Assembly (NCBI GenBank): GCA_003327455.1
Contig: QOQU01000008.1
Coordinates: forward strand, 889-64,888
Direction of reading: 5' to 3'
From: Anaerolineae bacterium
Lineage (GTDB): Bacteria; Chloroflexota; Anaerolineae; Anaerolineales; UBA4823
DNA length: 64,000 nucleotides
How positions within the stretch are numbered: the first letter of the stretch is position 1; each line of letters opens with the position of its first letter. The translations under genes and the position numbers were made by a program. The notes under the pieces are model-generated. The model was given only the letters and a program-made list of their open reading frames with translations, had not been told where the DNA came from and searched no databases. Below, one piece after another: positions 1 through 64,000 of the stretch.

Positions 1-2
1 AG

Positions 3-581
3 ACAGCCTCTACCAGCACCGGGCAGGCAGGCGAAGAAGGGGAACAAACCGAATCGGATGGTCGCGCCTGGTATGTTGTCCATTGTTACTCGGGTTATGA
101 GAACAAAGTTCGCCATAATCTCGAGCAACGCATCGAAAGCATGGGCATGAAGGATAAGATTTTCGATGTGGTTGTGCCAACCGAAGAGGAAATCGAAGTG
201 CGCGAGGGAAAGCGCAAAACCATCGAACGGCGCGTCTTTCCTGGCTATATCCTGGTCAACATGATCCTGACCGAAGAATCATGGTATGTCGTTCGCAACA
301 CGCCCGGCGTCACTGGCTTTGTTGGTATGGGAAATCAACCCACCCCACTCCGCCCGGAAGAAGTTGCCCAGATCCTTAAGCGAATGGAAGCCGAAGCGCC
401 GCGTATCAAAGTAACTTTTCGCCCTGGCGAACGGGTGCGCATTATCGATGGGCCTTTCAACGACTTTCGGGGCACGGTGTCGGAAATCGATATGGAACGG
501 GCAAAAGTGCGTGTTTTGGTCAATTTCTTCGGCCGCGAAACACCGGTCGAACTAGATTTTTTACAAGTGGAGAAAGCATAA
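3..581 (+). CDS. nusG: Transcription termination/antitermination factor NusG (5' end lies outside the window)
   Basis: The frame is open from base 3 and reads ...DGRAWYVVHCYSGYENKV... (NGN motif) upstream of the ORF-track Met at 141. The C-terminal KOW is GERVRIIDGPF...GRETPVEL. It sits before rplK. Confidence 0.97.
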   Translation, partial: TASTSTGQAGEEGEQTESDGRAWYVVHCYSGYENKVRHNLEQRIESMGMKDKIFDVVVPTEEEIEVREGKRKTIERRVFPGYILVNMILTEESWYVVRNTPGVTGFVGMGNQPTPLRPEEVAQILKRMEAEAPRIKVTFRPGERVRIIDGPFNDFRGTVSEIDMERAKVRVLVNFFGRETPVELDFLQVEKA

Positions 582-609
582 GGTAAAAGCGAGTCTTAGA
601 ACTCGATTG

Positions 610-644
610 GTGGGAGGGTGTTCCCCTTCACCCGCTAATACCAC
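610..644 (+). promoter_or_regulatory. Putative ribosomal protein L1-binding mRNA site upstream of rplK
   Basis: GTGGGAGGG...CCCG....TACCAC immediately before the rplK RBS. A near-identical element precedes rplA. It resembles the L1 target that mimics 23S rRNA. Confidence 0.6.
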
Positions 645-660
645 ATAGGAGAAAGGAACT

Positions 661-1086
661 GTGGCTAAGAAACTTAAAACTATCGTCAGATTACAAATCG
701 TGGCTGGCAAAGCCAACCCAGCCCCTCCCATTGGTCCTGCGCTAGCCGGACATGGGATCAACCTGATGGCATTCTGTAAGGAATATAATGCTCGCACCGC
801 CAACCGGGCTGGCGAGATTATTCCTGCCGAGATCAGCATCTACACGGATGGCTCATTTACCTTTGTTCTCAAGACCCCGCCGGCCTCGGTCCTGCTCAAG
901 AAGGCAGCCGGGATTGAGAAAGGTTCCAAAAATGCCCCTCGCGAAAAAGTGGGCAAAGTCACCCGGGCTCAGATTCGCGAAATCGCTGAGCTTAAGATGC
1001 CCGATCTGAATTCGCTGGATATTGAAGGAGCGATGAAACAAATCGAAGGAACTGCCCGCAATATGGGCATCCAGATCGTAGATTAA
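661..1086 (+). CDS. rplK: 50S ribosomal protein L11
   Basis: [28 protein letters not shown] and KTPPAS motifs; GTG start; canonical gene order. Confidence 0.99.
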
Positions 1087-1092
1087 GAGAGC

Positions 1093-1123
1093 GTGGGAGG
1101 GTTTTCCTGCCCGTTTGTACCAC
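1093..1123 (+). promoter_or_regulatory. Putative L1-binding mRNA site upstream of rplA
   Basis: GTGGGAGGGTTTTCCTGCCCGTTTGTACCAC, a second copy of the element at 610-644. Confidence 0.6.
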
Positions 1124-1136
1124 AAAGGAGAAAAGA

Positions 1137-1856
1137 ATGGCAAAACATGGAAAAAAATATCGCGCTGCAGCGGAAAAAATCAACCGACAGCAAGCCTATT
1201 CTCCTCAAGAAGCGTTAGAGCTTGTCAAGGAGACCTCATACACAAATTTTGACGCAACCGTTGAAGTACACATGCGTCTCGGCGTTGATCCCCGTCACGC
1301 AGATCAACAAGTCCGGGATGTGGTGGTCTTGCCTCACGGTCTTGGAAAGACCGTCCGGGTATTGGTGTTTGCCCAAGGCGAGGGAGCCGCGCTTGCTCGT
1401 GAAGCAGGAGCAGATTACGTGGTTGACGATGATGAGACCATCGCCAAAATCCAGGCTGGCTGGACAGATTTTGACATCGCTATTGCCACGCAAGAAATGA
1501 TGGGTAAAGTCGGTCGTCTGGGCAAGGTGTTAGGCCCACGGGGTCTGATGCCCAGTCCCAAAACGGGCACGGTGGTTATGCCGGCAGACATCCCGCGTGT
1601 GGTAAAGGAAGCGAAAGCAGGTCGGGTAGAATTCCGGGTTGATAAAACCGCCAACCTGCACGTCCCGATTGGAAAAGTGTCCTTTGAAAGCGGCAAACTC
1701 TATGATAACATGGCAGCCTTAATGGAAGCCGTTCGGAAAGCAAAACCGGCAGCTACGAAAGGCACATATATCAAGCGCGTGACCCTATCCTCGACCATGG
1801 GGCCTGGGATCAAAGTCGATCCCATTCAGGCTCAAGCGATGGTCGTGCGCGAGTAA
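1137..1856 (+). CDS. rplA: 50S ribosomal protein L1
   Basis: [41 protein letters not shown] and STMGPG motifs. Confidence 0.99.
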
Positions 1857-1887
1857 ACGGTAATTTCAGCGTAAAGCTGATTGTTCT

Positions 1888-2018
1888 TCGCCAAAGACAG
1901 CAGGTGCCCTCGGTGGCTTAATTTCCTGCCCAGGTGAAGATGCTTCTCTTTCGAAGGTCAACCCTATTTGGGGAGAAGAATCTTTGCCTGTCCATTGGCG
2001 AGGCAAAGATTTTTATTT
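1888..2018 (+). ncRNA. Ribosomal protein L10 leader with attenuator hairpin
   Basis: CCAAAGACAGCAGG...GGCTTAA..TTCCTGCCCAGG fits the L10-leader pattern. It is followed by the hairpin AATCTTTGCCT/AGGCAAAGATT (1979-2011) and a U-rich tail before the rplJ RBS. Confidence 0.75.
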
Positions 2019-2038
2019 AGAAAGGAGGTAAACATCCT

Positions 2039-2581
2039 TTGGCAATTTCAAAAGAACGTAAAAATGAGGTGGTAGCGTTGCTCAAGGAATGGGCTGCGCG
2101 CAGCGAGGCGATGTACGTTGCCCAATTCACCGGCTTAAACATGAAACAAATCGATGACTTACGACATCGGGTGCGCCAGTGTGGCGGTGAATTTCATGTC
2201 GTGAAAAACACCCTCGCCCGCATCGCCTTCAAAGAAGCCGGCTTTCCAATGGAAGAAAGCCTTTTCAGTGGCTCGACAGCCATCGCCTTTGCCTTTCAAG
2301 ATCCACCTGCTCTGGCGAAAGCCCTCTTTGAGTTCAATCGCACCAACCAGGCTCTGGTAGTCAAAGGCGGTTATTTAAAACAAGAGCTACTTTCGGCAGA
2401 AAATGTCCAGGCCCTATCTGAGCTACCGCCTTTGCCAATCATGCGGGCCCAACTACTGGGAACTATCATGGCTCCCGCCAGTCAGCTAGCCCGCATCCTT
2501 GCCGAACCTGGGCGACAGATTGCAGCCGTTCTCAAGGCCTATTCCGAAAAGGATAGTCAAGCAGCGCCAACTCCCGCATGA
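2039..2581 (+). CDS. rplJ: 50S ribosomal protein L10
   Basis: FHVVKNTLARIA and LFSGSTAIAF motifs; TTG start with AAGGAGGT SD. Confidence 0.98.
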   Translation: MAISKERKNEVVALLKEWAARSEAMYVAQFTGLNMKQIDDLRHRVRQCGGEFHVVKNTLARIAFKEAGFPMEESLFSGSTAIAFAFQDPPALAKALFEFNRTNQALVVKGGYLKQELLSAENVQALSELPPLPIMRAQLLGTIMAPASQLARILAEPGRQIAAVLKAYSEKDSQAAPTPA

Positions 2582-2675
2582 GCAATACTGTTCCTATGCC
2601 GCCCAAAAGGAGTCAGGAGTCATCCGATATTAATAACCAGAAATTATAAATAAACAAGAAAGAAGGAGTATAAAA

Positions 2676-3062
2676 ATGGCAGATTTAGAAAAGTTAGTCG
2701 AAGAACTCAGCAGCTTGAGCGTTTTAGAAGCCGCAGAGTTGGTAAAGAAACTGGAAGAGAAATGGGGCGTTTCAGCAGCAGCTCCCGTTGCAGTGGCAGC
2801 CGTCGGTCCCGCTACCACTGCCGCAGCGCCTGCGCCTGAGGAAGAGGAAAAAACCGAATTTGATGTGATCATCAAAGACGCAGGCCCGAAGAAGATCGAG
2901 GTGATCAAGACCATCCGCCAGCTTACGAACCTCGGCTTGAAAGAAGCGAAAGATGTAGCCGAAACGCCAGGATCAAAAGTGCTTGAAGCTGTCAGCAAGG
3001 AAGCGGCAAACGACGCCAAAGCCAAACTGGAAGCAGCTGGCGCTGTGGTCGAAGTCAAGTAA
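2676..3062 (+). CDS. rplL: 50S ribosomal protein L7/L12
   Basis: [31 protein letters not shown] and LGLKEAKD motifs. Confidence 0.99.
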
Positions 3063-3089
3063 AATCTCTTCCCTACAAATCCAGGTAGT

Positions 3090-3127
3090 AGAAGTAGGTC
3101 GAAACTGGTTTCGACCTACTTCTTTTC
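3090..3127 (+). terminator. Intrinsic terminator after rplL
   Basis: Perfect inverted repeat AGAAGTAGGTCGAAAC/GTTTCGACCTACTTCT followed by TTTC. Confidence 0.8.
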
Positions 3128-3210
3128 TGCCCAGGCGCTTGCCGACAAACTTCAGGGCTGGATTATAATAATCCTGGAAATCGTCGAAAAATCAACCATT
3201 TGAGGCAAAA

Positions 3211-3618
3211 ATGAAACTTCGCTTACTCCCTTTCCTTATTTCTTTTACGATCGGATTGATGGGCTGTTCTTCAACAGAACTCAATCAACCTCAAACCAGC
3301 CTTGATCCCGTTCAACGAGGTAAAGCCCTGTTTGAAATGAATATGATTGGCGAGAACAAAGCTCCAGGTTGCATCGTATGCCATTCCCTGGAACCTGGCA
3401 AAAACCTGGTTGGACCCAGCCTGGCTGGTATAGCTACCTATGCGCAATCCGCAGGTACAGGGATGGAAGCAGCCGACTTTTTGCGTCAAGCCATTGTCGA
3501 ACCTGATAAACACGTCATGGAAGGGTATCCGACTGGCGTTATGTATCAAAACTATGGAAAAGACCTGCCTCAAGAGGATATTGAAGCGTTGGTAGCCTTT
3601 TTACTTACCCTAAAATAA
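3211..3618 (+). CDS. Monoheme c-type cytochrome, probable lipoprotein
   Basis: Lipobox-like LMGC, CIVCH heme motif, GPSL, and a distal Met in GVMY. Confidence 0.85.
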   Translation: MKLRLLPFLISFTIGLMGCSSTELNQPQTSLDPVQRGKALFEMNMIGENKAPGCIVCHSLEPGKNLVGPSLAGIATYAQSAGTGMEAADFLRQAIVEPDKHVMEGYPTGVMYQNYGKDLPQEDIEALVAFLLTLK

Positions 3619-3637
3619 TCCCTCACCAAAGGAGACC

Positions 3638-4324
3638 ATGATGGATTTGAAAGCTCAAGCTGCTGCGGCTGCTCTGGAATACGTACACAATGGTATGACC
3701 ATTGGATTGGGCACCGGCTCAACGACCAGTTATTTTGTTGACCTGCTGGGTGAAAAACTCAAACAGGGCGAATTGAAAGATATTCGCGGTGTACCGACTT
3801 CCGAAAAAACGGCTTCTCGCGCCAGGGCTTTAAAAATACCGCTGGTTAGTTTAGACGATATCACTGAATTAGACCTGGTTGTGGATGGCGCGGATGAAGT
3901 TGATCCTCAGCTAAACTTAATCAAGGGTTTAGGCAGGGCTTTGTTGCGGGAAAAAATTGTCGAAAGCCATACCAGGCGTTTTATCGTCGTCGTTGATGAG
4001 TCAAAATTAGTGCCACAACTTGGCAAAAAAGGCCCCCTGCCGGTGGAGATTACCCCCTATGCAGCAAAAGCTCATATCCGCTGGCTAAACACCCTCGGCT
4101 GCCGCGCAGAATTATGGCTTGAAACAGATGGCACGCCAGCTACCACCGATAATGGCAACTACCTGGCGAAATGTTGGTTCGAGGATGGCATCCCGGACGC
4201 TTACGAACTGGCAGAAAAACTTGCCTGGCGAGCTGGTATCGTCGAACACGGCTTATTTCTTGGCATGGCAAGCCTGGTCATCGTTGCCGGTCACGAGGGC
4301 ATCCGTAAACTCGAGGCACAATAA
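3638..4324 (+). CDS. rpiA: Ribose-5-phosphate isomerase A
   Basis: GLGTGST, DGADEVD and KGLGRALLREKI motifs. Confidence 0.96.
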   Translation: MMDLKAQAAAAALEYVHNGMTIGLGTGSTTSYFVDLLGEKLKQGELKDIRGVPTSEKTASRARALKIPLVSLDDITELDLVVDGADEVDPQLNLIKGLGRALLREKIVESHTRRFIVVVDESKLVPQLGKKGPLPVEITPYAAKAHIRWLNTLGCRAELWLETDGTPATTDNGNYLAKCWFEDGIPDAYELAEKLAWRAGIVEHGLFLGMASLVIVAGHEGIRKLEAQ

Positions 4325-5031
4325 TGAAAGTTCGCATTGCGCCTTCCATCCTTTCCGCTAATTTTGCCCGCCTGGGCGATGAAGTTCGTCAGGCAGTTGA
4401 GGCAGGGATTGAGATCATCCACGTTGACGTTATGGATGGACACTTTGTCCCCAATATCACCGTCGGGCCCCTGGTCGTAAAGGCGCTCAAACCCCTTGCT
4501 CAAGAGCTTGGCTTTCTCCTCGACGTCCACTTGATGATCGAACATCCAGAGCTCTACATCGATGATTTCATCCACGCGGGTGCTGACTTGCTCACTGTAC
4601 ATGTCGAAGCCTGTCCTCATTTGCATCGCGTGATCCAACAAATCCATGCCGGTGGAATCAAAGCCGGGGTGACACTCAACCCGGCTACCCCGCTGATCTC
4701 TCTTGAAGAAATCCTGTCCGAAGTCGATCTGGTGTTGATCATGTCGGTTAATCCGGGTTTCGGCGGTCAATCCTACATTCCCAGCAGCACGATCAAAATT
4801 GCACGGCTCAAACAAATGCTGGCCAAGCGCGATTTATCCCATATTGAGCTACAAGTGGACGGAGGCATTGCTCCAGACACTGTGGAGGAAGTCGTCAAAG
4901 CCGGAGCTACCATCCTGGTAGCCGGTTCGGCGGTGTTTAACTCTAAAGCGTCAATCTCTGATAATATTAAGGCATTGGAGAGAGCCATTGCTCGAGCGAT
5001 GGCATCGGATGATCAGGGAGCGGTAGCATAG
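4324..5031 (+). CDS. rpe: Ribulose-phosphate 3-epimerase
   Basis: [37 protein letters not shown] and VDGGI motifs. Confidence 0.98.
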
Positions 5032-5045
5032 AAAGGTTAATCAAG

Positions 5046-5723
5046 ATGAGCGCTAGGGTCTTAGTGATTGAAGATGATGAACAAATCTTGAAGTTCTTGA
5101 AGCGAGGACTGGCTTACGAAGGTTATGAAGTCGATACGGCTATGGACGGTCCAAGTGGCTTAGCCATTGCCCGGGATAACCCACCCGACCTGGTTGTCTT
5201 AGACCTGATGCTACCCGGTATGGACGGCTTAGAAGTCTGTCGCCGCCTGAGAGCTGGCGGGCCTGTGCCAATTCTCATCTTGACGGCAAAGGATACCGTA
5301 ACCGACCGCATTCAAGGTTTAGATATGGGCGCCGATGACTATATGGTCAAGCCATTTGAGCTGGATGAGTTGCTTGCCCGCATCCGCGCCTTACTCAGGC
5401 GAGCTCAGCCAGCCCAACCGCAAATCCTGCGTTTTGCCGATCTCACCCTGGACACGGGTGCCCGTCAAGCCAGGCGGGGAGAGCGGGTCATCTCTCTTAC
5501 GGCAAAAGAGTATGAACTCTTAGAACTCTTTATGCGTAATCCCCGTCAAGTCCTGGATCGGGACACAATCTTTGACCGCGTCTGGGGATATGACTTCGGG
5601 GGAGCCAGTAACATCATCGAAGTTTACGTCCGTTACCTTCGACAAAAACTCGAGGAAGGCGGTGAATCACGCTTAATCCACACTGTGCGCGGGATGGGAT
5701 ACGTCTTACGCGAATCAAATTAG
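5046..5723 (+). CDS. OmpR/PhoB-family response regulator (MprA-like)
   Basis: Receiver domain ([18 protein letters not shown]) plus winged helix ([28 protein letters not shown]). Confidence 0.95.
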
Positions 5724-5765
5724 CGGTATTGAGCTTCACTTTTCCATAAAAGATAATTTCATGGA

Positions 5766-7190
5766 TTGGCAATGACTTTACGCGCCCGTCTGGCACTTTT
5801 ATATACCGCCATTGTGGTCGGAATCCTCCTGCTCTTTGGGGTAGCGGTTTATCTCTCGGTCAGCATCAGCCTCACCAACGAAATCGAGCAAAGCTTGCGC
5901 AATTCGGCCAGTCGAGTGCTTCCGCTCGTTTATGTAAGTGATCAAGGCGAGCTCTCTGTCAATGTCACTCCGGATATCGAATTTGCCGCGGATACATTTA
6001 TCCAGGTTTGGGATCGTGAGAATGAATTACGGGCCAATTCTGCCAATGTCCGCAATCTAACTCAACCTCTCGATCCTGCTTCCCTGAATGCCAGCAAACC
6101 CATCTCCAACGATGTCCTTCTTAGAACGGAGACGGACGAAATTTATCTGCGCGTCCTGACGGTGCCTCTGGTTTTAGGTGACCGTCCCATCGGAGCGATT
6201 CAAGTTGGTGCCAGCCTCGCTATCGTTGATGCAACGCAGAAGTCTCTGGTGATCGTCCTGATTATCGGCACTCTTTTATCCATCCTGATCGCCGGTTTGG
6301 CAAGCTGGATCAGCACCCGACAGGCACTTGCCCCCCTTGAAGATGTCACCGAGACCGCACTGCAAATCACCCGTGCCGACGATCTCTCCCGGCGCATTCC
6401 TTACACAGGTCCACCCAACGACGAAATCGGACAACTGATCCACGCCTTCAACCAGACCCTTGGGCGACTGGAAAATCTTTTTAACACCCAAAGGCGTTTT
6501 CTGGCTGATGTAGGTCATGAATTGCGCACCCCACTGACCGTTATCAAAGGCAATATTGACCTGATGAGAATGATGAAAGAGTTGGACGAAGAGTCCATGG
6601 AGAGCATCGAGAGCGAGGTCGAGCGCATGACCCGTCTGGTGGGTGACTTATTGCTGCTTTCCCAGGCTGAATCGGGAAAGTTACCCTTGCATCTCCAAAT
6701 CATCGAGCTGGACACCCTCTTGATCGAAGTGTTGGGGCAGATGCGCGTCATCGCCAAAGATAAAGTAACCCTGGAATTGGGCGAAATGGATCAGGTACAG
6801 GTATGCGCCGACAAAGATAAACTCAAACAAGTTTTTGTGAACCTGGTTCAAAACGCCATCCATTACACTCCCAAAGGGGGAAAGGTTGTCGTCTCCCTGC
6901 GGAAAAGCGATCATCTCGCCCTGGTCAGTGTCTCAGATAACGGGCCAGGAATTTCTCCCCAGGATTTACCCTATATCTTCGAACGCTTCTACCGCGGAGA
7001 AAAATCACGCACGCGCTCGAAAGATGGTAAAGGCTTTGGTTTAGGACTATCTATTGCCTACTGGATCGTCAAAAATCACGAGGGTTCGATCGAAGTAGAT
7101 TCGAAGCTAGGAGAAGGCACAACTTTCCGGGTTTATCTACCGATGTCAATCTCTCGCTGTAGCGAAGAACCTTCCAACACGACTGGATAA
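5766..7190 (+). CDS. HAMP-domain sensor histidine kinase
   Basis: Two TM segments, HAMP (DEIGQL), H-box HELRTPLT, N-box NLVQNA, DNGPGI and GFGLGLSI. Confidence 0.95.
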   Translation: MAMTLRARLALLYTAIVVGILLLFGVAVYLSVSISLTNEIEQSLRNSASRVLPLVYVSDQGELSVNVTPDIEFAADTFIQVWDRENELRANSANVRNLTQPLDPASLNASKPISNDVLLRTETDEIYLRVLTVPLVLGDRPIGAIQVGASLAIVDATQKSLVIVLIIGTLLSILIAGLASWISTRQALAPLEDVTETALQITRADDLSRRIPYTGPPNDEIGQLIHAFNQTLGRLENLFNTQRRFLADVGHELRTPLTVIKGNIDLMRMMKELDEESMESIESEVERMTRLVGDLLLLSQAESGKLPLHLQIIELDTLLIEVLGQMRVIAKDKVTLELGEMDQVQVCADKDKLKQVFVNLVQNAIHYTPKGGKVVVSLRKSDHLALVSVSDNGPGISPQDLPYIFERFYRGEKSRTRSKDGKGFGLGLSIAYWIVKNHEGSIEVDSKLGEGTTFRVYLPMSISRCSEEPSNTTG

Positions 7191-7272
7191 GTTGCGGGTT
7201 TGCTGCCATCGTTGCGCAATATAAAACCTCGGGTAGTTTCCAGAGTCTGTTCCAAATCCGATAAAAAAAAGA

Positions 7273-7301
7273 TTGACAATCGAGCAAAAGATGCATATAA
7301 T
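7273..7301 (+). promoter_or_regulatory. Sigma70-type promoter of the hut locus
   Basis: Exact TTGACA (7273-7278), 17-bp spacer, TATAAT (7296-7301). Confidence 0.85.
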
Positions 7302-7312
7302 TCGCTCGTAAA

Positions 7313-7333
7313 CTTGTATATACATCTGTACAG
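7313..7333. promoter_or_regulatory. Putative HutC operator
   Basis: CTTGTATATACAT with palindromic core TGTATATACA, resembling the known HutC box CTTGTATGTACAAG. It is followed by CTGTACAG and lies just downstream of the -10. Confidence 0.7.
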
Positions 7334-7339
7334 GATGAC

Positions 7340-8143
7340 ATGATGCTTCGTCCTGGGCCTCTACCGAAACATTATCAACTTAGCCAAATCCTGCGCCAAC
7401 GCATTCTGAAAGGAGAATTCCCAGCCGGCACCAAAATTCCTGGCGAGTGGCAACTCTCTCAGGAGTTCAATGTTAGCCGCGGCACGGTCAGGAAAGCCAT
7501 TGATACACTCCTTCATGAAGGGCTATTACGTACTGAACAAGGACAAGGCACATACGTTGTAGAAGACCCCTGGAGAAGCCGTCCTTTTCTTTTACTAAGC
7601 AATTTTAATGACCACATAAACCGCCAAAATCAAACTCCCAGAACGACTGTTTTGGAAAAAGTCATTCTTCCCGCATCCACGCAGGTGGCTCACCGCCTAT
7701 TGCTTGTCAAAGGTGAGGAAGTTATCTTGATTTCCCGTCTGCGTTGGGCAAACGGACAACCAGTCGTCTACGAACAACGTTATCTTGCCAAACGTATCTG
7801 CCCTCAACTCGTTCAGGAAGACCTTGAGAATCAGTCTTTTCACGAGCTTCTTGTCAAAAAATACCGCTTACCCCTCGTCAGAGTGCTTCATTCTATTGAA
7901 GCGCATGTGCTGACCGAGGAAGAAGCCAACCTCCTTCAAACCCAGGCTGGTAGAGCTGCTTTTTACATCGAACGACTGACGTACACCATCCTGGAAGGTA
8001 AAGAACATCCCGCAGTCTGGTATCTGGCTATCCATCTGGGTAACGAATATGCCTTTCATATCCAACAGATCTTTGGCAAAGGAGAAAGTGAGCCTGTGCT
8101 CACAGCAATTCCCTATAATGGAGGTGAGCTATCGACAAACTAG
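7340..8143 (+). CDS. hutC: GntR-family HutC-type transcriptional regulator (HTH + UTRA)
   Basis: LPKHYQLSQILRQRI...FNVSRGTVRKAI...QGQGTYV HTH, C-terminal UTRA-like domain, and linkage to hutU. Confidence 0.75.
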   Translation: MMLRPGPLPKHYQLSQILRQRILKGEFPAGTKIPGEWQLSQEFNVSRGTVRKAIDTLLHEGLLRTEQGQGTYVVEDPWRSRPFLLLSNFNDHINRQNQTPRTTVLEKVILPASTQVAHRLLLVKGEEVILISRLRWANGQPVVYEQRYLAKRICPQLVQEDLENQSFHELLVKKYRLPLVRVLHSIEAHVLTEEEANLLQTQAGRAAFYIERLTYTILEGKEHPAVWYLAIHLGNEYAFHIQQIFGKGESEPVLTAIPYNGGELSTN

Positions 8144-8214
8144 CTTTCGATACAACGACTAATCCATCCCATTGCGATCCTGATCTAAACTATATTCATT
8201 GAAGGAGGTAGACC

Positions 8215-9513
8215 ATGAAAAGCAAACTCTCATTCCTCTTGATCGCCCTCGTGATCCTCAGCCTTGTCCTGGCAGGGTGCGCTCCCCAAGCCACTCCCAC
8301 GGCCCCTGCTGAGCAACCTGCTCAGACCGAAGCCCCGCAAGTCACAGAAGCAGCGGCTGAGACCGAAGCGCCGCAGCCTACAGAAGCACCAATGGAAACC
8401 GAAGCGCCCGCCGAAGAACCTGCTGCCCCATCCGGTGAGCCCATCAAGATTGGGTTCTTCTCACCAACGACGGGTTTCGCGGCGGCGGACGGCACCAGTG
8501 CCCTGCAGTCAGCTCAGCTTGCCGTTAAGATCATTAACGAACGCGGTGGTGTGTTGGGGCGCCCGTTGGAGTTAGTCTATTATGACGACGCTGCCAAACC
8601 TGATCAGGCTTCAGCAATTGCCCGGAAACTGATCGAGCAAGATAAGGTTGTGGCGGCAATTTCCGGCTCCTATTCCGGCGCTACCCGGGCAGCAGCTCCG
8701 ATCTTTCAGGAAGCAGGTATTCCAATGCTCTCCGCCTACGCCATTCACCCGGAAATCACCAAAACCGGTAACATGATTTTCCGCATCGGTACACTGGCAA
8801 CCACCCAGGGTCGGGTTGGTGCTGAACTGGTCGGAAAAGTGATGAATCTCAAGAAGGTCGCTATCCTGACCATCGATAACGATTTCGGCATTTCTCTTAC
8901 GGATGGCTTCAAACAACATGCAGCCGAGATCGGTTTGGAGATTGTGTTGGAAGAAAAATACCCTCTTGGAGAAACCGAATTCCGCCCCATTATCGGTAAA
9001 ATCAAAGCCTCGGGTGCCGAAGTCGTGTATGCCACCGGTTACTACAACGAAGCAGCGAATCTGGTCAGCCAGGCACGGGATGAAGGGCTGGAAATTCCCA
9101 TCATCGGTCAGGAAGGGTATGACTCACCGAAATTCATCGAACTGGCTGGCCCAGCCGCTGAGGGTGTCATTATCACCACTGACCTCAATCGCGATTCAGA
9201 ACGCCCCATGACCCGCCTGTTCCTCGAACAATATGAAGCTACTTACGGAGAAAAAGCGGATATGGTTGGGGCTTCTGCCTTTGATGCTGTCATGGTACTT
9301 GCGTACGCCATCAATACCGCCGGTTCCACCGATCCTCAGGCAATTGTAAAAGCCATCTCTGAGTTAAAGAACTTTGAAGATGTCGCCAGCGGTCCTTTCT
9401 GGTATTACACACCAGAACGAGAAGTGGTGCGTCCGATTAGCTCGCAAATTGTGCGTGACGGAGCTTTCCATCTGTACCACGAATTCACCGATGAGGCCCT
9501 TGTTAAACCATAA
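8215..9513 (+). CDS. HAAT (LivK-like) ABC transporter substrate-binding lipoprotein
   Basis: Lipobox LAGC, a Pro/Ala/Thr/Glu linker, then IKIGFFSPTTG and GGVLGRPLELVYYDD. Confidence 0.93.
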   Translation: MKSKLSFLLIALVILSLVLAGCAPQATPTAPAEQPAQTEAPQVTEAAAETEAPQPTEAPMETEAPAEEPAAPSGEPIKIGFFSPTTGFAAADGTSALQSAQLAVKIINERGGVLGRPLELVYYDDAAKPDQASAIARKLIEQDKVVAAISGSYSGATRAAAPIFQEAGIPMLSAYAIHPEITKTGNMIFRIGTLATTQGRVGAELVGKVMNLKKVAILTIDNDFGISLTDGFKQHAAEIGLEIVLEEKYPLGETEFRPIIGKIKASGAEVVYATGYYNEAANLVSQARDEGLEIPIIGQEGYDSPKFIELAGPAAEGVIITTDLNRDSERPMTRLFLEQYEATYGEKADMVGASAFDAVMVLAYAINTAGSTDPQAIVKAISELKNFEDVASGPFWYYTPEREVVRPISSQIVRDGAFHLYHEFTDEALVKP

Positions 9514-9520
9514 AACGCCA

Positions 9521-9552
9521 CAGGGGGCAGTCACTTGACTGCCCCCTGTTTT
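9521..9552 (+). terminator. Intercistronic hairpin (partial terminator or mRNA stabiliser) after the binding-protein gene
   Basis: CAGGGGGCAGTCA/TGACTGCCCCCTG followed by TTTT. Confidence 0.7.
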
Positions 9553-9565
9553 TATCGGAGGAAAT

Positions 9566-10435
9566 ATGCTGGTTCTGCAAAATTTGTCGAATGCCCTGAT
9601 TTTAGCGTGCACCTATATCTTGATGGCGGCCGGGCTGACAATGGTCTACGGTGTCCTCAAGGTCTTGCATATCGCTCATGCGAGTGTTTATACGGTTGGG
9701 GCATTTGTAGGTGTCTTAACGTTTTCCTGGGTGGGGAATTTTTGGATTGCTCTGACAGTTGCCATGCTGGTCAGCGGAGTTTTTGGGGTTTTGATTTATC
9801 GCTCAACCTATTTCTATTTGTTGAATTCACCGCGCACCGTTCCCCTGATTGCCAGTGTCGGGATGTTTGTCATGTTTACCGATCTCTTGCAAAAACCCTT
9901 CTTGATGGGTGCCTACCAACGCGCTTTTCCAGCCGGCGGCGCCGGATTACCGGCAATCAAAACCGCCCTCTTCTCTTTTACGGCTAAGCAGGTCTTAATT
10001 TTAATCGTTACGGTTATCCTGCTGGCTATCGTTTATCTGATCCTCACCCGAACAAAACTTGGTTTATCCTGGCAAGCTGCCTCCATGGATCGCGAGATGG
10101 CTTCAGCCGTTGGAATAAACCTGAATCAGTCCATTGCGGCAAACTTCTTTCTCGGTTCCGCGTTAGCTGGAGCAGCCGGCGTGCTGGTTGGCGTTTACAA
10201 CAACAGCGTTTTTGCAACCATGGGGGATTTACCTTCTTATAAAGCATTTATCATTATCGTTTTGGGTGGTATGGGAAGCTTACCTGGCGCTATTTTAGCC
10301 AGCCTGATCCTGGCAATTGTCGAAAACTTCCTGGTAGCCTCTATTGGCTATGTGTTACCTCGCGATTCAATCGCCTTTCTGGTTCTTATCCTGATGTTGA
10401 TGTTCCGACCAAACGGTTTGCTCGGACGGGAGTAA
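9566..10435 (+). CDS. HAAT ABC permease (LivH-like)
   Basis: GLTMVYGVLKVLHIAH, MASAVGIN and FRPNGLLG motifs. Confidence 0.93.
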   Translation: MLVLQNLSNALILACTYILMAAGLTMVYGVLKVLHIAHASVYTVGAFVGVLTFSWVGNFWIALTVAMLVSGVFGVLIYRSTYFYLLNSPRTVPLIASVGMFVMFTDLLQKPFLMGAYQRAFPAGGAGLPAIKTALFSFTAKQVLILIVTVILLAIVYLILTRTKLGLSWQAASMDREMASAVGINLNQSIAANFFLGSALAGAAGVLVGVYNNSVFATMGDLPSYKAFIIIVLGGMGSLPGAILASLILAIVENFLVASIGYVLPRDSIAFLVLILMLMFRPNGLLGRE

Positions 10436-10438
10436 AAA

Positions 10439-11350
10439 ATGGCTGGCGGATATTTCTTAACGATCCTCATCTTCACGGCAATGTATATTTCTCTCGCCCT
10501 GAGCCTGAATATTTTGACCGGATACGCTGGTCAAGTATCCTTGGGGCATGCAGCCTTTCTGGGTATCGGTGCATATACTTCCGCTGTGCTTACTGTGCGT
10601 TATGAGACACCTTTCTGGGTAGCCTTTTTAGCTGCCATACTTCTTACCGGGCTAATCGGTACATTTCTTGGCTTACCCAGCCTGCGTGTGCGACACGATT
10701 TTCTGGTCCTGGCAACCATGGGAATTAATTTTGTGGTTGTTTCAGTCTTTAAGTACGTCGATTTCTTTGGCGGTGCAATGGGACTGGTGAATATCCCGGC
10801 ACCGACATTGTTTGGAATAACCTTCCGGGGTGGAATTCCCTATTTTCTGTTGACCGTCGCTTATGCCTTGTTCACCCTCTTGATCTGCTGGTATCTGTCC
10901 AAAACCTGGAGCGGGCTTGCGTTCCAGACGATCCGCAATGATGAGGATGCCGCAGCTTCACTAGGAGTAAACCCAGCTCGCTATAAAATATATGCCTTTG
11001 GGATCAGTGCAGCCCTGGCTGGTGGTGTCGGCTCATTATATGCCCACTTTCTGGGCAGCGTGTTCCCGGACAATTTTGTCTTTGTAGAATCAATTGGAAT
11101 GTTGTCCATGGTTATTTTTGGGGGTATTGGTACCCTGCGTGGCCCAATCGTCGGAGCGATTCTCTTACGCTTGATTCCGGAATTGCTGCGCTTCATTCAG
11201 GATTATCGCTTTACCTTTTATGGAGCTTTGCTGGTCTTGATGATGCTCTTCCAACCGATGGGACTGCTTGGAAATGAGAGCTGGCTATGGCGGCAGATCA
11301 CCCGCTGGTTCCGAGCTTCTTCTCATGGCGGAAAGGAGACCACCCAATGA
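10439..11350 (+). CDS. HAAT ABC permease (LivM-like)
   Basis: SLNILTGYAGQVSLGHAAF, IRNDEDAAASLG and FGGIGTLRGP motifs. Confidence 0.93.
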   Translation: MAGGYFLTILIFTAMYISLALSLNILTGYAGQVSLGHAAFLGIGAYTSAVLTVRYETPFWVAFLAAILLTGLIGTFLGLPSLRVRHDFLVLATMGINFVVVSVFKYVDFFGGAMGLVNIPAPTLFGITFRGGIPYFLLTVAYALFTLLICWYLSKTWSGLAFQTIRNDEDAAASLGVNPARYKIYAFGISAALAGGVGSLYAHFLGSVFPDNFVFVESIGMLSMVIFGGIGTLRGPIVGAILLRLIPELLRFIQDYRFTFYGALLVLMMLFQPMGLLGNESWLWRQITRWFRASSHGGKETTQ

Positions 11351-12087
11351 CCCAACTCGAAATTCGCTCGGTATCCCATTGGTTTGGTGGCCTGCAAGCT
11401 CTTAAGGATGTAACCTTTGAAACCAGCGATGAAATCCTTGGGCTGATCGGACCGAATGGGGCTGGAAAAACGACTCTGTTCAATGTGATATCAGGCTTTA
11501 TTGTCCCAACCAGAGGTGAGGTGCGTTTTAACGGGAAAGCCATCCATCATCTGCGCGCCGACCAAACCGTTCGTCTCGGGTTAGCCCGCACGTTTCAAAT
11601 CGTTAAGCCCTTTGCGACCCTGACGGTGGAGGAAAACGTGCTGGTTGGGCTGGGAATGCCCTACTACCCAAAGGCGGCTGCGCTGGTACAAATTTACCGT
11701 ACACCGGTCAATTTAGAAAAAGTCGAGCAGATTTTAGACAAAGTTCACCTGACAGACTATCGCTTTGCCCAGGCTGCCAGGCTGCCAATTGGTTTGCAAC
11801 GCCGTTTGGAAATCGCCCGCGCTCTGGCGACCCAGCCCAAAGTTTTACTCCTGGATGAACCAGCCGCCGGCCTGGTTGCCCAGGAAACGGAAGAATTAGC
11901 TGCATTGATTCGGAGTCTTTATACTGAAGGAATGCACATCATATTGATCGAGCACAATATGCGCTTTGCTATGAATTTATGTCAGCGCATTGTTGTCCTT
12001 TCCCAAGGCGAGATCATCGCTCAGGGTAGCCCGGCTGACATTCAAAACAACGAAAAAGTGATTAATGCCTACCTTGGACAGGAGTGA
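11347..12087 (+). CDS. HAAT ABC ATPase (LivG-like)
   Basis: GPNGAGKTT Walker A and LLLDEPAAG. The start is placed at the ATG overlapping the upstream TGA, not at the ORF-track 11287. Confidence 0.93.
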   Translation: MTQLEIRSVSHWFGGLQALKDVTFETSDEILGLIGPNGAGKTTLFNVISGFIVPTRGEVRFNGKAIHHLRADQTVRLGLARTFQIVKPFATLTVEENVLVGLGMPYYPKAAALVQIYRTPVNLEKVEQILDKVHLTDYRFAQAARLPIGLQRRLEIARALATQPKVLLLDEPAAGLVAQETEELAALIRSLYTEGMHIILIEHNMRFAMNLCQRIVVLSQGEIIAQGSPADIQNNEKVINAYLGQE

Positions 12088-12090
12088 AGA

Positions 12091-12792
12091 ATGCTCACCG
12101 TAGAGAATCTGCATGTGCGATATGGTCAAATTGAAGTCCTGCACGGTGTCTCATTGCAGGTAGGCGAAAGGGAGGTCGTTGCAGTCTTAGGCGCCAACGG
12201 GGCAGGGAAAAGTACGCTCATTAAAACCATTATTGGATGGCTCAAACCTGCCCAGGGTGGCTGCAAGCTCAACAATGAGACCATTGATTCTTTACCGACC
12301 TGGGAAAGGGTTAAACGAGGCATCGCCATTGTGCCAGAAAGCGGAAGACTATTCCGCGAGCTTAGTGTGGAGGATAATTTACGCTTAGGCGCGTACCTGT
12401 CTCAGGAACAAGATACCAGAAAGCAAATAGAAGTTGTCTTTAATCTGTTCCCCATCTTAGCCGAGCGACGAAAGCAAATCGCCAAAACCCTGAGTGGCGG
12501 CGAACAACAAATGTTAGCGATAGGTAGGGCAATGATGTCCAATCCACGTCTATTGTTGATCGATGAGGTCTCAATGGGACTGATGCCCATTTTAGTTAAA
12601 CGCGTCTTCCAGGTGATAAAGGAGTTACCGCAACATAATGTCAGCGTCTTACTGGTTGAACAAAATGCTTTTGAAGCACTAAAAATCGTTCATCGCGCCT
12701 ATGTGTTGGAAAACGGACACCTTGTCCTGGAAGGAAAAGCACAGGAATTAGCCGATAATCCCTTAGTAAAAGCTGCCTACTTGGGCGGATAA
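12091..12792 (+). CDS. HAAT ABC ATPase (LivF-like)
   Basis: GANGAGKST, LSGGEQQMLAIGRA and LLVEQN motifs. Confidence 0.94.
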   Translation: MLTVENLHVRYGQIEVLHGVSLQVGEREVVAVLGANGAGKSTLIKTIIGWLKPAQGGCKLNNETIDSLPTWERVKRGIAIVPESGRLFRELSVEDNLRLGAYLSQEQDTRKQIEVVFNLFPILAERRKQIAKTLSGGEQQMLAIGRAMMSNPRLLLIDEVSMGLMPILVKRVFQVIKELPQHNVSVLLVEQNAFEALKIVHRAYVLENGHLVLEGKAQELADNPLVKAAYLGG

Positions 12793-12816
12793 AAATTGTT
12801 CTTGAAAGGAGGCTGG

Positions 12817-14463
12817 ATGAAAAGAGTAGTTCGTGCGCCGCGAGGCACGCAATTAACCTGTAAGTCATGGCTTACTGAAGCTGCCTACCGGATGATCCAA
12901 AACAACCTTGATCCGGAAGTGGCAGAGCGCCCAGAAGATTTGGTGGTCTATGGCGGACGAGGTCAGGCTGCCCGCAACTGGGAGTGCCTTGACGCTATCC
13001 TGGAATCCTTGAAGAATCTTGAGAACGACGAAACCCTGCTGGTCCAATCGGGCAAGCCGGTGGTGATTTTCAAAACTCACCCCGATGCACCGCGCGTACT
13101 GATCGCCAATTCCAATCTGGTACCTCATTGGGCAACTCAAGAACACTTCGACCATCTGGTCGCACAGGGGTTGATGATGTTCGGTCAAATGACAGCCGGA
13201 TCTTGGATTTACATCGGCACGCAAGGCATTCTACAAGGAACCTATGAGACCCTGGCAGCTCTTGCCAATCAACGTGGCTGGCGTTCACTCAAGGGGAAAT
13301 TCGTCTTGACGGCTGGATTGGGCGGTATGGGTGGTGCTCAGCCCTTAGCCATTACCATGAACGAGGGGGTGGGATTAATTGTCGAAGTCGACCCGCAACG
13401 CGCCAGGCGCCGCCTTGAAATCGGCTACGTGGACACGGTAGTCGATACCCTCGAAGAAGCAATGACCATCGTGGAAGAATGTGTTGAAAAGCAAATTCCG
13501 AAATCGGTGGGGTTGATCGGCAATGCTTCCGACATCTATAATGAACTGGTCATCCGCGGCGTCACACCGGATGTTGTCACCGATCAGACACCTGCCCATG
13601 ATGTCTTAATGTATGTGCCCAGCGGTTTGAGTGTCACAGCCGCCGAAGAATTACGGCGGAATGACCCGAAGGAATATGAAAAGCGGTCCATGGAATCCAT
13701 GGCGCGCCACGTCCAGGCAATGCTGGAATTCAAACGCAAGGGCGCCGAGGTTTTTGACTACGGTAATAATCTTCGACAGCGAGCTTACGATTGGGGCGTG
13801 AGCGATGCTTTCGAATTTCCAGGGTTTGTGCCGGCCTACATCCGCCCGCTTTTCTGCCAGGGTAAGGGTCCATTCCGATGGGTCGCCCTGTCTGGGGATC
13901 CCGAAGACATCTATCGCACCGATGAAGCCGTGATGGAACTCTTCCCCGAAGAAGAGCATCTGCACCGTTGGCTAAAAATGGCGCGCGAAAAGGTTCCCTT
14001 CCAGGGTTTGCCAGCACGAATTTGTTGGCTGGGGTACGGGGAGCGCGCCAAAGCCGGCTTGAAATTCAATGAAATGGTCGCGAAAGGGGAGTTGAAGGCT
14101 CCAATCGTGATTGGGCGGGATCACCTGGATGCCGGTTCAGTTGCCTCACCCAACCGCGAGACTGAAGGCATGAAAGACGGCAGCGATGCCATTTCCGATT
14201 GGCCAATCCTGAATGCCCTGATCAACGCCGTTGGCGGAGCAACCTGGGTATCCTTCCACCATGGCGGCGGCGTGGGTATTGGCTTCAGTCAGCACGCCGG
14301 ACAGGTCATCGTGGCAGACGGCACACCTGAAGCAGCCAGGCGTCTCGAGCGCGTGCTGACCACCGATCCAGGAATGGGGGTTGTGCGTCATGCGGATGCC
14401 GGCTATGAACTTGCCATCGAATTTGCTAAAAAGCACGGCATCAAAATGCCGATGTTAAAGTAG
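12817..14463 (+). CDS. hutU: Urocanate hydratase
   Basis: [50 protein letters not shown] and HHGGGVGIG motifs. ATG at 12817 follows AAGGAGG. Confidence 0.98.
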
Positions 14464-14498
14464 CTCAACTCCACTTCAATATTTATTCTCGGACTTAA

Positions 14499-14524
14499 GG
14501 AGGGCAGACGAAACACTGCCCTCC
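14499..14524. terminator. Hairpin after hutU, between convergent genes
   Basis: GGAGGGCAG/CTGCCCTCC stem. Confidence 0.55.
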
Positions 14525-14608
14525 GTTGTTAATCTCATACCCCGCTAAGTTTTCCAATTGTTTGTTTTCATTATATGCAGGATGAAAATTGATGAAAAGT
14601 CCGCCTGT

Positions 14609-15526
14609 TTAACCCCTGCGCCCAACGAAGTCAAGCTGGTGGACAATCAAGCTCAATTGCCTCTGGTCAATTTGATGGAAGCGTTGTTCCAACCAATCAT
14701 GCAATCGAGCAGGGTCGATTTCACTACGCTCCCTTAAGGATTCCTCCATCATCTGGAGCAGAAAGCGCAAAAAAAGGTCTTCTCCGCTCAGATAGTTCCC
14801 TTCAACTGGATGGATGACCCAATCCGAGGCGCCAGCGCGCAGCAATCGTCCGCCAGCTTTACGAAGGGCGCCCAACAGACGCCGCCCACTATACGCACCC
14901 GCCGAAGGTTTGTCCCCTGCCAAACGCTCTTCCATAGTGCGGTGATAGAGTGAGAGAATCTGCTCATCGAAATGGCCTTCCAACGGTGGATCCATCACCG
15001 TAAGCCCATCGAAGTTAATGGTGAAATAGAAGAGACCGCCCTTCTTCAGGCAGCCCAACAGCAGAGGGAGGGTGGTTTCTAAGTTAACTAAATCCAGGAA
15101 AGCGTGGGCAATGACAAGATCAAACTCCGCTGAAGGATTAACTGTAGCCAGCCAGAGATCGACCTCCCGGGCAATAAATTGAATTTGTAGGTCATGAAAG
15201 GCAGCGCGAATCGCTAAACTGCTCTCTTCGTTTTGAACATCGAATCCCGTACGAATTGCCCAATTTCCCAGATAAGAACGCGCTTCAGCCAGAAAAACAG
15301 AAGAGGCATCCAAAGCAAGATAAGAGGCAAAATGAAGAAAATCCCACTCAATCAGGCGTTGAATCATCGTGCCGATACCGGCCCCGATCTCCAAAACCTT
15401 CCACGGTTGTTCACGCACAGCCCGGGGCATAGCAGCAACCAGAGTTTCCCATACGCTGCGATTGAGTGAACGGTCATCAAGCGCCTTTTTTACTCTTAGA
15501 TATTCGATGAATGTCGCATCATCCAA
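14609..15526 (-). CDS. Class I SAM-dependent methyltransferase
   Basis: VLEIGAGIGT motif I and DLVIAHAFLDL. The start is placed at the TTG (15526) overlapping the GT stop, after a GGAGG SD. Confidence 0.8.
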   Translation of the reverse strand: MDDATFIEYLRVKKALDDRSLNRSVWETLVAAMPRAVREQPWKVLEIGAGIGTMIQRLIEWDFLHFASYLALDASSVFLAEARSYLGNWAIRTGFDVQNEESSLAIRAAFHDLQIQFIAREVDLWLATVNPSAEFDLVIAHAFLDLVNLETTLPLLLGCLKKGGLFYFTINFDGLTVMDPPLEGHFDEQILSLYHRTMEERLAGDKPSAGAYSGRRLLGALRKAGGRLLRAGASDWVIHPVEGNYLSGEDLFLRFLLQMMEESLRERSEIDPARLHDWLEQRFHQIDQRQLSLIVHQLDFVGRRG

Positions 15527-16619
15527 GGTCTCGACCCTCCTGCACAAGTCTAACCAAAAAGTTCCGGATTTTCGCTGCGCTTTCAGCCCAGGTAGGATGT
15601 TCGTCAAAACGTTTTCGCGCCGCCATGCCCATCTGTGCCAGGCGCGCTCGATCCTTATGCAGCGCCAATAGATGATTCCGGAGAACAGATACATCGCCAG
15701 GCTCGATGAGAAAGCCTTCCACCCCCTCGGAGATCAACTCGCTCGCCCCACCCTGGCTTGAGCCAATGACGACCAGTCCGTAGCGCATCCCGTCCAGGTA
15801 GGCAATCCCAAACCCTTCATAAGATGAAGTTAAAACAAGGATGTGGGCGCGTCTCAAAAGCTGTTGAAGCGTGTTTTCATCCACTGCGCCCCAAAACTGC
15901 ACTCGCTCAGTCAGCGCGTTTTGGGTTACCCACCGGCGCAATCGCTGCCCATAAGCTGGCTGACGGCTCTCATCCCCAACAATGTCAAGCCGCAAAGGCA
16001 CATCCCGCAATTGACTTAAGGCAGCCAGCAACCAGTGTAGGCCCTTGCGGGGGATGAGATTGCCAAGAAAGAGCAAGTGTAAATCAGCATTTTGCCTTGC
16101 CCGTCTTTCAATTTCGATCTCATTTATATCGCCGGCGAGATGATCTTTGCCAGGGTAGGCAATAACCGCGGGGAGTTTCTCCTTCATAGTAAGAGCCTGC
16201 ACAGAACGCAGGGTAGCCTGACTGTTGCAAATCAATCCGGCAAGGGTGCTCAAGAAAATGCGCTCAATGATCTGATAGAACCACTTGATCAAACTGCCAT
16301 TGGCTTCGTTACAACGCAGGTGATGCACAATGCTGATGATCGGGAAGCTTGTGCGTCGAGACAAGATATGATTCACAATCGCCAAAGACGGATGATTCAA
16401 TTCGTCTTCGATCAGGATATCTAACTTTTGCCTGCCTAGCGTGCGATATACATCGGGAGAAAGATTATCGGTTAAGTGACGGATATAATTCCGCCAGGGA
16501 AGAGAGAGGATCTCTACCTGATCGCCCTGAGCCTGGAGGTACTCCACCACCTTTCGGTCATAGAGATACCCACCGGTTTGCTGGTAGAGATCACCATAGA
16601 TAACCAGACCGATGCGCAT
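15519..16619 (-). CDS. Glycosyltransferase family 4 (GT-B)
   Basis: TGGYLYDR N-terminus, FLGNLIPRKG and SSYEGFGIAYLDGM (ExFG motif). Confidence 0.9.
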   Translation of the reverse strand: MRIGLVIYGDLYQQTGGYLYDRKVVEYLQAQGDQVEILSLPWRNYIRHLTDNLSPDVYRTLGRQKLDILIEDELNHPSLAIVNHILSRRTSFPIISIVHHLRCNEANGSLIKWFYQIIERIFLSTLAGLICNSQATLRSVQALTMKEKLPAVIAYPGKDHLAGDINEIEIERRARQNADLHLLFLGNLIPRKGLHWLLAALSQLRDVPLRLDIVGDESRQPAYGQRLRRWVTQNALTERVQFWGAVDENTLQQLLRRAHILVLTSSYEGFGIAYLDGMRYGLVVIGSSQGGASELISEGVEGFLIEPGDVSVLRNHLLALHKDRARLAQMGMAARKRFDEHPTWAESAAKIRNFLVRLVQEGRDLG

Positions 16620-16627
16620 GAAGGGTA

Positions 16628-17005
16628 TTAAACCTCAAGGGTATAAGAAGCCCAGGCAATCTGGTTTTCCCAGAGTTTGACGGTAATCTGTTTCAAATTC
16701 GGGGTTTGCAGGCGGACACACAGGGCTTCACACAGCAGACGGCAAAAACGTTCTAAGCTGGGGTTTAGTCCTCGAAAGGGAGTTAAATCATTCAGCGTGC
16801 GATCTCGATATTGCGCCACCTGTTCGTTCAGGGCTTGTTCGACGGCAACGATATCTACCAGATAACCGTGTTCATCAAGTTGATCTCCTTGTAAGATTAC
16901 TTCGAGACGATAATGATGGGAGTGCAGTTGATTCTCTGCACCCCAATCGCCACCAATCAAATAATGCTGGGCAATGAAATCCCGTTCGACACCGAGTTGA
17001 AACAT
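16628..17005 (-). CDS. 6-pyruvoyl/6-carboxy-tetrahydropterin synthase-like (QueD/PTPS fold) protein
   Basis: FIAQH, LHSHHY zinc-ligand motif, NPSLE and VKLWE. The usual catalytic Cys is absent. Confidence 0.8.
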   Translation of the reverse strand: MFQLGVERDFIAQHYLIGGDWGAENQLHSHHYRLEVILQGDQLDEHGYLVDIVAVEQALNEQVAQYRDRTLNDLTPFRGLNPSLERFCRLLCEALCVRLQTPNLKQITVKLWENQIAWASYTLEV

Positions 17006-17189
17006 AAAGGTCCTCCGTTTAATCGTGTCAGGATATTTTTCTACAAAGTCAAGCCTATGAGAGCACTCGATAACAAAGCAAATGATAACACAACCTGAAT
17101 TGCAGATAGACTGTCGAACCTTCGCCAGGGTTCTCCAAAACGTATTGCCGAGGAGGAAACCAAACCTGCTCTCCTCCCTGATGAGAAAA

Positions 17190-18050
17190 TCATTTTAGGT
17201 GCTCTTGCGAACGCCAGATGCGAACTGCAGAAATCAACAGGATGACCCCTAAGAAGACCTGTAACAAGGCGCCCGGCGCATAAGGTAACAGCCGACTGCC
17301 CAGATAGGCGCCGAGGATTGAGCCCAGCGCCATCCAAATCACAAAACCGAGTTGTGGTTTTACCTGTGCGAAAACAGCCTGTCGTGAGTAACGCCATAAC
17401 CCCATCAGAATGGTCGGCAGGCTAATCAATAAGCTCAGGCTCCCAGCTAATTTGATTTCGAGACCATAGAAAAGCGCCAGGGTCGGAATCAGCAACTCCC
17501 CGCCAGCAACACCCAATAAGCTGCTGACCAAGCCAATTCCAAACCCGGCGATCAAACCGACAAGAAGACGAGGTACAGGAGTCAAGGCAAGCGGCTGTTG
17601 AGCAAAAAGCCATTCGTGACCGATGAGCAAGACGCCCAGCAATGCCAGTAGTGCCGCAATCACCCCTTTCAAACAGTATGCCGTTGCCTTTCTGGCAATG
17701 TGCGTCCCCGAAAGCGAACCCAACAAAGAACCTGCCAGGAGATTCAACACCACCGCCCAATGAGCCATCCAGAGCGTCACACCCTGGACAGGAAGACGAA
17801 AGAAGATCGAGAAGGTCACGGTTACCAGACTGATCAACAGGTTGACGACCACACTGAGCAGAAGCGAAAGGCGGAACCACCCAACCAGTAAAGGTAAGCG
17901 AAATTCTGCGCCGCCCAAACCGATCAAGCCTCCGAGAATGCCTATCACTGCCCCTGATCCAAAGGCAAACAGAGAGCGGTTGCGCTGACGGGAAATTGCC
18001 TGGCTGCGGATTTTGCCTCCCTGGTTGGGAGAAAAAGCATCGGGTGGCAT
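17190..18050 (-). CDS. Sulfite exporter TauE/SafE-family membrane protein
   Basis: Two repeats, GLIGLGGAEFRLP and SLLGVAGGELLIP; very hydrophobic. The start could be 18068 or 18050. Confidence 0.85.
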   Translation of the reverse strand: MPPDAFSPNQGGKIRSQAISRQRNRSLFAFGSGAVIGILGGLIGLGGAEFRLPLLVGWFRLSLLLSVVVNLLISLVTVTFSIFFRLPVQGVTLWMAHWAVVLNLLAGSLLGSLSGTHIARKATAYCLKGVIAALLALLGVLLIGHEWLFAQQPLALTPVPRLLVGLIAGFGIGLVSSLLGVAGGELLIPTLALFYGLEIKLAGSLSLLISLPTILMGLWRYSRQAVFAQVKPQLGFVIWMALGSILGAYLGSRLLPYAPGALLQVFLGVILLISAVRIWRSQEHLK

Positions 18051-18189
18051 GATCTCGCAGTATAGCACAATTCAGTTTCGATACGCATTTCGATTGGAGA
18101 ATCTTCGAAAGTTAATTGCCCACAAAGGAAGGGTATAATCGCTCCAACGAGTCGTTGATGATCTGGCAAAGCTCCTCAGAGCGAGCAAG

Positions 18190-19773
18190 ATGAACCCACC
18201 AAAGCTGGAAAAGCACAGAATTCACCTCTCCAAAAGTTGGCTGTCGCTGAGCTTCCTCTTTACAATGGCTTTTCTTTATTGTTTTCCGGCGCTGCAGGCG
18301 CCATTTTGGGGCAGCGGCGATGCCTGGTCGAACCTGCTTCCTGTTGTTCACTACCGCCATTCCATTCTTGAGGAACATACTTTACCGGTATATACCGATT
18401 TATGGTATGGCGGGCGATACCAATGGCAAAATCCTTTGTGGAATTTTCTGTACCTGCCGGCTACCCTGCTCTGGCTGGCGTTTCCTCTCGATCTTGGCAC
18501 GCGTTTGGTTTATATCGGGCATTTAGGGTTCACGCTTTGGGCAGCCTATCTGCTAGCCAGTCTGTTTGTCCATTCCGAGATCGGAAGGGTAGCAGTGGCA
18601 ATCCTGTTAACTGCCCCGCTTCTCTCAGCCTTTTTGCCTGCCCATACGGAGAAGATCTTGTCGTGGGGCTGGGTTTTACTGGCGCTCTACTTTTTCTTTC
18701 AACCCAATCGGTCTGCGCTGAGCCGTGGTCTTTTAAGCGGGTTGTGCGTGGGCATTATCCCTCTCACTGGCTCAAACTACTACGCTTTCTATATGCTCAT
18801 GCTCATGGGTAGCCTGTTACTCGCTTATGGAGAGCGGAAAACATGGTTCGGCTTCCTGCTTACCGCTTCGATTGGTTTATTGCACCTGCCCAGTGTCTGG
18901 CATCTGATCGGGCAACCGCGCGGAAACCCCGCTGAACCAATCTCCAGCCTGGGAATCTCCATTGGAGGTATACTCCTCTCTCTGGCTGTTGGAGTGTCTA
19001 TCCCCTTAACATGGGAAAGCTGGGCGCCGATTGGATTGACCAGCATTTATCTTTTTTTCAGGTTCATTGTAAAGAACTTTCGTAGTCAGCAAAGACCGAC
19101 CAGGATTGAGCTGGCTCTCTCGGGCAGTTTGCTAATCTTCGTTCTGTTAGCAACGGCGGTCATCTATCGCGGTCACACGCTGTTGGATACCTTTCGCGTT
19201 CCAATGCGAGCCCTGCCCTTTATAGCTCTCACCATCCTTCTGATTCTACTCATCCAAATCGCCAGGAGCGATCAACATGGCGCTACTTTCTTTTTACTCG
19301 TCGCTGCGCTCCAGGTCAGCCTGACCAGCCTGCTCATCCGTCCAACTGGCAGCCCTTACAGCCCCTACGATCCTCAAGCACAAGCCTTTGCCGACCTTAT
19401 AAAGCAGCACGGGGCTCACCAGGTCTGGTTGCCCTCCGATAACGCGCAGGAAATGTTTTTACATGTCACGCTAAACCGCAATGGAATTGGGCTACCCAAT
19501 GTGTATTACGGGGATATGGGTCAGGAGCCGGCAATTTACGGCGCTCATTGTGGCTATGGTTTTGACCATCTGATAACCAGAATCCCCATTCGCACTCAAA
19601 CCTATCTCCTGAAACCCGACCTGTGGTGGACAACCTCCACGGGAACAATTGCGCGGCAGAATCTGCGCTTTATCAAAAAAACTTCCTTGTATGGACAGTC
19701 ACTCTATATTTATCGGGTGATTTGTGAGCATGGAACAGCTCCCGGGGGCGCGCAAACTTCTTCAGTGAAATAA
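18190..19773 (+). CDS. Polytopic membrane protein, possibly GT-C/YfhO-like
   Basis: About 12 hydrophobic segments and an N-terminal loop LPVYTDLWYGGRYQWQNP reminiscent of GT-C/YfhO loops. The family call is tentative. Confidence 0.5.
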   Translation: MNPPKLEKHRIHLSKSWLSLSFLFTMAFLYCFPALQAPFWGSGDAWSNLLPVVHYRHSILEEHTLPVYTDLWYGGRYQWQNPLWNFLYLPATLLWLAFPLDLGTRLVYIGHLGFTLWAAYLLASLFVHSEIGRVAVAILLTAPLLSAFLPAHTEKILSWGWVLLALYFFFQPNRSALSRGLLSGLCVGIIPLTGSNYYAFYMLMLMGSLLLAYGERKTWFGFLLTASIGLLHLPSVWHLIGQPRGNPAEPISSLGISIGGILLSLAVGVSIPLTWESWAPIGLTSIYLFFRFIVKNFRSQQRPTRIELALSGSLLIFVLLATAVIYRGHTLLDTFRVPMRALPFIALTILLILLIQIARSDQHGATFFLLVAALQVSLTSLLIRPTGSPYSPYDPQAQAFADLIKQHGAHQVWLPSDNAQEMFLHVTLNRNGIGLPNVYYGDMGQEPAIYGAHCGYGFDHLITRIPIRTQTYLLKPDLWWTTSTGTIARQNLRFIKKTSLYGQSLYIYRVICEHGTAPGGAQTSSVK

Positions 19774-19804
19774 ATTTGCGCCGTCCATACCAAAGAAGTG
19801 CCTT

Positions 19805-19851
19805 TGTGATAAGAATAACAAAGATTAATATTGTTTGTGATTAATATCACA
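19805..19851. promoter_or_regulatory. Two tandem TGTGA-N6-T(C/A)ACA operator-like sites (Rex- or CRP/FNR-type)
   Basis: TGTGA-TAAGAA-TAACA (19805-19820) and a perfect TGTGA-TTAATA-TCACA (19836-19851), 31 bp apart. Confidence 0.6.
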
Positions 19852-19942
19852 GGTTTTTGATGACAGAAGTCTATCGTCAAAATTGGTAAAGCGTTGTATC
19901 CTTATACAGGATATGGGATTCAGGAAACTCTCCTGATGCTCA

Positions 19943-20047
19943 TCGCTGTTTCCTCCTTTGGCGAACGCCTCCGCCGGGTCTCCTCCTCACCGCCCCGGCG
20001 GAGGCCGATTTTAAGCGGTACATCCTCCCCACCAGCAGCCTGTACCG
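19943..20047 (+). ncRNA. Candidate small RNA with three UCCUCC-loop hairpins (strand uncertain)
   Basis: Stems at 19943-47/19960-64, 19967-78/19994-20005 and 20016-22/20041-47. Each loop contains TCCTCC. It lies between convergent genes. Confidence 0.4.
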
Positions 20048-20109
20048 GATGGTTGTATAACTCGTCTGACCATGACAACTTAATAGATCAATCTGACCTA
20101 CTGTACACA

Positions 20110-20145
20110 AAAGAAAAGGGGATGTCTGTTGTCCAGACATCCCCT
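20110..20145 (-). terminator. Intrinsic terminator of the hdr/fumarate-reductase-like operon
   Basis: AGGGGATGTCTG/CAGACATCCCCT 12-bp stem followed on the minus strand by TTTCTTTT. Confidence 0.85.
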
Positions 20146-20170
20146 GCGCATCGTCGCAATAGAATGAACT

Positions 20171-21772
20171 CTAGTCTCGGCGGGCGTAATTGGGAATCAA
20201 GATCGGCGAGCGAACGGCGCCATTGACGCCAATCTCATCCAAAGCCCGATTCCAGCTTTCCAGGTGCGCCAGGGTCGGTTTTCCTGGCTGGCGTTCTTTT
20301 GCCAGTTGGGCAGCCGTCATGCCGGCGCGGCGACCAAACACACAGACATCCAGTAAACTGTTACCCATCAGACGATTCCGGCCGTGCACGCCGCCGCTGG
20401 TTTCCCCGGCGACCAGTAAGCCGGGTACAGTCGTCTGGCAATTGGCATCAATCTTAACACCGCCGTTCTGATAGTGCAAGGTGGGGTAAACCAGGATTGG
20501 CTGGTTCACCATATCAATGTTAAAACGCTTGAATTGACGCACCATGGCCGGCAGAGCTTTTTCGATTGTACCCGCACCGTGGATCAGATCAATCATCGGC
20601 GTATCCAGCCAGACTGCCGGTTGTCCACTTGGTGTGACCACACCCAGATTCCGTTCTTTGCACTCGCGAATGAAGGCAGCCGCCTCGACGTCGCGTGGTT
20701 CCAGGGGATAGACAAACTGTTCGCCTTTGACATTAACTGGTTGGGCGCCCAGACCGCGCACCTTTTCGGTGACCAATTGACCTAAAATCTGCTCAGGAAA
20801 GGCTGCCCCGGTCGGATGGTATTGCATGGTATCCAGAAAGGCCAGTTCGGCACCAACCCGGTAAGCTAAGACCAGCCCATCACCGGTGGCGCCATAATGG
20901 TTCGTAGTCGGAAAGCCCTGATAATGCAAGCGACCACTACCACCGGTTGCCAGGACAACCACTTTAGCCCTGGCATAGAAATAGCGCTCGGTCTCAAAAT
21001 TCATCAAAATCGCCCCACAAACCGCTCCGCGATCATCCAGCACCAGTTCCACCGCCGGGCAAAATTCAATTACATCTATATTGGGACGGTTGCGCACTTC
21101 ATCGCGCAAAACACGCATGATCTCTGCTCCGGTATAGTCCCTTGCTGAGTGCATGCGTTTGATGCTGGTGCCTCCACCGTGTTCTTCCATCATCATCCCG
21201 TCCGGGGTTTTATCGAACATGACACCCAGGCTTTCCAGCCAGGCAATCACAATTGGGGCATCTTTTACCAGTGCTTCCACCAGATCGGGGAAGTTGGTGA
21301 AGTGCCCTCCACCAATCACATCAAGGTAGTGCGTAGCCGGTGAGTCTTCCGGTCGATCGGCAGCCTGAATGCCACCCTGTGCCATCATGGTATTTGCGTC
21401 CCCAAAGCGCAACTTGGTAACCAGGGTAACCTTTGCACCATTCTCTTGCGCCATGAGGGCTGCGCTCGCTCCAGCCCCGCCGCCGCCGACGATTAACACA
21501 TCCGTCTCAAAATCAGGATCGCTTAAGTCGAAATGAGCATCAATGTGCGGCCGCCCTTCAATGACATCCGCCAGTTCAATTGGCATGCGATTGCCTTTAT
21601 AACTACCGATGCGAACCTCGCGCATGCCTGACTCAATGTAATCCGGATGAAATTTCCGGAGCAATTCCTGGCGCTCTTCAAGAGGCATTGCCGGAAAGGT
21701 TTGTCCCAGGCGTTGAGGGCGCGTGGCTTCGACAACCTTAATTTGTTCGAGTAGTTCCGCTGTATAGGTCAT
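20171..21772 (-). CDS. Soluble fumarate reductase/succinate dehydrogenase-family flavoprotein (TfrA/SdhA-like)
   Basis: DVLIVGGGGAG FAD motif, AQGG, QYHPT, TEKVRG, EPRD, LHYQNGG and HGRNRLMGNSL. Confidence 0.9.
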   Translation of the reverse strand: MTYTAELLEQIKVVEATRPQRLGQTFPAMPLEERQELLRKFHPDYIESGMREVRIGSYKGNRMPIELADVIEGRPHIDAHFDLSDPDFETDVLIVGGGGAGASAALMAQENGAKVTLVTKLRFGDANTMMAQGGIQAADRPEDSPATHYLDVIGGGHFTNFPDLVEALVKDAPIVIAWLESLGVMFDKTPDGMMMEEHGGGTSIKRMHSARDYTGAEIMRVLRDEVRNRPNIDVIEFCPAVELVLDDRGAVCGAILMNFETERYFYARAKVVVLATGGSGRLHYQGFPTTNHYGATGDGLVLAYRVGAELAFLDTMQYHPTGAAFPEQILGQLVTEKVRGLGAQPVNVKGEQFVYPLEPRDVEAAAFIRECKERNLGVVTPSGQPAVWLDTPMIDLIHGAGTIEKALPAMVRQFKRFNIDMVNQPILVYPTLHYQNGGVKIDANCQTTVPGLLVAGETSGGVHGRNRLMGNSLLDVCVFGRRAGMTAAQLAKERQPGKPTLAHLESWNRALDEIGVNGAVRSPILIPNYARRD

Positions 21773-21781
21773 GCCAACCTC

Positions 21782-22471
21782 CTAGGCCTCGATCGGGCGA
21801 GCTTTGTAGCGTTCTTTGAGAGCGTTCACATCCATGGATTTCAATTCAGCCAGAGTCTGGTCAAACGCTCCTTGTTGAATCTCCTGAACGCGCTGGTGGA
21901 GATGTTCCGAGCGCGGTGAGAGATAGCGACCATAGAGACGCCGCGCTAAGATGGCAATGTTGTATTGGGGTTCTTCTGCCGGACAGCGAGCCGCGCACAG
22001 GCCACACATAATGCAATCAAACGACATATTGGCAACCGCAGCAATATCGCCGCGCATCGCTGCTGCCATGTATCCTTTTACATTCAATTCTTGCGGACAG
22101 GCTTTGGTGCAGGTACCGCACCCCAGGCAGCGTAAAATCTCCGGATAGATCTGGAAAAGCGTGGAAGCTTGCGCCTGTAGCTGGGCAATGTCGTAAGTGG
22201 CTCGCTTTGCCGGAAAGAAGGGGATTTGCCCCAAATACATCTCTGGCTTGACGACCGTCTGGCAAGCCAATCCAAAGTATAGTTTTGGATCGTCCTTGAT
22301 GCGATAAACGGTCGAGCATGCCCCACAAAAACCGCCGCGACAACCTACGCCGCGGATCAGGGTGTAGCCGGCATATTCCATTGCCTTCATAATCGTCAAA
22401 CTGGAGGGCACATCGTAGCGTTTACCCATGATATAAATCGGGATCAAATCATTTCGTTCAGCCATACGCAC
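21782..22471 (-). CDS. Fe-S subunit (SdhB/TfrB-like; 2Fe-2S plus 4Fe-4S clusters)
   Basis: GCRGGFCGAC...C (2Fe-2S), CLGCGTCTKACP and CIMCGLCAARCP. Confidence 0.88.
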   Translation of the reverse strand: MRMAERNDLIPIYIMGKRYDVPSSLTIMKAMEYAGYTLIRGVGCRGGFCGACSTVYRIKDDPKLYFGLACQTVVKPEMYLGQIPFFPAKRATYDIAQLQAQASTLFQIYPEILRCLGCGTCTKACPQELNVKGYMAAAMRGDIAAVANMSFDCIMCGLCAARCPAEEPQYNIAILARRLYGRYLSPRSEHLHQRVQEIQQGAFDQTLAELKSMDVNALKERYKARPIEA

Positions 22472-22505
22472 TCCTTGAGTATCGATTTACAGATCAAAGA
22501 TCAAG

Positions 22506-23612
22506 TTACTCTCCAACTTCCGTCCATTCATCCGCTTTGAAGGTAACAAGTGGTAAAGGTTCTTCTACATTGCGTCCGGGTAGATATTCGAAGGTCTGCT
22601 GCAAACGTTCGGCAACTGCGCGGAAGACTAACCCAACCGGCAATTCAGACGGACAGGCGTCGGTACACATTCCACAGCCAACACACGAAAGCGCCATGTG
22701 GTTTTGTCGGGTGAGGTGGAACAGCATTGTATCGGGAGGCATGCGTTGAGCGCCTTTCTGACGCGCCCATTCCAGGTATTTCATTGGATCGTGGTCGAAA
22801 ACATGGCTCTTAAAGACACATGTCTTACAATAACAAATCGGACAGACGGTCATACAGTTATGACAGCGGATGCAGGCTGCAAACACGCCGGTAATTCCCT
22901 CGTCTCCCTCTAACCTCGCCCGGATCTCGGTAAAGGCTTGATCGCGAGCCTGTTTTCGAGACGCAATGTACGCTTCGATCGCTGGTGAATGCCCATTTGC
23001 CGCCGAGCCTTGCCAGCCCAGCCTTTCTCCGAGTTCGTCTTGAATTTCGATCCAGATAGCTTGTTCTAAATCGCTCTCCAACAGGAGAATGCGAATGGGT
23101 GCGTTTTCGTAAACAGGTTGTTCGCAAATTTGACATGCCGGACGCAGGTCTGCGTTGGTAAATTCAGATTGCTGGCGGATTGAAGCATAGAGGTCAACCC
23201 ACAGAGGCGCATTGCTGTTGGCTTGCTTGTTTAAATAGGTGGCAGGGGTGTAGGTTCCGGCGCAATCTATTGCCACAACCAACAGGTCTTCCAGGCTGGC
23301 TTGTGCCATTTTGGTCAACTCAACCAGCGCCCGCGCTTCACAGGAACGCAAGACAGCCGCCAGGCGTGGGTGCGGCTTCCGTAAACTGACTTTGCCTGCC
23401 CAGGTAGCCGCATTGACCGGAAGTACTGGCGCAAGGGGATCTGCGTGCTCGAGCAGGGCAGGATCGCTGACCAATGCGGGAGTTACCGCCCCGCCTGGGG
23501 TGCGCATGGGGGTCAGGATAACATCCACAATTTGGTTGTCCAGAAGGCTCTTCAAAAAGCCCTGCAACGCTACCAGGGGCTGATGATTTTCAACGGGTAA
23601 AGAGATCTTCAT
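22506..23612 (-). CDS. FdhB/FrhB-like 4Fe-4S protein (Flx-type partner of Hdr)
   Basis: LRSCEARAL, DCAGT, CQIC, CIRCHNCMTVCPICYCKTC and FHLTRQNHMALSCVGCGMCTDACP. Confidence 0.75.
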   Translation of the reverse strand: MKISLPVENHQPLVALQGFLKSLLDNQIVDVILTPMRTPGGAVTPALVSDPALLEHADPLAPVLPVNAATWAGKVSLRKPHPRLAAVLRSCEARALVELTKMAQASLEDLLVVAIDCAGTYTPATYLNKQANSNAPLWVDLYASIRQQSEFTNADLRPACQICEQPVYENAPIRILLLESDLEQAIWIEIQDELGERLGWQGSAANGHSPAIEAYIASRKQARDQAFTEIRARLEGDEGITGVFAACIRCHNCMTVCPICYCKTCVFKSHVFDHDPMKYLEWARQKGAQRMPPDTMLFHLTRQNHMALSCVGCGMCTDACPSELPVGLVFRAVAERLQQTFEYLPGRNVEEPLPLVTFKADEWTEVGE

Positions 23613-23660
23613 AGTTTCTGCTCTATCTCCATTCGTCTAGATGACCAACCAGCTTGGGTA

Positions 23661-24092
23661 TTAAACAGCCCACATCGCTTTCATTGGGTTTGGACCTTTT
23701 GCGCGCATGGCTTCGGTCATCTCGCGCACCGTTTCAGCAAAACGAGCTCCCTCGCTGGCGCTGATCCAACGCAACCAGACCCGATCTTCATCAAAGCCAG
23801 CACTCTTCAAGATTTCTTTGAGCGCAATCACCCTCCGTCGGGCTTTGTAGTTGCCTTCCTGATAATGGCAATCACCGGGGTGACAACCACCAATCAGGAT
23901 GCCATCTGCGCCAGCTAAATCGGCTTTCAATACATACATGGGATCTACGGCGCCGCTGCACATCAGGCGAATAATGCGCACATTGGGCGGATACTGCAAG
24001 CGACTGGTGCCGGCTAAATCGGCGCCGGTGTAGGTACACCAGTTGCACAGGAATGCAATGATTTTGGGTTCGAATTCGGTCGTTTCTGTCAT
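23661..24092 (-). CDS. mvhD: MvhD/FlxD-type 2Fe-2S protein (hydrogenase delta subunit family)
   Basis: IIAFLCNWCTYTGADLAG, RLMCSG, GGCHPGDCHY and WISASEG motifs. Confidence 0.93.
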   Translation of the reverse strand: MTETTEFEPKIIAFLCNWCTYTGADLAGTSRLQYPPNVRIIRLMCSGAVDPMYVLKADLAGADGILIGGCHPGDCHYQEGNYKARRRVIALKEILKSAGFDEDRVWLRWISASEGARFAETVREMTEAMRAKGPNPMKAMWAV

Positions 24093-24131
24093 CCCTTAAC
24101 TCCTTGCCTTCACGTTAACTTGCGCGCAAAA

Positions 24132-27100
24132 TCAACTTAAAGCTGCATCAATCATCTCAGCAATTTGCAAGTACTCAAAGCCCAACTGCTGGCTGGCTTT
24201 ATTGGGGCAGGCAGCCACACAAGCGCCGCAGCCCTGACACAACACGGCAACCACCTCAGCATACGCTGCACCTGGTTCAAGACGGCGGGCACCATACGGA
24301 CAAACCTCAACACACAATCCACAAGCCGAGCACAGGCGAGGGTTGACCGAAGCAATGATTGGCGTTGCCGTCAGTTGCTTCTTCGCCAGCAGAGAAACCG
24401 CCCGCACTGCTGCGGCTTGCGCTTGAGCAATAGTCTCTTCCATGGCACGGGGCGAATGAGCCAAGCCAGCCAGATAGACTCCATCGGCAGCGAAATCCAC
24501 CGGGCGCAGTTTGACGTGTGCTTCAAGGAAAAATCCTTCAGCCGTCAGAGGCAGTTTCAGTAAGCGGCTCAAGGCTTCATTGCCAGGCTCCGCTTCGATG
24601 CCCACACTCAAAACAACCTGCTCGACACATAGATGGATTTCCTCACCATCTGGTTGGGAAAGCACATGCACCCAGACCCTGCCATCTGAGCTTTCTTCAA
24701 CCTGCGGTGGTTGCTCCGCATCGTACTGCAAGAAAACCACCCCTTGTCGCCGTGCTTCGGTGTAATAGGCCTCGCGGAAACCATAACTGCGCAGGTCACG
24801 GTAGAGGATATAAACTCTGCTGTGCGGCGAGCGGCGCTTGATCTCCAGGGCATTCTTGATTGCTTGTGTGCAACAGATGCGGGAACAATATGGATGATTC
24901 TCATCCCGCGAATCGACACACTGGATCATCACCACCGATTCGGGAGTCGATTGCGCTTCTTTCAAGCGGCTTTCGAGTTCACGCTGCGTAATCACAGCGC
25001 CAATTTCTCCGTAACCATACAGGCGAGTGGGAATTTCGCGCCCACCCGTGGCAACGACAATAACGCCGTGCAATAGTTCTTCGCAAGATCCGTCGGCATG
25101 ACGAATAAGCGACGCGTATTGACCAACGTAGCCGCGTGTTTCGACGACTTCACACTCGGTAAACACCGTAATGCGCGGCTCGTCTCGTATGGCTGCGATC
25201 AGGTTACCCAGCAGTTGCTGAGGATCTGTGCCATCTAAACCGACATAGATATGGCGCAAATTACCACCCAATTCGGCCTGCCGTTCAACCAGATAAACCG
25301 GGAAGCCCTGGCGAGCGATGGATAGAGCTGCAGTCATGCCTGCCAGACCGCCGCCGATAACCATTGCCTGATGCGCCACCTCAAAGCTACCGCGTTGGAT
25401 GGGACGCAGGCGCCGCGCCTTGGCGACTGCCATGGCGACCAACTCCTTGGCTTTCTCGGTAGCAATATCTGGCGTAGCCCGATGCACCCAGGCATCTTGC
25501 TCACGAATGTTGGCAAGCTCAAACAGGTGGGGATTCAAACCTGCTTGCCGGATGGTGTCCTGGAAGAGAGGTTCGTGGGTGCGAGGTGTACAACTGGCAA
25601 CCACCACGCGGTTCAGACCGTGTTCTTGAATTTTAGAAACGATCTTATGTTGGGTATCCTGGGAACAGGTGTAGAGGTTGCGCTCGGCATAGACTACACC
25701 CGGTAAGTTGCGGGCATATTCAACCACCTCAGGAACGTTGACTACTCCCCCGATATTAATCCCGCAGTGGCAGACAAACACGCCGACCCGCGGCTCTTCA
25801 CCACTGATATCGCGTTCTGGTGGGTAGACAGCCTGTCGGGTAAGCGTTCCGCGTCCGCCGGCTAATAACGCCGAAGCCTGGGCAGCAGCACAACTGGCTT
25901 CAATGACCGTTTCGGGAATGTCTTTGGGTTCGCCAAACGCGCCAGCAACAAAAATGCCCTCCCGATTGGTCTGGGTAGGGAGATAATGAGGCGATTCGGC
26001 AAATCCAAACTCATTTAAGTCAATCCCCAAGCGTCGCGCTGTTTCAATCGCTTCCGGTGTAGGTTTCAGTCCTACCGAAAGGACAACCAGATCGAATTCT
26101 TCTTCATGCGGGATAGGTTTTCCTTCGGCGTTGAAGGTCACATAGCTAACGCGCAGGTTGCGGCTACCGGGCACTTCACGCACGCTGGCAACCATACTGC
26201 GAACATAACGCACACCCTGTTCTCTTTCGGCGCGGGCAATATAGGCGTCAAATCCTTTACCAAAGGCGCGGATATCCATATAAAAGATGGTCGGTTGAAT
26301 GCGGCTATCGTGCTCGCGAGCGATAACCGCCTCTTTCGTTGCATACATACAGCAAACCGAGGAGCAATACCCTTGCCCGCAGGCGTTATCGCGCGAGCCA
26401 ACGCATTGAATCCAGGCGATCTTTTCGGGATGGCGCCCATCCGAAGGACGTTGCACCACACCAGCAAAGGGACCAGAGGCGCTTAACATACGTTCAAACT
26501 CAATGCTGGTAACCACATTGGGATAGCGCCCATAACCATATTCAGGCCGAATCTGATCGCTCAAAGGTTGAACGCCGGGCGCCAATAACACTGCCCCAAC
26601 TTCGATTTCCTCAATCCTTTCGACCTGGTTATGATCGATGGCTTTGGCACGACAGGTGTACACACATTGCAGGCACTCCGAGCATATACCACAACTCAAA
26701 CACCGGGCAGCTTCCTCACGAGCTTCTTCTTCGGTCAAGCCGGCATAAACCTCATGAAAGTCCAGCTTGCGCTCGGCGGCTGGACGGGCCTTCATTTCTA
26801 CTCTCGCCCGGCGAGCTGCCTGGGATTCCAATAAACGGGCAGCCACTTCGGTCGGCGTCAATTCCACTTTTGGCGGGCGGACCTTTGGAACAACCAGTGA
26901 CTCACCACGCAGGTAACGGTCGATGGACTGGGCAGCGCGGTGTCCAGCGGCAATGGCATTGACGATAAAGGAAGTTCCAGTCACCACATCACCACCGCCA
27001 AAGATGCCAGGCACATTGGTTGCCAATGTTTCCTCATCTACTTTCAGGAAGCGCCCGCGCACAGTTTCAACTTCACCATTTAAGCAGTCTAATTCCGGAC

Positions 27101-28634
27101 GTTGACCGATGGCAAAGATAACAATGTCGGCCGGGATGACTTCCTCAGTATTCGGGATTTCATCAAAATCCGGTCGACCGTCAATAAAGCCCCTGAAATT
27201 TACCTGCACGCAGCGCACACCGGTGACTTTTCCATCTTCCTGGGTAATTTCCTTGAAAGTGCGAGAGGGGTAAACCGCAATCCCTTCGTCTTCTGCATCG
27301 CGCACTTCCCAATCATGGGCAGGCATGGTCGCGCGGCTTTCCAGACAAGACATTCCAACCCAGCCTGCTCCCAAACGGACTGCACTCATTGCTGCATCAA
27401 TGGCAACATTGCCACCCCCCAACACCAAAACGCGTTTCCCTCTGAGGTCTTGAGCGAGTTTAACTTTGTCCTCCAGGCTGACCTGGCGCAAAAAGTCGGT
27501 TGCGACGGTTACCTGGGGTAAATCAGCGCCTGGAATCGGCAATTTGATGCCGCCATGGGCACCAACGGCAACAAACACAGCATCATAGCCCTGTTTCAAC
27601 AGGGCTGGAATATTTTCAACCCGGCTGTTCAGACGCAGTTCAACCCCTTCAGCAAGAATTTGCTCGATTTCGCGTTGAACCAGTTGGTAAGGCAGACGAT
27701 ATTCCGGTACACCAACTCGCATCATGCCCCCTGCAACGGGCAGGGCTTCAAAGACCGTTACACCATAACCCATTCGCACCAGGTCGAGCGCAGCCGTTAA
27801 CCCTGCCGGTCCGGAACCGACCACGGCAACTTTCTTGTCCTTTGGCTCGACTTCGTTCGTCCACCGAACTTGCTCCTGGCTCAGTTCGCCGCTATCCATT
27901 TTTGACCACACCCAGTCGGCTACAAAGCGTTTCAGCGCCATAATGTTGACCGGCTGGTCGCTTTGATTACGCGAGCAGGCTTCCTCGCAGCGGTGGTTAC
28001 ATACTCGACCACACACGGATGGGAAGGGATTTTCTTCCTTGATCGTTCGGTAGGCATCCAGGTAGCGACCTTCGCGCACCAACGCCACATACCCCTGGGC
28101 GCGTTGATTGATCGGACAGGCATCCCGACAGGGCGCCATACCAGCTTTCTCAATTGCATAGGCGTTGGGAATGGCTTGCGGATAAGGTTTATAGATCGCC
28201 TTGCGTTGAGAAAGACCGCCGTTGAACTCGTCTGAGCGAGGCACCGGGCATGCCGTAGCACAATCTCCGCAACCGGTGCAGGCATCCAGCTTAACATAGC
28301 GCGGCCGACGGCGCACCTTAACCCGAAAGTTACCCGGCTCACCCTCGATACTCTCGACTTCCGAGGTGGTTAAGATGTCAATGTTCAGATGGCGACCGAC
28401 TTCCACCAGCTTTGGCGACATAATGCACATGGCACAGTCATTGGTTGGAAAGGTTTTATCCAGTTGCGCCATAATGCCACCAATGGCTGGCGACTTCTCT
28501 ACCAGATATACTTTAAAGCCGGCTTCCGCCAGATCAAGCGATGCCTGCATTCCGCCAATGCCGGCGCCGACAACCAGAACAGCACCTACCGGTTGTTTCG
28601 TGGTGTTAGGATTCATCGATTCTTCGCCACTCAT
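24132..28634 (-). CDS. hdrA: Large HdrA-type fusion (HdrL-like): HdrA with inserted GltD/NfnB-like NAD(P)H module, fused to a second HdrA
   Basis: N-terminal VLVVGAG...LDKTFPTNDC; inserted CRDACP..CGRVCNHRCEEAC, GSGPAG and GGGNVA; then CSSVCCMY; second HdrA VFVCHCG..SCTPRTHE..GGGLAG..CSRICC; C-terminal 2x4Fe-4S. The start is uncertain (28655, 28634 or 28616). Confidence 0.88.
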   Translation of the reverse strand: MSGEESMNPNTTKQPVGAVLVVGAGIGGMQASLDLAEAGFKVYLVEKSPAIGGIMAQLDKTFPTNDCAMCIMSPKLVEVGRHLNIDILTTSEVESIEGEPGNFRVKVRRRPRYVKLDACTGCGDCATACPVPRSDEFNGGLSQRKAIYKPYPQAIPNAYAIEKAGMAPCRDACPINQRAQGYVALVREGRYLDAYRTIKEENPFPSVCGRVCNHRCEEACSRNQSDQPVNIMALKRFVADWVWSKMDSGELSQEQVRWTNEVEPKDKKVAVVGSGPAGLTAALDLVRMGYGVTVFEALPVAGGMMRVGVPEYRLPYQLVQREIEQILAEGVELRLNSRVENIPALLKQGYDAVFVAVGAHGGIKLPIPGADLPQVTVATDFLRQVSLEDKVKLAQDLRGKRVLVLGGGNVAIDAAMSAVRLGAGWVGMSCLESRATMPAHDWEVRDAEDEGIAVYPSRTFKEITQEDGKVTGVRCVQVNFRGFIDGRPDFDEIPNTEEVIPADIVIFAIGQRPELDCLNGEVETVRGRFLKVDEETLATNVPGIFGGGDVVTGTSFIVNAIAAGHRAAQSIDRYLRGESLVVPKVRPPKVELTPTEVAARLLESQAARRARVEMKARPAAERKLDFHEVYAGLTEEEAREEAARCLSCGICSECLQCVYTCRAKAIDHNQVERIEEIEVGAVLLAPGVQPLSDQIRPEYGYGRYPNVVTSIEFERMLSASGPFAGVVQRPSDGRHPEKIAWIQCVGSRDNACGQGYCSSVCCMYATKEAVIAREHDSRIQPTIFYMDIRAFGKGFDAYIARAEREQGVRYVRSMVASVREVPGSRNLRVSYVTFNAEGKPIPHEEEFDLVVLSVGLKPTPEAIETARRLGIDLNEFGFAESPHYLPTQTNREGIFVAGAFGEPKDIPETVIEASCAAAQASALLAGGRGTLTRQAVYPPERDISGEEPRVGVFVCHCGINIGGVVNVPEVVEYARNLPGVVYAERNLYTCSQDTQHKIVSKIQEHGLNRVVVASCTPRTHEPLFQDTIRQAGLNPHLFELANIREQDAWVHRATPDIATEKAKELVAMAVAKARRLRPIQRGSFEVAHQAMVIGGGLAGMTAALSIARQGFPVYLVERQAELGGNLRHIYVGLDGTDPQQLLGNLIAAIRDEPRITVFTECEVVETRGYVGQYASLIRHADGSCEELLHGVIVVATGGREIPTRLYGYGEIGAVITQRELESRLKEAQSTPESVVMIQCVDSRDENHPYCSRICCTQAIKNALEIKRRSPHSRVYILYRDLRSYGFREAYYTEARRQGVVFLQYDAEQPPQVEESSDGRVWVHVLSQPDGEEIHLCVEQVVLSVGIEAEPGNEALSRLLKLPLTAEGFFLEAHVKLRPVDFAADGVYLAGLAHSPRAMEETIAQAQAAAVRAVSLLAKKQLTATPIIASVNPRLCSACGLCVEVCPYGARRLEPGAAYAEVVAVLCQGCGACVAACPNKASQQLGFEYLQIAEMIDAALS

Positions 28635-28656
28635 GCTCACTTCCCACTCACCCATC

Positions 28657-29526
28657 TCATAGGGCAGCTACTTGCTGCAAGGGTTTAAGCCCGGCAAGCA
28701 GCGGCCGCGGATCGATCAAATGTTTGCTCCACCAATTTTCTGCTTCGGTTAATCCAAAAGCCAGTCCCATCAATTCTGTAAAGTAGAATACCGGAAGCTT
28801 CTGCATTCCACTCTGACGCATCTCGAGGTTGATCTGACATAGGGGACAACTGGTAACAATCGCTGCTGCACCAGCTTCGCAGGCCCGTTCTACTAGACGG
28901 TTTACTAATCGGGCAGCTACGCTGGATTTGGTGAGAGAGAGACCACCTCCGCAACATTCAGTAGCATACGACCATTCAACGGCTTCAGCTCCCAGGGTCT
29001 CCAGCAATTGATTCATCAAGCGCGGATTCTCGGGATTCTCGAATTGGGTTACCTCCGGTGGACGAACCAATAAACAACCGTAATATCCAACCGCTTTTAG
29101 ACCCACTAATGGCCGTTTCACCCGTTTGTGAATGGTATCCAGCCCTACGCCGATTGTAAGTACCTCGAGCAAGGGACGGACGGCGATATTGCCCTGATAT
29201 TGAAAGCCGACAACTTCCTCCAATTCTTTGCGCCGCTCGGGGTCATGGCGCAATTCATAATCGGCGCTCTTATGCCGGTTGAAGCAGGCTGCACACGGCA
29301 TGACAAGGTCGTGCCCTAGCGCTTGGGCTAATGCCAGATTGCGTGCAGGTAATGCCAGGGCAAGCACAGGATTAACGCTGTGGGCAGAAGAGGCGCCGCA
29401 ACAATTCCACTCCTCAAGTTCGTGTAATTCCACCTCCAGGGCTTTGAAGACGGCTCGCACCGAGGCGTCATATTCACAGGCGGTGGATTCGAGACTGCAG
29501 CCTGGATAGTACGTATAGACGCTCAT
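28657..29526 (-). CDS. hdrB: Heterodisulfide reductase subunit B (copy 2)
   Basis: YYPGC, NCCG, CAAC, YYGCLLVRP, ECCGGG and SCPLC (two CCG domains). The start at ATG 29526 overlaps the hdrC stop. Confidence 0.93.
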   Translation of the reverse strand: MSVYTYYPGCSLESTACEYDASVRAVFKALEVELHELEEWNCCGASSAHSVNPVLALALPARNLALAQALGHDLVMPCAACFNRHKSADYELRHDPERRKELEEVVGFQYQGNIAVRPLLEVLTIGVGLDTIHKRVKRPLVGLKAVGYYGCLLVRPPEVTQFENPENPRLMNQLLETLGAEAVEWSYATECCGGGLSLTKSSVAARLVNRLVERACEAGAAAIVTSCPLCQINLEMRQSGMQKLPVFYFTELMGLAFGLTEAENWWSKHLIDPRPLLAGLKPLQQVAAL

Positions 29527-30104
29527 TTTGCCTCCTGTTGGGGAGCGGACTTTACGGAAGCAATCTCTTCTCTGGCAACTGCTTCGGCAGACTTGACAAA
29601 AATACACCTGATCTGATCGCGTCCCTTTATTGTTTTGGGTATGACCGGTACTTTCCCTTTGAGGAATAATTGCAAGCCGCTATCCATATCCGCCAAGAGA
29701 TTCAATGTCCATAACTTGTAGGCAATCAGCAAACTGGCTTCATGGCTGCGGCCCAGGGTCTGCACCACAAATAAGAACAACCTATGGAATTTAGCCGCAT
29801 CGGGTTCAGCCGGCGTTACCCCGCTCCGCAGGGCTTCCATCCGCAACGCATCCATCACCTTGGCGATGTCAATGCCATTAGGACAACGCGTCCCGCAGGT
29901 TTCGCAAGCTGCGCACAGCCAGATATCGTGGCTTCTCAACAATCTTTCCTTCTCCCCCAACTGCACCATGCGCAAGATGCGATCCGGTCCATACTCCATC
30001 TCCTTCACCACCGGGCATCCCGCAGTGCACTTATGGCAGTGGTAGCAGAGGAGAATGGGTTCTCCAGAAAGAGCCTCGACTGTTTGAAGAAAATCCTGGT
30101 TCAT
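29523..30104 (-). CDS. hdrC: Heterodisulfide reductase subunit C (copy 2)
   Basis: CYHCHKCTAGCP and WLCAACETCGTRCP. Confidence 0.92.
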   Translation of the reverse strand: MNQDFLQTVEALSGEPILLCYHCHKCTAGCPVVKEMEYGPDRILRMVQLGEKERLLRSHDIWLCAACETCGTRCPNGIDIAKVMDALRMEALRSGVTPAEPDAAKFHRLFLFVVQTLGRSHEASLLIAYKLWTLNLLADMDSGLQLFLKGKVPVIPKTIKGRDQIRCIFVKSAEAVAREEIASVKSAPQQEAK

Positions 30105-30127
30105 CGTTACCTTCTGATCTTCCCAAC

Positions 30128-31867
30128 TTATACCAACGCGTCCACCATCTCCATCATCTGCTCAACTCGCCAGTTGCGTACCTGACTGGCTTTGTTAGGA
30201 CAGGCGACCACGCAGGCGCCGCAACCCTGACACAGCGCAGCGTTGACGGTGGCATAGTTCCAAATCGGATGAATCTCGCGCGCCCCATACGGACACACTT
30301 TGACGCAGGCACCGCAGGCTGCGCACAATTCTTCGATTACACTGGCAACCAACGGGGAGGCTGTCATCTCATTTTTAGAAAAGAGTTGAAGCACTTTCGC
30401 TGCTGCACCAGAAGCTTGTGAGACCGTCTCGGGAATATCTTTAGGACCCTGTGCTACCCCGGCGAGGTAAATACCTGCGGTCAGGGTTTCCACCGGACGC
30501 AATTTAGGATGCGCTTCGTTGAAAAAGCCGTAGCCATCGGTGCTGATATGCAGCAGTTGCCCAAGTTCAACTGAGCCGTCTGACGGAAGCATAGGGGTCG
30601 CCAGGACTACCAGGTCGGCGGCAATTTCCACTGCTCGTCCCGTCAAGGTATCACTGCCCCATACAATGGTCTGATCGCCTTCGCGGAAAACGCGACTGAC
30701 CTTACCGCGCAAATACAACACGCCATAATCGGTCATGGCACGCTGAACATATTCATCGTAATTTTTGCCTGCCGAACGAATATCAATATAGAAAACATAA
30801 GCCTGCCCCTGCGGAACACGTTCTTTGTAAAGCATGGCTTGTTTTGCCACATACATACAACAGACTTTCGAACAATATGAGACACCATGTTCCGGATCAC
30901 GTGAGCCGGCGCACTGCACAAAAACCACCTCGCGAGCGATCTTGCCATCCGATGGACGACGGATGACATCCCCGGAGCGTAACATTCTCTCAAAGGTTAG
31001 ACCATCCACCACATCGGGGATATCCGCGCCTCCATATTCGGGCAGACGGGCACGGTCATAGGGTTGCCAGCCGCTGGCAACCACAATCGCCCCAACGTCA
31101 AAAGTGTAGGTCAAGGGTTGAAGGTCGTCTAAGGGTACAAGTGGCGCCTGTGCATCAGATGGTTTTTGCCTCACCCTGACGCGGAAGTTGCCCACATAAC
31201 CGGATAAACCTTCCACTTCAGCATTTAGAAGGGTTTGAATACCAGGATGGGAAAGCACCTGCTGGACTTTCTTCTCTAACAAGTCAGGAGCAGCTTGAAA
31301 GTTCAGATAGCTACCGCTAAGTTCAGCCATGCGCCCGCCGAGATGGTCTTGTCGCTCTACCAGGATCACCGGGTAACCGGCTTCGGCAACATCCAGGGCA
31401 GCCTGCATCCCGGCAATCCCACCACCGATTACCAGCGTGCGATGGGTAAGAGGTAAAATCAGCGGCTCGAGCGCCTCGTTGCGCTTAACTTTTTCGACAA
31501 TCGATTCGGTGATCTCAATAGCTTTCTGCGTGGCGGCTTCTTTATCCTGTTGATGCACCCAGGAAACCTGCTCACGTATATTTGCCGATTCGCAGCGGAA
31601 ACCGTTCAAACCAGCCGCTGAGACCGTACGGCGGAATGTCGATTCGTGCATGGCTGGAGAACACGCTGCTACCACAACTCCATCGAGCTGGTATTTCTCA
31701 ATACTTTCGCGAATTAGCTGTTGGCCCGGGTCGGAACACATGTATTTATAGTCGATGGCAAAGACCACATCCCCATTGCGTTGCAACTGCTCCACCACGG
31801 TTTTGACATCCACCGTACCAGCGATATTATGCCCACAGTGACAGACGAAGACTCCAATCCGACTCAT
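30128..31867 (-). CDS. hdrA: HdrA-type flavoprotein (N-terminal CxCG domain, no inserted ferredoxin, C-terminal ferredoxin)
   Basis: RIGVFVCHCG, AACSPAMHE, GGGIAG, QCAGSRD, CSKVCCMY, GPKDIP and two CxxCxxCxxxCP motifs. ATG at 31867 follows GAGGAG. Confidence 0.9.
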   Translation of the reverse strand: MSRIGVFVCHCGHNIAGTVDVKTVVEQLQRNGDVVFAIDYKYMCSDPGQQLIRESIEKYQLDGVVVAACSPAMHESTFRRTVSAAGLNGFRCESANIREQVSWVHQQDKEAATQKAIEITESIVEKVKRNEALEPLILPLTHRTLVIGGGIAGMQAALDVAEAGYPVILVERQDHLGGRMAELSGSYLNFQAAPDLLEKKVQQVLSHPGIQTLLNAEVEGLSGYVGNFRVRVRQKPSDAQAPLVPLDDLQPLTYTFDVGAIVVASGWQPYDRARLPEYGGADIPDVVDGLTFERMLRSGDVIRRPSDGKIAREVVFVQCAGSRDPEHGVSYCSKVCCMYVAKQAMLYKERVPQGQAYVFYIDIRSAGKNYDEYVQRAMTDYGVLYLRGKVSRVFREGDQTIVWGSDTLTGRAVEIAADLVVLATPMLPSDGSVELGQLLHISTDGYGFFNEAHPKLRPVETLTAGIYLAGVAQGPKDIPETVSQASGAAAKVLQLFSKNEMTASPLVASVIEELCAACGACVKVCPYGAREIHPIWNYATVNAALCQGCGACVVACPNKASQVRNWRVEQMMEMVDALV

Positions 31868-31878
31868 CCGTTTTCTCC

Positions 31879-33282
31879 TCAATCACCCACAACTTCTAAA
31901 ACACCTTGTGCCTGGCTTTGGGCATGACGATTTTTTTGGAAGAGCGAAAGCACTTTTGCCGCCGCGCCACTTGCCTGGGCTACAGTTTCGGGGATGTCTT
32001 TCGGTCCTAAAGCGGTGCCAGCCATAAAAACACGTGGCGCGATGCTTAAAACAGGATCCAGCTCCTCGTTGGCGGCGATATAGAAGCCGTTTTCATCGCA
32101 GGGTACACCAAACAAGGCAGCCACCTGGGGATTGGTGGGGCGGGGAATCACCGCGGTGGCTAAAACCACCAGATCCGCAGCAATTTCTACGGTGCGGTTG
32201 CTAAGCGTATCCACCCCTTTCACGATGACCTTATCGCCTTCGCGGAAGAGCTTGCTCACCTTACCGCGCAAATAAATTACGCCATCTTCCTCCATGGCGC
32301 GGTTGACAAATTCTTCATATCCTTTGCCACCGGCGCGCACATCAATATAGAAGACATAAGCCTGCCCCTGCGGTAGACGATGTTTATACAGGATGGCTTG
32401 TTTTGCAGTGTACATGCAACAGATCTTTGAGCAATAAGGGACACCGTGTTCAGGATCGCGCGAGCCACTGCATTGAACAAAAACCACTTCTAATGGCGGT
32501 TTCCCGTCTGAGGGGCGTAAAACTTTGCCTGCTGTCGGTCCACTGGCAGCCAATAATCGCTCAAAAGCCAGGCCGTCGATCACATCCTCGATCTTCCCGC
32601 CCCCATATTCGGTTAATCGGGATTGAGGAAAAAGATCGTAACCGGTGGCGAGGATCACGACACCAACCTTTTCTTCGTAAAAGGTATCTGTTTGGTCCCA
32701 TTGAATGGCGCCGGTCGGACAGAATTTCTCACAAGCCCCACATTTCGGTTTAGCCGGGTTACCTTTGGCATCCACCGCTGGGACACGTCCTGCCTCGATG
32801 TCCCATTTGGATTGCAGGTAACGGCAGTTTGCGGCGTCAATGACGGGCTTGTTGGGAACGGCCTGCGGTGAAAGGGTATAGATGACCTTGCGCGTTCCGA
32901 CTCCCCGCTCAAAGATGGATTCGACCTTGAACGGGCATTTTTCCTGGCATACGCCACAACCTGTACAAAGATCCCAATCAACATAGGCAGCTTTGCGGCG
33001 GATGCGGACGTTAAAGTCACCATTTTCGTCTCGCTCAATGGCGTCAATCTCGCTATAGGTGTAAAGGCGGATATTCTCGTGCTTGCCGGTTTCCACCGTT
33101 CGGGGGGTAAGTATACATTGGGAGCAGTCCAGCGTCGGGAAGGTCTCCGAAAGTTGTGCCATGTGACCTCCAATGGAAGGCTCCCGTTCCACCATAACGA
33201 CTTCATAACCGCTGTTGGCAATATCCAAAGCCGCCTGAATGCCGGCAATCCCTGCGCCAACCACCAAAGCTCGTTCAATCAT
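31879..33282 (-). CDS. hdrA: HdrA-type flavoprotein (begins at the FAD domain, has the inserted ferredoxin)
   Basis: ALVVGAGIAG, LSETFPTLDCSQC, CTGCGVCQEKCP, CGACEKFCP, QCSGSRD, CSKICCMY and GPKDIP. ATG at 33282 follows GGGAGG. Confidence 0.9.
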   Translation of the reverse strand: MIERALVVGAGIAGIQAALDIANSGYEVVMVEREPSIGGHMAQLSETFPTLDCSQCILTPRTVETGKHENIRLYTYSEIDAIERDENGDFNVRIRRKAAYVDWDLCTGCGVCQEKCPFKVESIFERGVGTRKVIYTLSPQAVPNKPVIDAANCRYLQSKWDIEAGRVPAVDAKGNPAKPKCGACEKFCPTGAIQWDQTDTFYEEKVGVVILATGYDLFPQSRLTEYGGGKIEDVIDGLAFERLLAASGPTAGKVLRPSDGKPPLEVVFVQCSGSRDPEHGVPYCSKICCMYTAKQAILYKHRLPQGQAYVFYIDVRAGGKGYEEFVNRAMEEDGVIYLRGKVSKLFREGDKVIVKGVDTLSNRTVEIAADLVVLATAVIPRPTNPQVAALFGVPCDENGFYIAANEELDPVLSIAPRVFMAGTALGPKDIPETVAQASGAAAKVLSLFQKNRHAQSQAQGVLEVVGD

Positions 33283-33302
33283 TGCCGATGCCTCCCATCC
33301 TT

Positions 33303-34172
33303 CTAGGCAACCGTTGCGAGATACGATTCGAATAGGGGACGCGGATCTACACTGTGGTTCTCCATGCCCCAAACCTCGCCGGGCAGGCCGAGCGCTACAG
33401 CCATTAATTGGGTAAAGTACAGCACTGGCAAAGGCTTAACCGCCCACCCACTCACAGCTTGCTGAGGGTAATCAAGGTTGTATTGACACAATGGACAGGC
33501 AGTGACCAGCGCTTGCGCGCCGTGGCGCCGGGCAGAGGCGAGGATATCTTGCGCCAATTGCTGCGGCACATCAGGTTTACTTACTGCCAGATATGAGCCG
33601 CAACACTCGGATTGATAAGGGAAAGTGATCACTTCACAACCTAACGCTTCCAGGCATTCGTGCAAGATATGTGGGTCATCGGGATCATCCAGCTGAATCT
33701 CGCCAGGTGGACGCAATAATAAACAACCGTAGTAAGGGGCGACTTTCAGACCTTTGAGCGGCCGACTCACTTTGCTCTTCAGGGTTTCCCAGCTCAATTG
33801 ATCGCGTAAAAGCTCCAAAAAGTGCGTCACGCGCACCTGGCCAAGATAAGGCTCCTCGGTAAACCAGTTAATCCGTTCGAGGACATCCGGATGCCCCTGG
33901 AGGAAGTTTTGGGTGCGGCGCAAGACGTGGAAGCAAATGGCGCACAAGGTGGTTACCTGTCCGCCTGCGTCTTGTGCCTGGCGGAGCAGGCGGGTGGGAG
34001 CAATTAATGCCATGGCATTGTCGGTAGAGAGAGGAAAAGTTGCTCCACAGCATTGCCATTCTGGTAACTCCTGGAATTCAAGACCCAAAGCTTGGGCAAC
34101 TGCGCGTCCCGAGCGATCATAACCACTGGCTTTGGTTGATAAGGTACAACCGGGGAAATAGGGAATTGCCAT
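33303..34172 (-). CDS. hdrB: Heterodisulfide reductase subunit B (copy 1)
   Basis: YFPGC, QCCG, CAIC, YYGCLLLRP, ECCG and ACPLC motifs. Confidence 0.93.
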   Translation of the reverse strand: MAIPYFPGCTLSTKASGYDRSGRAVAQALGLEFQELPEWQCCGATFPLSTDNAMALIAPTRLLRQAQDAGGQVTTLCAICFHVLRRTQNFLQGHPDVLERINWFTEEPYLGQVRVTHFLELLRDQLSWETLKSKVSRPLKGLKVAPYYGCLLLRPPGEIQLDDPDDPHILHECLEALGCEVITFPYQSECCGSYLAVSKPDVPQQLAQDILASARRHGAQALVTACPLCQYNLDYPQQAVSGWAVKPLPVLYFTQLMAVALGLPGEVWGMENHSVDPRPLFESYLATVA

Positions 34173-34183
34173 GTTCACCTCTC

Positions 34184-34588
34184 TCAGACAGAATACTTGC
34201 GAAAGCCACCGATGATGGCAAGCTGGGGCATTTCAGCTGCCTGTTCAGGAGCAATCTGGTCAGGATTTAACACATTCCCATACTTCTCCATATAGAGTTG
34301 ACGCAGCGCTTCCATCACGCGCGGCAAATCAATTCCTTTAGGACAGCGCGAGACACAGGTGAGACAAGCCGCACAGGTCCAGATGGTCTGAGCCTGCAAG
34401 ACATCTTCCATACCCAATTGCGCCATGCGAATGACTTGATTGGGTAAAACATCCATGCTAAAAGCCACCGGGCATCCTGCGCTGCATTTGCCGCACTGGT
34501 TACAAGCCAACAGGCTCTGACCGCTGATGGTTTCAATGCGACTGACAAACTCGCCACGAACCGTTTGGAGAGAGATTTTTGTACGCAT
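34184..34588 (-). CDS. hdrC: Heterodisulfide reductase subunit C (copy 1, short)
   Basis: CNQCGKCSAGCP and WTCAACLTCVSRCP. Confidence 0.92.
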   Translation of the reverse strand: MRTKISLQTVRGEFVSRIETISGQSLLACNQCGKCSAGCPVAFSMDVLPNQVIRMAQLGMEDVLQAQTIWTCAACLTCVSRCPKGIDLPRVMEALRQLYMEKYGNVLNPDQIAPEQAAEMPQLAIIGGFRKYSV

Positions 34589-35059
34589 CGCACCGCCTTT
34601 ATGAAAACGATGATAACCTGCTAAAGAGGATTCGGAATTGCTCTTCAGGCAGAAGAGATTGCCTGATGAAAAGCTAAGATCAGATCATGGGAATTCGTTA
34701 ATAACATCAACCACCTCTAAAAGAACACCGCTTTGGATTGCTTTGATTATCGTCTAAATTCAGAGTAAAGTAATCTGCAATAGATAATCAAGTGTAAAGA
34801 CGAAAATCACCCCGCATAGAGGAAGAAAATCAGAACGCGTGACGAAACATTTCCCAACCTTTCACGCCATCTTTTACCCCCAAGGGCAGCCAGGGGGTAT
34901 TTTCGAAGCTTCAGAGGAGAACAATTGAACCTTCGTTTTGGTTGGATTCGTCAGGGGATCACGCGTGCCTATTCTATTCAGTGAGGAAAGAATTCCTTCG
35001 CCCAACAATCTTGTAAATTCATTTAACTTCCAACCTAACAGTTCTGCGAGGTTATTTCG

Positions 35060-35088
35060 TTGACAGGGACTCCGTTTTCTGCTAGGAT
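35060..35088 (+). promoter_or_regulatory. Sigma70-type promoter upstream of the tandem riboswitches
   Basis: TTGACA (35060-65), 17-bp spacer, TAGGAT (35083-88). Confidence 0.7.
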
Positions 35089-35100
35089 AAGCTCAAGCAC

Positions 35101-35186
35101 GAAAAGGCAAACCCGACGAAAGTCGGTGACGCAAAGCCATGGGTCTACCGTCATCGTTTGATGACCAGGACTGCCAGGTTACCGAA
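35101..35186 (+). ncRNA. c-di-GMP-I (GEMM) riboswitch 1
   Basis: GGCAAACCC-GACGAAAGTC-GGTGACGCAAAGCC...GGTCTA...GCCAGGTTACCGAA matches the GEMM consensus, with a GAAA tetraloop and G at the position equivalent to G20. Confidence 0.92.
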
Positions 35187-35221
35187 TGTGACCAAGAATC
35201 GATATTGTGTCTTCATTCGAA

Positions 35222-35249
35222 GAGCCTGGCTACGCCCAGGCTCATTTGC
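35222..35249 (+). terminator. Expression-platform terminator-like hairpin of riboswitch 1
   Basis: GAGCCTGG/CCAGGCTC stem followed by ATTTGC, a weak U-tract. Confidence 0.55.
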
Positions 35250-35277
35250 TTGAGTGCACTTTACCAATCTGATCCCG

Positions 35278-35367
35278 ACCGATAAAGGCAAACCCGGTGA
35301 AAGCCGGGGACGCAAAGCCATGGATCTACAGCCAGCCATGCTGGCCAGGATAGCCAGGTTACCGAAG
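35278..35367 (+). ncRNA. c-di-GMP-I (GEMM) riboswitch 2 (tandem)
   Basis: GGCAAACCCGGTGAAAGCCGGGGACGCAAAGCC...GATCTA...AGCCAGGTTACCGAA. Confidence 0.92.
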
Positions 35368-35384
35368 CAGTGGAGATTCTTGCC

Positions 35385-35416
35385 AACGGGCTTGGTTATC
35401 CAAGCCCGTTTTATTT
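35385..35416 (+). terminator. Expression-platform terminator of riboswitch 2
   Basis: AACGGGCTTGG-TTAT-CCAAGCCCGTT followed by TTATTT. Confidence 0.8.
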
Positions 35417-35430
35417 GGAGAGTAAATCGA

Positions 35431-37107
35431 ATGAAGACGAACCAACCTCGAACCAGATCAAGCGCCTTTCTCAGCCTATCAAGTCGAAAGGCGCTGAGCG
35501 GGTTTGGCATTTTGGGTGTCCTTCTCCTGATTCTCTCCATCTTACCCATTCGAACCGCCCAGGCTGCATCCTCCTCCAGCTTACCTGCCTGTCAGCCATT
35601 TGTGCAAGTCAATGACAATGCCTTCGGTCTCGGCGGTGGAGCAGATGGTACCTTCAGCTCCGAAGAGGGTTTTGAAGTGCTGGTCTTCAATGGGCAACTG
35701 TACCTTGGCATGGAAGCCGATAACTCCATGGGAGCGCGAATCTGGCGCACAAAAGCTGGCGTGACTGTTCCCTCTTCCCAAGCAGATTGGGAGGAAGTGG
35801 CAGCGAATCCCCAAGGATACCCCTTCGGGGTAAGCAATATCACCCAAAACGACCATATTGACAGCCTGGCTGAATTCAATGGCTATATCTATGCCAGCAC
35901 CGCCAATGGCGGCAGCAGTACATATGGAACACGGGTGTTTCGCAGCCTCACCGGTAATCCAAATAGCTGGGAAGATGCCTTAATCAACATCGGCGCCGGC
36001 TTTGGCAGCACACAGAACACAAATTTCAAAGATATGCAGGTGTTCAATGGCTGGTTGTGCGGCGGCACTCAGAACTGGCTTTACGGGGCTCAGGTCTGGT
36101 GCACCCAGGATGGCCTAAACTGGACGCAAAAAAATATCAGTGGGTTCGGCACTACCGAATACAACAACAAAACTGTCGAGGTCTGGTCGGGATACGTTTT
36201 TCAAGGAGCCCTGTATTTTGGCGTGCAAAATCTCGGCGCAACCCGCTCCAGTAACTATGATGATCTGGGAAAGCTGTATCGAACCCGCAACCTGAACGGC
36301 ACTCCGCAGTGGGAAGAGGTCTTTGTTAGCCTGCCCGGTTACCTGAATCGGGTCGATATCCTTGGGGAATTAAACGGTTATCTCTATGTTGCCAGTCGGG
36401 GTTCCAATGGCGGGACCATCATTTACCGCAGTCCAAACGGCGATCCTGGCACCTGGCAACCTGTCAGCCTTGAAGGGGTCAATGGTAACACCGCCAACAA
36501 CGGTGTGATTGTTGACAGCGCTGTGACTTATGAAGGTGGTTTATATGTGGCAGTTGGCAACAACAGCGGCTTTCAACTGTGGCGTACCTCAGGAGCTGAC
36601 CAGGGCACTGGATTGGTAGATTGGGAACAAGTGGGTGGAAGTGGTTTGAGTGATGCAAAGAATGTCCTCTCAGAGCTTGTGACCTTTAATGGTTATCTTT
36701 ATGCCTGGACAACCAATTACAGCCGCGGTCAACAGGTGTTACGTTCTAACTGCGCTGCTGGGGCGGTGCCGCTATCCCCAACCGCAACGAATACCTCCCA
36801 ACCAAGCCCTACCCCAACGGCAACTCAAACAACTCAACCCAGCCCTACCTCTACAGCTACCGTACCTCCCACAGCTAGCCCTACCCCCACGGTAACTCAA
36901 ACATCTCCAGTTAGCCCAACTGAAACGACTATCCCCACCCAAACTCCGGTTGCTTCTACCACACCCGCTCCCAGCCTGACACCAACCGCTACGCCCACTT
37001 CAGAGACACCACCGTCAGTCTGTCCGCAAGGTGATCAAAGCTGTCAAAGCTCCAATCCAAATAGTTCTCCATATAGCGTATTTATCCCCATTTTGATCAA
37101 ACCGTAA
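35431..37107 (+). CDS. Secreted beta-propeller-like protein with Thr/Pro-rich stalk and C-terminal VFIPILIK tail
   Basis: Signal peptide ending RTAQA, about 6 repeats of the type (L/F)xxFNGxLY...G..(I/V)WR, PT-rich linker. The start is moved to 35431 because 35254 lies within the riboswitch leader. Confidence 0.75.
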   Translation: MKTNQPRTRSSAFLSLSSRKALSGFGILGVLLLILSILPIRTAQAASSSSLPACQPFVQVNDNAFGLGGGADGTFSSEEGFEVLVFNGQLYLGMEADNSMGARIWRTKAGVTVPSSQADWEEVAANPQGYPFGVSNITQNDHIDSLAEFNGYIYASTANGGSSTYGTRVFRSLTGNPNSWEDALINIGAGFGSTQNTNFKDMQVFNGWLCGGTQNWLYGAQVWCTQDGLNWTQKNISGFGTTEYNNKTVEVWSGYVFQGALYFGVQNLGATRSSNYDDLGKLYRTRNLNGTPQWEEVFVSLPGYLNRVDILGELNGYLYVASRGSNGGTIIYRSPNGDPGTWQPVSLEGVNGNTANNGVIVDSAVTYEGGLYVAVGNNSGFQLWRTSGADQGTGLVDWEQVGGSGLSDAKNVLSELVTFNGYLYAWTTNYSRGQQVLRSNCAAGAVPLSPTATNTSQPSPTPTATQTTQPSPTSTATVPPTASPTPTVTQTSPVSPTETTIPTQTPVASTTPAPSLTPTATPTSETPPSVCPQGDQSCQSSNPNSSPYSVFIPILIKP

Positions 37108-37288
37108 GCCTGATTCCTCTCGTCCGATTCGCCAGGTCTTTAACCAACTCCTTACCCTGTCCATAACACTTGGTGATGATGCCTTATGGGATTCGCCAAA
37201 AAAAGATGTAAGCAAAGGACAGCGAGATAAGTCAAACAATCAGCCAGAAGGTTCAGTTCTGAGGCAAAAATTCATTCACGCTGGATAA

Positions 37289-37317
37289 TCCTAAGGCTGT
37301 TTTAAAACTCCTTAGGA
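37289..37317. promoter_or_regulatory. Palindromic operator-like site
   Basis: TCCTAAGG-CT-GTTTTAAAAC-T-CCTTAGGA, about 10 bp upstream of a -35. Confidence 0.4.
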
Positions 37318-37327
37318 CTTAAGGGGA

Positions 37328-37356
37328 TTGCATTTAACCAGGATTTATGTTATAAG
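37328..37356 (+). promoter_or_regulatory. Sigma70-type promoter (extended -10) upstream of riboswitch 3
   Basis: TTGCAT, 17-bp spacer ending in TGT, then TATAAG. Confidence 0.65.
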
Positions 37357-37389
37357 TAAATTAAATCGTCCTATCATTGTGCGGAGCAC

Positions 37390-37468
37390 ATCGAAAGGGC
37401 AAACCCGCCGTAAGACGGGGACGCAAAGCTGAGGGTCTATTTATCAGAAATAGATAGTCTAGCTGCCG
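37390..37468 (+). ncRNA. c-di-GMP-I (GEMM) riboswitch 3
   Basis: GGGCAAACCCGCCGTAAGACGGGGACGCAAAGCTGAGGGTCTA...ATAGTCTAGCTGCCG. Confidence 0.88.
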
Positions 37469-37500
37469 TGGGTGTTTCTACTAGCGGCAGTTTTTATTTT
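37463..37500 (+). terminator. Terminator overlapping the 3' end of riboswitch 3
   Basis: CTGCCG...CGGCAG stem followed by TTTTTATTTT. The 5' arm is part of the aptamer. Confidence 0.75.
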
Positions 37501-37552
37501 GTCAAGACTGCCATCCGATCTGATACGTTCAATTGAATAGAAGGAGGTCTAA

Positions 37553-39016
37553 ATGAAAGAAAGGGTGGGATATCTATTATTGGCGGTGATCATCGCCCTG
37601 AGCGGAGTGATGATCCTTGGCGGAGTCGCTCTAGCGGCCTCGAATTATGAACCCGCAAGCCCAGAATGTTATAACAAAATCGTCATTAAGAAAGTCACGG
37701 AACCGGCTGGAGGGTCAGCTTTTCCTTTCACCCTCCAATGGGGCACAACAATAAAAAATTTTTCCTTGAACGATGGCGGTGAGACGACCTATTTTCCGAA
37801 TAGTTACAGCGTCTTTACCCTGACCGAGGCGGTTAAAGCAGATTATTACTTGAAGTCGATCTCTTGTAGCGGTCCACCAAATGCCATTTTTAACTACGAT
37901 TTGCCAAACCGACGGGTGATTATTGACCTAAAGACAAACAGAGTTGACGGAACGGTTACCTGTACGTTTACCAACACCCATTACGGCAAAATCACGGTCT
38001 ATAAATTTGAAGACCTGAACGATAATGGACAGTGGGATAATGAGGAACCACCCTTACAAGACTGGCAATTTGATTTATCTGGAGCTAAAACAGCAAGTGG
38101 AAAGACAGATAACAACGGAAAACTTGTCTTCGAAAACCTGATCGCAGGAACATATACCGTCACAGAAAACCTTGAAGACGAATATATTCCTACTACAGGG
38201 TACTTCCAAAAGGTCACATTGAATCCCAATGGAGATGAAACCCGTTATTTTGGCAATCGACGCCTGCAAATGGACTATGGTGATTTACCCTCTGCTTATG
38301 GTCTGACTTTGTTTTCTGAAGGCGGTGCCCGTCATCTACCCCTCGAACAAGGCGATGTCTGGCTTGGTACAAACCGGGATGAAGAGTACGATGGTAATCC
38401 ACACAACGACGCCATGGGGGATGATAACGATGCAACCAACGATGAAGACGGCGTGGTGCGCGGCGCAACCTGGGGTGGCGGCAGCGGGCAAATCTTCGTA
38501 ACCGTCAATGGTCCTTCCTGTCTGATGGGTTGGGTAGACTATGCAACTGTAACCGAAACAGTCCCTACAAACTTGTTCAAAGAGTTTGGGTTCGATCATA
38601 AATTCACTGAGAGTTTTGATAAAGGTGGAAGCATATTCTCCGAGAAAGTGATTGACAATATTCTGTTTACTTCTGCTGGTGTTCATGAGATTACATTTTC
38701 ACTACCGGTGGACTTTGGTAGCGCCAGCGTCTTTGCCCGTTTCCGACTTTCACCCGCCATCCCGGTCAATGGTGACGAGGGTTCAAGCCCTACCGCTGAA
38801 GGCAATGAAACATACCGCTGTCCATCTGTCGACCTTACCGGGCCCGTCCAGGGGGGCGAAGTCGAAGATTATGTGTGGACATTCGGACCCACCGCAATTG
38901 AGCTCAAGCAGATTAACGCTTCACAGCAACGTTCTACTGTTAGCATTGGCTGGATTTCAATTGGCGTGTTGATTGGCACTTCTGCTTTGTGGGTCATCAA
39001 ACGCCGCCGGAAATAA
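37553..39016 (+). CDS. Cell-surface protein with SpaA/SdrD-B-like Ig domains, a GEVED domain and a C-terminal membrane anchor
   Basis: Signal peptide; KITVYKFEDLNDNGQWD...TDNNGKLVFENLIAGTYTVTE; DYGDLP...GGEVEDY; PTAIEL; TM segment plus KRRRK tail. Confidence 0.8.
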   Translation: MKERVGYLLLAVIIALSGVMILGGVALAASNYEPASPECYNKIVIKKVTEPAGGSAFPFTLQWGTTIKNFSLNDGGETTYFPNSYSVFTLTEAVKADYYLKSISCSGPPNAIFNYDLPNRRVIIDLKTNRVDGTVTCTFTNTHYGKITVYKFEDLNDNGQWDNEEPPLQDWQFDLSGAKTASGKTDNNGKLVFENLIAGTYTVTENLEDEYIPTTGYFQKVTLNPNGDETRYFGNRRLQMDYGDLPSAYGLTLFSEGGARHLPLEQGDVWLGTNRDEEYDGNPHNDAMGDDNDATNDEDGVVRGATWGGGSGQIFVTVNGPSCLMGWVDYATVTETVPTNLFKEFGFDHKFTESFDKGGSIFSEKVIDNILFTSAGVHEITFSLPVDFGSASVFARFRLSPAIPVNGDEGSSPTAEGNETYRCPSVDLTGPVQGGEVEDYVWTFGPTAIELKQINASQQRSTVSIGWISIGVLIGTSALWVIKRRRK

Positions 39017-39041
39017 GATCCGTACGAAAGGAGAAAACTAA

Positions 39042-39161
39042 ATGAACAAAGCTGAACAAAAAGTGTATACTGCTCCAGCGATTGTTTTGGAGATGGAATT
39101 AGAAACCCAGGCCGGATCATCCCTGGTACCCAATCTGGATGAATTCTTCGAAGAAGATTAG
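39042..39161 (+). CDS. Small 39-aa ORF resembling a RiPP (lasso-type leader) precursor
   Basis: Strong SD AAAGGAG, then MNKAEQKVYTAPAIVLEMELETQAGSSLVPNLDEFFEED*, then a terminator. It is below the ORF-track length cutoff. Confidence 0.65.
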   Translation: MNKAEQKVYTAPAIVLEMELETQAGSSLVPNLDEFFEED

Positions 39162-39183
39162 AGCCTAGCAATCCGGTAAATCT

Positions 39184-39224
39184 ACCTCCTGCAAGAAACG
39201 AATTTTGCAGGAGGTTTTTTTTTT
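39184..39224 (+). terminator. Intrinsic terminator after the small ORF
   Basis: ACCTCCTGCAA/TTGCAGGAGGT followed by a long T run. Confidence 0.9.
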
Positions 39225-39400
39225 GCAAATCATCAGGTATGATCGACAAAAGGACAATACACCCTACCGATTGTGGAAGGTAACGAAAAACGCGCCGAAA
39301 GACCATCGGGCGAAACGCATCCATCATATTGTGGAGAAAGTTTATTCTCTTAGAGAAGTTTAATCCCCTTGAATTGCCTTCCATCTGCTATAATCAACAC

Positions 39401-40210
39401 ATGGAGAATCCACAGGTAGCCACGAGCATCACTTGCTCTCAGTGCGGCGGCGAACTTCACCCAGAAGTTGGGCAAGTCTTTCTCACCTGTCCATACTGCT
39501 CCTCTACGGTTTACCTCGATAAAAGCCAGGTCGTCTTCCACTGGTATGTCGCCCCCACTCTCGATGAAAAGCAAGCCCGCTCAGCTCTGGCACGCTGGAT
39601 GGCGGGCAACCAGACCGTCAAAGATCTGGATCGCAAAGCCCAAATTAACACTGTATCGTTTGCTTACTTCCCAATGTGGTTGTTCAAACATCAGAAGCCC
39701 AACGGCGAAGATGAACGCCTGCTACTGCCCGCAGCCGCAACTTCGATCAGCGAGTTAAAACACCTGGTATTACCTCCTGGCGACCTGCGTAAACCTACTG
39801 CCGAGATCGACCAGACTGCTCAACCCCCCTCCGTACCACTCGACACAGCACTGGATTGGTTGAAGCAACGCCAGATCGCCACAGAGCGGATCGTCGAGAA
39901 AGCCCTCGTTCATATTCCGATCTATACCTTCAAATATATCTTCAACAATCGCACCTATACAGCCGTTGTAGAGGCTGCCAGCGGTGGCGTCTTTGCCAAT
40001 CTTTACCCTGCAAAAGCCGAAGCGCCATTTCTGCTGATCGGTGGTGTAACCGCTCTAATCTACCTTTGCCTGGCAACTTTCCCCGCCATGGGCGCGCTGC
40101 AAAACGGCGCCAGTGGTTTGGGAGTCGGTCTACTCATTTGCAGTACAGCAGGGCTGGTTATCGCCCCAATCCTTTTTGCGATTGCCGCCTGGATAGCAGC
40201 GAAAATATGA
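39401..40210 (+). CDS. Zinc-ribbon protein with C-terminal TM helices
   Basis: CSQCGG...CPYCSS and two C-terminal hydrophobic segments. The ATG lies 6 nt after a TGnTATAAT element. Confidence 0.75.
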   Translation: MENPQVATSITCSQCGGELHPEVGQVFLTCPYCSSTVYLDKSQVVFHWYVAPTLDEKQARSALARWMAGNQTVKDLDRKAQINTVSFAYFPMWLFKHQKPNGEDERLLLPAAATSISELKHLVLPPGDLRKPTAEIDQTAQPPSVPLDTALDWLKQRQIATERIVEKALVHIPIYTFKYIFNNRTYTAVVEAASGGVFANLYPAKAEAPFLLIGGVTALIYLCLATFPAMGALQNGASGLGVGLLICSTAGLVIAPILFAIAAWIAAKI

Positions 40211-41235
40211 GCGAAAAAGACTCTACTCATGGCCTCAATTGTCCAAAATGCGGTGGGATGATTCGCATCCCCGAAGGGCAGCAACTGGTCATCTGCCCGT
40301 ATTGCCAGCAACGCTCCATTGTGCGCGGCGAGCGGGGAGTTTACCGGTATCAGGTGCCCGTCCAAATCGATCGACCTCAGGCTGAGAAGTTGCTGGAACG
40401 GTTTTTTAACAGCAGTTTTGCCATAGCGCGCAACACCCGCCAGCAGGCTAAACTTGAAGAAAGTTTCCTGGTTTTTCTGCCTTACTACACCAGTTGGGGA
40501 CGGGTACTCGGCTGGGTATTCGGGGAGAAGCGGGTCGGTAGCGGTGACAATAAACGTTATGAACCGCGTGAAGTGCAGTTTGTCCAGGATACCACCTGGA
40601 ACACGGCGGCTTGCGATGTTGGTGAATTTGGGGTCGAGAGCGTCCCTCTGGAAGATAAACCCTTCAACCCTTACAACGATGATGAAATTCATCGCGCCGG
40701 GATGGTCTTTGAACCGGTTGGTTCCCTGAGCGAAGCCCTGCAACGCGCCGAAGATGAGTTTCAAGCTCAGGTGCGCAAAGATGCGCGTCTTGATCGCATC
40801 TCTCAGGTGTTTGTCCGTATTGTGCGCCGGAGGTTCGGGATCGTCTATTACCCTTTGTGGATCTTACGCTATCTCTATCGTGGGCGGGCTTATCAGGTAG
40901 CTATCGATGGTCACAGCGGCCTGATTTTGTATGGAAAAGCGCCCGGGAATACTCTTTACCGGGCTGCTATCCTGGTAGGCGGGATGGCATTGGGAGCCTT
41001 GATCGCTTTTGACATTCCCACTCTTCTGCTTTACTTCGGTCGCAACAGCGATGAGATAGACGGCTTGCTGGTTTTAAGTGGGATTGCCCTGCTAGGCGGT
41101 TTATCCGTCATGTACGCAGCTTATCGCGCCTTCCGTTACGGTGAGGAATACGAATTCCGTTGGAAGAAAAGTCTCTCCAGTGTAGAATGGATTCCTCAAC
41201 AGCTCCTGAAACCGCTTTCGGAGGCGGAGGAATGA
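40207..41235 (+). CDS. Zinc-ribbon protein with C-terminal TM helices (paralogous layout)
   Basis: CPKCGG...CPYCQQ, YYPLWILRY...AIDGHSG. The start overlaps the upstream TGA (ATGA). Confidence 0.75.
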   Translation: MSEKDSTHGLNCPKCGGMIRIPEGQQLVICPYCQQRSIVRGERGVYRYQVPVQIDRPQAEKLLERFFNSSFAIARNTRQQAKLEESFLVFLPYYTSWGRVLGWVFGEKRVGSGDNKRYEPREVQFVQDTTWNTAACDVGEFGVESVPLEDKPFNPYNDDEIHRAGMVFEPVGSLSEALQRAEDEFQAQVRKDARLDRISQVFVRIVRRRFGIVYYPLWILRYLYRGRAYQVAIDGHSGLILYGKAPGNTLYRAAILVGGMALGALIAFDIPTLLLYFGRNSDEIDGLLVLSGIALLGGLSVMYAAYRAFRYGEEYEFRWKKSLSSVEWIPQQLLKPLSEAEE

Positions 41236-41774
41236 GCAGGCTGATTGAACTAGTCCCATTGAATTGTATCCATTGTTCAATGCCAATTGCGGCCGCAGTG
41301 AATGAAGTTGCCTGGGTCTGCCCCACCTGCGGGACAGGCATGGCACTAAACGACGAGGGCGAATTAATACCCTGTGAATTTCATTTTTCGGCAAACCTGC
41401 CTCCTACCGGCAAAGGTAAACCCTTCTGGGTAGCAGAGGGCAGGGTCAGGATCAGCCGCCAATCTTATAACTTGATTGGTAAAAGCGACCAGGAAGCAAT
41501 AAGTTTCTGGAATCAACCGCGTTGGTTCTTTATCCCCGCCTATGAGTGCGGATTAGATGATATGCTTACGATAGGCACCCGCTGGCTAACCACCCCACCA
41601 CCCCTGGTTGAAGGCTCAAAAACCGACTTTGTACCGATCACCCAATCGGCATCGGATGTGCGCGCCTTCGCTGAATTTCTGATCGTTGCTGTCGAAGCCG
41701 CTCGTAAAGATAAAGTCAAAGGTATCCAGTTCGTACTTGAATTGCAACCACCGCTGCTATGGATTCTCCCTTGA
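41232..41774 (+). CDS. Zinc-ribbon protein (soluble)
   Basis: CIHC...CPTCG, GKPFWV and FFIPAY. ATGA coupling after GGAGG. Confidence 0.7.
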   Translation: MSRLIELVPLNCIHCSMPIAAAVNEVAWVCPTCGTGMALNDEGELIPCEFHFSANLPPTGKGKPFWVAEGRVRISRQSYNLIGKSDQEAISFWNQPRWFFIPAYECGLDDMLTIGTRWLTTPPPLVEGSKTDFVPITQSASDVRAFAEFLIVAVEAARKDKVKGIQFVLELQPPLLWILP

Positions 41775-42002
41775 GGCGTTGGTCTCTAGTTAACTTCAGA
41801 ACGGGGAAGCAAGCCATCTGCGTCTGCCCGATTTCAAGCATAGACGCCAGGGTACCAAAGGCAGATGAAAGAGTGCCGACTTTCTTCAAAGGCAACCATT
41901 GCAACTGCCAGACGGCCTCCAGCGATCACCCACGCGCAGGTAAGACTCTTTATAAAACAAGCCAGTCCTGAACGCAAGGATATCTGATAGGGAGTGTGAG
42001 TC

Positions 42003-44495
42003 ATGAAAACCAACGGAAAATTTTATCTGGGGCGTTTGATTGATCCTCAAACCAACAAAACTACCGATCAACCCCTGCTCTATAAATCCGAAGATCTGAC
42101 CACCCATGCTTTTGTGGTCGGGATGACCGGTTCGGGAAAAACAGGATTGTGTATCTGTTTGCTGGAGGAAGCAGCCTTACAAGGCATACCGGCGTTGATT
42201 ATCGATCCCAAAGGAGATATGACCAACATCTTGTTGCACTTTCCCGATTTCGAGCCGCGTGACTTTGAACCATGGATCGACGCCGACCTGGCTCGCCGAG
42301 AAGGAAAGACAGTACAACAAGTCGCTCAAGAGACCGCCATGACCTGGAAACAGGGTTTGGCTGATTGGGGAGTTGAGCCACAGCGGGTAAAAGCCCTTGC
42401 AGAGGCAGCCCATTTTGCCATCTACACTCCCGGCTCGGATAGTGGTATCCCGGTCAATATTCTCACATCCTTTGAAGCTCCTCAGATCGATTGGGATGAA
42501 AACCGCGAAGTGCTGCGCGAAAAGATTTCCGCCACCATAACCGCTCTCCTGGGCTTGGTCGGCTTATCCGACGTTGACCCCTTGCGTTCACGCGAACATA
42601 TTTTACTTTCCAATATCCTCGAACATGCCTGGGTAGCAGGCAAAAACCTGGAGTTAAGTGAACTCATTTTGCAAACCCAATCGCCTCCTTTTACCAAATT
42701 AGGCGTTTTCGATGTAGATACCTTCTTCCCCCAAAAAGACCGTTTCACCCTGGCCATGCTGCTCAATAATATCCTTGCTGCGCCCAGTTTTCAACCCTGG
42801 ATTGAAGGGCAACCACTGGATATCCAGGAACTTCTCTATGCTGCGGATGGACGACCACGCCACAGCATTTTTTACCTGGCTCACCTGAGTGAAACCGAGC
42901 GCATGTTTTTTGTGACCCTGCTTTACACCGCTGTCGAAAGCTGGATGCGCGCTCAACCAGGCAGTGGTTCCTTGCGAGCAATCGTTTATTTCGACGAAAT
43001 CTTCGGTTATTTACCGCCAGTCAGCAACCCACCCTCAAAAACTGTGCTGTTGCGCATGCTCAAGCAAGCCCGTGCTTTTGGCGTTGCCCAGGTCCTGGTT
43101 ACCCAGAATCCGGTGGATATCGATTACAAGGCTCTATCCAACGCCGGCACCTGGTGTATTGGTAAATTACAGACCGATCAGGACAAACAACGTCTGTTAG
43201 ACGGACTGGAAAGCGCGGTGCCTGGAGAGATGAACCGCAAAGACTACGATAAACTCATCTCCAGTTTGGGAAAACGGGTTTTCCTGATGCATAATGTCCA
43301 TGCGAAAGGGCCTCTGCTCTTCCAGACTCGCTGGGCAATGAATTATTTAGCCGGTCCGATCACCCGGGCTCAAATCCCAACTTTAAATCGCCTGGTAAAG
43401 GCTTCCGAAGTTATTGCACCCGAAACCGCCCAACCAGATTCGTCATCCACCCAGGCGACCCTCACTCCTCCCGGCAAAAAAGTTACGAAAACGGATATTT
43501 ATCTTAACACCAAACCACCAGCTCCGAATGCAGTGGCGGAAACCTTCCTACCTGTGCGCGAGAGCCTTACAGAAGCGCTGCAAAAAGCCGGGCTTAACCG
43601 CTCGGCAAGCCAAAATGCCGTCCTGCTTTACCGTCCCCGCCTGTTAGGGCAAGCTCAAATTCGCTATGTAAACCGAAAGATTGGCCTGGATAGCGAAAGC
43701 GCCAAAGCCATCCTGGTGCAAAACCCAGAACGGCGTGGCTTTGTCCGTTGGGAAGAGAACCTTGCTCAACCACTGGACCTGAATCAATTGGAGACGTCTC
43801 CTCTCCCCGATTCGCGCTTTGCGCCTTTAGAAACGCCGCTTTCCGATGCCAGGTTAATGGTTGTAATGCAAAAAGACTTCCTTGATTGGGTATTCCGGAA
43901 CGCCGCTTTAACCATCAAAATCAATGAGAACCTTCAAATAGCCTGTGTGCCGCCGATGAGCGAAGGCGAATTTCGGACACGCTGCGCAGAACTCGCCCGT
44001 CAAAAGCGGGATGAAGAAATAAAAAAAGTTGCCCAAACCTTCGACAAAAAAATTGAAGCCATCAGACTCAAGCTAATCCGCGAAGAACAAGAACTCGAAG
44101 CGGATAAGGACAAGCTCAACCTGCGACGCATGGAAGAAGTCGGCACTCACGCGGAGAATATCTTAGGCCTCTTGGGAGGACGGCGCAGTTCACGACGGGT
44201 TTCGTCCTCACTCACAAAACGCCGCCTGACCAGTCAAGCCAAAGCGGAGGTCGAAGAATCGGAAAAAACCATTGCGCTCTTGAAAGAACAAATTGCCGAA
44301 GCCGAAAAAGCCAAAGCAGCCGCACTTGAAGAGGTCAATCAGCGCTGGGCAGAGATCGCCATGCAGGTTCGAGAGGAAAACATCTTCCCCCAGAAAAAAG
44401 ATGTGTATTTAGCGTTTTTTGGCATCGTCTGGCAACCTTACTATCTTGTTCAAGAGGGCGAAAAGGTAACTGAGGTGCCGGCGTATTCGTTCTAA
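42003..44495 (+). CDS. HerA/FtsK/VirB4-superfamily P-loop ATPase with C-terminal coiled coil
   Basis: GMTGSGKT Walker A, IIDPKGD, YFDEIFG Walker B, ARAFGV and TQNPVDIDYK. The C-terminus is a charged helical region. Confidence 0.85.
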   Translation: MKTNGKFYLGRLIDPQTNKTTDQPLLYKSEDLTTHAFVVGMTGSGKTGLCICLLEEAALQGIPALIIDPKGDMTNILLHFPDFEPRDFEPWIDADLARREGKTVQQVAQETAMTWKQGLADWGVEPQRVKALAEAAHFAIYTPGSDSGIPVNILTSFEAPQIDWDENREVLREKISATITALLGLVGLSDVDPLRSREHILLSNILEHAWVAGKNLELSELILQTQSPPFTKLGVFDVDTFFPQKDRFTLAMLLNNILAAPSFQPWIEGQPLDIQELLYAADGRPRHSIFYLAHLSETERMFFVTLLYTAVESWMRAQPGSGSLRAIVYFDEIFGYLPPVSNPPSKTVLLRMLKQARAFGVAQVLVTQNPVDIDYKALSNAGTWCIGKLQTDQDKQRLLDGLESAVPGEMNRKDYDKLISSLGKRVFLMHNVHAKGPLLFQTRWAMNYLAGPITRAQIPTLNRLVKASEVIAPETAQPDSSSTQATLTPPGKKVTKTDIYLNTKPPAPNAVAETFLPVRESLTEALQKAGLNRSASQNAVLLYRPRLLGQAQIRYVNRKIGLDSESAKAILVQNPERRGFVRWEENLAQPLDLNQLETSPLPDSRFAPLETPLSDARLMVVMQKDFLDWVFRNAALTIKINENLQIACVPPMSEGEFRTRCAELARQKRDEEIKKVAQTFDKKIEAIRLKLIREEQELEADKDKLNLRRMEEVGTHAENILGLLGGRRSSRRVSSSLTKRRLTSQAKAEVEESEKTIALLKEQIAEAEKAKAAALEEVNQRWAEIAMQVREENIFPQKKDVYLAFFGIVWQPYYLVQEGEKVTEVPAYSF

Positions 44496-44523
44496 TAGAG
44501 CTTTTGGACCGCGAGGTGTTGGA

Positions 44524-44730
44524 ATGCATTCTATCCACGAAACCCTTTGTTTGTTGGTAGCAATTGGCTATCTCAACGAACACATGGAGGAATACGAAGC
44601 GATGATTTCTCATCCAAAATATCTCTGTACTTCCTGTGGTCGTTTAGCTCGCGAAGCAGAACTTGTATGCCTGCCGCGCCCGGTAAATATCTGTATAGAA
44701 GATTCATCCAAAAGGCAAGCACAGCAATGA
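44524..44730 (+). CDS. Small Cys-containing hypothetical protein
   Basis: [14 protein letters not shown]...VCLP. Its stop overlaps the next start (ATGA). Confidence 0.5.
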
Positions 44731-45212
44731 GCCAGTTACCTCCAGATACCCTCAACTCGATTGGCGTGCTAAAACGGCGCGAGATAGAAGCCCGCATTCT
44801 CAAGCCCGTGTTAGAAGCTTTTGCACAAGAACTTGGTTGGGAGCGCACGGTCGAGATTTTGCGAGGCGTGATCATCGAAATCGCCCGGGAGCAAGGTAAA
44901 GCTCTTGCGCAGTCTATGGGCGGGTGCAGTCTGGCGCATTTTGCTGCCTCGCTGGAAAACTGGCAGAAAGACGATGCCATGCAAATTGAAATTCTCACCC
45001 AAAATGAAAGGGAATTTTCGTTCAACGTGCAACGTTGTCGTTATGCTGAGTTGTATCGGGCTTTGGGGATGGAGCAGGTGGGACAGGTGCTCTCCTGCAG
45101 TCGCGACCAGGCATTAATGGCGGGCTTCAATCCCGAAATTGAACTCACGCGTACCCAGACGATTATAGAAGGGGCGCCGTTTTGTGACTTTCGCTATCGA
45201 ATCAAGCGCTAA
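44727..45212 (+). CDS. L-2-amino-thiazoline-4-carboxylic acid hydrolase-like (V4R-like) protein
   Basis: [40 protein letters not shown]. Confidence 0.75.
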
Positions 45213-45214
45213 AT

Positions 45215-45832
45215 TTACACTGCCAGGTTGACTCTGGTACCCACCTCTTCTTTTTGTGCGCTGGTCTGGCGGGCTAATTCAAGGCGGGCGCGCATCGCCA
45301 TCACATCGGCTTCGGCGGCTACGGCGCGGTCTTGCGGTGAAGGGTCCGCAGGAGCAAGAGCTGCTGCTTTGATCCGCGCCGCCTTCCGAATGGTGGCTTC
45401 AGGATCACCTTCCACCGGGCTGGTGTCAATAGACACCTCGCCGGAAACGGCGTAGAGCTTCTTATCGGGACCCATCTCGTAAGAATATTGCGCCCGACTG
45501 CGAATCAGGTTTCCCCCGGCGCGGATATGGGCTTCTTCATGAGCACGTACTTTGCGGTCGTTCTCTTTGAGCCTGGCAATTGCCCGCTTGTCCTGCTCGC
45601 TGAGTTCTTTCTGACCGAACGGGTTTTGATCAGCGGAGGTTTCCTTTTCTCTGCCTTGTGTCGAGCGAACGCGCATTGGCGCCTCGGCAGATAAGCCCAT
45701 AGAGGTCAGATAGTTCCCCTGAGCATTGTCCTGCGCACCCTGCAGCCATTTCTGCCACTCGGCGCGCGCTTCCTGCAACCCGGTCAGGTTAAACGCAGAT
45801 GAACTTAAACCCATTGACCCAAAATCGCTCAT
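45215..45832 (-). CDS. SprA-related family protein
   Basis: RLKENDRKVRAHEEAH, YEMGPDKKLYAVSGEVSID and AALAPADPSPQDRAVAA. Confidence 0.8.
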   Translation of the reverse strand: MSDFGSMGLSSSAFNLTGLQEARAEWQKWLQGAQDNAQGNYLTSMGLSAEAPMRVRSTQGREKETSADQNPFGQKELSEQDKRAIARLKENDRKVRAHEEAHIRAGGNLIRSRAQYSYEMGPDKKLYAVSGEVSIDTSPVEGDPEATIRKAARIKAAALAPADPSPQDRAVAAEADVMAMRARLELARQTSAQKEEVGTRVNLAV

Positions 45833-45978
45833 GACTTACACGACCTCTAATTCGTTATCGGCAGATTCTGATAAAACTTTAGCAATTTTCTAGCATGAAT
45901 TCGATTGATTTCGACTATACTAAGAAAATTAGATAATATAGGTCTAAATAAAACAAAATACGAGATACAGGAACAGCC

Positions 45979-46446
45979 ATGCATCTCTTTGTACACCGTT
46001 TTCTTGTGCGTGCACCTTTAGAAGAAGTGGCCAACTTTCATCGCGATACCCGCGCCCTTCGACGGCTAACTCCACCTCCTATTTGGGTGCAATTCCACCA
46101 TCTCGAACCCCTGGCCGAAAACTCTATTGCCGAGTTTAGCCTGTGGTTCGGTCCCTTCCCCGTGCGCTGGCGTGCATTGCACATCCACGTCCATCCTTTA
46201 CAGGGCTTTACGGATATCCAGGTGCAGGGACCTCTGCAATCCTGGCGTCATACGCATTCCTTTCAAGCGGTTGACGAGCATACAACCCAAATTACCGAAA
46301 TGATTGAATATGAGCATCCCGCCGGTTGGAACGGGCTCTTGACTCGTTTGCTCTATTCTTCCATTGCTCTACGCCTGTTATTTTTCTACCGCCAGTGGGT
46401 GACCCGCTTCTATTTGGAATGGAAGCGCTCAGTAGAGAGGCATTAA
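45979..46446 (+). CDS. SRPBCC-family (cyclase/dehydrase-like) protein
   Basis: LTPPP, FTDIQVQGPLQSWRHTHSF and LFFYRQ motifs. Confidence 0.8.
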   Translation: MHLFVHRFLVRAPLEEVANFHRDTRALRRLTPPPIWVQFHHLEPLAENSIAEFSLWFGPFPVRWRALHIHVHPLQGFTDIQVQGPLQSWRHTHSFQAVDEHTTQITEMIEYEHPAGWNGLLTRLLYSSIALRLLFFYRQWVTRFYLEWKRSVERH

Positions 46447-46449
46447 TCA

Positions 46450-47973
46450 ATGGCAACCAGACCTACACCCCACATTCTGATTATTGGCGCCGGCATTGGG
46501 GGCTTGACTACGGCCGTTTTGCTGCTCCAGGCTGGCTACAAAGTCACCGTTCTCGAAGCTCATGTTTACCCGGGCGGTTGCGCCGGCACATTCTACCATC
46601 AAAAATTTCGCTTCGATGTGGGCGCCACCCTGGCGGGCGGTTTTTCACCTGGCGGACCGCATGCCCGTTTAGCCGAGCTGCTTGGTATTGAATGGCCGGT
46701 CAAGCCGGTCAACCCGGCCTGGATTACATATTTAGACGGGAGGGAAATCTACCAATGGGCAGAGCGGGAACGCTGGTGGGACGAGATACACCGTCATTTT
46801 CCTGAAAGCGCTGCTTTCTGGAAAAAACAAGAGTGGCTGGCAAAACAATCCTGGGACATCTCTGGCAAAGATTTTCCCTGGCCGCCGCGCTCAATGAGAG
46901 ATACCCTCACGATTTTGAGCGCTCTCCAACCTACAACACTGGCCGCCGCACCGTATGCCCTGCGAACCATGGCCTCCTTTTTACCTCCAAGCGCTTCAAC
47001 AACCTTACGCCTCTTTTTAGATGCGCAATTGTTGATCTCCGCCCAAAGCCTGGCGCAGTTCACCAATGCGCTCTACGGTAGCGCTGCCCTGGATTTGCCC
47101 CGTCGAGGAGTGAACCACGTCATCGGCGGCATGGGTAACCTGGCACAAACCCTGGTCAACTGGGGAAGCCAGAGAGGCTTAACGCTGCTCTATCGCCACA
47201 AAGTGGAGCGCCTGGAGATCAAAAACGGGCGTGGTATAAGAGTCTATACGAATAAAAAGCAAACCTTCGAAGCCGATGCCTTTGTCGCTAACCTGACACC
47301 ATGGGGATTGGCTGCTCTGCTCGGAGCAGATGCCCCGCGCCGCTTAAAACGCGAAACTCGAACGCGTCCTCCAACCTGGGGCGCTTTTACGCTTTATCTG
47401 GGTGTGGATGCCAACCGCCTGCCTCCCTTACCTGCTGACCATTTTCAAGTCATTGTCGATCCAACCCGTCCGCTTGGGGAGGGGAATTCTGTTTTCATCT
47501 CCCTCTCACCAATTGAAGATCCAAGTCGCGCACCGCAGGGGATGCGCACCCTGACCCTTTCTACCCACACGGCGATTGCCGCCTGGCAAATCGATGAGCA
47601 GGCGTCTGAAGAACAGAGCGCCGAATACACCGAGCGGATGATACGCGCTGCCGAAATAGCCATCCCCGGTATCCGCCAGGCAATTCGTTTAGCTTTGCCA
47701 GGCACACCGCACACCTTCGAGTTCTACACCCACCGCCCCTCAGGGATGGTTGGCGGTTTCCCCCAAACTTCGCTTCTTCATGCCCGCACTCCCTGGACCG
47801 GGCTGGAAAATGTCTGGCTGGTAGGGGATTCGATTTTTCCGGGACAATCGACAGCTGGCGTGACCATTGGCGCTATGCGGGTTGCCAGGGAGGTTATCTG
47901 CTGGTTGAACCAAACCGGTCAGAATCGTAGCTGGTCCTTTGCCAGAGCCATGAACGCCTGGAAAGCTACCTGA
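46450..47973 (+). CDS. Phytoene desaturase-family FAD oxidoreductase (CrtD-like)
   Basis: IIGAGIGGL, LEAHVYPGGCAGTF, FDVGAT and VGDSIFPGQSTAGV. Confidence 0.8.
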   Translation: MATRPTPHILIIGAGIGGLTTAVLLLQAGYKVTVLEAHVYPGGCAGTFYHQKFRFDVGATLAGGFSPGGPHARLAELLGIEWPVKPVNPAWITYLDGREIYQWAERERWWDEIHRHFPESAAFWKKQEWLAKQSWDISGKDFPWPPRSMRDTLTILSALQPTTLAAAPYALRTMASFLPPSASTTLRLFLDAQLLISAQSLAQFTNALYGSAALDLPRRGVNHVIGGMGNLAQTLVNWGSQRGLTLLYRHKVERLEIKNGRGIRVYTNKKQTFEADAFVANLTPWGLAALLGADAPRRLKRETRTRPPTWGAFTLYLGVDANRLPPLPADHFQVIVDPTRPLGEGNSVFISLSPIEDPSRAPQGMRTLTLSTHTAIAAWQIDEQASEEQSAEYTERMIRAAEIAIPGIRQAIRLALPGTPHTFEFYTHRPSGMVGGFPQTSLLHARTPWTGLENVWLVGDSIFPGQSTAGVTIGAMRVAREVICWLNQTGQNRSWSFARAMNAWKAT

Positions 47974-47984
47974 AGAAGGCGCTG

Positions 47985-48581
47985 ATGAACGCTTTTCTGC
48001 TGATCTTATTTGCCTGTGCGCTCTATGGTTTTCTGCATTCACTCCTCGCCGCACGCTGGCTGAAGGCTTGGGTGCGAAGACAATGGGGGGAAAGCTTATA
48101 TCGTTGCTATCGTCTGACCTATAACGTGATCGTCAGCCTTACCTTTCTCCCCATTCTCGCCCTGCTCGCCTGGCTACCCGATCGCACACTCTATGTGATT
48201 CCCATTCCATGGTCGCTGATCACAGGTTTTATCCAACTGCTGGCACTCGCCGTACTCTTTCTGGCATTGATACAAAGCGGTTTGATCTCCTTTTTAGGCA
48301 TCGATGCCTTTTTTAACAAACCTTCGTCCTCCAACGAGAAGCTGGTTGTGGGAGGGCTATACGCCTGGGTGCGCCACCCCATCTACACCGCCGGATTGAT
48401 CTTTCTCTGGCTTACACCGATCCTGACCAGCAACCTTTTGGCAATGAATATTGGCCTGACTCTGTATATCCTGATCGGCGCCTGGCTAGAGGAACGCAAA
48501 ATGGTTGCCGAATTTGGCGAGGCTTACCGTGAATATCAGCGACGCGTCCCGATGCTTATCCCCTATCGTATTCCAAAGTAA
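47985..48581 (+). CDS. Isoprenylcysteine carboxyl methyltransferase/NnrU-family membrane protein
   Basis: LHSLLA, GLYAWVRHPIY, EERKMVAEFGEAYREYQRRVPMLIP. Confidence 0.8.
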   Translation: MNAFLLILFACALYGFLHSLLAARWLKAWVRRQWGESLYRCYRLTYNVIVSLTFLPILALLAWLPDRTLYVIPIPWSLITGFIQLLALAVLFLALIQSGLISFLGIDAFFNKPSSSNEKLVVGGLYAWVRHPIYTAGLIFLWLTPILTSNLLAMNIGLTLYILIGAWLEERKMVAEFGEAYREYQRRVPMLIPYRIPK

Positions 48582-48679
48582 AGTCCTCGCCCAATCCCCT
48601 TGGTACCAATTGGAACGAGCAGGGCAGCCTTAGAGCAAAATGTCACCCGGTCTTTGCAGGTGAAGTGACAAATTTCACA

Positions 48680-48708
48680 TTGACTTCAACCCTCAGGCTG
48701 GTTATAAT
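48680..48708 (+). promoter_or_regulatory. Sigma70-type promoter upstream of the FMN riboswitch
   Basis: TTGACT, 17-bp spacer, TATAAT. Confidence 0.8.
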
Positions 48709-48727
48709 CAAAGCGACAATTCAAGAT

Positions 48728-48852
48728 ACCTTCGGGGCAGGGTGCGGTCGGAAACGACCTATTCCCGATCGGCGGTAAAGCCCGCGAGCGCAAGAAAGCG
48801 CACGATTCGGTGGAACTCCGAAGCCGACGGTATAGTCCGGATGGAAGAAGGT
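48728..48852 (+). ncRNA. FMN riboswitch (RFN element)
   Basis: CTTCGGGGCAGGGTG...ATTCCCGATCGGCGGTAAAGCCCGCGAG...GATTCGGTGGAACTCCGAAGCCGACGGTATAGTCCGGATGGAAGAAG, with P1 ACCTTC/GAAGGT. Confidence 0.96.
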
Positions 48853-48902
48853 CAAGCAGGATAAAGTTTGCGCGCGCCGTTTCTTGACGGTGTGTAGAAT
48901 GC

Positions 48903-48932
48903 CCCGAGAACCAACTGGTTTTCGGGTTTTTT
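48903..48932 (+). terminator. First terminator hairpin downstream of the FMN aptamer
   Basis: CCCGAGAACC/GGTTTTCGGG followed by TTTTTT. Confidence 0.7.
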
Positions 48933-48964
48933 GTCAGAGAAGACAGTTATCCAGCATTGCACTT

Positions 48965-48999
48965 GCCCCGAATCGCGCTGATTCGGGGCTTTGGTTTTG
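48965..48999 (+). terminator. Second terminator-like hairpin downstream of the FMN aptamer
   Basis: GCCCCGAATC/GATTCGGGGC followed by TTTGGTTTTG. Confidence 0.6.
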
Positions 49000-49008
49000 A
49001 TAGACAAA

Positions 49009-49833
49009 ATGAACTTAATTGAGATACCCAAACGCTTTCCTTTCCAACGCCGGATCAGCCGCACACAACACGCGCTGACTCTGGCAGCATCTCTGGCAAG
49101 TGCCCTGCTTCTCTGGCACTTCGCTACTCAACTCTGGGAATTACCCCCATTCATCCTACCCTCGCCGGGACTGGTGGGACACCGTTTTCTTCAGGTGTTA
49201 TTGGATGGTAGCTTGCTGCGCCATACCGCCTATACGCTCTTGGAAGTCCTCTGTGGGCTGACCCTCGGTGTGCTGACCGCGACCCTGCTGGGTTACCTGT
49301 TAGCCAAATCGCACTGGTTTGAGCGGGTTTTGTCTCCTTACATTGTCGCCAGTCAGTCGATCCCAATCGTAGCGATTGCCCCGCTTCTGGTGATCTGGTT
49401 TGGACCTGGACTCTTCTCGAAAATCTTAATCTGCGCTCTGATCGTCTTCTTTCCGGTGCTGGTCAATACCATTGTAGGTTTACGGTCGGTGCCCGAGGAA
49501 TTGAGCGATCTGATGCGGTCGCTCAGAGCCAATCGCTGGCAAACCATCCGTTATCTGGAAGCACCGGCTGCCCTACCGGTCTTTCTAGGTGGATTGCGCA
49601 TTGGAGCCACCCTGTCGGTTATCGGTGCTGTAGTCGGCGAGTTTGTCGGCGCAGACCGCGGGCTTGGCTTTCTGGTCAACGTAGCGCGCGGTAAATATGA
49701 TACCCCGCTGGTTTTTGTAGCTGTGTTTACATTAATTGTGATGGCTTTATTGCTCTATACCAGCGTCTTTCTGATTGAAAGGCAGTTGCTTAACTGGCAA
49801 CAACGCCAGGAAGATTCCCGTTCACTATCATAA
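49009..49833 (+). CDS. ribX: ABC transporter permease, riboflavin uptake (RibX-like)
   Basis: SsuC/TauC-type permease (SQSIPIVAIAPLL, EAA-like loop) directly under an FMN riboswitch, as in the RibXY system described in Chloroflexus. Confidence 0.75.
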   Translation: MNLIEIPKRFPFQRRISRTQHALTLAASLASALLLWHFATQLWELPPFILPSPGLVGHRFLQVLLDGSLLRHTAYTLLEVLCGLTLGVLTATLLGYLLAKSHWFERVLSPYIVASQSIPIVAIAPLLVIWFGPGLFSKILICALIVFFPVLVNTIVGLRSVPEELSDLMRSLRANRWQTIRYLEAPAALPVFLGGLRIGATLSVIGAVVGEFVGADRGLGFLVNVARGKYDTPLVFVAVFTLIVMALLLYTSVFLIERQLLNWQQRQEDSRSLS

Positions 49834-49845
49834 AGGAGCTTTTCG

Positions 49846-50850
49846 ATGCGTCGTTCAACTTTCATCATAACCTTTTTTCTCTTGAGCGCGTTAGCTTCCG
49901 CTTGCGCTCAAAGGACAAACGTTCCCCAATCCGATAATCCCTCCACACAATCCCAAATCGATGCCGTCCGCCTGCCCATGGGATATATTCCCAATGTCCA
50001 GTTTGCCCCCTTCTATGTAGCCCAGGACTACGGCTACTTTTCCGAAGAAAAGATAGCTGTTGAATTCGATTACAGCTTTGAAACCGATGGCATTGCCCTG
50101 GTTGGCGCCAACAATTTGCAGTTCACGATGGCTTCCGGAGAACAAATCCTGCTTGCCCGCGCCCAGGGACTACCGGTCGTCTACGTCATGGCGTACTACC
50201 ATGCTTACCCGGTTGGTGTGGTTGCCTTTCCCGATCAGAACCTCAAAACTCCGTCTGACCTGAAAGGGAAAAAGATTGGTTTGCCGGGTCTCTTTGGGGC
50301 GAACTACATCGGGCTGCGCGCCCTGCTGAAAGTGGGTGAGGTGAGTGAAGCGGATGTCATACTCGACTCCATCGGCTATAACCAGGTCGAAGCCTTGATC
50401 GCCGGACAAGATCAAGCGGTTGTAATCTACGCCAACAATGAACCGATCCAACTGGCTGCCCAGGGGTATACGGTTGATCTACTCAAGGTGGCCGATTACG
50501 TTCAACTGGCTTCCAATGGGCTGGTAACCAACGAGCGCACTCTGACTGAAAACCCCGATCTGGTGCGCAGAATGACGCGTGCCATCCTGCGCGGGATGAC
50601 CTATGTAATCCAAAACCGTGATAAAGCTTATGAAATCTGCACCAAATACATCCCCGGCTTGACCGAAAGCGACGAACGCGTCCAGCGTGAAATTCTACGG
50701 GCGACCGTCGAGTATTGGAAGGCTCAGCAAATGGGCTTTTCCGACCCACAGGCCTGGCAAAACATGCATGATCTGCTCTTGGAAATGGGTCTGCTTCAGT
50801 CCGCCTTACCGATCGAGCAAGCCTACACCAATCAGTTTGTCACGCCCTGA
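49846..50850 (+). CDS. ribY: ABC substrate-binding lipoprotein, NMT1/THI5-like, riboflavin (RibY-like)
   Basis: Lipobox LASAC, MGYIPNVQFAPFYVA and LKGKKIGLPG; FMN-riboswitch context. Confidence 0.75.
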   Translation: MRRSTFIITFFLLSALASACAQRTNVPQSDNPSTQSQIDAVRLPMGYIPNVQFAPFYVAQDYGYFSEEKIAVEFDYSFETDGIALVGANNLQFTMASGEQILLARAQGLPVVYVMAYYHAYPVGVVAFPDQNLKTPSDLKGKKIGLPGLFGANYIGLRALLKVGEVSEADVILDSIGYNQVEALIAGQDQAVVIYANNEPIQLAAQGYTVDLLKVADYVQLASNGLVTNERTLTENPDLVRRMTRAILRGMTYVIQNRDKAYEICTKYIPGLTESDERVQREILRATVEYWKAQQMGFSDPQAWQNMHDLLLEMGLLQSALPIEQAYTNQFVTP

Positions 50851-50866
50851 ATCAGAAGGAGACAAA

Positions 50867-51682
50867 ATGGTACGCTCCGAACCTGAACAAACGACAACCT
50901 CATCTGCTGCGGAACACAAAACAGAAATATCGCCTGTGGCAATCGAAGTGCGTAACCTGAGCGTCACTTACTCCAATGGCAACGGAGGCTTGCGCGCGAT
51001 TCAGGACATATCATTTCGGGTTCAAGAACAAGAATTTGTCTGCGTTCTGGGGCCTTCCGGGAGTGGTAAATCTACCCTCTTACGCGTCCTGGCAGGATTG
51101 CTGACTCCCACGCAGGGAGAAGTCTTTTTCTATGGTCAACCGCTCACAGAACCCCGCCGTGAAATCGGTTTTGTTTTTCAAAAAGCCAACCTGATGCCGT
51201 GGCGAACTGTCCTTCAGAACATTTTATTGCCTCTGGAGCTGCAAAATGTACCCACTGCCGAAGCCCGACAGCGGGCAATGGAATTAATCGACCTGGTCGG
51301 TTTGCGCGGCTTTGAAGATTCATTACCTCGCGATCTGTCCGGAGGAATGGCACAGCGGGTAGCCATTGCCCGTGCCCTGGTTCATGACCCTCAAGTCCTT
51401 TTACTGGATGAACCTTTTGGTGGACTGGACGCCCTGACTCGCGAACGCATGGGCGATGAGTTGTTGCGTATCTGGCAGGCTCGCCAAAAAACGGTGGTCA
51501 TGGTCACCCACTCGATCCCTGAAGCGATCTATCTGTCTGACCGCATTTTGGTCTTCACTCCCCGACCCGGCAAACTCAGGCTGGATTTACCGGTCTATCT
51601 GCCTCGACCGCGCACCGATGAGATCCGCTATTCGCCAGCTTTCGGTGAACTGTCAAAGTGTCTGCGGGCGGAAATCGGCTAG
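50867..51682 (+). CDS. ABC transporter ATP-binding protein (TauB/SsuB-like)
   Basis: GPSGSGKST, LSGGMAQRVAIARAL and LDEPF. ATG at 50867 follows AAGGAG. Confidence 0.92.
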   Translation: MVRSEPEQTTTSSAAEHKTEISPVAIEVRNLSVTYSNGNGGLRAIQDISFRVQEQEFVCVLGPSGSGKSTLLRVLAGLLTPTQGEVFFYGQPLTEPRREIGFVFQKANLMPWRTVLQNILLPLELQNVPTAEARQRAMELIDLVGLRGFEDSLPRDLSGGMAQRVAIARALVHDPQVLLLDEPFGGLDALTRERMGDELLRIWQARQKTVVMVTHSIPEAIYLSDRILVFTPRPGKLRLDLPVYLPRPRTDEIRYSPAFGELSKCLRAEIG

Positions 51683-51737
51683 AGATTAACAAGCTCTTTT
51701 CAGTGGAAAAAGCTCATGGTAAGATAGGGTGGTCATC

Positions 51738-52664
51738 ATGAAAAAGGCATTCTGGATTTTTCTCTGCCTGAGTTTCTTTCTGATTTTGCCACCTGGGTTG
51801 GCAGAAGCCCAAACCCCCGCTTCCTTGACTCTGCGTTCCCTGGAAGTAGACATCTGGCCGGAATATGATCGCCCTTCTGTCCTGGTGATCTATCACCTCA
51901 ACCTGCCTGCCGAGGTACCTCTCCCTGCCGAACTGCGCATCCGCATTCCTGCTGTGGCCGGTGAGCCCCATGCTTTAGCCGTGCGTGAAATAGATGGTTC
52001 ACTCACCACGATTTCCTACACCCGCAATGTACTTGGAGATTGGAGCGAGATTGTCTTTACAACTGCCCTACCTGAAATCCAATTGGAATATTACGATCCA
52101 TCCCTGACGAAAAACGGCTCGCAGCGCAGCTTTCTGTATCAATGGACAGGAGATTACGCAGTTGAATCTTTAACCATTCAGATACAACAGCCCATCGGCG
52201 CGGCGGAAATGAAGATTACGCCCAACACGACAAACATTGCGGTCGGAAAAGACGGGCTCACCTACTATGTTACCCAGGTTGATTCGCTGGCAGCTAACCA
52301 AACCTTTGAGGTCAGCCTTCAATATCGAAAACCCAACGACTCTTTGACCGCAGAGAGTTTAGAGGTACAACCCAGCGCACCCATGAGCAATGTCACTTCC
52401 ACCACCCCTGTGACAGGTAATTTTATTCCCTGGCTTTTAGGTGGCCTGGGCCTTTTTCTAATCGTTGGAGCGGTAGCCTGGTGGTATTGGCAGGCGCGAA
52501 TGGTCAAGCCAAGCCCCAAAACCCGCCGACCACGCCACCGGCGGCTGGTGATTGAACCTCAGGCAGTCATTCCCGAAGGGGCGGTCTATTGTCATCACTG
52601 TGGCAAACGAGCGATACCTGGCGATCGCTTCTGTCGGGCATGTGGAACAAGGCTTCGTCAATAG
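51738..52664 (+). CDS. Exported, membrane-anchored protein with a C-terminal zinc ribbon
   Basis: Signal peptide ending LAEA, VDIWPEYDRPSVLVI, a TM segment near residue 235, and C-terminal CHHCG...CRACG. Confidence 0.75.
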   Translation: MKKAFWIFLCLSFFLILPPGLAEAQTPASLTLRSLEVDIWPEYDRPSVLVIYHLNLPAEVPLPAELRIRIPAVAGEPHALAVREIDGSLTTISYTRNVLGDWSEIVFTTALPEIQLEYYDPSLTKNGSQRSFLYQWTGDYAVESLTIQIQQPIGAAEMKITPNTTNIAVGKDGLTYYVTQVDSLAANQTFEVSLQYRKPNDSLTAESLEVQPSAPMSNVTSTTPVTGNFIPWLLGGLGLFLIVGAVAWWYWQARMVKPSPKTRRPRHRRLVIEPQAVIPEGAVYCHHCGKRAIPGDRFCRACGTRLRQ

Positions 52665-54276
52665 CCTGGCAAACCTCCTCCACAGTTCGAAAACCCTGGT
52701 CGGGGAACAGTTGTAGAACTTGCGCCTGAGGAATATCCAACGTTTGCAAAACTTCTACGGGCATCCCATCCCCGACTAATCGCCCGTTTTCGAGGATACA
52801 CAACCGATCGGTAAGGGTCAACATAAACTCGACATCATGAGTCACAATCAGAATTGCCATTCCTTTATCACGAAAATCGCGGAGCAACTTGCTCAGTCCG
52901 GATTTTGCTCTCTCGTCCAAACCGCGCGTTGGCTCGTCGAGAAGCAAAACCAGTGGCTGCGGAACGAGAATCGCCCCTAAAGCCACCCGCTGCCGCTCGC
53001 CAACGCTCAGATCGCGCGGATAACGGTCAGCATAGGTTGCAAGCCCCAACCTTTCTAATAAACTGCGAGCTTTTTCAACATCTTCAGGTAATGCATGGTT
53101 CCGGCAGGTGAGCAATATCTCTTCCAGGACCGTTTCTGAAAACAAGAGGGCATTGGGGTCTTGGGGCAAATAACCAATCAGACGAGCACGTTTCCAGGTC
53201 GGTAAAGTGGATAGGTCCTCCCCCAGCAATCGAATGCTTCCCTCCCGCAGAGGTGCCAGACCGAGAATCGCCCGCAGGAGAGTCGTTTTGCCCGCCCCGT
53301 TGCTGCCCATCAGACACAAAATCTGTGAAGCGTAGAGTTGTAAACTTACCCCACATAAAGCCCGTGTTTTCCCAAAGACAACACTGACATTTTCGAGCGA
53401 TAGAATTGCCTGCGTAGCTTCTTCTCTGCTGTGGGTGCTTTGAGAGGTAGACGAGCGATGATTAAGTCTGGCCAAACCCAAATTCTGAAGCATCTGGCGC
53501 CCTTCGGCAACGCTGAGTGGCAAAGGCCGCACGCCTAACCATTTACCAAGCTGCACAACCGGCGGCGCGGTATCCATCTGAAGGAGAATGTAGCGAGGAT
53601 CGCCCGCCAGGGGAGGCTTCTCTTCGCCCGGCAGATAGACCAGATAATCGGTGAAGTGCAGGAGACGATCTAAGCGATGTTCAGCAACGACAATGGTCAG
53701 GTTGCGCTGGCGCGCCAGATTCTGGATCAGGGTCAAGATCTCTTCTGCGGATTGTCCATCCAACTGGGAGGTGGGCTCATCAAGGACTAAGATAGAAGGC
53801 GCCAAGGACAATACCGTAGCAATCGCCACCTTTTGTTTTTCTCCGCCCGATAAACTCTCCAGCCGACGCTGGCGTAAATGGAGAATTCCCAGCGCTTGCA
53901 AGGTATCTGTGATGCGCTGACCAACCTCCGGCACCGGAATCGCGGCGTTCTCTAAATTAAAGGCAATCTCGTCTTCGACGCAATCCAGAATAAATTGCGT
54001 TTCCGGGTCCTGGAAAACGAAACCCACCTGGCGGCTCATTTGCTCCGGCCCTGCCTTCACGGGATTTGCGCCATTGACATCGATTTCGCCCTGCAAAATT
54101 CCCCCACTAAAATGGGGCACCAGGCCATTGATTAACCTTAATAGGGTGGATTTTCCGCTACCCGATGCTCCACAGACCAGGCAAAAACTTCCTGACGGGA
54201 TCGTAAAATTTGCCCCCCGGATGATCCACCGCTGATGAAAGGAATAAGAGAAGGAAACATTCGAAAAGCGAATCAT
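52567..54276 (-). CDS. ECF transporter duplicated ATPase (A-A', CbrU-like)
   Basis: Two ABC cassettes: GASGSGKST/LSGGEKQK and GSNGAGKTT/LSVGERQR. The start is placed at ATG 54276. Confidence 0.9.
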   Translation of the reverse strand: MIRFSNVSFSYSFHQRWIIRGANFTIPSGSFCLVCGASGSGKSTLLRLINGLVPHFSGGILQGEIDVNGANPVKAGPEQMSRQVGFVFQDPETQFILDCVEDEIAFNLENAAIPVPEVGQRITDTLQALGILHLRQRRLESLSGGEKQKVAIATVLSLAPSILVLDEPTSQLDGQSAEEILTLIQNLARQRNLTIVVAEHRLDRLLHFTDYLVYLPGEEKPPLAGDPRYILLQMDTAPPVVQLGKWLGVRPLPLSVAEGRQMLQNLGLARLNHRSSTSQSTHSREEATQAILSLENVSVVFGKTRALCGVSLQLYASQILCLMGSNGAGKTTLLRAILGLAPLREGSIRLLGEDLSTLPTWKRARLIGYLPQDPNALLFSETVLEEILLTCRNHALPEDVEKARSLLERLGLATYADRYPRDLSVGERQRVALGAILVPQPLVLLLDEPTRGLDERAKSGLSKLLRDFRDKGMAILIVTHDVEFMLTLTDRLCILENGRLVGDGMPVEVLQTLDIPQAQVLQLFPDQGFRTVEEVCQAIDEALFHMPDRSDRQVSLVCHSDDNRPPLRE

Positions 54277-54277
54277 G

Positions 54278-55321
54278 TCATAAAAAAGCCGCCACCAGAA
54301 GTGGACTGAGCGTTCCCAAGAAGAGACAAGCGACTCTGGGATCAAAAGGTGGAAGCGTCAAAACAGGGTAGGGAGTATAAGCCAAAAACGGCGCTTCAAG
54401 GATTAAGCTCTGGAAAATAAGGAAGATTAATAAAAAGGCACAACCGCTCATCGCCAAAGCATCTCGAAGGCGAAACGCCGTTGAGCGATAAACAGTGGTT
54501 CGTACCTGTCGTGATGCGGTGTAAATCAACACTCCAAAGGTGGTCATAGCTCCCCCAAAGAGAAAATTGGTCGCCAAAACGGGCAACCCCCAGAAGCGCG
54601 ACAACCAGCCTCCCAACAAAAAACCAAATCCAACCAAAAAAGCACCCCGCCAGAGCATCTGATGCGATGACGCCGAAGATCGAAGAAAACCCCGCGCCGT
54701 CATCACCTCCGCCAATTGAAAAGCATGTTCCAGAGAACTGACCAGAAGGGGTAGCAGCAAAGCCAGCTTATTTCGCAACCCGGTGAGGTTGTTGCCACGG
54801 ATGATCTGCGCTTCCTGAATCTGGCGGACTTCGCGTTGCAACAAAGGGACAAAGGTGATTGCAATTGAGCCAACAATGGCAACCGAATGAAAGGCGCGTG
54901 GCAACATGCGGAGAAAAGACGGGATCGAGACGTTGTGGTTGAAAACCCAAAACGCCAAAAGGATCACACTCAAAGCCAGACCGTTGGTAGCTCCATATAC
55001 AACGGCCTCCCAGGTAATAATGCCACTCAAGAGGGGAATCTCACCCGGCAGAACAAATATCACCCGCTCACCCACATGCACTGTCAGGGCATTGAAAATT
55101 GCGCCTAACGGTACAACCATGAGGCTCAGCCAGAAAGGAAAGGGAGCGTTTCCCCCTGCTAACTCCCCCATGCCTGCAGCGGCATGCACAATCGCCACAC
55201 ACAACCAGACCACCACCAGATAGAGAGGATTGCGCGTCAACGAGACGCACAGGAGAATTGTTGTCATCCAAGTTAGCCATACCCATGCATGAAAGGGTGC
55301 GGGCGTGTGTCCTTCTGGCAT
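54278..55321 (-). CDS. ECF transporter T component (CbiQ/EcfT-like)
   Basis: AQIIRG and MTARGF X-R-X motifs; hydrophobic. The start is placed at ATG 55321. Confidence 0.88.
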   Translation of the reverse strand: MPEGHTPAPFHAWVWLTWMTTILLCVSLTRNPLYLVVVWLCVAIVHAAAGMGELAGGNAPFPFWLSLMVVPLGAIFNALTVHVGERVIFVLPGEIPLLSGIITWEAVVYGATNGLALSVILLAFWVFNHNVSIPSFLRMLPRAFHSVAIVGSIAITFVPLLQREVRQIQEAQIIRGNNLTGLRNKLALLLPLLVSSLEHAFQLAEVMTARGFLRSSASSHQMLWRGAFLVGFGFLLGGWLSRFWGLPVLATNFLFGGAMTTFGVLIYTASRQVRTTVYRSTAFRLRDALAMSGCAFLLIFLIFQSLILEAPFLAYTPYPVLTLPPFDPRVACLFLGTLSPLLVAAFL

Positions 55322-55325
55322 CGGC

Positions 55326-56153
55326 TCACACCTCCGCAGCCAGGTAAACGAAGGTGAACCGTTCACGAAAACGGCGCAGCACTCGTAATGTAACCGGAGC
55401 CAGGGTTGCAATCAGCAGGACATTTCCCAGCGATCGACCGAGATCCCAGGTTAAAGACGTCACCAGGTAAAAGACGCCGTAGCGGGCAAGGGTCTCAGCA
55501 AAGGAAATGCCGGGTTGCCAGTATTGATCGGACGGTCCAATAAGAAATGGCCACGACCACAGATTCATGATTGCACCGTACAACAACCCCCAAAAAGCGC
55601 CAAAGACCGCCAGGGCAACCGTCTCTCCAATTTTCCCCTGCCATCCCAAACGGGATATCAGGGGAGAGAGGGCCGCAGCACTCATCCCCACCCAACCGGC
55701 GGTAAACATTTGACTTGGCAGCCAGGGGCCAACTCCACCGGTCAAAATCGCCGATACAAACAGGGTCATCGCCCCCATGAGAAAACCAAATTTAGAACCG
55801 AACAAATACCCGGATAAGATGATCAGGAAAAAGATCGGACTAAAGCCCCCCGGTCCCGGGATCGCAACCTCGATATAGCGCAAGACCGAATTCAAGGCAA
55901 CCAAAACCCCCATCAAGGCCACAAAACGGGCGTTCGCGGCGCTCTGTTGAGACTCAAATAGCAAGGCTACCACACACAAGCCTAAGATGAGCGTCATGGT
56001 CAAGGGCATCTCGCTCACACGGATGCCGGCCGGGCTGGGAGTTTGCTCGAACTGAGGTGAGAAAAACGGGTAGAGAAAGGAAAAACACCCCAGAAGCGTG
56101 CTGCTCAGGATCACCAGGTTACTCATCAGCCGTTCCAGCATTCTCTGCCTCAT
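55326..56153 (-). CDS. ECF transporter S component (CbrT-like, cobalamin)
   Basis: PGPGGFSPIFFLIILSGYLFG, GVGPWLPSQMF and DLGRSLGN motifs; downstream of a cobalamin riboswitch. Confidence 0.85.
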   Translation of the reverse strand: MRQRMLERLMSNLVILSSTLLGCFSFLYPFFSPQFEQTPSPAGIRVSEMPLTMTLILGLCVVALLFESQQSAANARFVALMGVLVALNSVLRYIEVAIPGPGGFSPIFFLIILSGYLFGSKFGFLMGAMTLFVSAILTGGVGPWLPSQMFTAGWVGMSAAALSPLISRLGWQGKIGETVALAVFGAFWGLLYGAIMNLWSWPFLIGPSDQYWQPGISFAETLARYGVFYLVTSLTWDLGRSLGNVLLIATLAPVTLRVLRRFRERFTFVYLAAEV

Positions 56154-57511
56154 AAAGCCCTTCTGCGCCGGATCAGGATGACCAAAAGAATCAACAAGCC
56201 TCCTACCAGGATAAAGAAAAACCCATAGGCAAGATCGAGAGAAGCAAGCCCGAAGTTGCGCAGACCCGGAATCTCCTTTTGCCTGTCACTTTCTTCAACC
56301 CCCTCGGATTTTCGAGTGACTTCAACAGCTGTAGCGGTTAAGGAGATGGATTGTAAATCAAGCGCAACTTGTGCCGCGGGGCTCACCTGCAATTGGGGAA
56401 GAGTCTGGGCTGGAGCAACCGTTGTGGCTGCCACTGCCATCCCAAACGGTAAGGTAATGGTCGGCGAAGGGGTCAGGGTCGTCGTCCGCAAAGGCAATTG
56501 GGTAATGGATCGTACAGTCGGTGTAAATGGGATTGGTGAGGCGGTTGGAACCAGGTTGGATGTAGCCGTCGGCGGTCTGGCGGTATAGGTTGAAGTTGGC
56601 GGCCTGGCGGTATAGGTTGAAGTTGGCGGACCGGCGGTATAGGTCAAAGTTGGTGACGGGGTAGAAGTAGCCGTATAGGTAGCCGTTGGGGGTGGAGCAC
56701 AGATTTGTTCAAAGGTATAAACAGGTGGCGTTGCTCGGCCATCTCCCCAAACCCAACCTTCCACCGCACCATGCGTAACAGGATAATTGCTGGCTCCCAG
56801 GTTGGAATAGTTCCATTTTGACCCATCGAAGTGCCAGTACGACCAGTAAAGATTTTCACCACTATTGAATTTACACCAGCAATCGTCGGCGGGACATCCG
56901 ACATTCGCAATAGCACAGACCGCCATACCCATGCCACTGGGAGAGCCAACGACGCCAATGTTGGCTGCCACCAGCACATCCCAACCTGTAGGGTTCGATT
57001 GGTTCAACGTTACACACCTGGTCTCGACTGAACCGGCTGCCAGTTGCACCACCAACCCCACCTGGATCGGGGATTGGGCGTAGCTCGTTGTATTCGCAGA
57101 CAGGCTCAGGATGACGAGACAGAGGGTGAGGAACAGGAGAAACAAGCCTGATTTTCCCTCACCCCTTGCCGGTCTACCTCCCCTTGCCCTTAGGGCGTAG
57201 GGCAGGGGGCGAGGGATGTCCCCCCTCGCCCTTCGGGCGAAGGGGCGGGGGTGAGGGCTTTGTCCTTCGCTCTGTAGAAGAGGGATTGGGGGTGAGGGCA
57301 CTCTCCCCTCGTCGTATGGACCAGGATTCGGGGTTGAGGGCAATTCTAATCCCTCATCCCCTACCCTTCTCCCTAAGGGAGAAGGGCGTCCAACTCTCCT
57401 CGCCCTTCGGGAGAGGGGGCGGGGGTGAGGGCATCCCCCCGCCATCCTTAACAATTTGACCCAGAACAATCTCCAAGATTCGCCTGAAATGTTCACAAGG
57501 ATTAACCCCAA
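56150..57511 (-). CDS. Surface protein with a transcobalamin-beta/DUF4430-like domain, Thr/Pro stalk and C-terminal TM anchor; N-terminus contains an in-frame repeat array
   Basis: VCAIANVGCPADDCWC...YWSYWH...GAS..V.HGAVEGWVWG; TM segment plus RRRR tail. The true start is uncertain. Confidence 0.7.
   Translation of the reverse strand: MGLILVNISGESWRLFWVKLLRMAGGCPHPRPLSRRARRVGRPSPLGRRVGDEGLELPSTPNPGPYDEGRVPSPPIPLLQSEGQSPHPRPFARRARGDIPRPLPYALRARGGRPARGEGKSGLFLLFLTLCLVILSLSANTTSYAQSPIQVGLVVQLAAGSVETRCVTLNQSNPTGWDVLVAANIGVVGSPSGMGMAVCAIANVGCPADDCWCKFNSGENLYWSYWHFDGSKWNYSNLGASNYPVTHGAVEGWVWGDGRATPPVYTFEQICAPPPTATYTATSTPSPTLTYTAGPPTSTYTARPPTSTYTARPPTATSNLVPTASPIPFTPTVRSITQLPLRTTTLTPSPTITLPFGMAVAATTVAPAQTLPQLQVSPAAQVALDLQSISLTATAVEVTRKSEGVEESDRQKEIPGLRNFGLASLDLAYGFFFILVGGLLILLVILIRRRRAL
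56571..56651. repeat. 3 x 27-bp coding tandem repeat
   Basis: GGCGG(T/C/A)C(T/C)GGCGGTATAGGT(TG/CA)AAGTT in three copies. On the minus strand it encodes the (PTSTYTARP)n stalk. Confidence 0.9.
57156..57432. repeat. Cluster of about 7 GC-rich REP-like palindromic units (CCCTCACCCC...CCCnnnnGGG.GAGGGG type)
   Basis: Units occur in both orientations, e.g. CTCTCCTCGCCCTTCGGGAGAGGGGGCGGGGGTGAGGGC, CCCTCATCCCCTACCCTTCTCCCTAAGGGAGAAGGGC and CCCCCTCGCCCTTCGGGCGAAGGGGCGGGGGTGAGGGC. Confidence 0.8.
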
Positions 57512-57561
57512 TTTCTCCAGATAATCAAGAACCTCAACTGCTCAACCATTAACCTAACCAA

Positions 57562-58929
57562 TTAACGGCTGATTGTTGGCAAAAAGCTAACCTTACATGC
57601 TTCAACCGCACGAATCGCAAACGGCGCAGGTCTTCCTAGCAAAGCCGGGATTGCCTGTTGAGTGGCCAATAAGTTAGAGCCCAGCGATGGTTGCCATTCC
57701 AGACTCCCATCGGCAAGCTGAACCGTAGCCAGAAAGTCAATGGCTGTCTTACCGCCTTCCTGCCAGGCAGCAGAAGTAGGGTCTTGCCCAACGGCGTAAA
57801 TCGCCTGCAAGACATAGGCGGTTGAGTTCGCATCTGAGGCCGTACCCCAGGTTGAGTCGGGGTCATAAGTAAAACCGCCATCGTTATTTTGAGCTGACTT
57901 GATGAAATTCAAGCCGCTTACAATGACCGGGTCACCCGGGTCAACCCCCGCCCCAACCAAAGCCTGAATCGCCAATGCGGTCGTATTGGTGTCTGCTGTC
58001 CATCCATCTGACCATTCCCAGCCACCGGTTGGTAAGGACAGATTTTTTAGATAAGTCACCGCATCAGCCGGAACAGTCTGACTCAGCGCCAGTGTTCCCA
58101 AAATCGCCCATGCCTGTGGGCCTGCGTCCGGATGATATTTTCCTGTTGCCGGGTCATAATAATCAGCGGGACTCCTTGCCTGAAATGGGAAGCATAATTG
58201 AGTAGAACTTGCTCCAACAGCAAACTTACCTGCTCCACTGGCTGAGTTTTTCGTAAAATTTGATCCATTTGCCATCATGTAACCAAGTATTGAAGCAGTA
58301 GAGATATTCTGCCTCCACTCACTTGCCTTATGATGATTTGCGCCAATGGCAAGCAAACTCTCGACTGAACTTGATGCGGCGCTACTCGGTGAGCCATAGC
58401 CGCCATCGCTGTTCTGCTGGTTTTTCAGCCATTGCAACGCCTTCCAGGCGCGCTCCAGTTGGGGGTAAGGCAGAATCGACTGCCCGCCCCATTCTCCCCA
58501 GCGCCAGCCGTCTACAGCTCCATCAGTTAGCGTTGTCGAAGACGCCCCTGAACTGTGACCCTGCCAGGCAGTTCCATCCCAGAATTCGTAATTCCAAAAC
58601 GTACTTCCCCCACAGAAACAGTCATCCGCCGGACAACCAACCCCCTCGATGGAACAAACAGCTTTTCCCCATGGAGTATCTGCGGTCACCACCTCCAGCC
58701 CGCTATTTAACAGAGCGTCTAACCCTGTAATGGTGGAGGAAGAAAAACTCACCTTGCGAATCAAACGATCGGTGGTCGAGAACTGAACGACAACACTGAC
58801 GCTGTTGTCGGCGGCAGGAGCGTTATCCATCGCTGCCCGTACAACCTGAAAAAGCGGCGCAGGGATAATCATCCCGCCCAGAAGAACAAAGATCAGAATG
58901 GTGAAAAGGAAATTTTTGCGTGAGTACAT
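57562..58929 (-). CDS. Secreted protein: transcobalamin-beta/DUF4430-like domain plus prenyltransferase/squalene-oxidase-repeat alpha-barrel; probable corrinoid-binding protein
   Basis: VCSIEGVGCPADDCFC..FWNY; repeats WLKNQQNSDGGY, FIKSAQNNDGGF and DANSTA; tail SFLPTISR. It is the first gene after the cobalamin riboswitch. Confidence 0.75.
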   Translation of the reverse strand: MYSRKNFLFTILIFVLLGGMIIPAPLFQVVRAAMDNAPAADNSVSVVVQFSTTDRLIRKVSFSSSTITGLDALLNSGLEVVTADTPWGKAVCSIEGVGCPADDCFCGGSTFWNYEFWDGTAWQGHSSGASSTTLTDGAVDGWRWGEWGGQSILPYPQLERAWKALQWLKNQQNSDGGYGSPSSAASSSVESLLAIGANHHKASEWRQNISTASILGYMMANGSNFTKNSASGAGKFAVGASSTQLCFPFQARSPADYYDPATGKYHPDAGPQAWAILGTLALSQTVPADAVTYLKNLSLPTGGWEWSDGWTADTNTTALAIQALVGAGVDPGDPVIVSGLNFIKSAQNNDGGFTYDPDSTWGTASDANSTAYVLQAIYAVGQDPTSAAWQEGGKTAIDFLATVQLADGSLEWQPSLGSNLLATQQAIPALLGRPAPFAIRAVEACKVSFLPTISR

Positions 58930-58989
58930 GTTTTACCTCCGTCAGGTATCAGATATAGAACCAGAATTGCCTGCGGAGGAGGCCTGTTT

Positions 58990-59020
58990 CCAAAACGAAA
59001 CCCGCCCTGATTCGGGCGGG
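58990..59020 (-). terminator. Expression-platform terminator of the cobalamin riboswitch
   Basis: Minus strand CCCGCCC-GAATCA-GGGCGGG followed by TTTCGTTTTGG. Confidence 0.65.
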
Positions 59021-59098
59021 AGGCTTTGGTTCTTTCTTCGCGTGGGGAAATACGCTCAGAATGCCCGGCCTCCCTTGCCGCGAGGGAGATGACGAGCA

Positions 59099-59227
59099 AG
59101 ATACAGGCGGGTACTCGGGCTTCGCACTTTGTGCGCTACCGTTGCGGGACAGCGCCGGACTTCCCCTTCGGGTCACCGGCTTCCCCCATTCTGCGCCATG
59201 CATCCGGGCATTGGCGCACCTGTATCT
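59099..59227 (-). ncRNA. Cobalamin (AdoCbl) riboswitch
   Basis: Minus strand AGATACAGGTGC...GGGGGAAGCCGGTG...GAAGTCCGGCGCTGTCCCGCAACGGTAG...AAGCCCGAGTACCCGCCTGTATCT, with a 9-bp P1 and a downstream CTCCCTCGCGGCAAGGGAG hairpin. Confidence 0.93.
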
Positions 59228-59247
59228 GGCTATCAGAATTTGGGATA

Positions 59248-59276
59248 ACTTTATCAAACCATAAACCCAAAATCAA
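59248..59276 (-). promoter_or_regulatory. Putative promoter of the cobalamin operon
   Basis: Minus strand TTGATT, 17-bp spacer ending in TGA, then TAAAGT. Confidence 0.55.
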
Positions 59277-59376
59277 GTGACATATGTCATCTTTTCAAGC
59301 TTGGGATATTGCGCTATATTATATATAACGATAATTTTTATCCAAATTATCGATTTACTACAGAAAGGAACATAAG

Positions 59377-59967
59377 ATGAACAATCGAATCCTTGAAATC
59401 ACCGATCCTCCCTTCGTCCAACAAATTTTTGGAAATCCACGTTGGGCGTGGTTGTGGTTGGTCATGCGACTCTACGTTGGTTATACCTGGTTGACCTCAG
59501 GTTGGGGAAAATTGAACAACCCCGCCTGGATGGCTGGCGGTGAAGCCCTGAAAGGCTTTTGGGAAAGAGCCATACAGATTCCTGAGCCTCCAGCCAGACC
59601 CCTGATTGCCTTCGACTGGTATCGAACCTTCATCCAAACGCTTCTGGAAGGTGGACACTATGTCTGGTTTTCTAAACTAATCGTCTTTGGGGAGATACTG
59701 GTTGGCTTAGGGTTACTCTTCGGAGCTTTTGTCGGGATCACCGCCTTTTTCGGAGCTTTCATGAACTGGAATTTCATGATGGCAGGCACGGCAAGCATCA
59801 ATCCGGTGCTATTTACCTTTTCGATCTTTCTGATCTTAGCCTGGAAGACGGCTGGCTGGTGGGGACTCGATCGCTGGCTGTTACCTCTGTTGGGTACGCC
59901 ATGGAGACCGGGCAGAATCTTCGAAAAGGAGAGTATGAAAACTGTTGAGAGCGTAGCCCAGGATTAG
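59377..59967 (+). CDS. DoxX/DoxD-family membrane protein (TQO small-subunit-like)
   Basis: WLVMRLYVGYTWLTSGWGK, GEILVGLGLLFG and AGWWGLDRWL. Confidence 0.85.
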   Translation: MNNRILEITDPPFVQQIFGNPRWAWLWLVMRLYVGYTWLTSGWGKLNNPAWMAGGEALKGFWERAIQIPEPPARPLIAFDWYRTFIQTLLEGGHYVWFSKLIVFGEILVGLGLLFGAFVGITAFFGAFMNWNFMMAGTASINPVLFTFSIFLILAWKTAGWWGLDRWLLPLLGTPWRPGRIFEKESMKTVESVAQD

Positions 59968-60307
59968 CAACGATTGATGACCGATCATTCAAATCTACTC
60001 TAGATGCGAAGGCTCGTAGAGAATATACCTTGCTCTGCGAGCCTTTGAAATTGATTGAGCAAAATTTCTCCCTGTGTCTACGGCGCTTGTGTCTCTCGCC
60101 GCGAAGTACTGGCTTATATCAGATAAGCTCCCTGGTTGAACTCACATTGCATTCGCAAGTCCTATCCTTTTTACATATCTGGTAAAATGGTATCTGCCTG
60201 CAGTCAATCTTAGATAATGTTAATCTTATTTGGCGAATTGTGAGTTAAACTTGTGATGTTTGGAACAGAAAGCTTTTTCAATGAAGATGTCTTTTGGAGG
60301 TAATGCC

Positions 60308-60820
60308 ATGGAACAAACGATTTCAACCTCAACCCTTCCAGCCAATCGGCTGAAATTTTTGATCGGTGGACTGTTAATCGTTGCGGCAGTGATCTATCTG
60401 ATCATCACTTCCACCCAAGCCAGCGCGCAGTATTTTATGACGGTTGCCGAATTAGAAGAAAAGGGCAGTCAAGTCGTCGGGCGCGATCTGCGCGTCTCCG
60501 GAGCTGTGATTGGTGACTCAATCCAATACGACCCACAAACGCTGACCCTGCGCTTTACGGTTGCCCACGTGCCGGGTGACAACAAAGAGATCGAAGCCCA
60601 GGGCGGCTTGGCAGCGGTTCTCCATGCGGCAGTCAGCGACCCTTCGCGGCCTCGTTTGCAAGTCGTCTATCAGGGCGTGAAACCGGACTTGCTGCGTGAT
60701 GAAGCGCAAGCCATTATGACCGGCAAACTCGGCGAAGATGGCGTATTCTATGCCGAAGAGTTGCTGCTCAAGTGCCCCACCAAATATGAAGAAGCCTTAC
60801 CCGAGCAAAGTCAGGGATAA
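60308..60820 (+). CDS. ccmE: Cytochrome c maturation heme chaperone CcmE (CxxxY variant)
   Basis: N-terminal TM segment, YFMTVAEL, LRVSGAV and VVYQGVKPDL. C-terminal LLKCPTKY replaces the canonical HxxxY. Confidence 0.88.
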   Translation: MEQTISTSTLPANRLKFLIGGLLIVAAVIYLIITSTQASAQYFMTVAELEEKGSQVVGRDLRVSGAVIGDSIQYDPQTLTLRFTVAHVPGDNKEIEAQGGLAAVLHAAVSDPSRPRLQVVYQGVKPDLLRDEAQAIMTGKLGEDGVFYAEELLLKCPTKYEEALPEQSQG

Positions 60821-60853
60821 CCAGGCAACCATACCAGACAGAACGGAGCGAGC

Positions 60854-62914
60854 ATGATCACCGATCTAGGCTATGGGACTCTAGCCCTCACTTTTTTACT
60901 GGCACTCTACGGCATCCTGGCAGCCCTCTGGGGAATTCAAAAACGACGCCCGGATTGGATCGACAGCGCCCGGAATGCCATGTTATTGACTTTCCCCCTC
61001 CTGACCGTTGCCTGCCTGAGCCTGATCTATCTGCTGGTCAACGGACATTACGAAGTTGAATATGTTGCTTCGGTGACCAGCAACAGTATGCCCCTGTACT
61101 TACGCATAACCGCCCTCTGGGGAGGCCAGGCCGGTTCTCTGCTTTTCTGGAGCTGGTTAATGTCTGCTTTCGCCAGTGCCGTAACCTTACGCAATTGGGC
61201 ACGCGATCGCGAATTTTTACCCTGGGTCATTGTGGTTTCACTGGTCACGTTGGGGTTCTTTTTAGGCCTTACCCTATTCGTCGAAAATCCCTTCGACCGT
61301 CTCTGGCTGTTAGGAAGTGGGATTGCAGTCAAATCATTCTTTCCTCCCGCTGGTGCTATTCCCTATTACCAAAGCGATGGAAATGGTTTGAATCCATTGC
61401 TCCGCCATCCGGGGATGATCATCCATCCGCCCATGTTATATTTAGGGTTTGTCTCCTATGTCATCCCGTTTGCCTTTGCCATTGCCGCTCTGATTACGGG
61501 GCGCACGGATGATCGCTGGATTCGCATCACGCGGCGCTGGAGTCTGGTCGCCTGGCTATTTCTTTCGCTCGGTCTGATTCTGGGAGGACGATGGGCTTAT
61601 GATGTTCTAGGTTGGGGAGGATACTGGGGCTGGGACCCGGTCGAGATCGCTGCCTTTATGCCCTGGCTTACCGGCACAGCTTTCCTGCACTCGGTCATGA
61701 TCCAGGAAAAACGGGGCATGCTCAAACACTGGAATATGATCCTGATTATCCTGACCTACAATCTGGTCATCTTCGGCACCTTCCTAACCCGTTCAGGGGT
61801 TTTGTCCTCAGTACATGCCTTTGCCCAAAGCGCAATTGGGCCATTGTTCTTCGTTTACATTGGGGCTAGCTTCGTCATTTCCCTCAGCCTCCTGTTACGG
61901 CGCTGGCAGGAGTTGAAATCCGATCTGCACATGACCTCATTGCTCTCTCGTGAAGCGCTCTTCCTGCTGAACAATTTGCTTTTCGTAGGAATCCTGGTGG
62001 TCTGCTTTTGGGGAGTGATTTTTCCTTTGATTTCGGAAATCGTTACCGGTCAGAAGGTCACCGTTGGCCCACCCTTCTACGAACGCGCCACAGCGCCGCT
62101 CTTTGCCGGCTTGTTATTCTTGATGGGTATCGCTCCTCTGGCAGCCTGGCGGCATTCCACCGTCCAGACACTGGGGAAAGCGGTCTGGAAACCCACGGTA
62201 GTCTCCCTGTTAGCTCCGCTGGTTGCCTTTACAATGGATGTGCGCAATTGGGCAGCGCTGCTGGGATTCTGGCTGGCCGCTTTTGTTGCCTGTGTCACCC
62301 TTTATGAATACGGCAGGGCCGTGATCGCCCGTTCCCGCAGCCGCGGCGAATCGTTGCTGCGGGCCTTTTGGAATTTAGCCGGACGCAACCGGCGCCGCTA
62401 TGGCGGATATATCATTCACCTCGGCGTTGTCTTGATGGCTATCGGCATTATTGGCATTGAACTTTTCCAAAAGGAAACACAGGGCACTCTGGCACAAGGG
62501 GAAGAATTGAGCCTCGGCCCGTACACGATGCGCTTTGACTCGCTGGCTGTCTTCGATACTGCCGACGGGCGCAATGTCGCCCGCGCCGTGGTCAGCGTCT
62601 ATAAGAACGGCCGTTATGTTGGCGAACTTTATCCACGCCGTGACTATTATTATGAATCCCAGCAGCCAATGACCATCCCAGGGTTGCGCAGCACCATGGA
62701 GGATGACTTTTACGTTCTTCTGGTTGATTGGCAACCGATCTCATCAAGCGGAGCAACCTTCAAGGTGTATCATAACCCACTGGTCAACTGGCTCTGGCTG
62801 GGGGGTTTTGTCTTCATTATCGGGACGATGGTGGCCGCCTGGCCTGAAAGTGAAACGAATCCGGCAACGGTGCGGGCAAGAAGGCGAACACCGCTGGCTG
62901 CCAAAGCATCCTGA
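60854..62914 (+). CDS. ccmF: Cytochrome c heme lyase CcmF
   Basis: WGGQAGS, GLNPLL, IHPP, WGGYWGWDPVE (WWD motif) and SSVHAF. Confidence 0.96.
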   Translation: MITDLGYGTLALTFLLALYGILAALWGIQKRRPDWIDSARNAMLLTFPLLTVACLSLIYLLVNGHYEVEYVASVTSNSMPLYLRITALWGGQAGSLLFWSWLMSAFASAVTLRNWARDREFLPWVIVVSLVTLGFFLGLTLFVENPFDRLWLLGSGIAVKSFFPPAGAIPYYQSDGNGLNPLLRHPGMIIHPPMLYLGFVSYVIPFAFAIAALITGRTDDRWIRITRRWSLVAWLFLSLGLILGGRWAYDVLGWGGYWGWDPVEIAAFMPWLTGTAFLHSVMIQEKRGMLKHWNMILIILTYNLVIFGTFLTRSGVLSSVHAFAQSAIGPLFFVYIGASFVISLSLLLRRWQELKSDLHMTSLLSREALFLLNNLLFVGILVVCFWGVIFPLISEIVTGQKVTVGPPFYERATAPLFAGLLFLMGIAPLAAWRHSTVQTLGKAVWKPTVVSLLAPLVAFTMDVRNWAALLGFWLAAFVACVTLYEYGRAVIARSRSRGESLLRAFWNLAGRNRRRYGGYIIHLGVVLMAIGIIGIELFQKETQGTLAQGEELSLGPYTMRFDSLAVFDTADGRNVARAVVSVYKNGRYVGELYPRRDYYYESQQPMTIPGLRSTMEDDFYVLLVDWQPISSSGATFKVYHNPLVNWLWLGGFVFIIGTMVAAWPESETNPATVRARRRTPLAAKAS

Positions 62915-62933
62915 AAGGAGCAGATCAGGAAAG

Positions 62934-63434
62934 ATGAAAGCTTACCCTTCATTTCTTCTGGCGCTTTCTCTCGGACTGGCAGTCTCTCTGGTCATTTTGG
63001 CGAGGAGCGATTTAGCCTTTGCACAAACCCCTGATCCACGAACCATCAGCGACGATCAGGTCAACGCCATCGCCAAGCACCTCTATTGCCCGGTCTGTGA
63101 GAACGTACCGCTTGATGTTTGTGGCACACAAGCCTGCGAACAGTGGCGTCAGGTGATTCGTCAAAAACTTGCCGAAGGTTGGAACGAAGCGCAAATTCGC
63201 CAGTATTTTGTTGACCAATACGGTGACCGGGTTTTAGCAACGCCTCCACCGCGCGGGATCAACTGGCTGGCTTATCTCGTTCCTCCCATCGCCATCCTGG
63301 CAGGTGTGTGGATCTTGATCCAGGCTTTTCGCAGTTGGAAGCGTCCCCTTCCTGCTTCTTCTTCGCTTCCTCAACCCGAACAATTACCTTCAGAGGTACT
63401 TAAGCGCATCGAAGAAGAATTGAAAAAGCAATAG
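62934..63434 (+). CDS. ccmH: Cytochrome c biogenesis protein CcmH (N-terminal domain)
   Basis: LYCPVCEN and YFVDQYGDRVLATPP, followed by a TM helix. The start is placed at ATG 62934. Confidence 0.88.
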   Translation: MKAYPSFLLALSLGLAVSLVILARSDLAFAQTPDPRTISDDQVNAIAKHLYCPVCENVPLDVCGTQACEQWRQVIRQKLAEGWNEAQIRQYFVDQYGDRVLATPPPRGINWLAYLVPPIAILAGVWILIQAFRSWKRPLPASSSLPQPEQLPSEVLKRIEEELKKQ

Positions 63435-63475
63435 TCCATTTTCTTTTCATACTGATAAAACAAATGGATTATCCT

Positions 63476-64000
63476 ATGGAACAAACCGACCAAGAAAGTA
63501 CCCCAACAACCAGACAGACTGCCGGACTGCGTTGGGGGCGAATTTTTGCGTGGATAGCCGTCATTGGCATTTTGATTATCCTGGCGGTTGGTTTACTGCG
63601 TAGCCAACAGGGTTCGGTAAATGTTGGGCAAAAGATTCCAGACTTTGCTTTGACAACTTTTGACGGACAAAACATCCGCTCTGCCGACCTGCGCGGAAAA
63701 GTGCTGGTGATCAATTTTTGGGCATCGTGGTGTAAACCCTGCGAGCAAGAAGCAGCCGACCTGGAAGCTGCCTGGCGTTTCTATCAAGGGCGCGGCGATG
63801 TCGTATTTTTAGGGGTAAATTATGTCGATACGGAACCAGAAGCGCGCGCCTACCTGCAAAAATTTGAAATCACCTACCCCAACGGGCCCGATCTCGGCAC
63901 CCGCATCTCGCAAGCCTTTCGCATCCGGGGCGTGCCGGAAACCTATATTGTCGATCAACAGGGCATCCTGCAATTTGTGCAAATTGGCCCTTTCCGTTCT
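63476..64000 (+). CDS. TlpA/CcmG-like thiol-disulfide oxidoreductase (runs off the window end)
   Basis: My translation: TM anchor, then PDFALTTFDG...GKVLVINFWASWCKPC...GVPETY. There is no stop before 64000, so it is missing from the ORF track. Confidence 0.9.
   Translation, partial: MEQTDQESTPTTRQTAGLRWGRIFAWIAVIGILIILAVGLLRSQQGSVNVGQKIPDFALTTFDGQNIRSADLRGKVLVINFWASWCKPCEQEAADLEAAWRFYQGRGDVVFLGVNYVDTEPEARAYLQKFEITYPNGPDLGTRISQAFRIRGVPETYIVDQQGILQFVQIGPFRS

Follow-up and report, generated by a model that had tools for sequence, protein, structure and literature searches.

The 397-nt intergenic gap examined here is bounded by two convergent genes in a 64,000-nt stretch of an Anaerolineae contig (the window) and carries a row of hairpins with UCCUCC-like loops. 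This raises the question whether the gap holds a small RNA (sRNA) gene and, if so, from which strand it would be read, how it would be switched on and on what it would act. The first-pass annotation had placed a candidate plus-strand sRNA at 19897-20047, and all the hairpins and loops that it listed are present, at 19897-19913 (TATCC/GGATA), 19920-19936, 19943-19964, 19967-20005 and 20016-20047. As judged by comparison with related genomes, the region holds a real, well-conserved non-coding RNA gene which represents a new family of a well-known kind. Conservation, strand and covariation agree with the proposal of a plus-strand sRNA displaying motifs that resemble an anti-Shine-Dalgarno (anti-SD) sequence. 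The gene is flanked as follows.

18190-19773, plus strand: upstream ORF of 527 aa, without a Pfam domain.
20171-21772, minus strand: convergent FAD_binding_2 gene (Pfam; fumarate-reductase-like), which opens into ferredoxin-like genes.
20117-20145, minus strand: intrinsic terminator of the FAD_binding_2 gene (terminator scan).

With its own terminator 100 nt off, the FAD_binding_2 transcript is predicted to end before the sRNA gene.

Comparison of the gap by BLAST with 40 relatives gave a single match per genome in 27 of the 41 genomes, with 78-93% identity over about 19915-20018 of the window, spanning genera and several families of Anaerolineales. The exact 25-nt pattern CATCGCTGTYTCCTCCTTTGRCRAA occurs in at least 120 species genomes; all matches listed are labelled Anaerolineae, Anaerolineales or Chloroflexota, and among them are the cultured Longilinea arvoryzae KOME-1 (locus L090, 2962-3078) and Bellilinea caldifistulae GOMI-1 (locus L092, 6548-6660). 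A covariance model (R1) was positive in 137 of 301 sampled Anaerolineales genomes (111 of the 210 high-quality ones) and in 21/301 genomes of a class-wide sample, while a phylum-wide sample returned one weak match outside Anaerolineales. The sRNA family appears to be confined essentially to this order. Conservation in orthologous intergenic regions, on which the first-pass annotation had staked its candidate, was thus found. Nearly all of the 137 genomes with a match have one copy, and four have two; in G478 and G495 two copies lie ~250 nt apart. In the genus of this window, the sRNA and its promoter are fully conserved (110-117 bits). A weak look-alike hairpin (23 bits) occurs elsewhere in the genome, at C13:80437-80553. 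The remark that no such RNA was described in this lineage also stands, since no Rfam 15 family scored above threshold for the Anaerolineales sRNA and a literature search found no paper on an Anaerolineae sRNA.

The covariance model matched the window at 19904-20017 (116.9 bits), and the alignments limit the conserved stretch to 19909-20015, smaller than the region originally flagged. The start of the RNA was placed 7 nt past the -10 hexamer (+/-2 nt) and its end in the U tract. The predicted RNA and its parts are listed below.

~19909-20012, plus strand: predicted sRNA transcript of ~104-105 nt (covariance model, BLAST; predicted ends).
19913-19943, plus strand: 5′ stem-loop (MFE folds of 127 homologues).
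19913-17/19939-43, plus strand: outer stem of the 5′ stem-loop, AUGGG/CUCAU, which uses the invariant GCUCAU.
19920-19936, plus strand: inner 5′ hairpin UCAGGA/UCCUGA, well supported by covariation.
19938-19965, plus strand: near-invariant block GCUCAUCGCUGUUUCCUCCUUUGGCGAA, 26-28 nt (column conservation in 100 sequences).
19949-19959, plus strand: anti-SD core UUUCCUCCUUU, inside the near-invariant block.
19943-19964, plus strand: short 6-bp stem UCGCUG/UGGCGA (two G-U pairs) with loop UUUCCUCCUU.
19967-78/19994-20005, plus strand: 12-bp GC-rich hairpin with a 15-nt loop UCUCCUCCUCACCGC (covariation).
20009-20012, plus strand: U tract UUUU, followed by AAG; presumed 3′ end.
20016-20047, plus strand: 7-bp hairpin with loop UCCUCCCCACCAGCAGCC, outside the RNA and unconserved.

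The near-invariant block reads GCUCAUCGCUGUYUCCUCCUUUGGCGAA as RNA and, with UUUCCUCCUUU inside it, is presumed to be the seed; 22 columns of the alignment (A1) are invariant and 19 nearly so. The conserved loop motif of the 12-bp hairpin is CCUCACCGC, and 88 of 100 sequences have CUCAC at this place. TTT(T)AA comes after the hairpin in nearly all homologues, and the sequences part directly after TTTAAG, even among six genomes of the same genus, which leaves 20016-20047 unconserved. Hence, among the three UCCUCC loops first described, UUUCCUCCUUU proved to be invariant, the second conserved motif is CCUCACCGC instead, and the third hairpin falls outside the RNA. As to the two small 5′ hairpins, the one at 19920-19936 covaries, whereas that at 19897-19913 overlaps the -10 hexamer and belongs to promoter DNA, not to RNA structure. 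The U tract is short and the loop large (15 nt), and a simple terminator scan makes no call at 20009-20012.

The plus strand of 19880-20060 folds with -65.4 kcal/mol (z = -3.43), a value attained by 0 of 200 dinucleotide shuffles, and the minus-strand fold is weaker (z = -1.86). Covariation was counted on 100 model-aligned homologues (A2). The terminator helix formed by the GC-rich hairpin shows compensatory changes in 9 of 11 modelled pairs, with 98.9% of cells paired; none of 500 shuffles matched the observed values, and slid controls dropped to 34-61% paired. This helix contains 28 G-U/U-G cells as against 4 A-C/C-A cells, the latter being those that would wobble on the opposite strand. The boxes and -10 upstream, as well as the U tract downstream, are all in plus orientation (130 promoters). 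Since wobble pairs, promoter elements and U tract agree, the functional strand is the plus strand.

The other two structures differ in their support. The 5′ stem-loop keeps its shape across 127 homologues with divergent inner-stem sequences (median z -1.5, 40% below -2): the sequence of the inner hairpin varies widely among genera, and in most homologues a purine-rich strand, AUGGG or AUGAG, pairs with the invariant CUCAU to form the outer stem. The short stem around UUUCCUCCUUU, on the other hand, displays zero covariation, with five pairing departures, all uncompensated, among 100 sequences, and is unproven as a helix. GAGAC is found near the 5′ end in 47 of 50 sequences with a GUCUCC seed and in 2 of 79 with GUUUCC, and MFE folds of the GUCUCC-seed sequences pair GGAGAC with GUCUCC. 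This pairing may be a seed-occluding helix; alternatively, shared ancestry could be sufficient to account for the association.

Comparison across the family marks the gene as non-coding. Between homologues, the length of the terminator loop ranges over 5-20 nt and does not change in steps of three (44/31/25 by residue class), and an AUG ahead of GCUCAU exists in only 28 of 100 sequences. On the minus strand, an SD followed by an AUG opens a mini-ORF (here 7 codons, MSIRRVS), the peptides of which are unrelated in length and sequence.

Upstream of the predicted start, the following promoter elements were recognised.

19805..19820, unstranded: additional box TGTGATAAGAATAACA further upstream, differing from TGTGA-N6-TCACA at one position, in this genus only.
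19836..19851, unstranded: Box A, perfect palindrome TGTGATTAATATCACA of type TGTGA-N6-TCACA, centred at ~-65.
19859..19874, unstranded: Box B GATGACAGAAGTCTAT, counterpart of the family consensus aTGAtcTTtGaCAAT, centred at ~-42.
19897-19902, plus strand: -10 hexamer TATCCT; the 130 promoters share T-A-x-x-x-T at a constant distance.

Box positions -42 and -65 are counted from the predicted start, 7 nt past the -10. The consensus of 130 distinct upstream regions is tGTGAa.AA.ATCAC-N9-aTGAtcTTtGaCAAT-N22-TATnAT; the palindrome begins exactly 61 nt ahead of the -10 in 88 of these 130 promoters, and the hexamer reads TATGAT, TATTAT, TATCAT or TAAGAT in other genera. The promoter is conserved ~100 nt upstream of the hairpin, whatever the upstream gene. 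Box B occupies the usual place of a -35, and only its first half-site fits TGTGA-N6-TCACA well. A TTGACA sequence is too far from the -10 (24 nt) to be its -35, and a sigma-70 scan found no canonical -35/-10 pair at the sRNA promoter. As predicted from these elements, the layout is that of an activator-dependent promoter of class II-like CRP/FNR type with a predicted start, which fits the outcome of the scan. The sRNA had been said to lie downstream of a pair of operators, and it is indeed preceded by operator-like palindromes, the distal one (19805..19820) being confined to the genus. Two features expected of sRNA genes in general are present at the locus, namely a promoter of its own and a terminator made up of a GC hairpin that covaries and a following U tract, although simple consensus scans call neither.

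What would such an RNA do? The near-invariant block is the exact mirror of UUCGCCAAAGGAGGAAACAGCGAUGAGC, composed of a strong SD, an 8-nt spacer and AUG. Its pyrimidine-rich part, CGCUGUYUCCUCCUUUGGCGAA, is the complement of AAAGGAGGAAA, a strong ribosome-binding site, together with the sequence on either side of it, and complementarity of the sRNA to AAAGGAGG is evident. The 3′ tail of the 16S rRNA of this genome is GAUCACCUCCUUUCU, so that ribosome-binding sites of AAGGAGG type are expected, and no Hfq was found in this genome. The simplest account would be an Hfq-independent repressor that occludes SD sequences in the manner of RoxS/RsaE or CyaR. We give a probability of roughly 0.6 to this reading, according to which the locus (~19909-20012, plus strand) would encode an independently transcribed, trans-acting and Hfq-independent sRNA with the predicted function of SD occlusion. 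The sRNA would be induced from the activator-dependent promoter with its two TGTGA-N6-TCACA-type boxes and would pair, without Hfq, with the SD and start-codon regions of several mRNAs. Pairing would block 30S binding and probably trigger mRNA decay. In the GUCUCC subgroup, the 5′ GGAGAC can pair with the seed and may gate it, and the loop of the terminator hairpin carries a second conserved C-rich motif.

We have looked for partners of this seed in the genome. No long trans complement was found beyond coincidences within coding sequences: a 17-nt match at C10:41632 is sense-identical within cysK (SFGERY codons) and a 14-nt match at C19:77160 is inside the E1-alpha coding region (IAKGG codons), and both were discarded as targets. 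Pairing with 16S/23S rRNA was no better than that of shuffled seeds (-27.7 versus a mean of -26.5 kcal/mol). When TIRs were ranked, those of genes for penicillin amidase, CoA-transferase, thiolase, acetyl-CoA synthetase (Acs) and an MFS_2 sugar transporter came out on top; (GCC)AAAGGAGG is present in those of thiolase (C4:288449), Acs (C5:32908) and the transporter. The ranked TIRs form no single functional group and are suggestive of acyl-CoA and carbon metabolism, as leads only. The best mirror-image TIR, that of the MFS_2 transporter (C8:30730), was rejected, its spacer complementarity being gone in orthologues below ~95% identity. Altogether, complement search, TIR ranking and comparison of the MFS_2 orthologues revealed no conserved mRNA target.

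Invariance across 26 nt goes beyond the ordinary demands of a pairing seed, and a role for a protein or another partner is conceivable. The RNA could then titrate a protein, the CCUCACCGC loop and the invariant pyrimidine stretch, which resembles the 16S 3′ tail, binding not mRNAs but a conserved protein; a ribonuclease, a regulator that binds RNA or a factor with affinity for the anti-SD tail might be such a partner. The 26-28 nt kept nearly invariant throughout the order, far beyond typical seeds, together with the second conserved loop motif and the lack of a conserved mRNA target in our searches, speak for such a decoy. We nevertheless regard it as distinctly unlikely: the conserved neighbour is a histidine kinase instead of an RNA-binding protein, and no candidate for a protein partner emerged; intramolecular pairing accounts for part of the invariance (GCUCAU with the 5′ strand, GUCUCC with GGAGAC); and seeds with multiple targets are known for frozen sequence. 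Hardly any credence is due to the view that the element is not a gene at all, but a conserved terminator or repeat with C/U-rich loops arisen by chance. Its strongest structural feature is, to be sure, a GC hairpin followed by U, and the weak, 23-bit look-alike hairpin occurs at C13. But the element is single-copy rather than a repeat, the promoter with its transcription-factor boxes is conserved ~100 nt upstream whichever gene precedes it, and a 28-nt invariant block stands outside the hairpin.

Two further explanations involve the opposite strand. In genomes elsewhere, a convergent gene for a GAF-PAS-HisKA-HATPase kinase ends at or just past the sRNA hairpin (96 of 145 loci), between +40 and +320 nt from the CGCUGU of the seed block, where the invariant core starts, and frequently with its stop codon within the TTTAA tail, so that an antisense relation is possible there. 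The sRNA might accordingly be, primarily, a cis-antisense partner of this sensor kinase, the two transcripts controlling each other: in most genomes, where the kinase stop abuts the hairpin, the 3′ UTR of the kinase mRNA would contain the full complement of the sRNA, and on the minus strand no U run comes after the hairpin. Such a role appears quite improbable as the main one, for it needs no invariant anti-SD motif, and in the genus of this window a fumarate-reductase/Hdr operon takes the place of the kinase, yet sRNA and promoter retain their full scores. Antisense of the kinase type cannot apply at this locus, because the convergent gene carries its own terminator (20117-20145). The Hdr operon toward which the sRNA points had also been brought into play by the first-pass annotation; this operon and the 527-aa gene are neighbours of the sRNA in this genus only, and a functional tie to the Hdr/fumarate-reductase operon was rejected. 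Alternatively the minus strand itself could be functional, as a leader with an SD and the MSIRRVS mini-ORF acting as attenuator, or as a GGAGGA-rich RNA titrating CsrA, as had been suggested. The minus strand does read AAAGGAGGAAACAGCGAUGAGC, a model SD plus AUG, and the proposed check for csrA was positive (PF02599, 85.7 bits, C14:39855-40010). We assign it only a very small probability. Wobble pairs favour the plus strand by 28 to 4, the minus strand has the weaker fold, and no promoter is conserved on it whereas boxes, -10 and U tract all fit the plus strand. The peptide after the AUG is conserved neither in length nor in sequence; GGAGGA is present in loops on the minus strand only, in contrast to a CsrB/RsmZ-type sponge, and no Rfam model of that type matched.

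The SD-occluding sRNA thus remains our preferred reading, and its promoter offers a lead to its regulation. In the genome as a whole, perfect TGTGA-N6-TCACA sites number 5 against an expectation of 3.4, which is no excess. All but one of them lie between genes: ahead of the sRNA; ahead of nrfH-nrfA, which encode cytochrome c552 nitrite reductase and adjoin a gene of the CRP/FNR family; ahead of a DUF438-hemerythrin-PAS gene that has a DUF1858 gene after it; and ahead of a tandem universal-stress-protein gene. With one mismatch allowed, 27 of 81 sites are located within the intergenic 8.5% of the genome. DUF438 was too rare to be of use here. At nrfHA of this genome the box is centred ~29 bp before a -10-like TAGAAT, which places it near -41, and of 16 nrfHA loci in other genera and families, 12 have a box with at most 2 mismatches at the same place 5′ of nrfH. 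The box type of the sRNA promoter is therefore that of nrfHA, and the redox control proposed earlier gains indirect support from its presence ahead of nitrite reductase operons. In at least 10 loci, nrfHA has a CRP/FNR gene nearby; in this genome that gene lies at C17:159851-160543 and has a paralogue at C8:34402-35073. The recognition helix of the linked protein reads REVLAR, which we take to fit R-E-x-x-x-R, the CRP pattern that reads TGTGA. However, its orthologues (>=43% identity) are missing in G008, G012, G013, G023, G029 and G032, all of which bear the sRNA and its boxes, which speaks against this protein as the sRNA regulator; in G029, a different HTH_Crp_2 gene lies directly 5′ of the sRNA. 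That sRNA and nrfHA are under the same regulator, responding to nitrite or NO, is a hypothesis.

How does the predicted sRNA compare with known systems? It had been likened to the alphaproteobacterial cuckoo RNAs, a likeness that did not hold up. The only Rfam model giving any score was ar14 (RF02344), with 26.7 bits (E 0.017) in the window and 26.4 bits in a relative, below the gathering score of 58.8. A cuckoo RNA strings together 2-4 adjacent hairpins whose loops all bear the motif CCUCCUCCC, and a genome contains several such RNAs (PMC4615179); the cuckoo or alpha-r14 family includes CcsR1-4 and NfeR1 (RF02344; PMC4615179, PMC8034643, PMC10746234). Both kinds of small RNA show anti-SD-like CCUCC motifs in hairpin loops. 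However, CCUCCUCCC is not repeated in the Anaerolineales sRNA, whose motifs UUUCCUCCUUU and CCUCACCGC differ from each other, and the gene is single-copy whereas cuckoo RNAs are multi-copy in varied 'nests'; nor is the host an alphaproteobacterium, Hfq is absent and no DUF1127 gene lies upstream.

The resemblance to RoxS/RsaE of Bacillales (PMC4409812, PMC6158497) is one of design, as RF01820 gave no match in the window (E up to 10) or in 8 homologous loci (E up to 1). Both are conserved, single-copy sRNAs of ~100 nt with a regulated promoter of their own, and both carry C-rich motifs complementary to the SD; that these are unpaired and block initiation by pairing is predicted in our case. The C-rich regions of RoxS pair with SD sequences, and RoxS responds to NO through a site near -65 (PMC4409812); here too there is a site near -65, of the box type common to nrfHA, where that of RoxS/RsaE is tied to NO/low-oxygen respiration. 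Hfq made no major difference to the regulation of ppnKB by RoxS (PMC4409812), and this genome is devoid of Hfq altogether. The two differ in that the Anaerolineales sRNA has a full CCUCC anti-SD with U-rich flanks and CRP/FNR-type boxes, whereas RoxS/RsaE have CCCC runs and ResD/SrrA or Rex sites, and belong to a different phylum. CyaR of Enterobacteria is activated by CRP and binds the ompX SD by a highly conserved seed (PMC11795201). A conserved terminator-loop sequence is common to CyaR and the present sRNA, for which CRP-type control is predicted, and the alternative, seed-occluding fold of CyaR is comparable to the GGAGAC:GUCUCC pairing seen here (PMC11795201). In contrast, CyaR depends on Hfq, which is absent here, the two RNAs show no homology, and the regulator in Anaerolineales may not sense cAMP.

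Joined into one picture, these elements would describe the first order-wide riboregulator of Chloroflexota, a translation brake with a frozen 26-nt seed that mirrors an ideal initiation region of SD, spacer and AUG. The TGTGA-box regulator that activates nrfHA, and with it nitrite ammonification, would also induce this RNA, which would reprogram carbon and energy metabolism at the post-transcriptional level upon nitrite or NO, as an independent counterpart of RoxS/RsaE, with antisense coupling to the kinase in most genomes. This picture is speculative, and we consider it unlikely to hold in all its parts.

Anaerolineales abound in anaerobic digesters, sediments and hot springs. Their growth is slow, and genetic work on them is difficult. 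A single-copy sRNA with a conserved promoter, found in about half of the sampled species, would provide an entry to post-transcriptional control in Chloroflexota, with two cultured carriers, L. arvoryzae KOME-1 and B. caldifistulae GOMI-1, at hand. It would add a further independent case of a predicted Hfq-free anti-SD sRNA, and the link that it suggests to a TGTGA-box regulon, with nitrite reductase among its members, is open to testing.

The seed of the sRNA, its near-invariant anti-Shine-Dalgarno block, occurs among homologues in two variants, GUCUCC and GUUUCC. The GUCUCC seed is accompanied by a 5′-terminal GGAGAC in 47 of 50 sequences, and in the predicted folds of sRNAs of this type the 5′ end pairs with the seed. 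With the GUUUCC seed, 5′ ends are varied and GAGAC is present in 2/79 sequences.

A convergent GAF-PAS-HisKA-HATPase sensor kinase gene ends at the GC hairpin of the sRNA in 96/145 of the homologous loci (L007-L147), its stop codon often lying within the TTTAA tail which follows the hairpin. Since no U run is present on the kinase strand at the hairpin of these loci, the kinase 3′ UTR in these other genomes may be antisense to the entire sRNA. On the upstream side, the window carries an ORF of 527 aa (18190-19773, + strand) without Pfam domain, homologues of which were found only adjoining the sRNA and only within the same genus. In one family of Anaerolineales, an HTH_Crp_2 (CRP-family) gene immediately precedes the sRNA and shares its strand (genome G029, C13:21626-22045); no other locus was found in which a regulator gene adjoins the sRNA.

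Tandem sRNA pairs, with copies about 250 nt apart, are present in two genomes of one genus of Anaerolineales (G478, C5:41082-41436 and G495, C94:5738-6099), and genomes G520 and G601 carry a second copy elsewhere. In G000, the genome containing the window, the covariance model built from sRNA homologues gave a weak second match of 23 bits outside the window (C13:80437-80553). This element includes a similar GC hairpin (GCCUCCACCGG...CCGGUGGAGG) whose loop carries ACCUCC; the invariant seed block is missing from it. The element could be either a decayed paralogue or a mere look-alike terminator. A further match in G000, also outside the window (C10:41616-41632), consists of 17 nt identical to the sRNA in sense orientation, CCUCCUUUGGCGAACGC, which fall on the SFGERY codons within the 3′-terminal part of a cysK-like gene. 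The chance expectation for matches of this kind is about 0.01; we treated this identity as a coincidence.

The TGTGA-N6-TCACA type palindrome of the sRNA promoter (the box) is also found upstream of the following operon:

nrfH-nrfA (cytochrome c552 nitrite reductase), with a linked CRP/FNR-family gene: C17:157893-160543 of G000 (outside the window); nrfHA loci compared: L159-L183

Two other perfect boxes were observed in G000 outside the window. A tandem universal-stress-protein gene is preceded, at C4:78189, by the palindrome TGTGACAATTGTCACA, then TATATT and a structured leader; the leader start, AGAAAAC, is similar to the sRNA 5′ end of other genera. At C8:11068-12914, a DUF438-hemerythrin-PAS_10 gene, with a DUF1858 gene after it, has the box TGTGATTTTAGTCACA 66 nt upstream. 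DUF438 is rare among relatives (2/41 genomes).

The centre of the nrfHA box in G000 lies about 29 bp ahead of a -10-like TAGAAT, and the recognition helix of the protein encoded by the linked CRP/FNR-family gene reads REVLAR. Across genera of Anaerolineales, the box upstream of nrfH is retained in 12 of the 16 nrfHA loci and the linkage to the CRP/FNR-family gene in at least 10. This CRP/FNR-family protein looks like a dedicated nitrite-reductase regulator.

Follow-up and report, generated by a model that had tools for sequence, protein, structure and literature searches.

Eleven genes in the window, the 64,000-nucleotide stretch of contig QOQU01000008.1 analyzed here, form one tight operon, which probably serves cytoplasmic, energy-saving fumarate reduction. 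The mechanism that we favor, and to which the sequences lead us to give about an even chance of being right, is a ferredoxin-coupled reduction of fumarate, driven by NAD(P)H and carried out in the cytoplasm by a soluble assembly of the eleven products. What the sequences show directly is which genes are present, their motifs, predicted folds and synteny, and that no anchor is encoded; from these we infer that the products assemble into one complex, which way the electrons flow, that ferredoxin reduction is coupled and what HdrBC does.

A tight eleven-gene operon

All eleven open reading frames lie on the minus strand, from 34588 to 20171, with coordinates confirmed by an ORF check. The features of the region are:

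34589..35059, minus strand: 5' leader and promoter region, about 470 nt, common to a divergently transcribed gene
34184..34588, minus strand: hdrC1, HdrC-like, 134 aa, two [4Fe-4S] motifs (Fer4_8, E 6e-12)
33303..34178, minus strand: hdrB1, HdrB-like, 291 aa, two copies of PF02754 CCG (E 1.5e-20)
31879..33282, minus strand: hdrA1, truncated HdrA, 467 aa, FAD domain with inserted ferredoxin domain
30128..31882, minus strand: hdrA2, truncated HdrA, 584 aa, N-terminal, FAD and C-terminal 2x[4Fe-4S] domains
29523..30104, minus strand: hdrC2, HdrC-like, 193 aa (Fer4_17, E 2e-11; HdrC, 73 bits)
28657..29526, minus strand: hdrB2, HdrB-like, 289 aa (CCG, E 2e-24; HdrB, 171 bits)
24132..28655, minus strand: hdrL, 1507-aa fusion (Pfam Pyr_redox_2, E 3e-56; Fer4_20, E 2e-22)
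23661..24092, minus strand: mvhD, [2Fe-2S] connector, 143 aa (PF02662 FlpD, E 6e-52, 175 bits)
22506..23612, minus strand: fdhB/elpB-like, Fe-S adaptor, 368 aa, 15 invariant Cys
21782..22471, minus strand: frdB-like, Fe-S subunit, 229 aa (Fer2 and Fer4 matches)
20171..21772, minus strand: frdA-like, flavoprotein, 533 aa (FAD_binding_2, E 2e-72)
20117..20145, minus strand: intrinsic terminator, 12-bp stem with 7 G-C pairs, then TTTTCTTTTGT

The gene order is hdrC1-hdrB1-hdrA1-hdrA2-hdrC2-hdrB2-hdrL-mvhD-fdhB/elpB-like-frdB-like-frdA-like. The longest hdrA1 ORF extends to 33372, but homology begins at M31 and the start is most likely 33282; that of hdrB2 is most likely 29526, not 29607. With these starts corrected, the intergenic gaps are 5, 20, -4, 23, -4, 1, 39, 48, 34 and 9 nt, the hdrA2 start overlapping the hdrA1 stop by 4 nt and hdrB2 meeting hdrC2 in an ATGA overlap. 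The terminator begins 26 nt past the frdA-like stop codon, and the remaining terminator-like matches are at chance level, leaving a single strong one. On its minus strand the leader (34589..35059) holds no ORF of at least 80 aa and no Rfam family, and no promoter match in it rises above chance. The only transcript evidence is two short metatranscriptome contigs on the frdA-like and frdB-like genes.

The initial annotation had given this order, calling the last two genes sdhB-like and sdhA-like, and the ORFs and the Pfam and NCBIfam domain content agree with it. It was also right about the close spacing with one terminator (no gap exceeds 48 nt) and about the lack of a hydrogenase, formate dehydrogenase or membrane anchor: none occurs among the eleven genes. 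Their products have no membrane segment: on the Kyte-Doolittle scale their most hydrophobic 19-mers do not exceed 1.7, against 2.5-3.1 in the genome's real SdhC and SdhD.

Split and fused HdrA proteins

The Hdr proteins are not two equal duplicated sets, as had been supposed, but a split, complementary HdrA1/HdrA2 pair and a fused version, HdrL, with one HdrBC pair apiece. HdrA1 has neither the N-terminal domain nor the ferredoxin domain of the C-terminus, and aligns with residues 152-568 of methanogen HdrA (8rvu_a, E 8e-120). Its complement, HdrA2, lacks the inserted ferredoxin domain and aligns with residues 12-247 and 319-651 (E 7.5e-153). By blastp against these two proteins, residues 27-171 and 660-919 of HdrL form an HdrA1-like half split by an insert, and residues 956-1504 an HdrA2-like half. 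The insert, at about residues 172-600, is an NfnB/GltD-like module with 2x[4Fe-4S], FAD and an NAD(P)H site. It matches NfnABC (9bov_A, 303 bits), NfnB (4ylf_B, 262 bits) and GltD (186 bits) and by sequence is closest to bifurcating NfnB-type subunits, so the NAD(P)H module previously ascribed to HdrL holds up as an NfnB-like one.

HdrC1 and HdrC2 are 44% identical. The former scores 62 bits against the NCBIfam model TIGR03290 HdrC, under the model cut-off, and carries the motifs C29xxC32xxC35xxxC39P and C72xxC75xxC78xxxC82P; the latter has CxxCxxCxxxCP twice. The two HdrB proteins share 40% identity, and the NCBIfam scores of HdrB1 (SdhE 166 bits, HdrB 146 bits) are both under cut-off. Its two non-cubane cluster (CCG) motifs, C11-x31-CC-x34-CxxC and C152-x39-CC-x34-CxxC, are complete, as are both in HdrB2. 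With four complete motifs between them, the two HdrB proteins should have some substrate or role for which the model proposed below does not account.

A fumarate reductase-like pair and its adaptor

The FrdA-like protein has a conserved 88-aa N-terminal extension and is missing the C-terminal helical domain and the covalent-FAD histidine; its FAD is predicted to be non-covalent. Alignment to FrdA/SdhA structures shows that it keeps the full fumarate-reductase catalytic set, H319, T335, E336, R339, R360, H433 and R467, corresponding in order to H232, T244, E245, R248, R287, H355 and R390 of E. coli FrdA. These catalytic residues are invariant in orthologues and are found in 9/9 distant clade members (T/S at the T244 position); the fumarate/succinate site that had been claimed is thus upheld, as an intact active site of that type. 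The protein belongs to a clade distinct from SdhA/FrdA, TfrA and NadB, and no curated NCBIfam model matches it above cut-off, the best being TfrA (335 bits vs a cut-off of 718).

The FrdB-like protein combines a [2Fe-2S] motif, Cx4Cx2Cx17C, with two CxxCxxCxxxCP motifs and has no 3Fe-4S motif; all 12 Cys are invariant across 33 orthologues. The earlier label of SdhB-like therefore fits the cluster motifs (2Fe-2S, two 4Fe-4S) but fits poorly otherwise, since similarity to SdhB/FrdB is weak in both sequence and fold. In one relative (P0122) the FrdB-like and FrdA-like parts are a single fused protein, implying that the two subunits are in contact.

Between HdrL and this pair lie two connecting proteins. 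MvhD has five Cys and far exceeds the PF02662 cut-off of 22 bits; its gene comes after the HdrA2-type half of HdrL. The FdhB-like protein matches Hdr-associated FdhB structures among PDB sequences (9t1s_M, E 7e-27; 8rvu_E; 7bkb_E). Its AlphaFold model (pLDDT 86.8) gives Foldseek TM scores of 0.73 with ElpB (8rvu_E), 0.71 with FdhB (7bkb_E) and 0.45 with FrhB. The predicted fold thus resembles the adaptors through which methanogens attach a catalytic module to Hdr, and FrhB far less.

Conservation and genomic setting

We examined 80 related loci, 73 for frdB-frdA adjacency and 57 that span 4 kb or more. The frdB-like gene is directly upstream of frdA-like in 72/73, and Hdr/MvhD genes lie upstream in the same orientation in 56/57 of the informative Chloroflexota loci (those with at least 4 kb), a synteny that bears out the linkage of the Frd-like pair to Hdr-type genes. 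MvhD and FdhB-like are both present in 44/57. The relatives have at least four layouts (A-D), and because these differ, the association of Frd-like with Hdr genes appears to have been selected for, beyond mere inheritance. Fumarase genes come first in two layouts. One such operon (L053, L099) reads fumA-fumB-hyp-hdrC1B1A1A2-CBS/ACT-frdB-frdA, a clue that the substrate is fumarate; fumarase is also found about 5 kb downstream in three loci (L038, L040, L049). Type D relatives keep HdrCBA1A2 with FrdBA and are missing HdrL, MvhD and the FdhB-like protein, implying that the MvhD route is not the sole possible connection to FrdBA. A distant FrdBA-like pair (P0123) is instead encoded together with an NADH module resembling NuoF, in an operon of three genes. 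In eleven loci an acyl-CoA-dehydrogenase-like gene, often with a second FdhB-like gene, stands between frdB and frdA.

The host is an uncultured Anaerolineales bacterium of hot-spring origin. A canonical sdhCDAB operon elsewhere in its genome holds the only sdhCD genes, with their own SdhAB, which argues against a remote anchor for the pair in the window. The genome encodes [NiFe] hydrogenases and neither Rnf nor [FeFe] hydrogenase, leaving the former as the only evident candidate sink for reduced ferredoxin. DsrC and NadA are both absent from the genome, which is 98% complete. A second cluster has a canonical-looking hdrCBA-mvhD adjoining a [NiFe] hydrogenase, and a paralogous HdrL-MvhD cluster is joined to metV-metF. 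CofD scores over cut-off, suggesting that F420 may be available to the host.

Proposed mechanism and alternatives

In our model all eleven products would join in one soluble multi-flavin, multi-Fe-S complex performing flavin-based electron bifurcation, with fumarate taking the part of the methanogen heterodisulfide. NAD(P)H would enter at the NfnB-like module of HdrL. In the high-potential branch, electrons would pass from HdrA-type flavins through the [2Fe-2S] of MvhD and the ElpB/FdhB-type adaptor to FrdB-like ([2Fe-2S] and 2x[4Fe-4S]), then to the non-covalent FAD of FrdA-like and to fumarate; the catalytic end would be this two-subunit fumarate reductase without an anchor. The low-potential branch would lead through HdrA-type ferredoxin domains to ferredoxin, giving a predicted net reaction of 2 NAD(P)H + fumarate + Fd(ox) -> 2 NAD(P)+ + succinate + Fd(red). 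The split HdrA1/HdrA2 with HdrB1C1 and HdrB2C2 would give the assembly another Hdr core, this one asymmetric, and in some relatives the HdrA1/HdrA2 core may by itself serve the Frd-like pair. Ferredoxin has a potential near -450 mV. The potentials of fumarate and NAD(P)H are +33 and -320 mV (PMC5861303). Because of these three values, the bifurcating reaction should be favorable by about 40 kJ per fumarate.

The Hdr proteins might instead draw on NAD(P)H, on reduced ferredoxin or on the two together, possibly with F420H2 at the FdhB-like protein, and pass the electrons to fumarate without energetic coupling, which we consider unlikely. Both donors are indeed downhill to fumarate, a host without Rnf needs a route for ferredoxin re-oxidation, and the CofD score allows for F420. 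Moreover, the distant P0123 pair relies on its NuoF-like partner alone, and HdrA homologues without bifurcation exist, such as sHdrA (6tjr), which is among the HdrA1/HdrA2 matches. Four HdrA-type FAD domains and an NfnB-like module nevertheless far exceed the needs of electron collection, and it is for flavins of just these two types, NfnB and HdrA, that bifurcation is best established (PMC5861303).

Comparably doubtful is a thiol-mediated route modeled on archaeal thiol:fumarate reductase, in effect a split TfrAB, in which FrdBA-like and HdrBC would reduce fumarate at the expense of a dithiol, either a low-molecular-weight compound or a protein. HdrA1A2 with HdrL would then use NAD(P)H to re-reduce the free disulfide intermediate and would reduce ferredoxin at the same time. 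All ten CCG-motif Cys are kept in HdrB1 and HdrB2, TfrB naturally fuses an FrdB-like to an HdrB-like part (NF004898 matches), TfrA is the top match of FrdA-like, type D relatives couple only HdrC1B1A1A2 to FrdBA, and the hdrCBA-mvhD cluster beside the [NiFe] hydrogenase suggests that the host has some Hdr substrate. Yet FrdA-like falls outside the TfrA clade, DsrC is missing, CoM and CoB are not known from bacteria, and no candidate thiol carrier is conserved across the 80 loci. The thiol/disulfide partner of the initial annotation is therefore not evident, and the conserved MvhD-FdhB-like-FrdB-like string suggests a direct Fe-S wire.

It is quite unlikely that FrdA-like acts in a different pathway on L-aspartate, like NadB, or on another enoate or acyl substrate. 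Its separate clade and sub-threshold scores, its NadB-like N127, Q132 and E217, and the acyl-CoA-dehydrogenase-like insertions would suit such a role, but the dicarboxylate-binding and proton-donor set is fully conserved, a quinolinate role would have no NadA partner, and fumarase genes open the operon in some relatives. NadB works without an Fe-S partner subunit, unlike FrdA-like with FrdB-like.

Reversal to cytoplasmic succinate oxidation, with reduced ferredoxin co-oxidized (confurcation) and electrons driven up to NAD(P)+, is very improbable: the wiring is reversible in principle, and the methanogen MvhD/FdhB arm, an input arm (PMC12350162), would suit a succinate donor, but the potentials in PMC5861303 put the standard cost of the reaction at roughly 40 kJ, the normal sdhCDAB (complex II) is present for succinate oxidation, and both fumarase-first operons and the succinate-producing P. 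thermosuccinogenes (PMC7282089) suit the reductive direction. The bifurcating succinate-oxidizing system once suggested is thermodynamically unattractive.

Comparison with known systems

The bifurcating fumarate reduction that we favor is less novel than had been implied. Soluble fumarate reductases coupled to Hdr/Flx have been proposed in P. thermosuccinogenes and tubeworm symbionts (PMC7282089, PMC6315080), the former with co-expression data (PMC7282089), and the HdrL-MvhD-FdhB-like trio has been described in Syntrophobacter (PMC5947623). Hdr-coupled fumarate reductases in print are proposals. In methanogens, an ElpB/FdhB-type subunit and MvhD/ElpC dock the catalytic module on HdrA, at its N-terminal and C-terminal domains; there the arm carries electrons inward to HdrA (PMC12350162), whereas our model requires outward flow. 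MetFV-HdrABC-MvhD offers a bacterial Hdr core that serves a non-disulfide acceptor (PMC5861303).

An eleven-gene operon without a membrane anchor

The window (contig C3, 889-64888) belongs to a 3.9 Mb assembly of 20 contigs that is 98% complete; its closest public relatives are Anaerolineales (Chloroflexota) MAGs, and its DNA is also present in hot-spring, subsurface and sediment metagenomes. ORF calling found eleven ORFs on the minus strand, 34588-20171, in the order hdrC1-hdrB1-hdrA1-hdrA2-hdrC2-hdrB2-hdrL-mvhD-fdhB-like-frdB-like-frdA-like. Pfam and NCBIfam matches agree with the gene labels of the initial annotation: two HdrC-like, two HdrB-like and two HdrA-like proteins, HdrL, MvhD (175 bits on PF02662), an FdhB-like protein, an Fe-S protein (FrdB-like) and a 533-residue flavoprotein of the FAD_binding_2 family (FrdA-like; PF00890, E 2e-72). 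None of the ten operon proteins scanned, which are all but HdrL, reached a curated NCBIfam equivalog cut-off. Homology suggests corrected starts for hdrA1 at 33282 and for hdrB2 at 29526, giving intergenic distances of 5, 20, -4, 23, -4, 1, 39, 48, 34 and 9 nt, with mvhD starting 39 nt after hdrL. The operon closes with a single feature:

20145..20117, minus strand: operon terminator, a G+C-rich hairpin with a 12-bp stem and a T-run after it, 26 nt past the last stop codon

A terminator-like site inside frdB-like (22355..22335) was discounted because such matches occur at chance frequency (18 found, 16.9 expected). On the operon strand, the 470-nt leader upstream contains no ORF, and a search there for riboswitches or other known RNAs found no Rfam family. 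Metatranscriptome evidence, from one study, comprises just two short identical contigs, in frdA-like (21539-21759) and frdB-like (22197-22353), which cannot establish operon continuity.

Membrane-type hydrophobic segments are absent from all eleven proteins, whose Kyte-Doolittle means over 19 residues peak at 1.7 or less; SdhC and SdhD of this genome reach 2.5-3.1 on the same scale. The operon encodes no SdhC/D, FrdC/D or SdhE/F anchor, and HdrB1 and HdrB2 resemble SdhE only below its cut-off (166 bits against 500). ORFs, domain scans and hydrophobicity thus uphold the anchor-less eleven-gene cluster originally described. Pairing of the FrdB-like and FrdA-like proteins (together FrdBA-like) with a distant anchor was ruled out. 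The genome's sdhCD genes lie in their own canonical sdhC-sdhD-sdhA-sdhB operon on contig C19, whose SdhA retains the covalent-FAD histidine, implying that the Hdr-linked pair is not the missing partner of an anchor.

The sequences on either side of the operon contain structured elements of their own:

35096-35186 and 35277-35366, plus strand: two c-di-GMP-I riboswitch aptamers in tandem (75 and 85 bits; gathering score 35)
19897-20047: hairpin-rich stretch with GGAGGA/UCCUCC loops, just past the operon terminator

The aptamers lie in the leader of a divergent gene, 35254-37107, on the strand opposite the Hdr operon. The GGAGGA/UCCUCC motif may recur in another transcript or organism, since a 558-nt metatranscriptome contig (run X25) matches 19936-19980 only, with 3 mismatches.

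A flavoprotein with a fumarate-type active site outside the characterised families

We aligned FrdA-like with E. coli FrdA and other solved complex II and soluble fumarate reductases. It keeps the full substrate-binding and proton-donor set, H319, T335, E336, R339, R360, H433 and R467, aligned with H232, T244, E245, R248, R287, H355 and R390 of E. coli FrdA. These residues are invariant in orthologues and present in all nine more distant members bearing the N-terminal extension described below, so that FrdA-like combines a FAD_binding_2 domain with the His, Thr, Glu, Arg, Arg, His, Arg set of a classical complex II catalytic subunit. The histidine that binds FAD covalently (8-alpha-histidyl; His44 of E. 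coli FrdA) is replaced by Asn127, and the position is Asn in 9/9 clade members. Only about 35 residues follow the FAD and capping domains, implying that the C-terminal helical domain is missing, and PF02910, the model for that domain, finds no match in the protein. A conserved 88-residue extension is added at the N terminus.

Curated models match FrdA-like well below their cut-offs: TfrA best (NF004900, 335 bits against 718), with NadB (TIGR00551, 289 against 453) and SdhA/FrdA (TIGR01812, 280 against 567) lower. We built a maximum-likelihood tree from the window flavoprotein, 78 representatives of a 1.8-billion-protein library and the genome's own SdhA, labelling clades through NCBIfam scans of unnamed representatives. 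FrdA-like falls in a 21-member clade (SH-aLRT 99), apart from the NadB clade and from the SdhA/FrdA/TfrA clade, in which TfrA-like representatives group with SdhA/FrdA. The aligned residues and the tree placement together lead us to regard FrdA-like as a member of the fumarate-reductase superfamily with a fumarate-type active site, outside the characterised families.

Two other identities were considered and rejected. An AprA-like role is disfavored by a match at E 4e-6 only. L-aspartate oxidase (NadB) fails as the main reading on its separate clade, on the presence of an Fe-S partner and on NadA (quinolinate synthase), which was not found in the 98%-complete assembly; across the whole assembly no NadB-like match at E <=1e-30 was seen beyond canonical SdhA and FrdA-like itself. 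The organism may rely on NAD salvage.

The Fe-S partner and the adaptor

FrdB-like (229 residues) carries a [2Fe-2S] motif, Cx4Cx2Cx17C, and two full CxxCxxCxxxCP motifs, and therefore no 3Fe-4S site; all 12 of its cysteines are invariant. It has no CCG domain, such domains being on the separate HdrB1 and HdrB2. The label "SdhB-like" holds for the cluster motifs and goes no further: in a Foldseek search with the predicted structure (pLDDT 81), SdhB ranked 33rd, and the best matches were to the N-terminal part of NuoG-type subunits (TM about 0.25).

The FdhB-like protein contains 15 cysteines, all invariant in 35 orthologues. Its AlphaFold model (pLDDT 86.8, pTM 0.87) superposes best on ElpB of the Elp-Hdr complex (8rvu_E, TM 0.73), followed by the Hdr-bound FdhB of M. 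hungatei (7bkb_E, TM 0.71), and far more poorly on F420-reducing FrhB (TM 0.45). By fold, by its predicted four Fe-S clusters and by its place beside MvhD, it resembles the Hdr-associated FdhB/ElpB adaptors. In these solved complexes the subunit contains FAD and four [4Fe-4S] clusters and, acting with MvhD/ElpC, attaches a catalytic module to HdrA at both its N- and C-terminal domains (PMC12350162). In Pfam searches the protein from the window does not match FrhB_FdhB even at E 0.1; 21 of the 35 orthologues match PF04432, weakly.

Complementary HdrA proteins and their fused counterpart

Both HdrB proteins have two complete CCG motifs (C-x31-39-CC-x34-CxxC), and both HdrC proteins have two CxxCxxCxxxCP motifs, as in HdrABC-type heterodisulfide reductase. 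The operon's HdrA, HdrB and HdrC proteins stay below the curated NCBIfam cut-offs. The Hdr architecture had been described as duplicated, and domain alignments to methanogen HdrA correct this. HdrA1 aligns with residues 152-568, the FAD domain and inserted ferredoxin domain, and lacks the N- and C-terminal domains; HdrA2 aligns with 12-247 and 319-651, the N-terminal, FAD and C-terminal ferredoxin domains, and lacks the inserted ferredoxin domain. Neither is a full-length, homodimer-forming HdrA. The two are complementary, not duplicates; between them they supply each HdrA domain once, consistent with an obligate heterodimer.

HdrL (1507 residues) is a fused form of this pair. Its residues 27-171 and 660-919 match HdrA1 at 51% and 37% identity, and residues 956-1504 match HdrA2 at 38%. 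Between the two HdrA1-like segments is inserted a module of about 430-490 residues, whose best structural relatives are NADPH-binding, bifurcating NfnB-type subunits: NfnABC (9bov_A, 303 bits), T. maritima NfnB (4ylf_B, 262) and P. furiosus NfnI (5jca_L, 235), with GltD lower at 186 bits. The NAD(P)H module first noticed within HdrL is thus confirmed as NfnB-like. As in other HdrL proteins, HdrA domains and a pyridine-nucleotide domain share one large polypeptide beside mvhD (PMC2702500, PMC5947623).

Conservation and layouts in relatives

A pattern scan of GTDB genomes returned at least 527 relatives, the best 80 of which are all from Chloroflexota. Onto these best 80 loci we mapped the eleven window proteins and five extra proteins from one relative.

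Gene linkage of frdA-like in the best 80 loci
FrdB-like directly upstream of FrdA-like: 72/73 loci
Co-oriented Hdr/MvhD-type genes upstream: 56/57 loci with at least 4 kb available
MvhD and FdhB-like upstream: 44/57 loci
HdrL-type gene upstream: 34/44 loci with at least 9 kb available
HdrB- or HdrD-type gene upstream: 38/44 loci with at least 9 kb available

This is the synteny survey that the initial annotation had proposed as a check, and with Hdr/MvhD genes linked to frdA-like in 56 of 57 loci it speaks for the association. The loci show at least four layouts:

Type A: that of this window
Type B: HdrL-HdrA1-HdrD-HdrA2-MvhD-FdhB-FrdB-FrdA, then another HdrA fusion-MvhD-HdrL-MvhD block
Type C: acyl-CoA-dehydrogenase-like gene and second FdhB-like gene between frdB and frdA
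Type D: hdrC1B1A1A2 and frdBA only

In two type D loci (L053 and L099) the operon opens with genes for both class I fumarase subunits, alpha (Fumerase, E 1e-118) and beta (Fumerase_C, E 5e-59), and stops before a convergent gene; in three other loci (L038, L040, L049) fumarase lies about 5 kb downstream. Class I fumarase is absent from the window's operon and is encoded in an unrelated context on contig C8. Between hdrA2 and frdB-like of the fumAB-hdrCBA1A2-frdBA operon of L053 (8495-9151, plus strand) is a CBS-CBS-ACT domain protein, which may be a metabolite-sensing regulator of the complex. In the type C locus L013 (14289-16486) a weakly ACAD-like protein of about 369 residues sits between frdB-like and frdA-like. 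The insertion recurs in L065, L077, L082, L088, L090, L097 and L100, usually with a second FrhB/FdhB-like protein, and type C upstream genes include a 332-residue protein without a Pfam match and a 147-residue ferredoxin.

Distant clade members make the FrdBA-like pair look like a portable two-subunit module. The two proteins are fused in one 727-residue polypeptide (P0122), stand alone as a pair (P0132), or belong, with a 48% identical flavoprotein (P0123), to a three-gene operon of FrdB-like, FrdA-like and NuoF-like (Complex1_51K, NADH_4Fe-4S) proteins (L109-L111, 9366-12891, plus strand). The last may be a simple soluble NADH:fumarate reductase; genes for flagella and cytochrome c lie on its contigs as well. 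Among Anaerolineae sampled evenly, 82/301 genomes and 52/176 genera have a FrdA-like orthologue.

Other Hdr loci and redox partners in the genome

The genome contains three further Hdr-type loci, among them:

C4, 469403-475769, minus strand: hdrC-hdrB-hdrA (full length)-mvhD beside a [NiFe] hydrogenase large subunit
C13, 35554-47605, plus strand: HdrA1+A2 fusion (1085 residues), MvhD, HdrL paralogue (1532 residues, 50% identical to the operon HdrL), MvhD, MetV (DUF5981), MetF (MTHFR) and HdrC-HdrB fusion (474 residues)

The C4 locus is an Mvh/Hdr-like cluster in a bacterium without DsrC. The C13 cluster is the HdrL-type counterpart of MetFV-HdrABC-MvhD, the methylene-tetrahydrofolate reductase of acetogens (PMC5861303), and is modular in the same way: a reductase for a non-disulfide acceptor is exchanged on an Hdr/HdrL core. 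In type B relatives such as L031-L036, frdA-like is followed directly by the HdrA-fusion-MvhD-HdrL-MvhD part of this cluster.

As ferredoxin sinks, Rnf and [FeFe] hydrogenase were not found in the genome; [NiFe] hydrogenases are present. CofD (F420 2-phospho-L-lactate transferase; C18, 328211-329110, plus strand) exceeds its cut-off, with 324 bits against 257, so coenzyme F420 may be made. This bears on the operon because the FdhB-like protein is homologous to the F420H2-oxidising ElpB/FdhB.

A candidate bifurcating fumarate reductase and its alternatives

The operon most likely encodes a cytoplasmic fumarate reductase fed with NAD(P)H through HdrL. In this scheme, drawn from sequence, the FdhB-like adaptor and MvhD would link the FrdBA-like pair to HdrL at its HdrA2-type half, and the net reaction, estimated at about -40 kJ, would be

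2 NAD(P)H + fumarate + Fd(ox) -> 2 NAD(P)+ + succinate + Fd(red)

The potentials of fumarate/succinate and NAD(P)H are +33 mV and -320 mV (PMC5861303). That drop, together with a machinery that contains both HdrA-type and NfnB-type flavins, the best-known bifurcating modules, makes ferredoxin coupling the most economical reading, in preference to a plain, non-bifurcating reductase.

Both HdrBC pairs have intact motifs, and their place in an NAD(P)H-fed fumarate reductase allows of more than one reading. They may form an Fe-S route from the HdrA flavin to FrdB-like; pointing that way are TfrB, in which FrdB and HdrB are naturally fused, SdhE-type subunits, and the type D relatives, which lack the MvhD/FdhB arm altogether. 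It is also possible that they handle a dithiol, the whole then working as a split TfrAB. For such a thiol-mediated mechanism dsrC had been put forward as a carrier; DsrC, the usual bacterial stand-in as thiol partner, was sought in the genome and not found. Nor are CoM-SH and CoB-SH, the electron donors of Methanothermobacter TfrAB, known from bacteria. The flavoprotein might act on another substrate, and the genes inserted in type C loci could point to a different or additional one; FrdA-like itself keeps the fumarate-type residues. The last rival weighed is operation in reverse, the net reaction running from right to left.

More tentatively, all eleven proteins might form one soluble megacomplex, although we consider this rather doubtful. 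It would represent a new bifurcating class, an NAD(P)H-dependent, ferredoxin-reducing fumarate reductase with hard-wired fumarate and an asymmetric core. Fumarate would be the high-potential acceptor, hard-wired through the MvhD/ElpB-type arm that serves as electron input in methanogens; the Hdr core would be obligately asymmetric, with one split and one fused pair; and F420H2 might serve as a second hydride donor at the FdhB-like subunit.

Significance

Fumarate reduction is usually held to conserve energy via membrane quinones only. If the proposed mechanism is right, a cytoplasmic enzyme spending the NAD(P)H-to-fumarate drop on ferredoxin would be the dicarboxylate counterpart of butyryl-CoA dehydrogenase/Etf and a new acceptor class for Hdr-type bifurcation. 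Sulfate reducers, syntrophs and Chloroflexota contain HdrL-MvhD-FdhB-like modules in abundance, and this widespread orphan module would gain a function and its first defined acceptor. Energy conservation by quinone-independent fumarate reduction in fermenting Anaerolineae, a very common group in sediments, hot springs and digesters, would also be explained. Because about a quarter of the sampled genomes carry the Frd-like gene, the answer bears on models of their fermentative energy metabolism. As a test case the operon is compact, with eleven genes, and comes from a thermophile-type habitat; the fumAB-hdrCBA1A2-frdBA operons are minimal natural versions with which to compare it.

Comparison with known systems

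In the QmoABC-AprAB system of sulfate reducers, electrons pass from two different HdrA-like flavoproteins and an HdrC-like protein to an Fe-S subunit and a fumarate-reductase-superfamily flavoprotein. There QmoC is membrane-bound and quinone-linked, the substrate is APS, and AprA is distant from FrdA-like. A literature search on Anaerolineae or Chloroflexi with HdrL, or on HdrA with fumarate reductase, found no published account of the Anaerolineae arrangement.

Methanothermobacter TfrAB, as cited in PMC6315080, is a thiol:fumarate reductase, and bacterial tfrAB genes are interspersed with flxABCD-hdrABC in tubeworm symbionts (PMC6315080). Like TfrAB, the FrdBA-like pair is anchor-less, would bind FAD non-covalently and is combined with HdrB-type CCG domains. 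Unlike TfrA, FrdA-like belongs to a different clade, lacks the C-terminal domain and stays below the NF004900 cut-off; unlike TfrB, FrdB-like is not fused to the CCG domains.

The archaeal comparators are FdhAB-MvhD-HdrABC(-Fmd) of Methanospirillum hungatei (7bkb) and ElpABC-HdrABC of Methanothermobacter marburgensis (8rvu; PMC12350162). The operon shares their docking chain, from catalytic module through the four-cluster FdhB/ElpB subunit and MvhD/ElpC to HdrA, and the HdrA domains on which the arm sits, N- and C-terminal, are retained in HdrA2 and in HdrL's C-terminal half. In the archaea, however, the arm donates electrons from formate or F420H2 and heterodisulfide is the acceptor; here the arm would run outward, because the attached module is of the fumarate-reductase type, and the HdrA core is heteromeric or fused, not a homodimer.

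MetFV-HdrABC-MvhD of Moorella thermoacetica likewise has a bacterial Hdr core with MvhD, a non-disulfide acceptor and NADH as donor, and there, too, neither the second (low-potential) acceptor nor what HdrBC do is settled (PMC5861303). Its acceptor module is MetFV, in place of FrdBA-like, and it has no FdhB-like adaptor. The HdrABC/HdrL cluster of Syntrophobacter fumaroxidans (Sfum_0819-0824; PMC5947623) and that containing HdrL of Desulfobacterium autotrophicum (PMC2702500) have the trio of HdrL, MvhD and FdhB-like beside HdrABC and, like the operon, lack catalytic subunits of hydrogenase or formate dehydrogenase. No catalytic reductase is attached in those clusters, DsrC being suggested as acceptor, whereas here the Frd-like pair follows directly and DsrC is absent.

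For Pseudoclostridium thermosuccinogenes, an Hdr/Flx-coupled, ferredoxin-reducing fumarate reductase has been proposed, with co-expression data but no enzymology (PMC7282089, citing the Koendjbiharie and van Kranenburg 2019 preprint). Its "succinate operon" encodes a two-subunit fumarate reductase together with FlxABCD-HdrABC and fumarate hydratase. Both systems unite a soluble two-subunit fumarate reductase with Hdr-type bifurcation proteins, with the same proposed coupling of NADH to fumarate and ferredoxin, and the related Anaerolineae operons L053 and L099 also open with fumarase. The window's operon contains no Flx genes: NAD(P)H input would be through HdrL with its NfnB-like insert instead of FlxABCD, and it differs further in its ElpB/FdhB-like adaptor, the two complementary halves of HdrA, the two HdrBC pairs and the lack of an operon fumarase. 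Overall, the idea of an Hdr-coupled soluble fumarate reductase, a kind still unproven, and the HdrL-MvhD-FdhB-like trio are already known. The window's operon is set apart by the use of HdrL in place of Flx, the ElpB/FdhB-type adaptor, the split and fused HdrA pairs with two HdrBC, and a flavoprotein clade distinct from TfrA, SdhA and NadB.

Follow-up and report, generated by a model that had tools for sequence, protein, structure and literature searches.

Two c-di-GMP-I riboswitches lie in series 5′ of the gene at 35431-37107 on the + strand of an uncultured Anaerolineales bacterium, which raises the question of whether the two units work independently and in which direction each would switch the gene. 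An earlier note had read the leader as two complete aptamers of the same class, each with its own terminator and both turning transcription off upon ligand binding. In this study, we followed up that reading in the window, i.e. the whole analysed stretch of 64,000 nucleotides, and among related leaders. Thermodynamic modelling, shuffle controls, conservation at eight further loci and covariation in 67 tandem leaders together make it probable that the leader combines two c-di-GMP-I riboswitches in series, each complete and independent of the other, and that both turn transcription off in the manner of Cd1. What we infer from these data is that both aptamers bind the ligand, that refolding proceeds in the proposed order from a toehold, that the hairpins T1 and T2 stop the polymerase, and that neither unit depends on the other.

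Layout of the tandem leader

Aptamers were detected with Rfam cmscan using the model RF01051 (c-di-GMP-I, GEMM-I; gathering score 35), and minimum free energy (MFE) folds, a terminator scan and a promoter consensus scan supplied the remaining elements. The features of the locus are as follows.

35060..35088, + strand: sigma-70-type promoter, consensus scan, 10/12 matches with TG
35096..35186, + strand: c-di-GMP-I aptamer 1, RF01051, 75.2 bits, E 6e-13, full length
35173..35188, + strand: predicted antiterminator 1, 5′ half, from the MFE fold of a transcript truncated at the T1 loop and pair counts in 67 relatives
35214..35230, + strand: predicted antiterminator 1, 3′ half, CAUUCG (35214-35219) plus AGCCUGGC (35223-35230), the latter overlapping the T1 5′ arm
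35222..35252, + strand: hairpin T1 with tail AUUUGCUUG, terminator-like with a weak U-tract
35249..35267, + strand: spacer element CUU-GA-GUGCAC-N-UUACCAA, GTGCAC being invariant in 8/9 tandem-bearing genome leaders
35277..35366, + strand: c-di-GMP-I aptamer 2, RF01051, 84.6 bits, E 3e-15, full length
35349..35364, + strand: predicted antiterminator 2, 5′ half, GAUAGCCAGGU (35349-35359) plus CCG (35362-35364)
35385..35418, + strand: intrinsic terminator T2, stem 35385-35410 of 11 bp, -19.4 kcal/mol, loop UUAU, tail UUAUUUGG
35417..35433, + strand: Shine-Dalgarno sequence GGAG (35417-35420) and start codon ATG (35431-35433), read from the sequence and kept in orthologues
35431..37107, + strand: regulated gene, 558 aa, its translation having a signal-anchor helix, a beta-propeller and a disordered Pro/Thr-rich tail

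Both aptamers span model positions 1-87 of 87 and score far above the gathering threshold, so that two complete aptamers of one class are present as claimed. They are located on the + strand in one 5′ UTR, 90 nt apart, and are 79% identical (73/92 columns). Between them no separate ORF was found, and a second promoter between the units was rejected: the sole promoter-like site of the consensus scan is the one upstream of aptamer 1, with a -35 box TTGACA (35060-35065), a -10 box TAGGAT (35083-35088), a 17-nt spacer and TG at 35080-35081. Transcription would start at about 35095. All seven orthologous leaders share TTGAC of the -35 box and TA..AT of the -10 box. A scan of 34950-35500 for other RNA families at E values up to 1 yielded none that was relevant.

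Each aptamer carries a GAAA tetraloop, the GNRA loop of the first hairpin, which in c-di-GMP-I aptamers docks onto the second hairpin. In Vc2 numbering, the Rfam alignment places the ligand-contact equivalents of G20, A47 and C92 at G35106, A35133 and C35182 in aptamer 1 and at G35287, A35314 and C35362 in aptamer 2. The earlier note had thus correctly seen G at the G20-equivalent position in both, and A47 and C92 are canonical as well. G at this position is the determinant for c-di-GMP versus cGAMP, and A would indicate cGAMP (PMC9481103). Since both aptamers carry all three equivalents, c-di-GMP and not cGAMP is the predicted ligand. The host genome has 13 GGDEF matches as a source of it. 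The c-di-GMP-I-GGC variant (RF03167) is the top-scoring model for some of the second aptamers in orthologues and for a third aptamer that lies 2 kb downstream of the tandem; this was set aside as a scoring effect and not a variant site because all of them have A, not G, at the A47-equivalent position.

Competing folds of the two units

The assignment of one hairpin to each aptamer was borne out by the stems, both rich in GC: T1 (35222-35243, GAGCCUGG/CCAGGCUC) has 8 bp and -14.0 kcal/mol, and T2 is longer and more stable, as listed. The note had called both hairpins terminators. This stands for T2, a GC-rich stem-loop followed directly by a U-tract and thus an intrinsic (Rho-independent) terminator, and is less secure for T1, whose U-tract is degenerate in the window's clade. 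The T1 tail of the window passes the terminator scan, with only 5 U per 8 bases in an interrupted run (AUUUGCUU); in most orthologues it reads AAUUGCUU, and the window's clade averages 4.2 U per 8 bases versus 6.2 in the wider family. Due to this degradation, unit 1 may terminate poorly in the clade.

Complementarity between the aptamer 3′ strand and the hairpin 5′ arm, which the note had proposed, is real and longer than it had stated, comprising 15 pairs in unit 1 and 14 in unit 2. In unit 1, the P2 3′ strand GCCAGGUU (35173-35180) pairs with AGCCUGGC (35223-35230), and the P1 3′ strand CGAAUG (35183-35188) pairs with CAUUCG (35214-35219). In unit 2, GAUAGCCAGGU (35349-35359) pairs with GCUUGGUUAUC (35390-35400), and CCG (35362-35364) with CGG (35387-35389); the 3′ half, 35387-35400, comprises the T2 5′ arm, the loop and the first base of the 3′ arm. 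The pairing to terminator 2 is not the weaker one, as had been supposed, since this duplex reaches -18.1 kcal/mol. For the shuffle control, the linker and hairpin arm were shuffled 300 times per unit: 2/300 shuffles reached the observed 15 pairs of unit 1 (shuffle mean 1.9), and 2/300 the 14 pairs of unit 2 (shuffle mean 1.6).

When the transcripts were cut at the hairpin loop, the antiterminator was the MFE structure in both units, at -46.7 versus -39.0 kcal/mol with the aptamer enforced in unit 1 and at -44.9 versus -42.2 kcal/mol in unit 2, these being nearest-neighbour energies that take account of neither the ligand nor the tetraloop-receptor contact. Complete transcripts, which include the 3′ arm, fold into aptamer plus hairpin instead. 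In silico, each antiterminator is thus built on aptamer strands and is exclusive both with the folded aptamer and with the terminator, which is the layout of an OFF switch, and neither hairpin nor antiterminator is shared between the units, which gives each aptamer a separate expression platform. One cut fold of the window formed antiterminator 2 from the P3 5′ strand instead; it was discarded, as P3 differs in orthologues and the pairing is lost. A point against the OFF reading of unit 1 is that RNAalifold, applied to the full clade leaders, favours complete strand exchange in this unit although the 3′ arm of T1 is present; at equilibrium, T1 is hence not the favoured structure in the absence of ligand, and switching would need to be under kinetic control.

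Based on these folds, the following mechanism can be proposed. Aptamer and hairpin occupy separate stretches in each unit and could coexist. Without ligand, the free P1 3′ strand would pair just upstream of or inside the hairpin 5′ arm, with CGAAUG as the toehold strand in unit 1 and CCG in unit 2. From this toehold, the hairpin 5′ arm would displace the P2 5′ strand and pair with the P2 3′ strand; the antiterminator formed in this way would block the hairpin, and the polymerase would read on. With c-di-GMP bound, P1, P2 and C92 would be locked, the toehold would be hidden, the hairpin would form and transcription would stop. The modelled antiterminators are accordingly bipartite, and the P1 3′ strand that they also engage would be the nucleation site hidden by ligand binding. 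Expression would be the product of two read-through probabilities, so that high c-di-GMP would shut the gene more tightly, and with a steeper response, than one switch could.

Conservation and alternative readings

The tandem arrangement is kept in eight further genome loci, seven orthologous ones and L053, and the clade set comprised nine distinct leader sequences including that of the window. For unit 2, none of the 14 antiterminator pairs is lost in any of the nine clade members (126/126 cells paired), and antiterminator 2 appears in the cut-transcript folds of 8/9. The T2 loop UUAU is conserved, and a stem change from CUU/AAG to UCU/AGA preserves both pairings; the aptamer side is invariant, hence there is no two-sided covariation in this unit. 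Among the distinct tandem leaders from genomes and metagenomes, 67 of 72 have the antiterminator as the MFE fold. In these 67 sequences, the outer helix of the antiterminator is paired in 93.7% and the T1 stem in 97%, the latter having five pairs with both sides changed. Pair 14-63 of the antiterminator (UA:39, CG:15) changes together with the terminator pair 63-112 (AU:49, GC:13), giving a covariation score of 0.193 versus 0.153 in shuffles (0/500 reach it) and at most 0.085 with partners slid. The antiterminator-based OFF logic of the note is thereby supported in silico by the cut-transcript folds, by the relatives and by covariation. About half of the riboswitch-bearing relatives have at least one tandem c-di-GMP-I switch, and adjacent aptamer pairs sharing one terminator also occur among them. 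No riboswitch was found upstream of the scanned distant homologues of the regulated protein (40-58% identity) or of a paralogue in the same genome.

The degenerate T1 tail is a reason to consider that only unit 2 terminates, hairpin 1 having lost its U-tract in the clade and unit 1 having become a ligand-sensitive, self-closing folding device whose role would be to make the polymerase pause, to shield the 5′ end, or to prevent mispairing with the near-identical unit 2. The tail is degenerate in 10/10 clade members: nine begin with a run of 0-3 U and L014 with one of 5, compared with typically 4-8 in the wider family. In the consensus fold, conserved bases after T1 (CUUGAGUGCAC) are paired to the P1 5′ strand and to the G20 region, and the closing duplex mostly has -11 to -14 kcal/mol in the clade (-8.5 in L014) against about -5 to -9 in the main group of the family. 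However, the T1 stem and the antiterminator are perfectly kept in the clade while the loop varies, as a working switch needs, the window's own tail is still accepted by the terminator scan, and the closing helix is weakly supported family-wide, with at least 4 bp in 68% of native versus 41% of permuted pairs. We regard this reading as unlikely.

Part of the same evidence bears on a further possibility, namely that unit 1 is a device in which four strands change partners and not simply a terminator switch, and that it would mainly insulate or gate unit 2 or stabilise the mRNA 5′ end instead of terminating. For each aptamer strand of unit 1 an alternative partner is conserved: P1 5′ with the post-T1 bases, P2 5′ with the T1 3′ arm, P2 3′ with the T1 5′ arm, and P1 3′ with the linker. 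Once the polymerase has read through, unit 1 as a whole would fold back and close. RNAalifold places spacer pairs at columns 8-11/167-170 and 15-17/162-164 in all nine aligned sequences, family-wide support being weak, and GUGC of the spacer (35254-35257) can pair with the P1 5′ strand GCAC (35097-35100). A pairing of the T1 tail UUUGCUU with the aptamer segment AGGCAAA in the window's MFE fold was dismissed as not conserved (UUCUUU in L012, UUUUUU in L014). The clade of the window seems to have given up the U-tract and gained a stronger closing helix in its place. We consider the four-strand device doubtful; if true, it would be a design principle of tandem riboswitches not yet described.

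The independence of the units in the preferred OFF-OFF reading could fail if unit 1 contacted unit 2, for instance through the T1 3′ arm CCAGGCUC, which nearly repeats the P2 3′ strand, so that occupancy of one aptamer would alter folding of the other in true cooperativity. The high identity of the units, with P2 strands common to both, would permit this, the conserved spacer element is by reading partly complementary to the 5′ GAUAAAGG of aptamer 2, and the shared terminators of some adjacent aptamer pairs in relatives point in the same direction. Against it, each unit has a complete set of antiterminator and hairpin, the units remain separate domains in the consensus fold, and no conserved inter-unit helix was found, which leaves such coupling very unlikely.

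Hardly any weight falls on one or both units being ON switches or responding to another dinucleotide such as 3′,3′-cGAMP: most single c-di-GMP-I switches in the host genome look ON, and few changes can re-tune GEMM-I aptamers, but both hairpins are clear of their aptamers, no pairing that blocks a hairpin in the ligand-bound state was found, the covarying pairing needs P2 opened, which ligand prevents, and the G20, A47 and C92 equivalents are those of c-di-GMP binders, with G and not A at the first (PMC9481103).

Related systems and the regulated gene

Tandem c-di-GMP-I switches are already common, and knowledge of riboswitch architectures is unchanged by this example. In Bacillus anthracis, tandem TPP riboswitches, two OFF switches for the same ligand in series, each with a terminator, give a steeper response; they differ from the present tandem in ligand and aptamer class. 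That system is listed in Table 1 of a survey in which tandem riboswitches of the same class with multiple expression platforms were termed 'pseudo-cooperative', exactly the architecture class of the tandem described here (Sherlock et al. 2022, PMC9481103). According to this survey, tandems are most frequent in the c-di-GMP-I class, with 347 doublets; their polarity or mechanism is not reported there and Chloroflexota are not mentioned (PMC9481103). The triple tandem Bc3-5 of Bacillus thuringiensis likewise has several complete c-di-GMP-I riboswitches with their own terminators in one 5′ UTR, and more stringent, more digital control has been demonstrated for it (PMC4759541). It consists, however, of three ON units whose terminators are formed from the aptamer C92, P1 and P3 strands, in contrast to the two units predicted as OFF-OFF here.

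A close mechanistic counterpart is Cd1 upstream of flgB in Clostridioides difficile, a published class I transcriptional OFF switch with separate, coexisting aptamer and terminator that compete with an antiterminator made of the aptamer 3′ strand and the terminator's switching strand (PMC9262584). Cd1 is a single unit from another phylum and controls flagella genes, whereas the tandem precedes a gene for a secreted beta-propeller; a bipartite antiterminator with a P1-strand toehold, as we infer it for the tandem, is a further contrast. For this bipartite form, with the P1 3′ strand as nucleation site, about 70 related leaders provide unusually clear comparative support. A limited literature search found no experimental riboswitch work in Chloroflexota, and the locus offers a clean, well-conserved natural example from this phylum of two predicted OFF switches for one second messenger in series.

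The beta-propeller of the regulated protein covers residues about 55-445, with AlphaFold pLDDT >90 over the propeller. Foldseek matched propeller lectins and sialidases, i.e. generic propeller relatives only, and searches gave no Pfam or NCBIfam family and no PDB sequence match to the propeller. The third c-di-GMP-I aptamer downstream has an ON-switch build, and the neighbouring adhesin-like gene has an ON-type switch. At least three of the genome's single c-di-GMP-I switches have the terminator 5′ arm inside the aptamer 3′ tail, an ON layout; the layout of the tandem is therefore distinct and not a default. Elsewhere in the host genome, a sortase is under riboswitch control. The predicted outcome at the tandem is tight repression of a secreted beta-propeller protein at high c-di-GMP. 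Taken with the ON switch of the adhesin-like gene and the riboswitch-controlled sortase, this suggests that c-di-GMP drives a remodelling of the cell surface in Anaerolineales.

Layout of the tandem leader and its predicted ligand

The earlier note had read two complete c-di-GMP-I aptamers in series; they lie upstream of gene 35431-37107. Both were recovered at full length by the Rfam covariance model (gathering score 35), and a GC-rich hairpin lies behind each. In the following, aptamer 1 with hairpin T1 is termed unit 1 and aptamer 2 with hairpin T2 unit 2.

Elements of the leader (window positions, strand, description)
35060-35088, +, promoter-like site directly 5' of aptamer 1: TTGACA, 17-nt spacer with TG, TAGGAT
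35096-35186, +, c-di-GMP-I aptamer 1, 75.2 bits
35222-35243, +, hairpin T1 downstream of aptamer 1, 8 bp, -14.0 kcal/mol, tail AUUUGCUUG
35277-35366, +, c-di-GMP-I aptamer 2, 84.6 bits
35385-35410, +, hairpin T2 downstream of aptamer 2, 11 bp, -19.4 kcal/mol, tail UUAUUUGG
35417-35420, +, GGAG 3' of T2
35431, +, start codon ATG 3' of GGAG; its first base is the end coordinate of the earlier note

The two aptamers are 79% identical. The promoter-like site is kept in orthologues, and transcription is therefore expected to start at ~35095. In the Rfam alignments, the G20-equivalent position is G in both aptamers (35106 and 35287), the A47-equivalent is A and the C92-equivalent is C. G at the first position marks selectivity for c-di-GMP rather than cGAMP (PMC9481103), in agreement with the ligand predicted before. 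With 13 GGDEF-domain matches encoded in its genome, the organism should be able to make c-di-GMP.

This genome (3.9 Mb, 98% complete; window on its contig 3) has Anaerolineales MAGs of the phylum Chloroflexota as nearest named relatives, several of them from hot springs. Within the genus, five genomes have the same tandem leader before their orthologue of gene 35431-37107, as do two other genera and one further MAG; the orthologue at locus L017 has a single aptamer only. No aptamer was found upstream of the more distant homologues scanned (40-58% identity) or of the paralogue in the window's own genome, G000 (57% identity; L170, G000:C8:337784-339827). The close orthologous leaders and that of the window are referred to as the clade. 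Its spacer GTGCAC-N-TTACCAA (35254-35267) is invariant or nearly so; the main group of the wider family has GGAACCTTATCA there, and both versions are partly complementary to GAUAAAGG at the 5' side of aptamer 2 and to the P1 5' strand of aptamer 1.

Predicted competing folds in units 1 and 2

For comparison, metagenome contigs were pattern-scanned for two aptamer cores spaced 145-174 nt, which yielded 95 stretches; together with the genome loci, these gave 73 distinct complete leaders. All energies derive from nearest-neighbour models without tertiary contacts or ligand.

When the transcript of unit 1 was cut at its decision point, the T1 loop, the minimum-energy fold was a bipartite antiterminator (-46.7 kcal/mol vs -39.0 kcal/mol with the aptamer enforced). 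Its outer helix pairs GCCAGGUU (35173-35180, P2 3' strand) with AGCCUGGC (35223-35230, T1 5' arm), and its inner helix pairs CGAAUG (35183-35188, P1 3' strand adjoining C92) with CAUUCG (35214-35219). Inclusion of the T1 3' arm switched the fold to aptamer plus T1. The antiterminator of aptamer 3' strand and T1 5' arm postulated in the earlier note was thereby supported, as it was by the 67 of 72 distinct related leaders in which it is the fold of lowest energy. Across 67 aligned sequences, pairing in the outer helix amounts to 93.7%. One of its pairs is UA in 39 and CG in 15 sequences, and the terminator base involved varies in concert with its T1 3' arm partner as well (AU in 49, GC in 13), so that one base covaries with two alternative partners. 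For the inner helix, the clade has CGAAUG/CAUUCG and the main group CGAAGA/UCUUCG, with two-sided changes at three pairs; the alignment is less secure here (69% paired). The covariation score of 0.193 was reached by none of 500 shuffles and the 15 observed pairs were matched in 2 of 300 (linker and arm shuffled), counts which overstate significance because related sequences are not independent; sliding the partners, which gave at most 0.085, is the fairer control.

The anatomy of these pairings suggests to us that control works through a toehold. Without ligand, the P1 3' strand would be free to nucleate the inner helix, from which the T1 5' arm would displace the P2 5' strand. Binding of c-di-GMP would close P1 and hide the toehold, so that T1 forms. 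The Cd1 OFF switch of Clostridioides difficile has the same layout, with aptamer and terminator coexisting and competing with an antiterminator (PMC9262584).

Cut after the T2 loop, eight of nine distinct clade leaders fold as an antiterminator in unit 2, that of the window with -44.9 kcal/mol vs -42.2 kcal/mol with the aptamer enforced. Here, GAUAGCCAGGU (35349-35359) pairs with GCUUGGUUAUC (35390-35400), and a second helix joins CCG (35362-35364, including the C92-equivalent) to CGG (35387-35389). At about -18 kcal/mol the duplex is no weaker than the pairing in unit 1, contrary to the earlier note. Its 14 pairs, matched in 2 of 300 shuffles, are all kept in 9/9 clade sequences, and the T2 loop UUAU, itself part of the duplex, is conserved. 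Two genera have UCU/AGA in place of CUU/AAG in the T2 stem, a replacement that preserves T2 and, by G-U and G-C exchange, also the duplex with the aptamer strand, which is invariant. Since the aptamer side is invariant in the nine sequences, two-sided covariation is absent; the evidence for the predicted switch in unit 2 is conservation under double constraint.

The T1 tail of the clade, AUUUGCUU or AAUUGCUU, has a mean of 4.2 U in the eight bases after T1 vs 6.2 elsewhere, the U-run of the wider family typically comprising 4-8 U. Also, the clade conserves the bases CUUGAGUGCAC (35249-35259) 3' of T1, and in the consensus that RNAalifold gave for nine full leaders, unit 1 is wholly strand-swapped. 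The P1 5' strand pairs through its GCAC (35097-35100) with GUGC (35254-35257) and the P1 3' strand with the linker, while the T1 arms take up the P2 strands, the 3' arm pairing with the P2 5' strand and the 5' arm with the P2 3' strand. Unit 1 of the clade may accordingly terminate poorly; that it serves mainly as a self-closing, insulating domain is a less likely reading. T1 stem and antiterminator are nonetheless perfectly kept although the loop varies. In other family members, bases past the U-run tend to complement the P1 5' strand (UCC/GGA, CCGAUA/UAUCGG, AUCCC/GGGAU), but the family-wide signal is weak, with closing helices of at least 4 bp in 68% of native vs 41% of permuted pairs.

Predicted polarity of other switches in the genome

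Further elements in the window (positions, strand where assigned, description)
37389-37471, third c-di-GMP-I aptamer, its own 3' tail GCUGCCG being the 5' arm of a terminator
37461-37492, this terminator, -17.0 kcal/mol, followed by the U-run U5AU4
37553-39016, downstream gene for a SpaA/SdrD-B-like surface protein (SpaA and SdrD-B prealbumin-fold domains)
48724-48856, +, FMN riboswitch, 95.7 bits
59089-59238, -, cobalamin riboswitch, 63.4 bits
1873-2024, +, ribosomal protein L10 leader, 62.5 bits

The shared tail of the third aptamer predicts an ON switch before gene 37553-39016, and genes 35431-37107 and 37553-39016 thus appear to respond oppositely to c-di-GMP. This layout recurs in the orthologue of a related genome (G005) and in two other single aptamers of the genome; with at least three single switches of ON layout, the non-overlapping tandem layout is a distinct design. 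An ON-type aptamer (C8:339744-339827) also lies 3' of the paralogue L170, as in the window.

Regulated protein and related tandem designs

The product of 35431-37107 has 558 aa, with an N-terminal hydrophobic helix, a disordered Pro/Thr-rich tail and a confidently modelled beta-propeller (residues ~55-445, pLDDT >90). The propeller has no sequence family match in Pfam, NCBIfam or PDB; by structure, it is matched best by seven-bladed lectins of Photorhabdus (TM 0.6-0.7 on target), followed by sialidase- and GH93-type propellers. Homologues are common in Anaerolineales, and many longer ones (880-966 aa; P0083-P0121) combine the propeller with an alkaline phosphatase domain (PF00245) in one protein, a fusion that may point to phosphoesters or glycans as nearby substrates. 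The gene product can reasonably be supposed to be secreted and to act by carbohydrate binding or hydrolysis.

Tandems of c-di-GMP-I aptamers with separate expression platforms are an established arrangement, with 347 doublets and 12 triplets in the survey of Sherlock et al., the most of any class (PMC9481103). The Bc3-5 triplet of Bacillus thuringiensis is more digital than a single unit (PMC4759541), but consists of ON switches, whereas the tandem described here is predicted to be OFF-OFF. Among 61 related genomes, 40 carry c-di-GMP-I aptamers, ~21 of these with at least one pair within 300 nt as counted from coordinates.

In five relatives (L165-L169: G034:C18:24102-24292, G018:C19:215803-216002, G028:C1:178669-178872, G033:C195:24135-24322, G026:C33:12192-12390), two aptamers only ~13-17 nt apart precede one terminator, and both have a 3' tail, GCUGCCUAGG, to which the terminator 5' arm (e.g. 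CCUAGGGCAGCC) is complementary. In such a dual-aptamer, single-platform design, termination may need both aptamers occupied; a review table places c-di-GMP-I under multiple expression platforms only (PMC9481103).

Most numerous among the related tandem leaders is a group (L070-L149, e.g. L078 and L097, from metagenomes) in which aptamer 1 has a strong terminator and aptamer 2 a translational platform, UUGAGCGCC pairing with GGCGCUCAA across Shine-Dalgarno and start codon; CCUUUAUCGA is the exact complement of UCGAUAAAGG at the aptamer 5' side. The gene behind encodes a putative sortase (NCBIfam NF053836, 230 bits). The window genome has a sortase_YLP gene of its own (L001, G000:C13:125615-126598), which follows the best-scoring single c-di-GMP-I aptamer of that genome at a distance of ~400 nt, an association recurring in at least six related genomes. 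Judged by their predicted pairings, the L070-L149 leaders would be same-class tandems with two different control mechanisms. What is new in the tandem leader of the window is its occurrence in this phylum, the predicted OFF-OFF polarity as supported by comparison with relatives, and the details peculiar to the clade.
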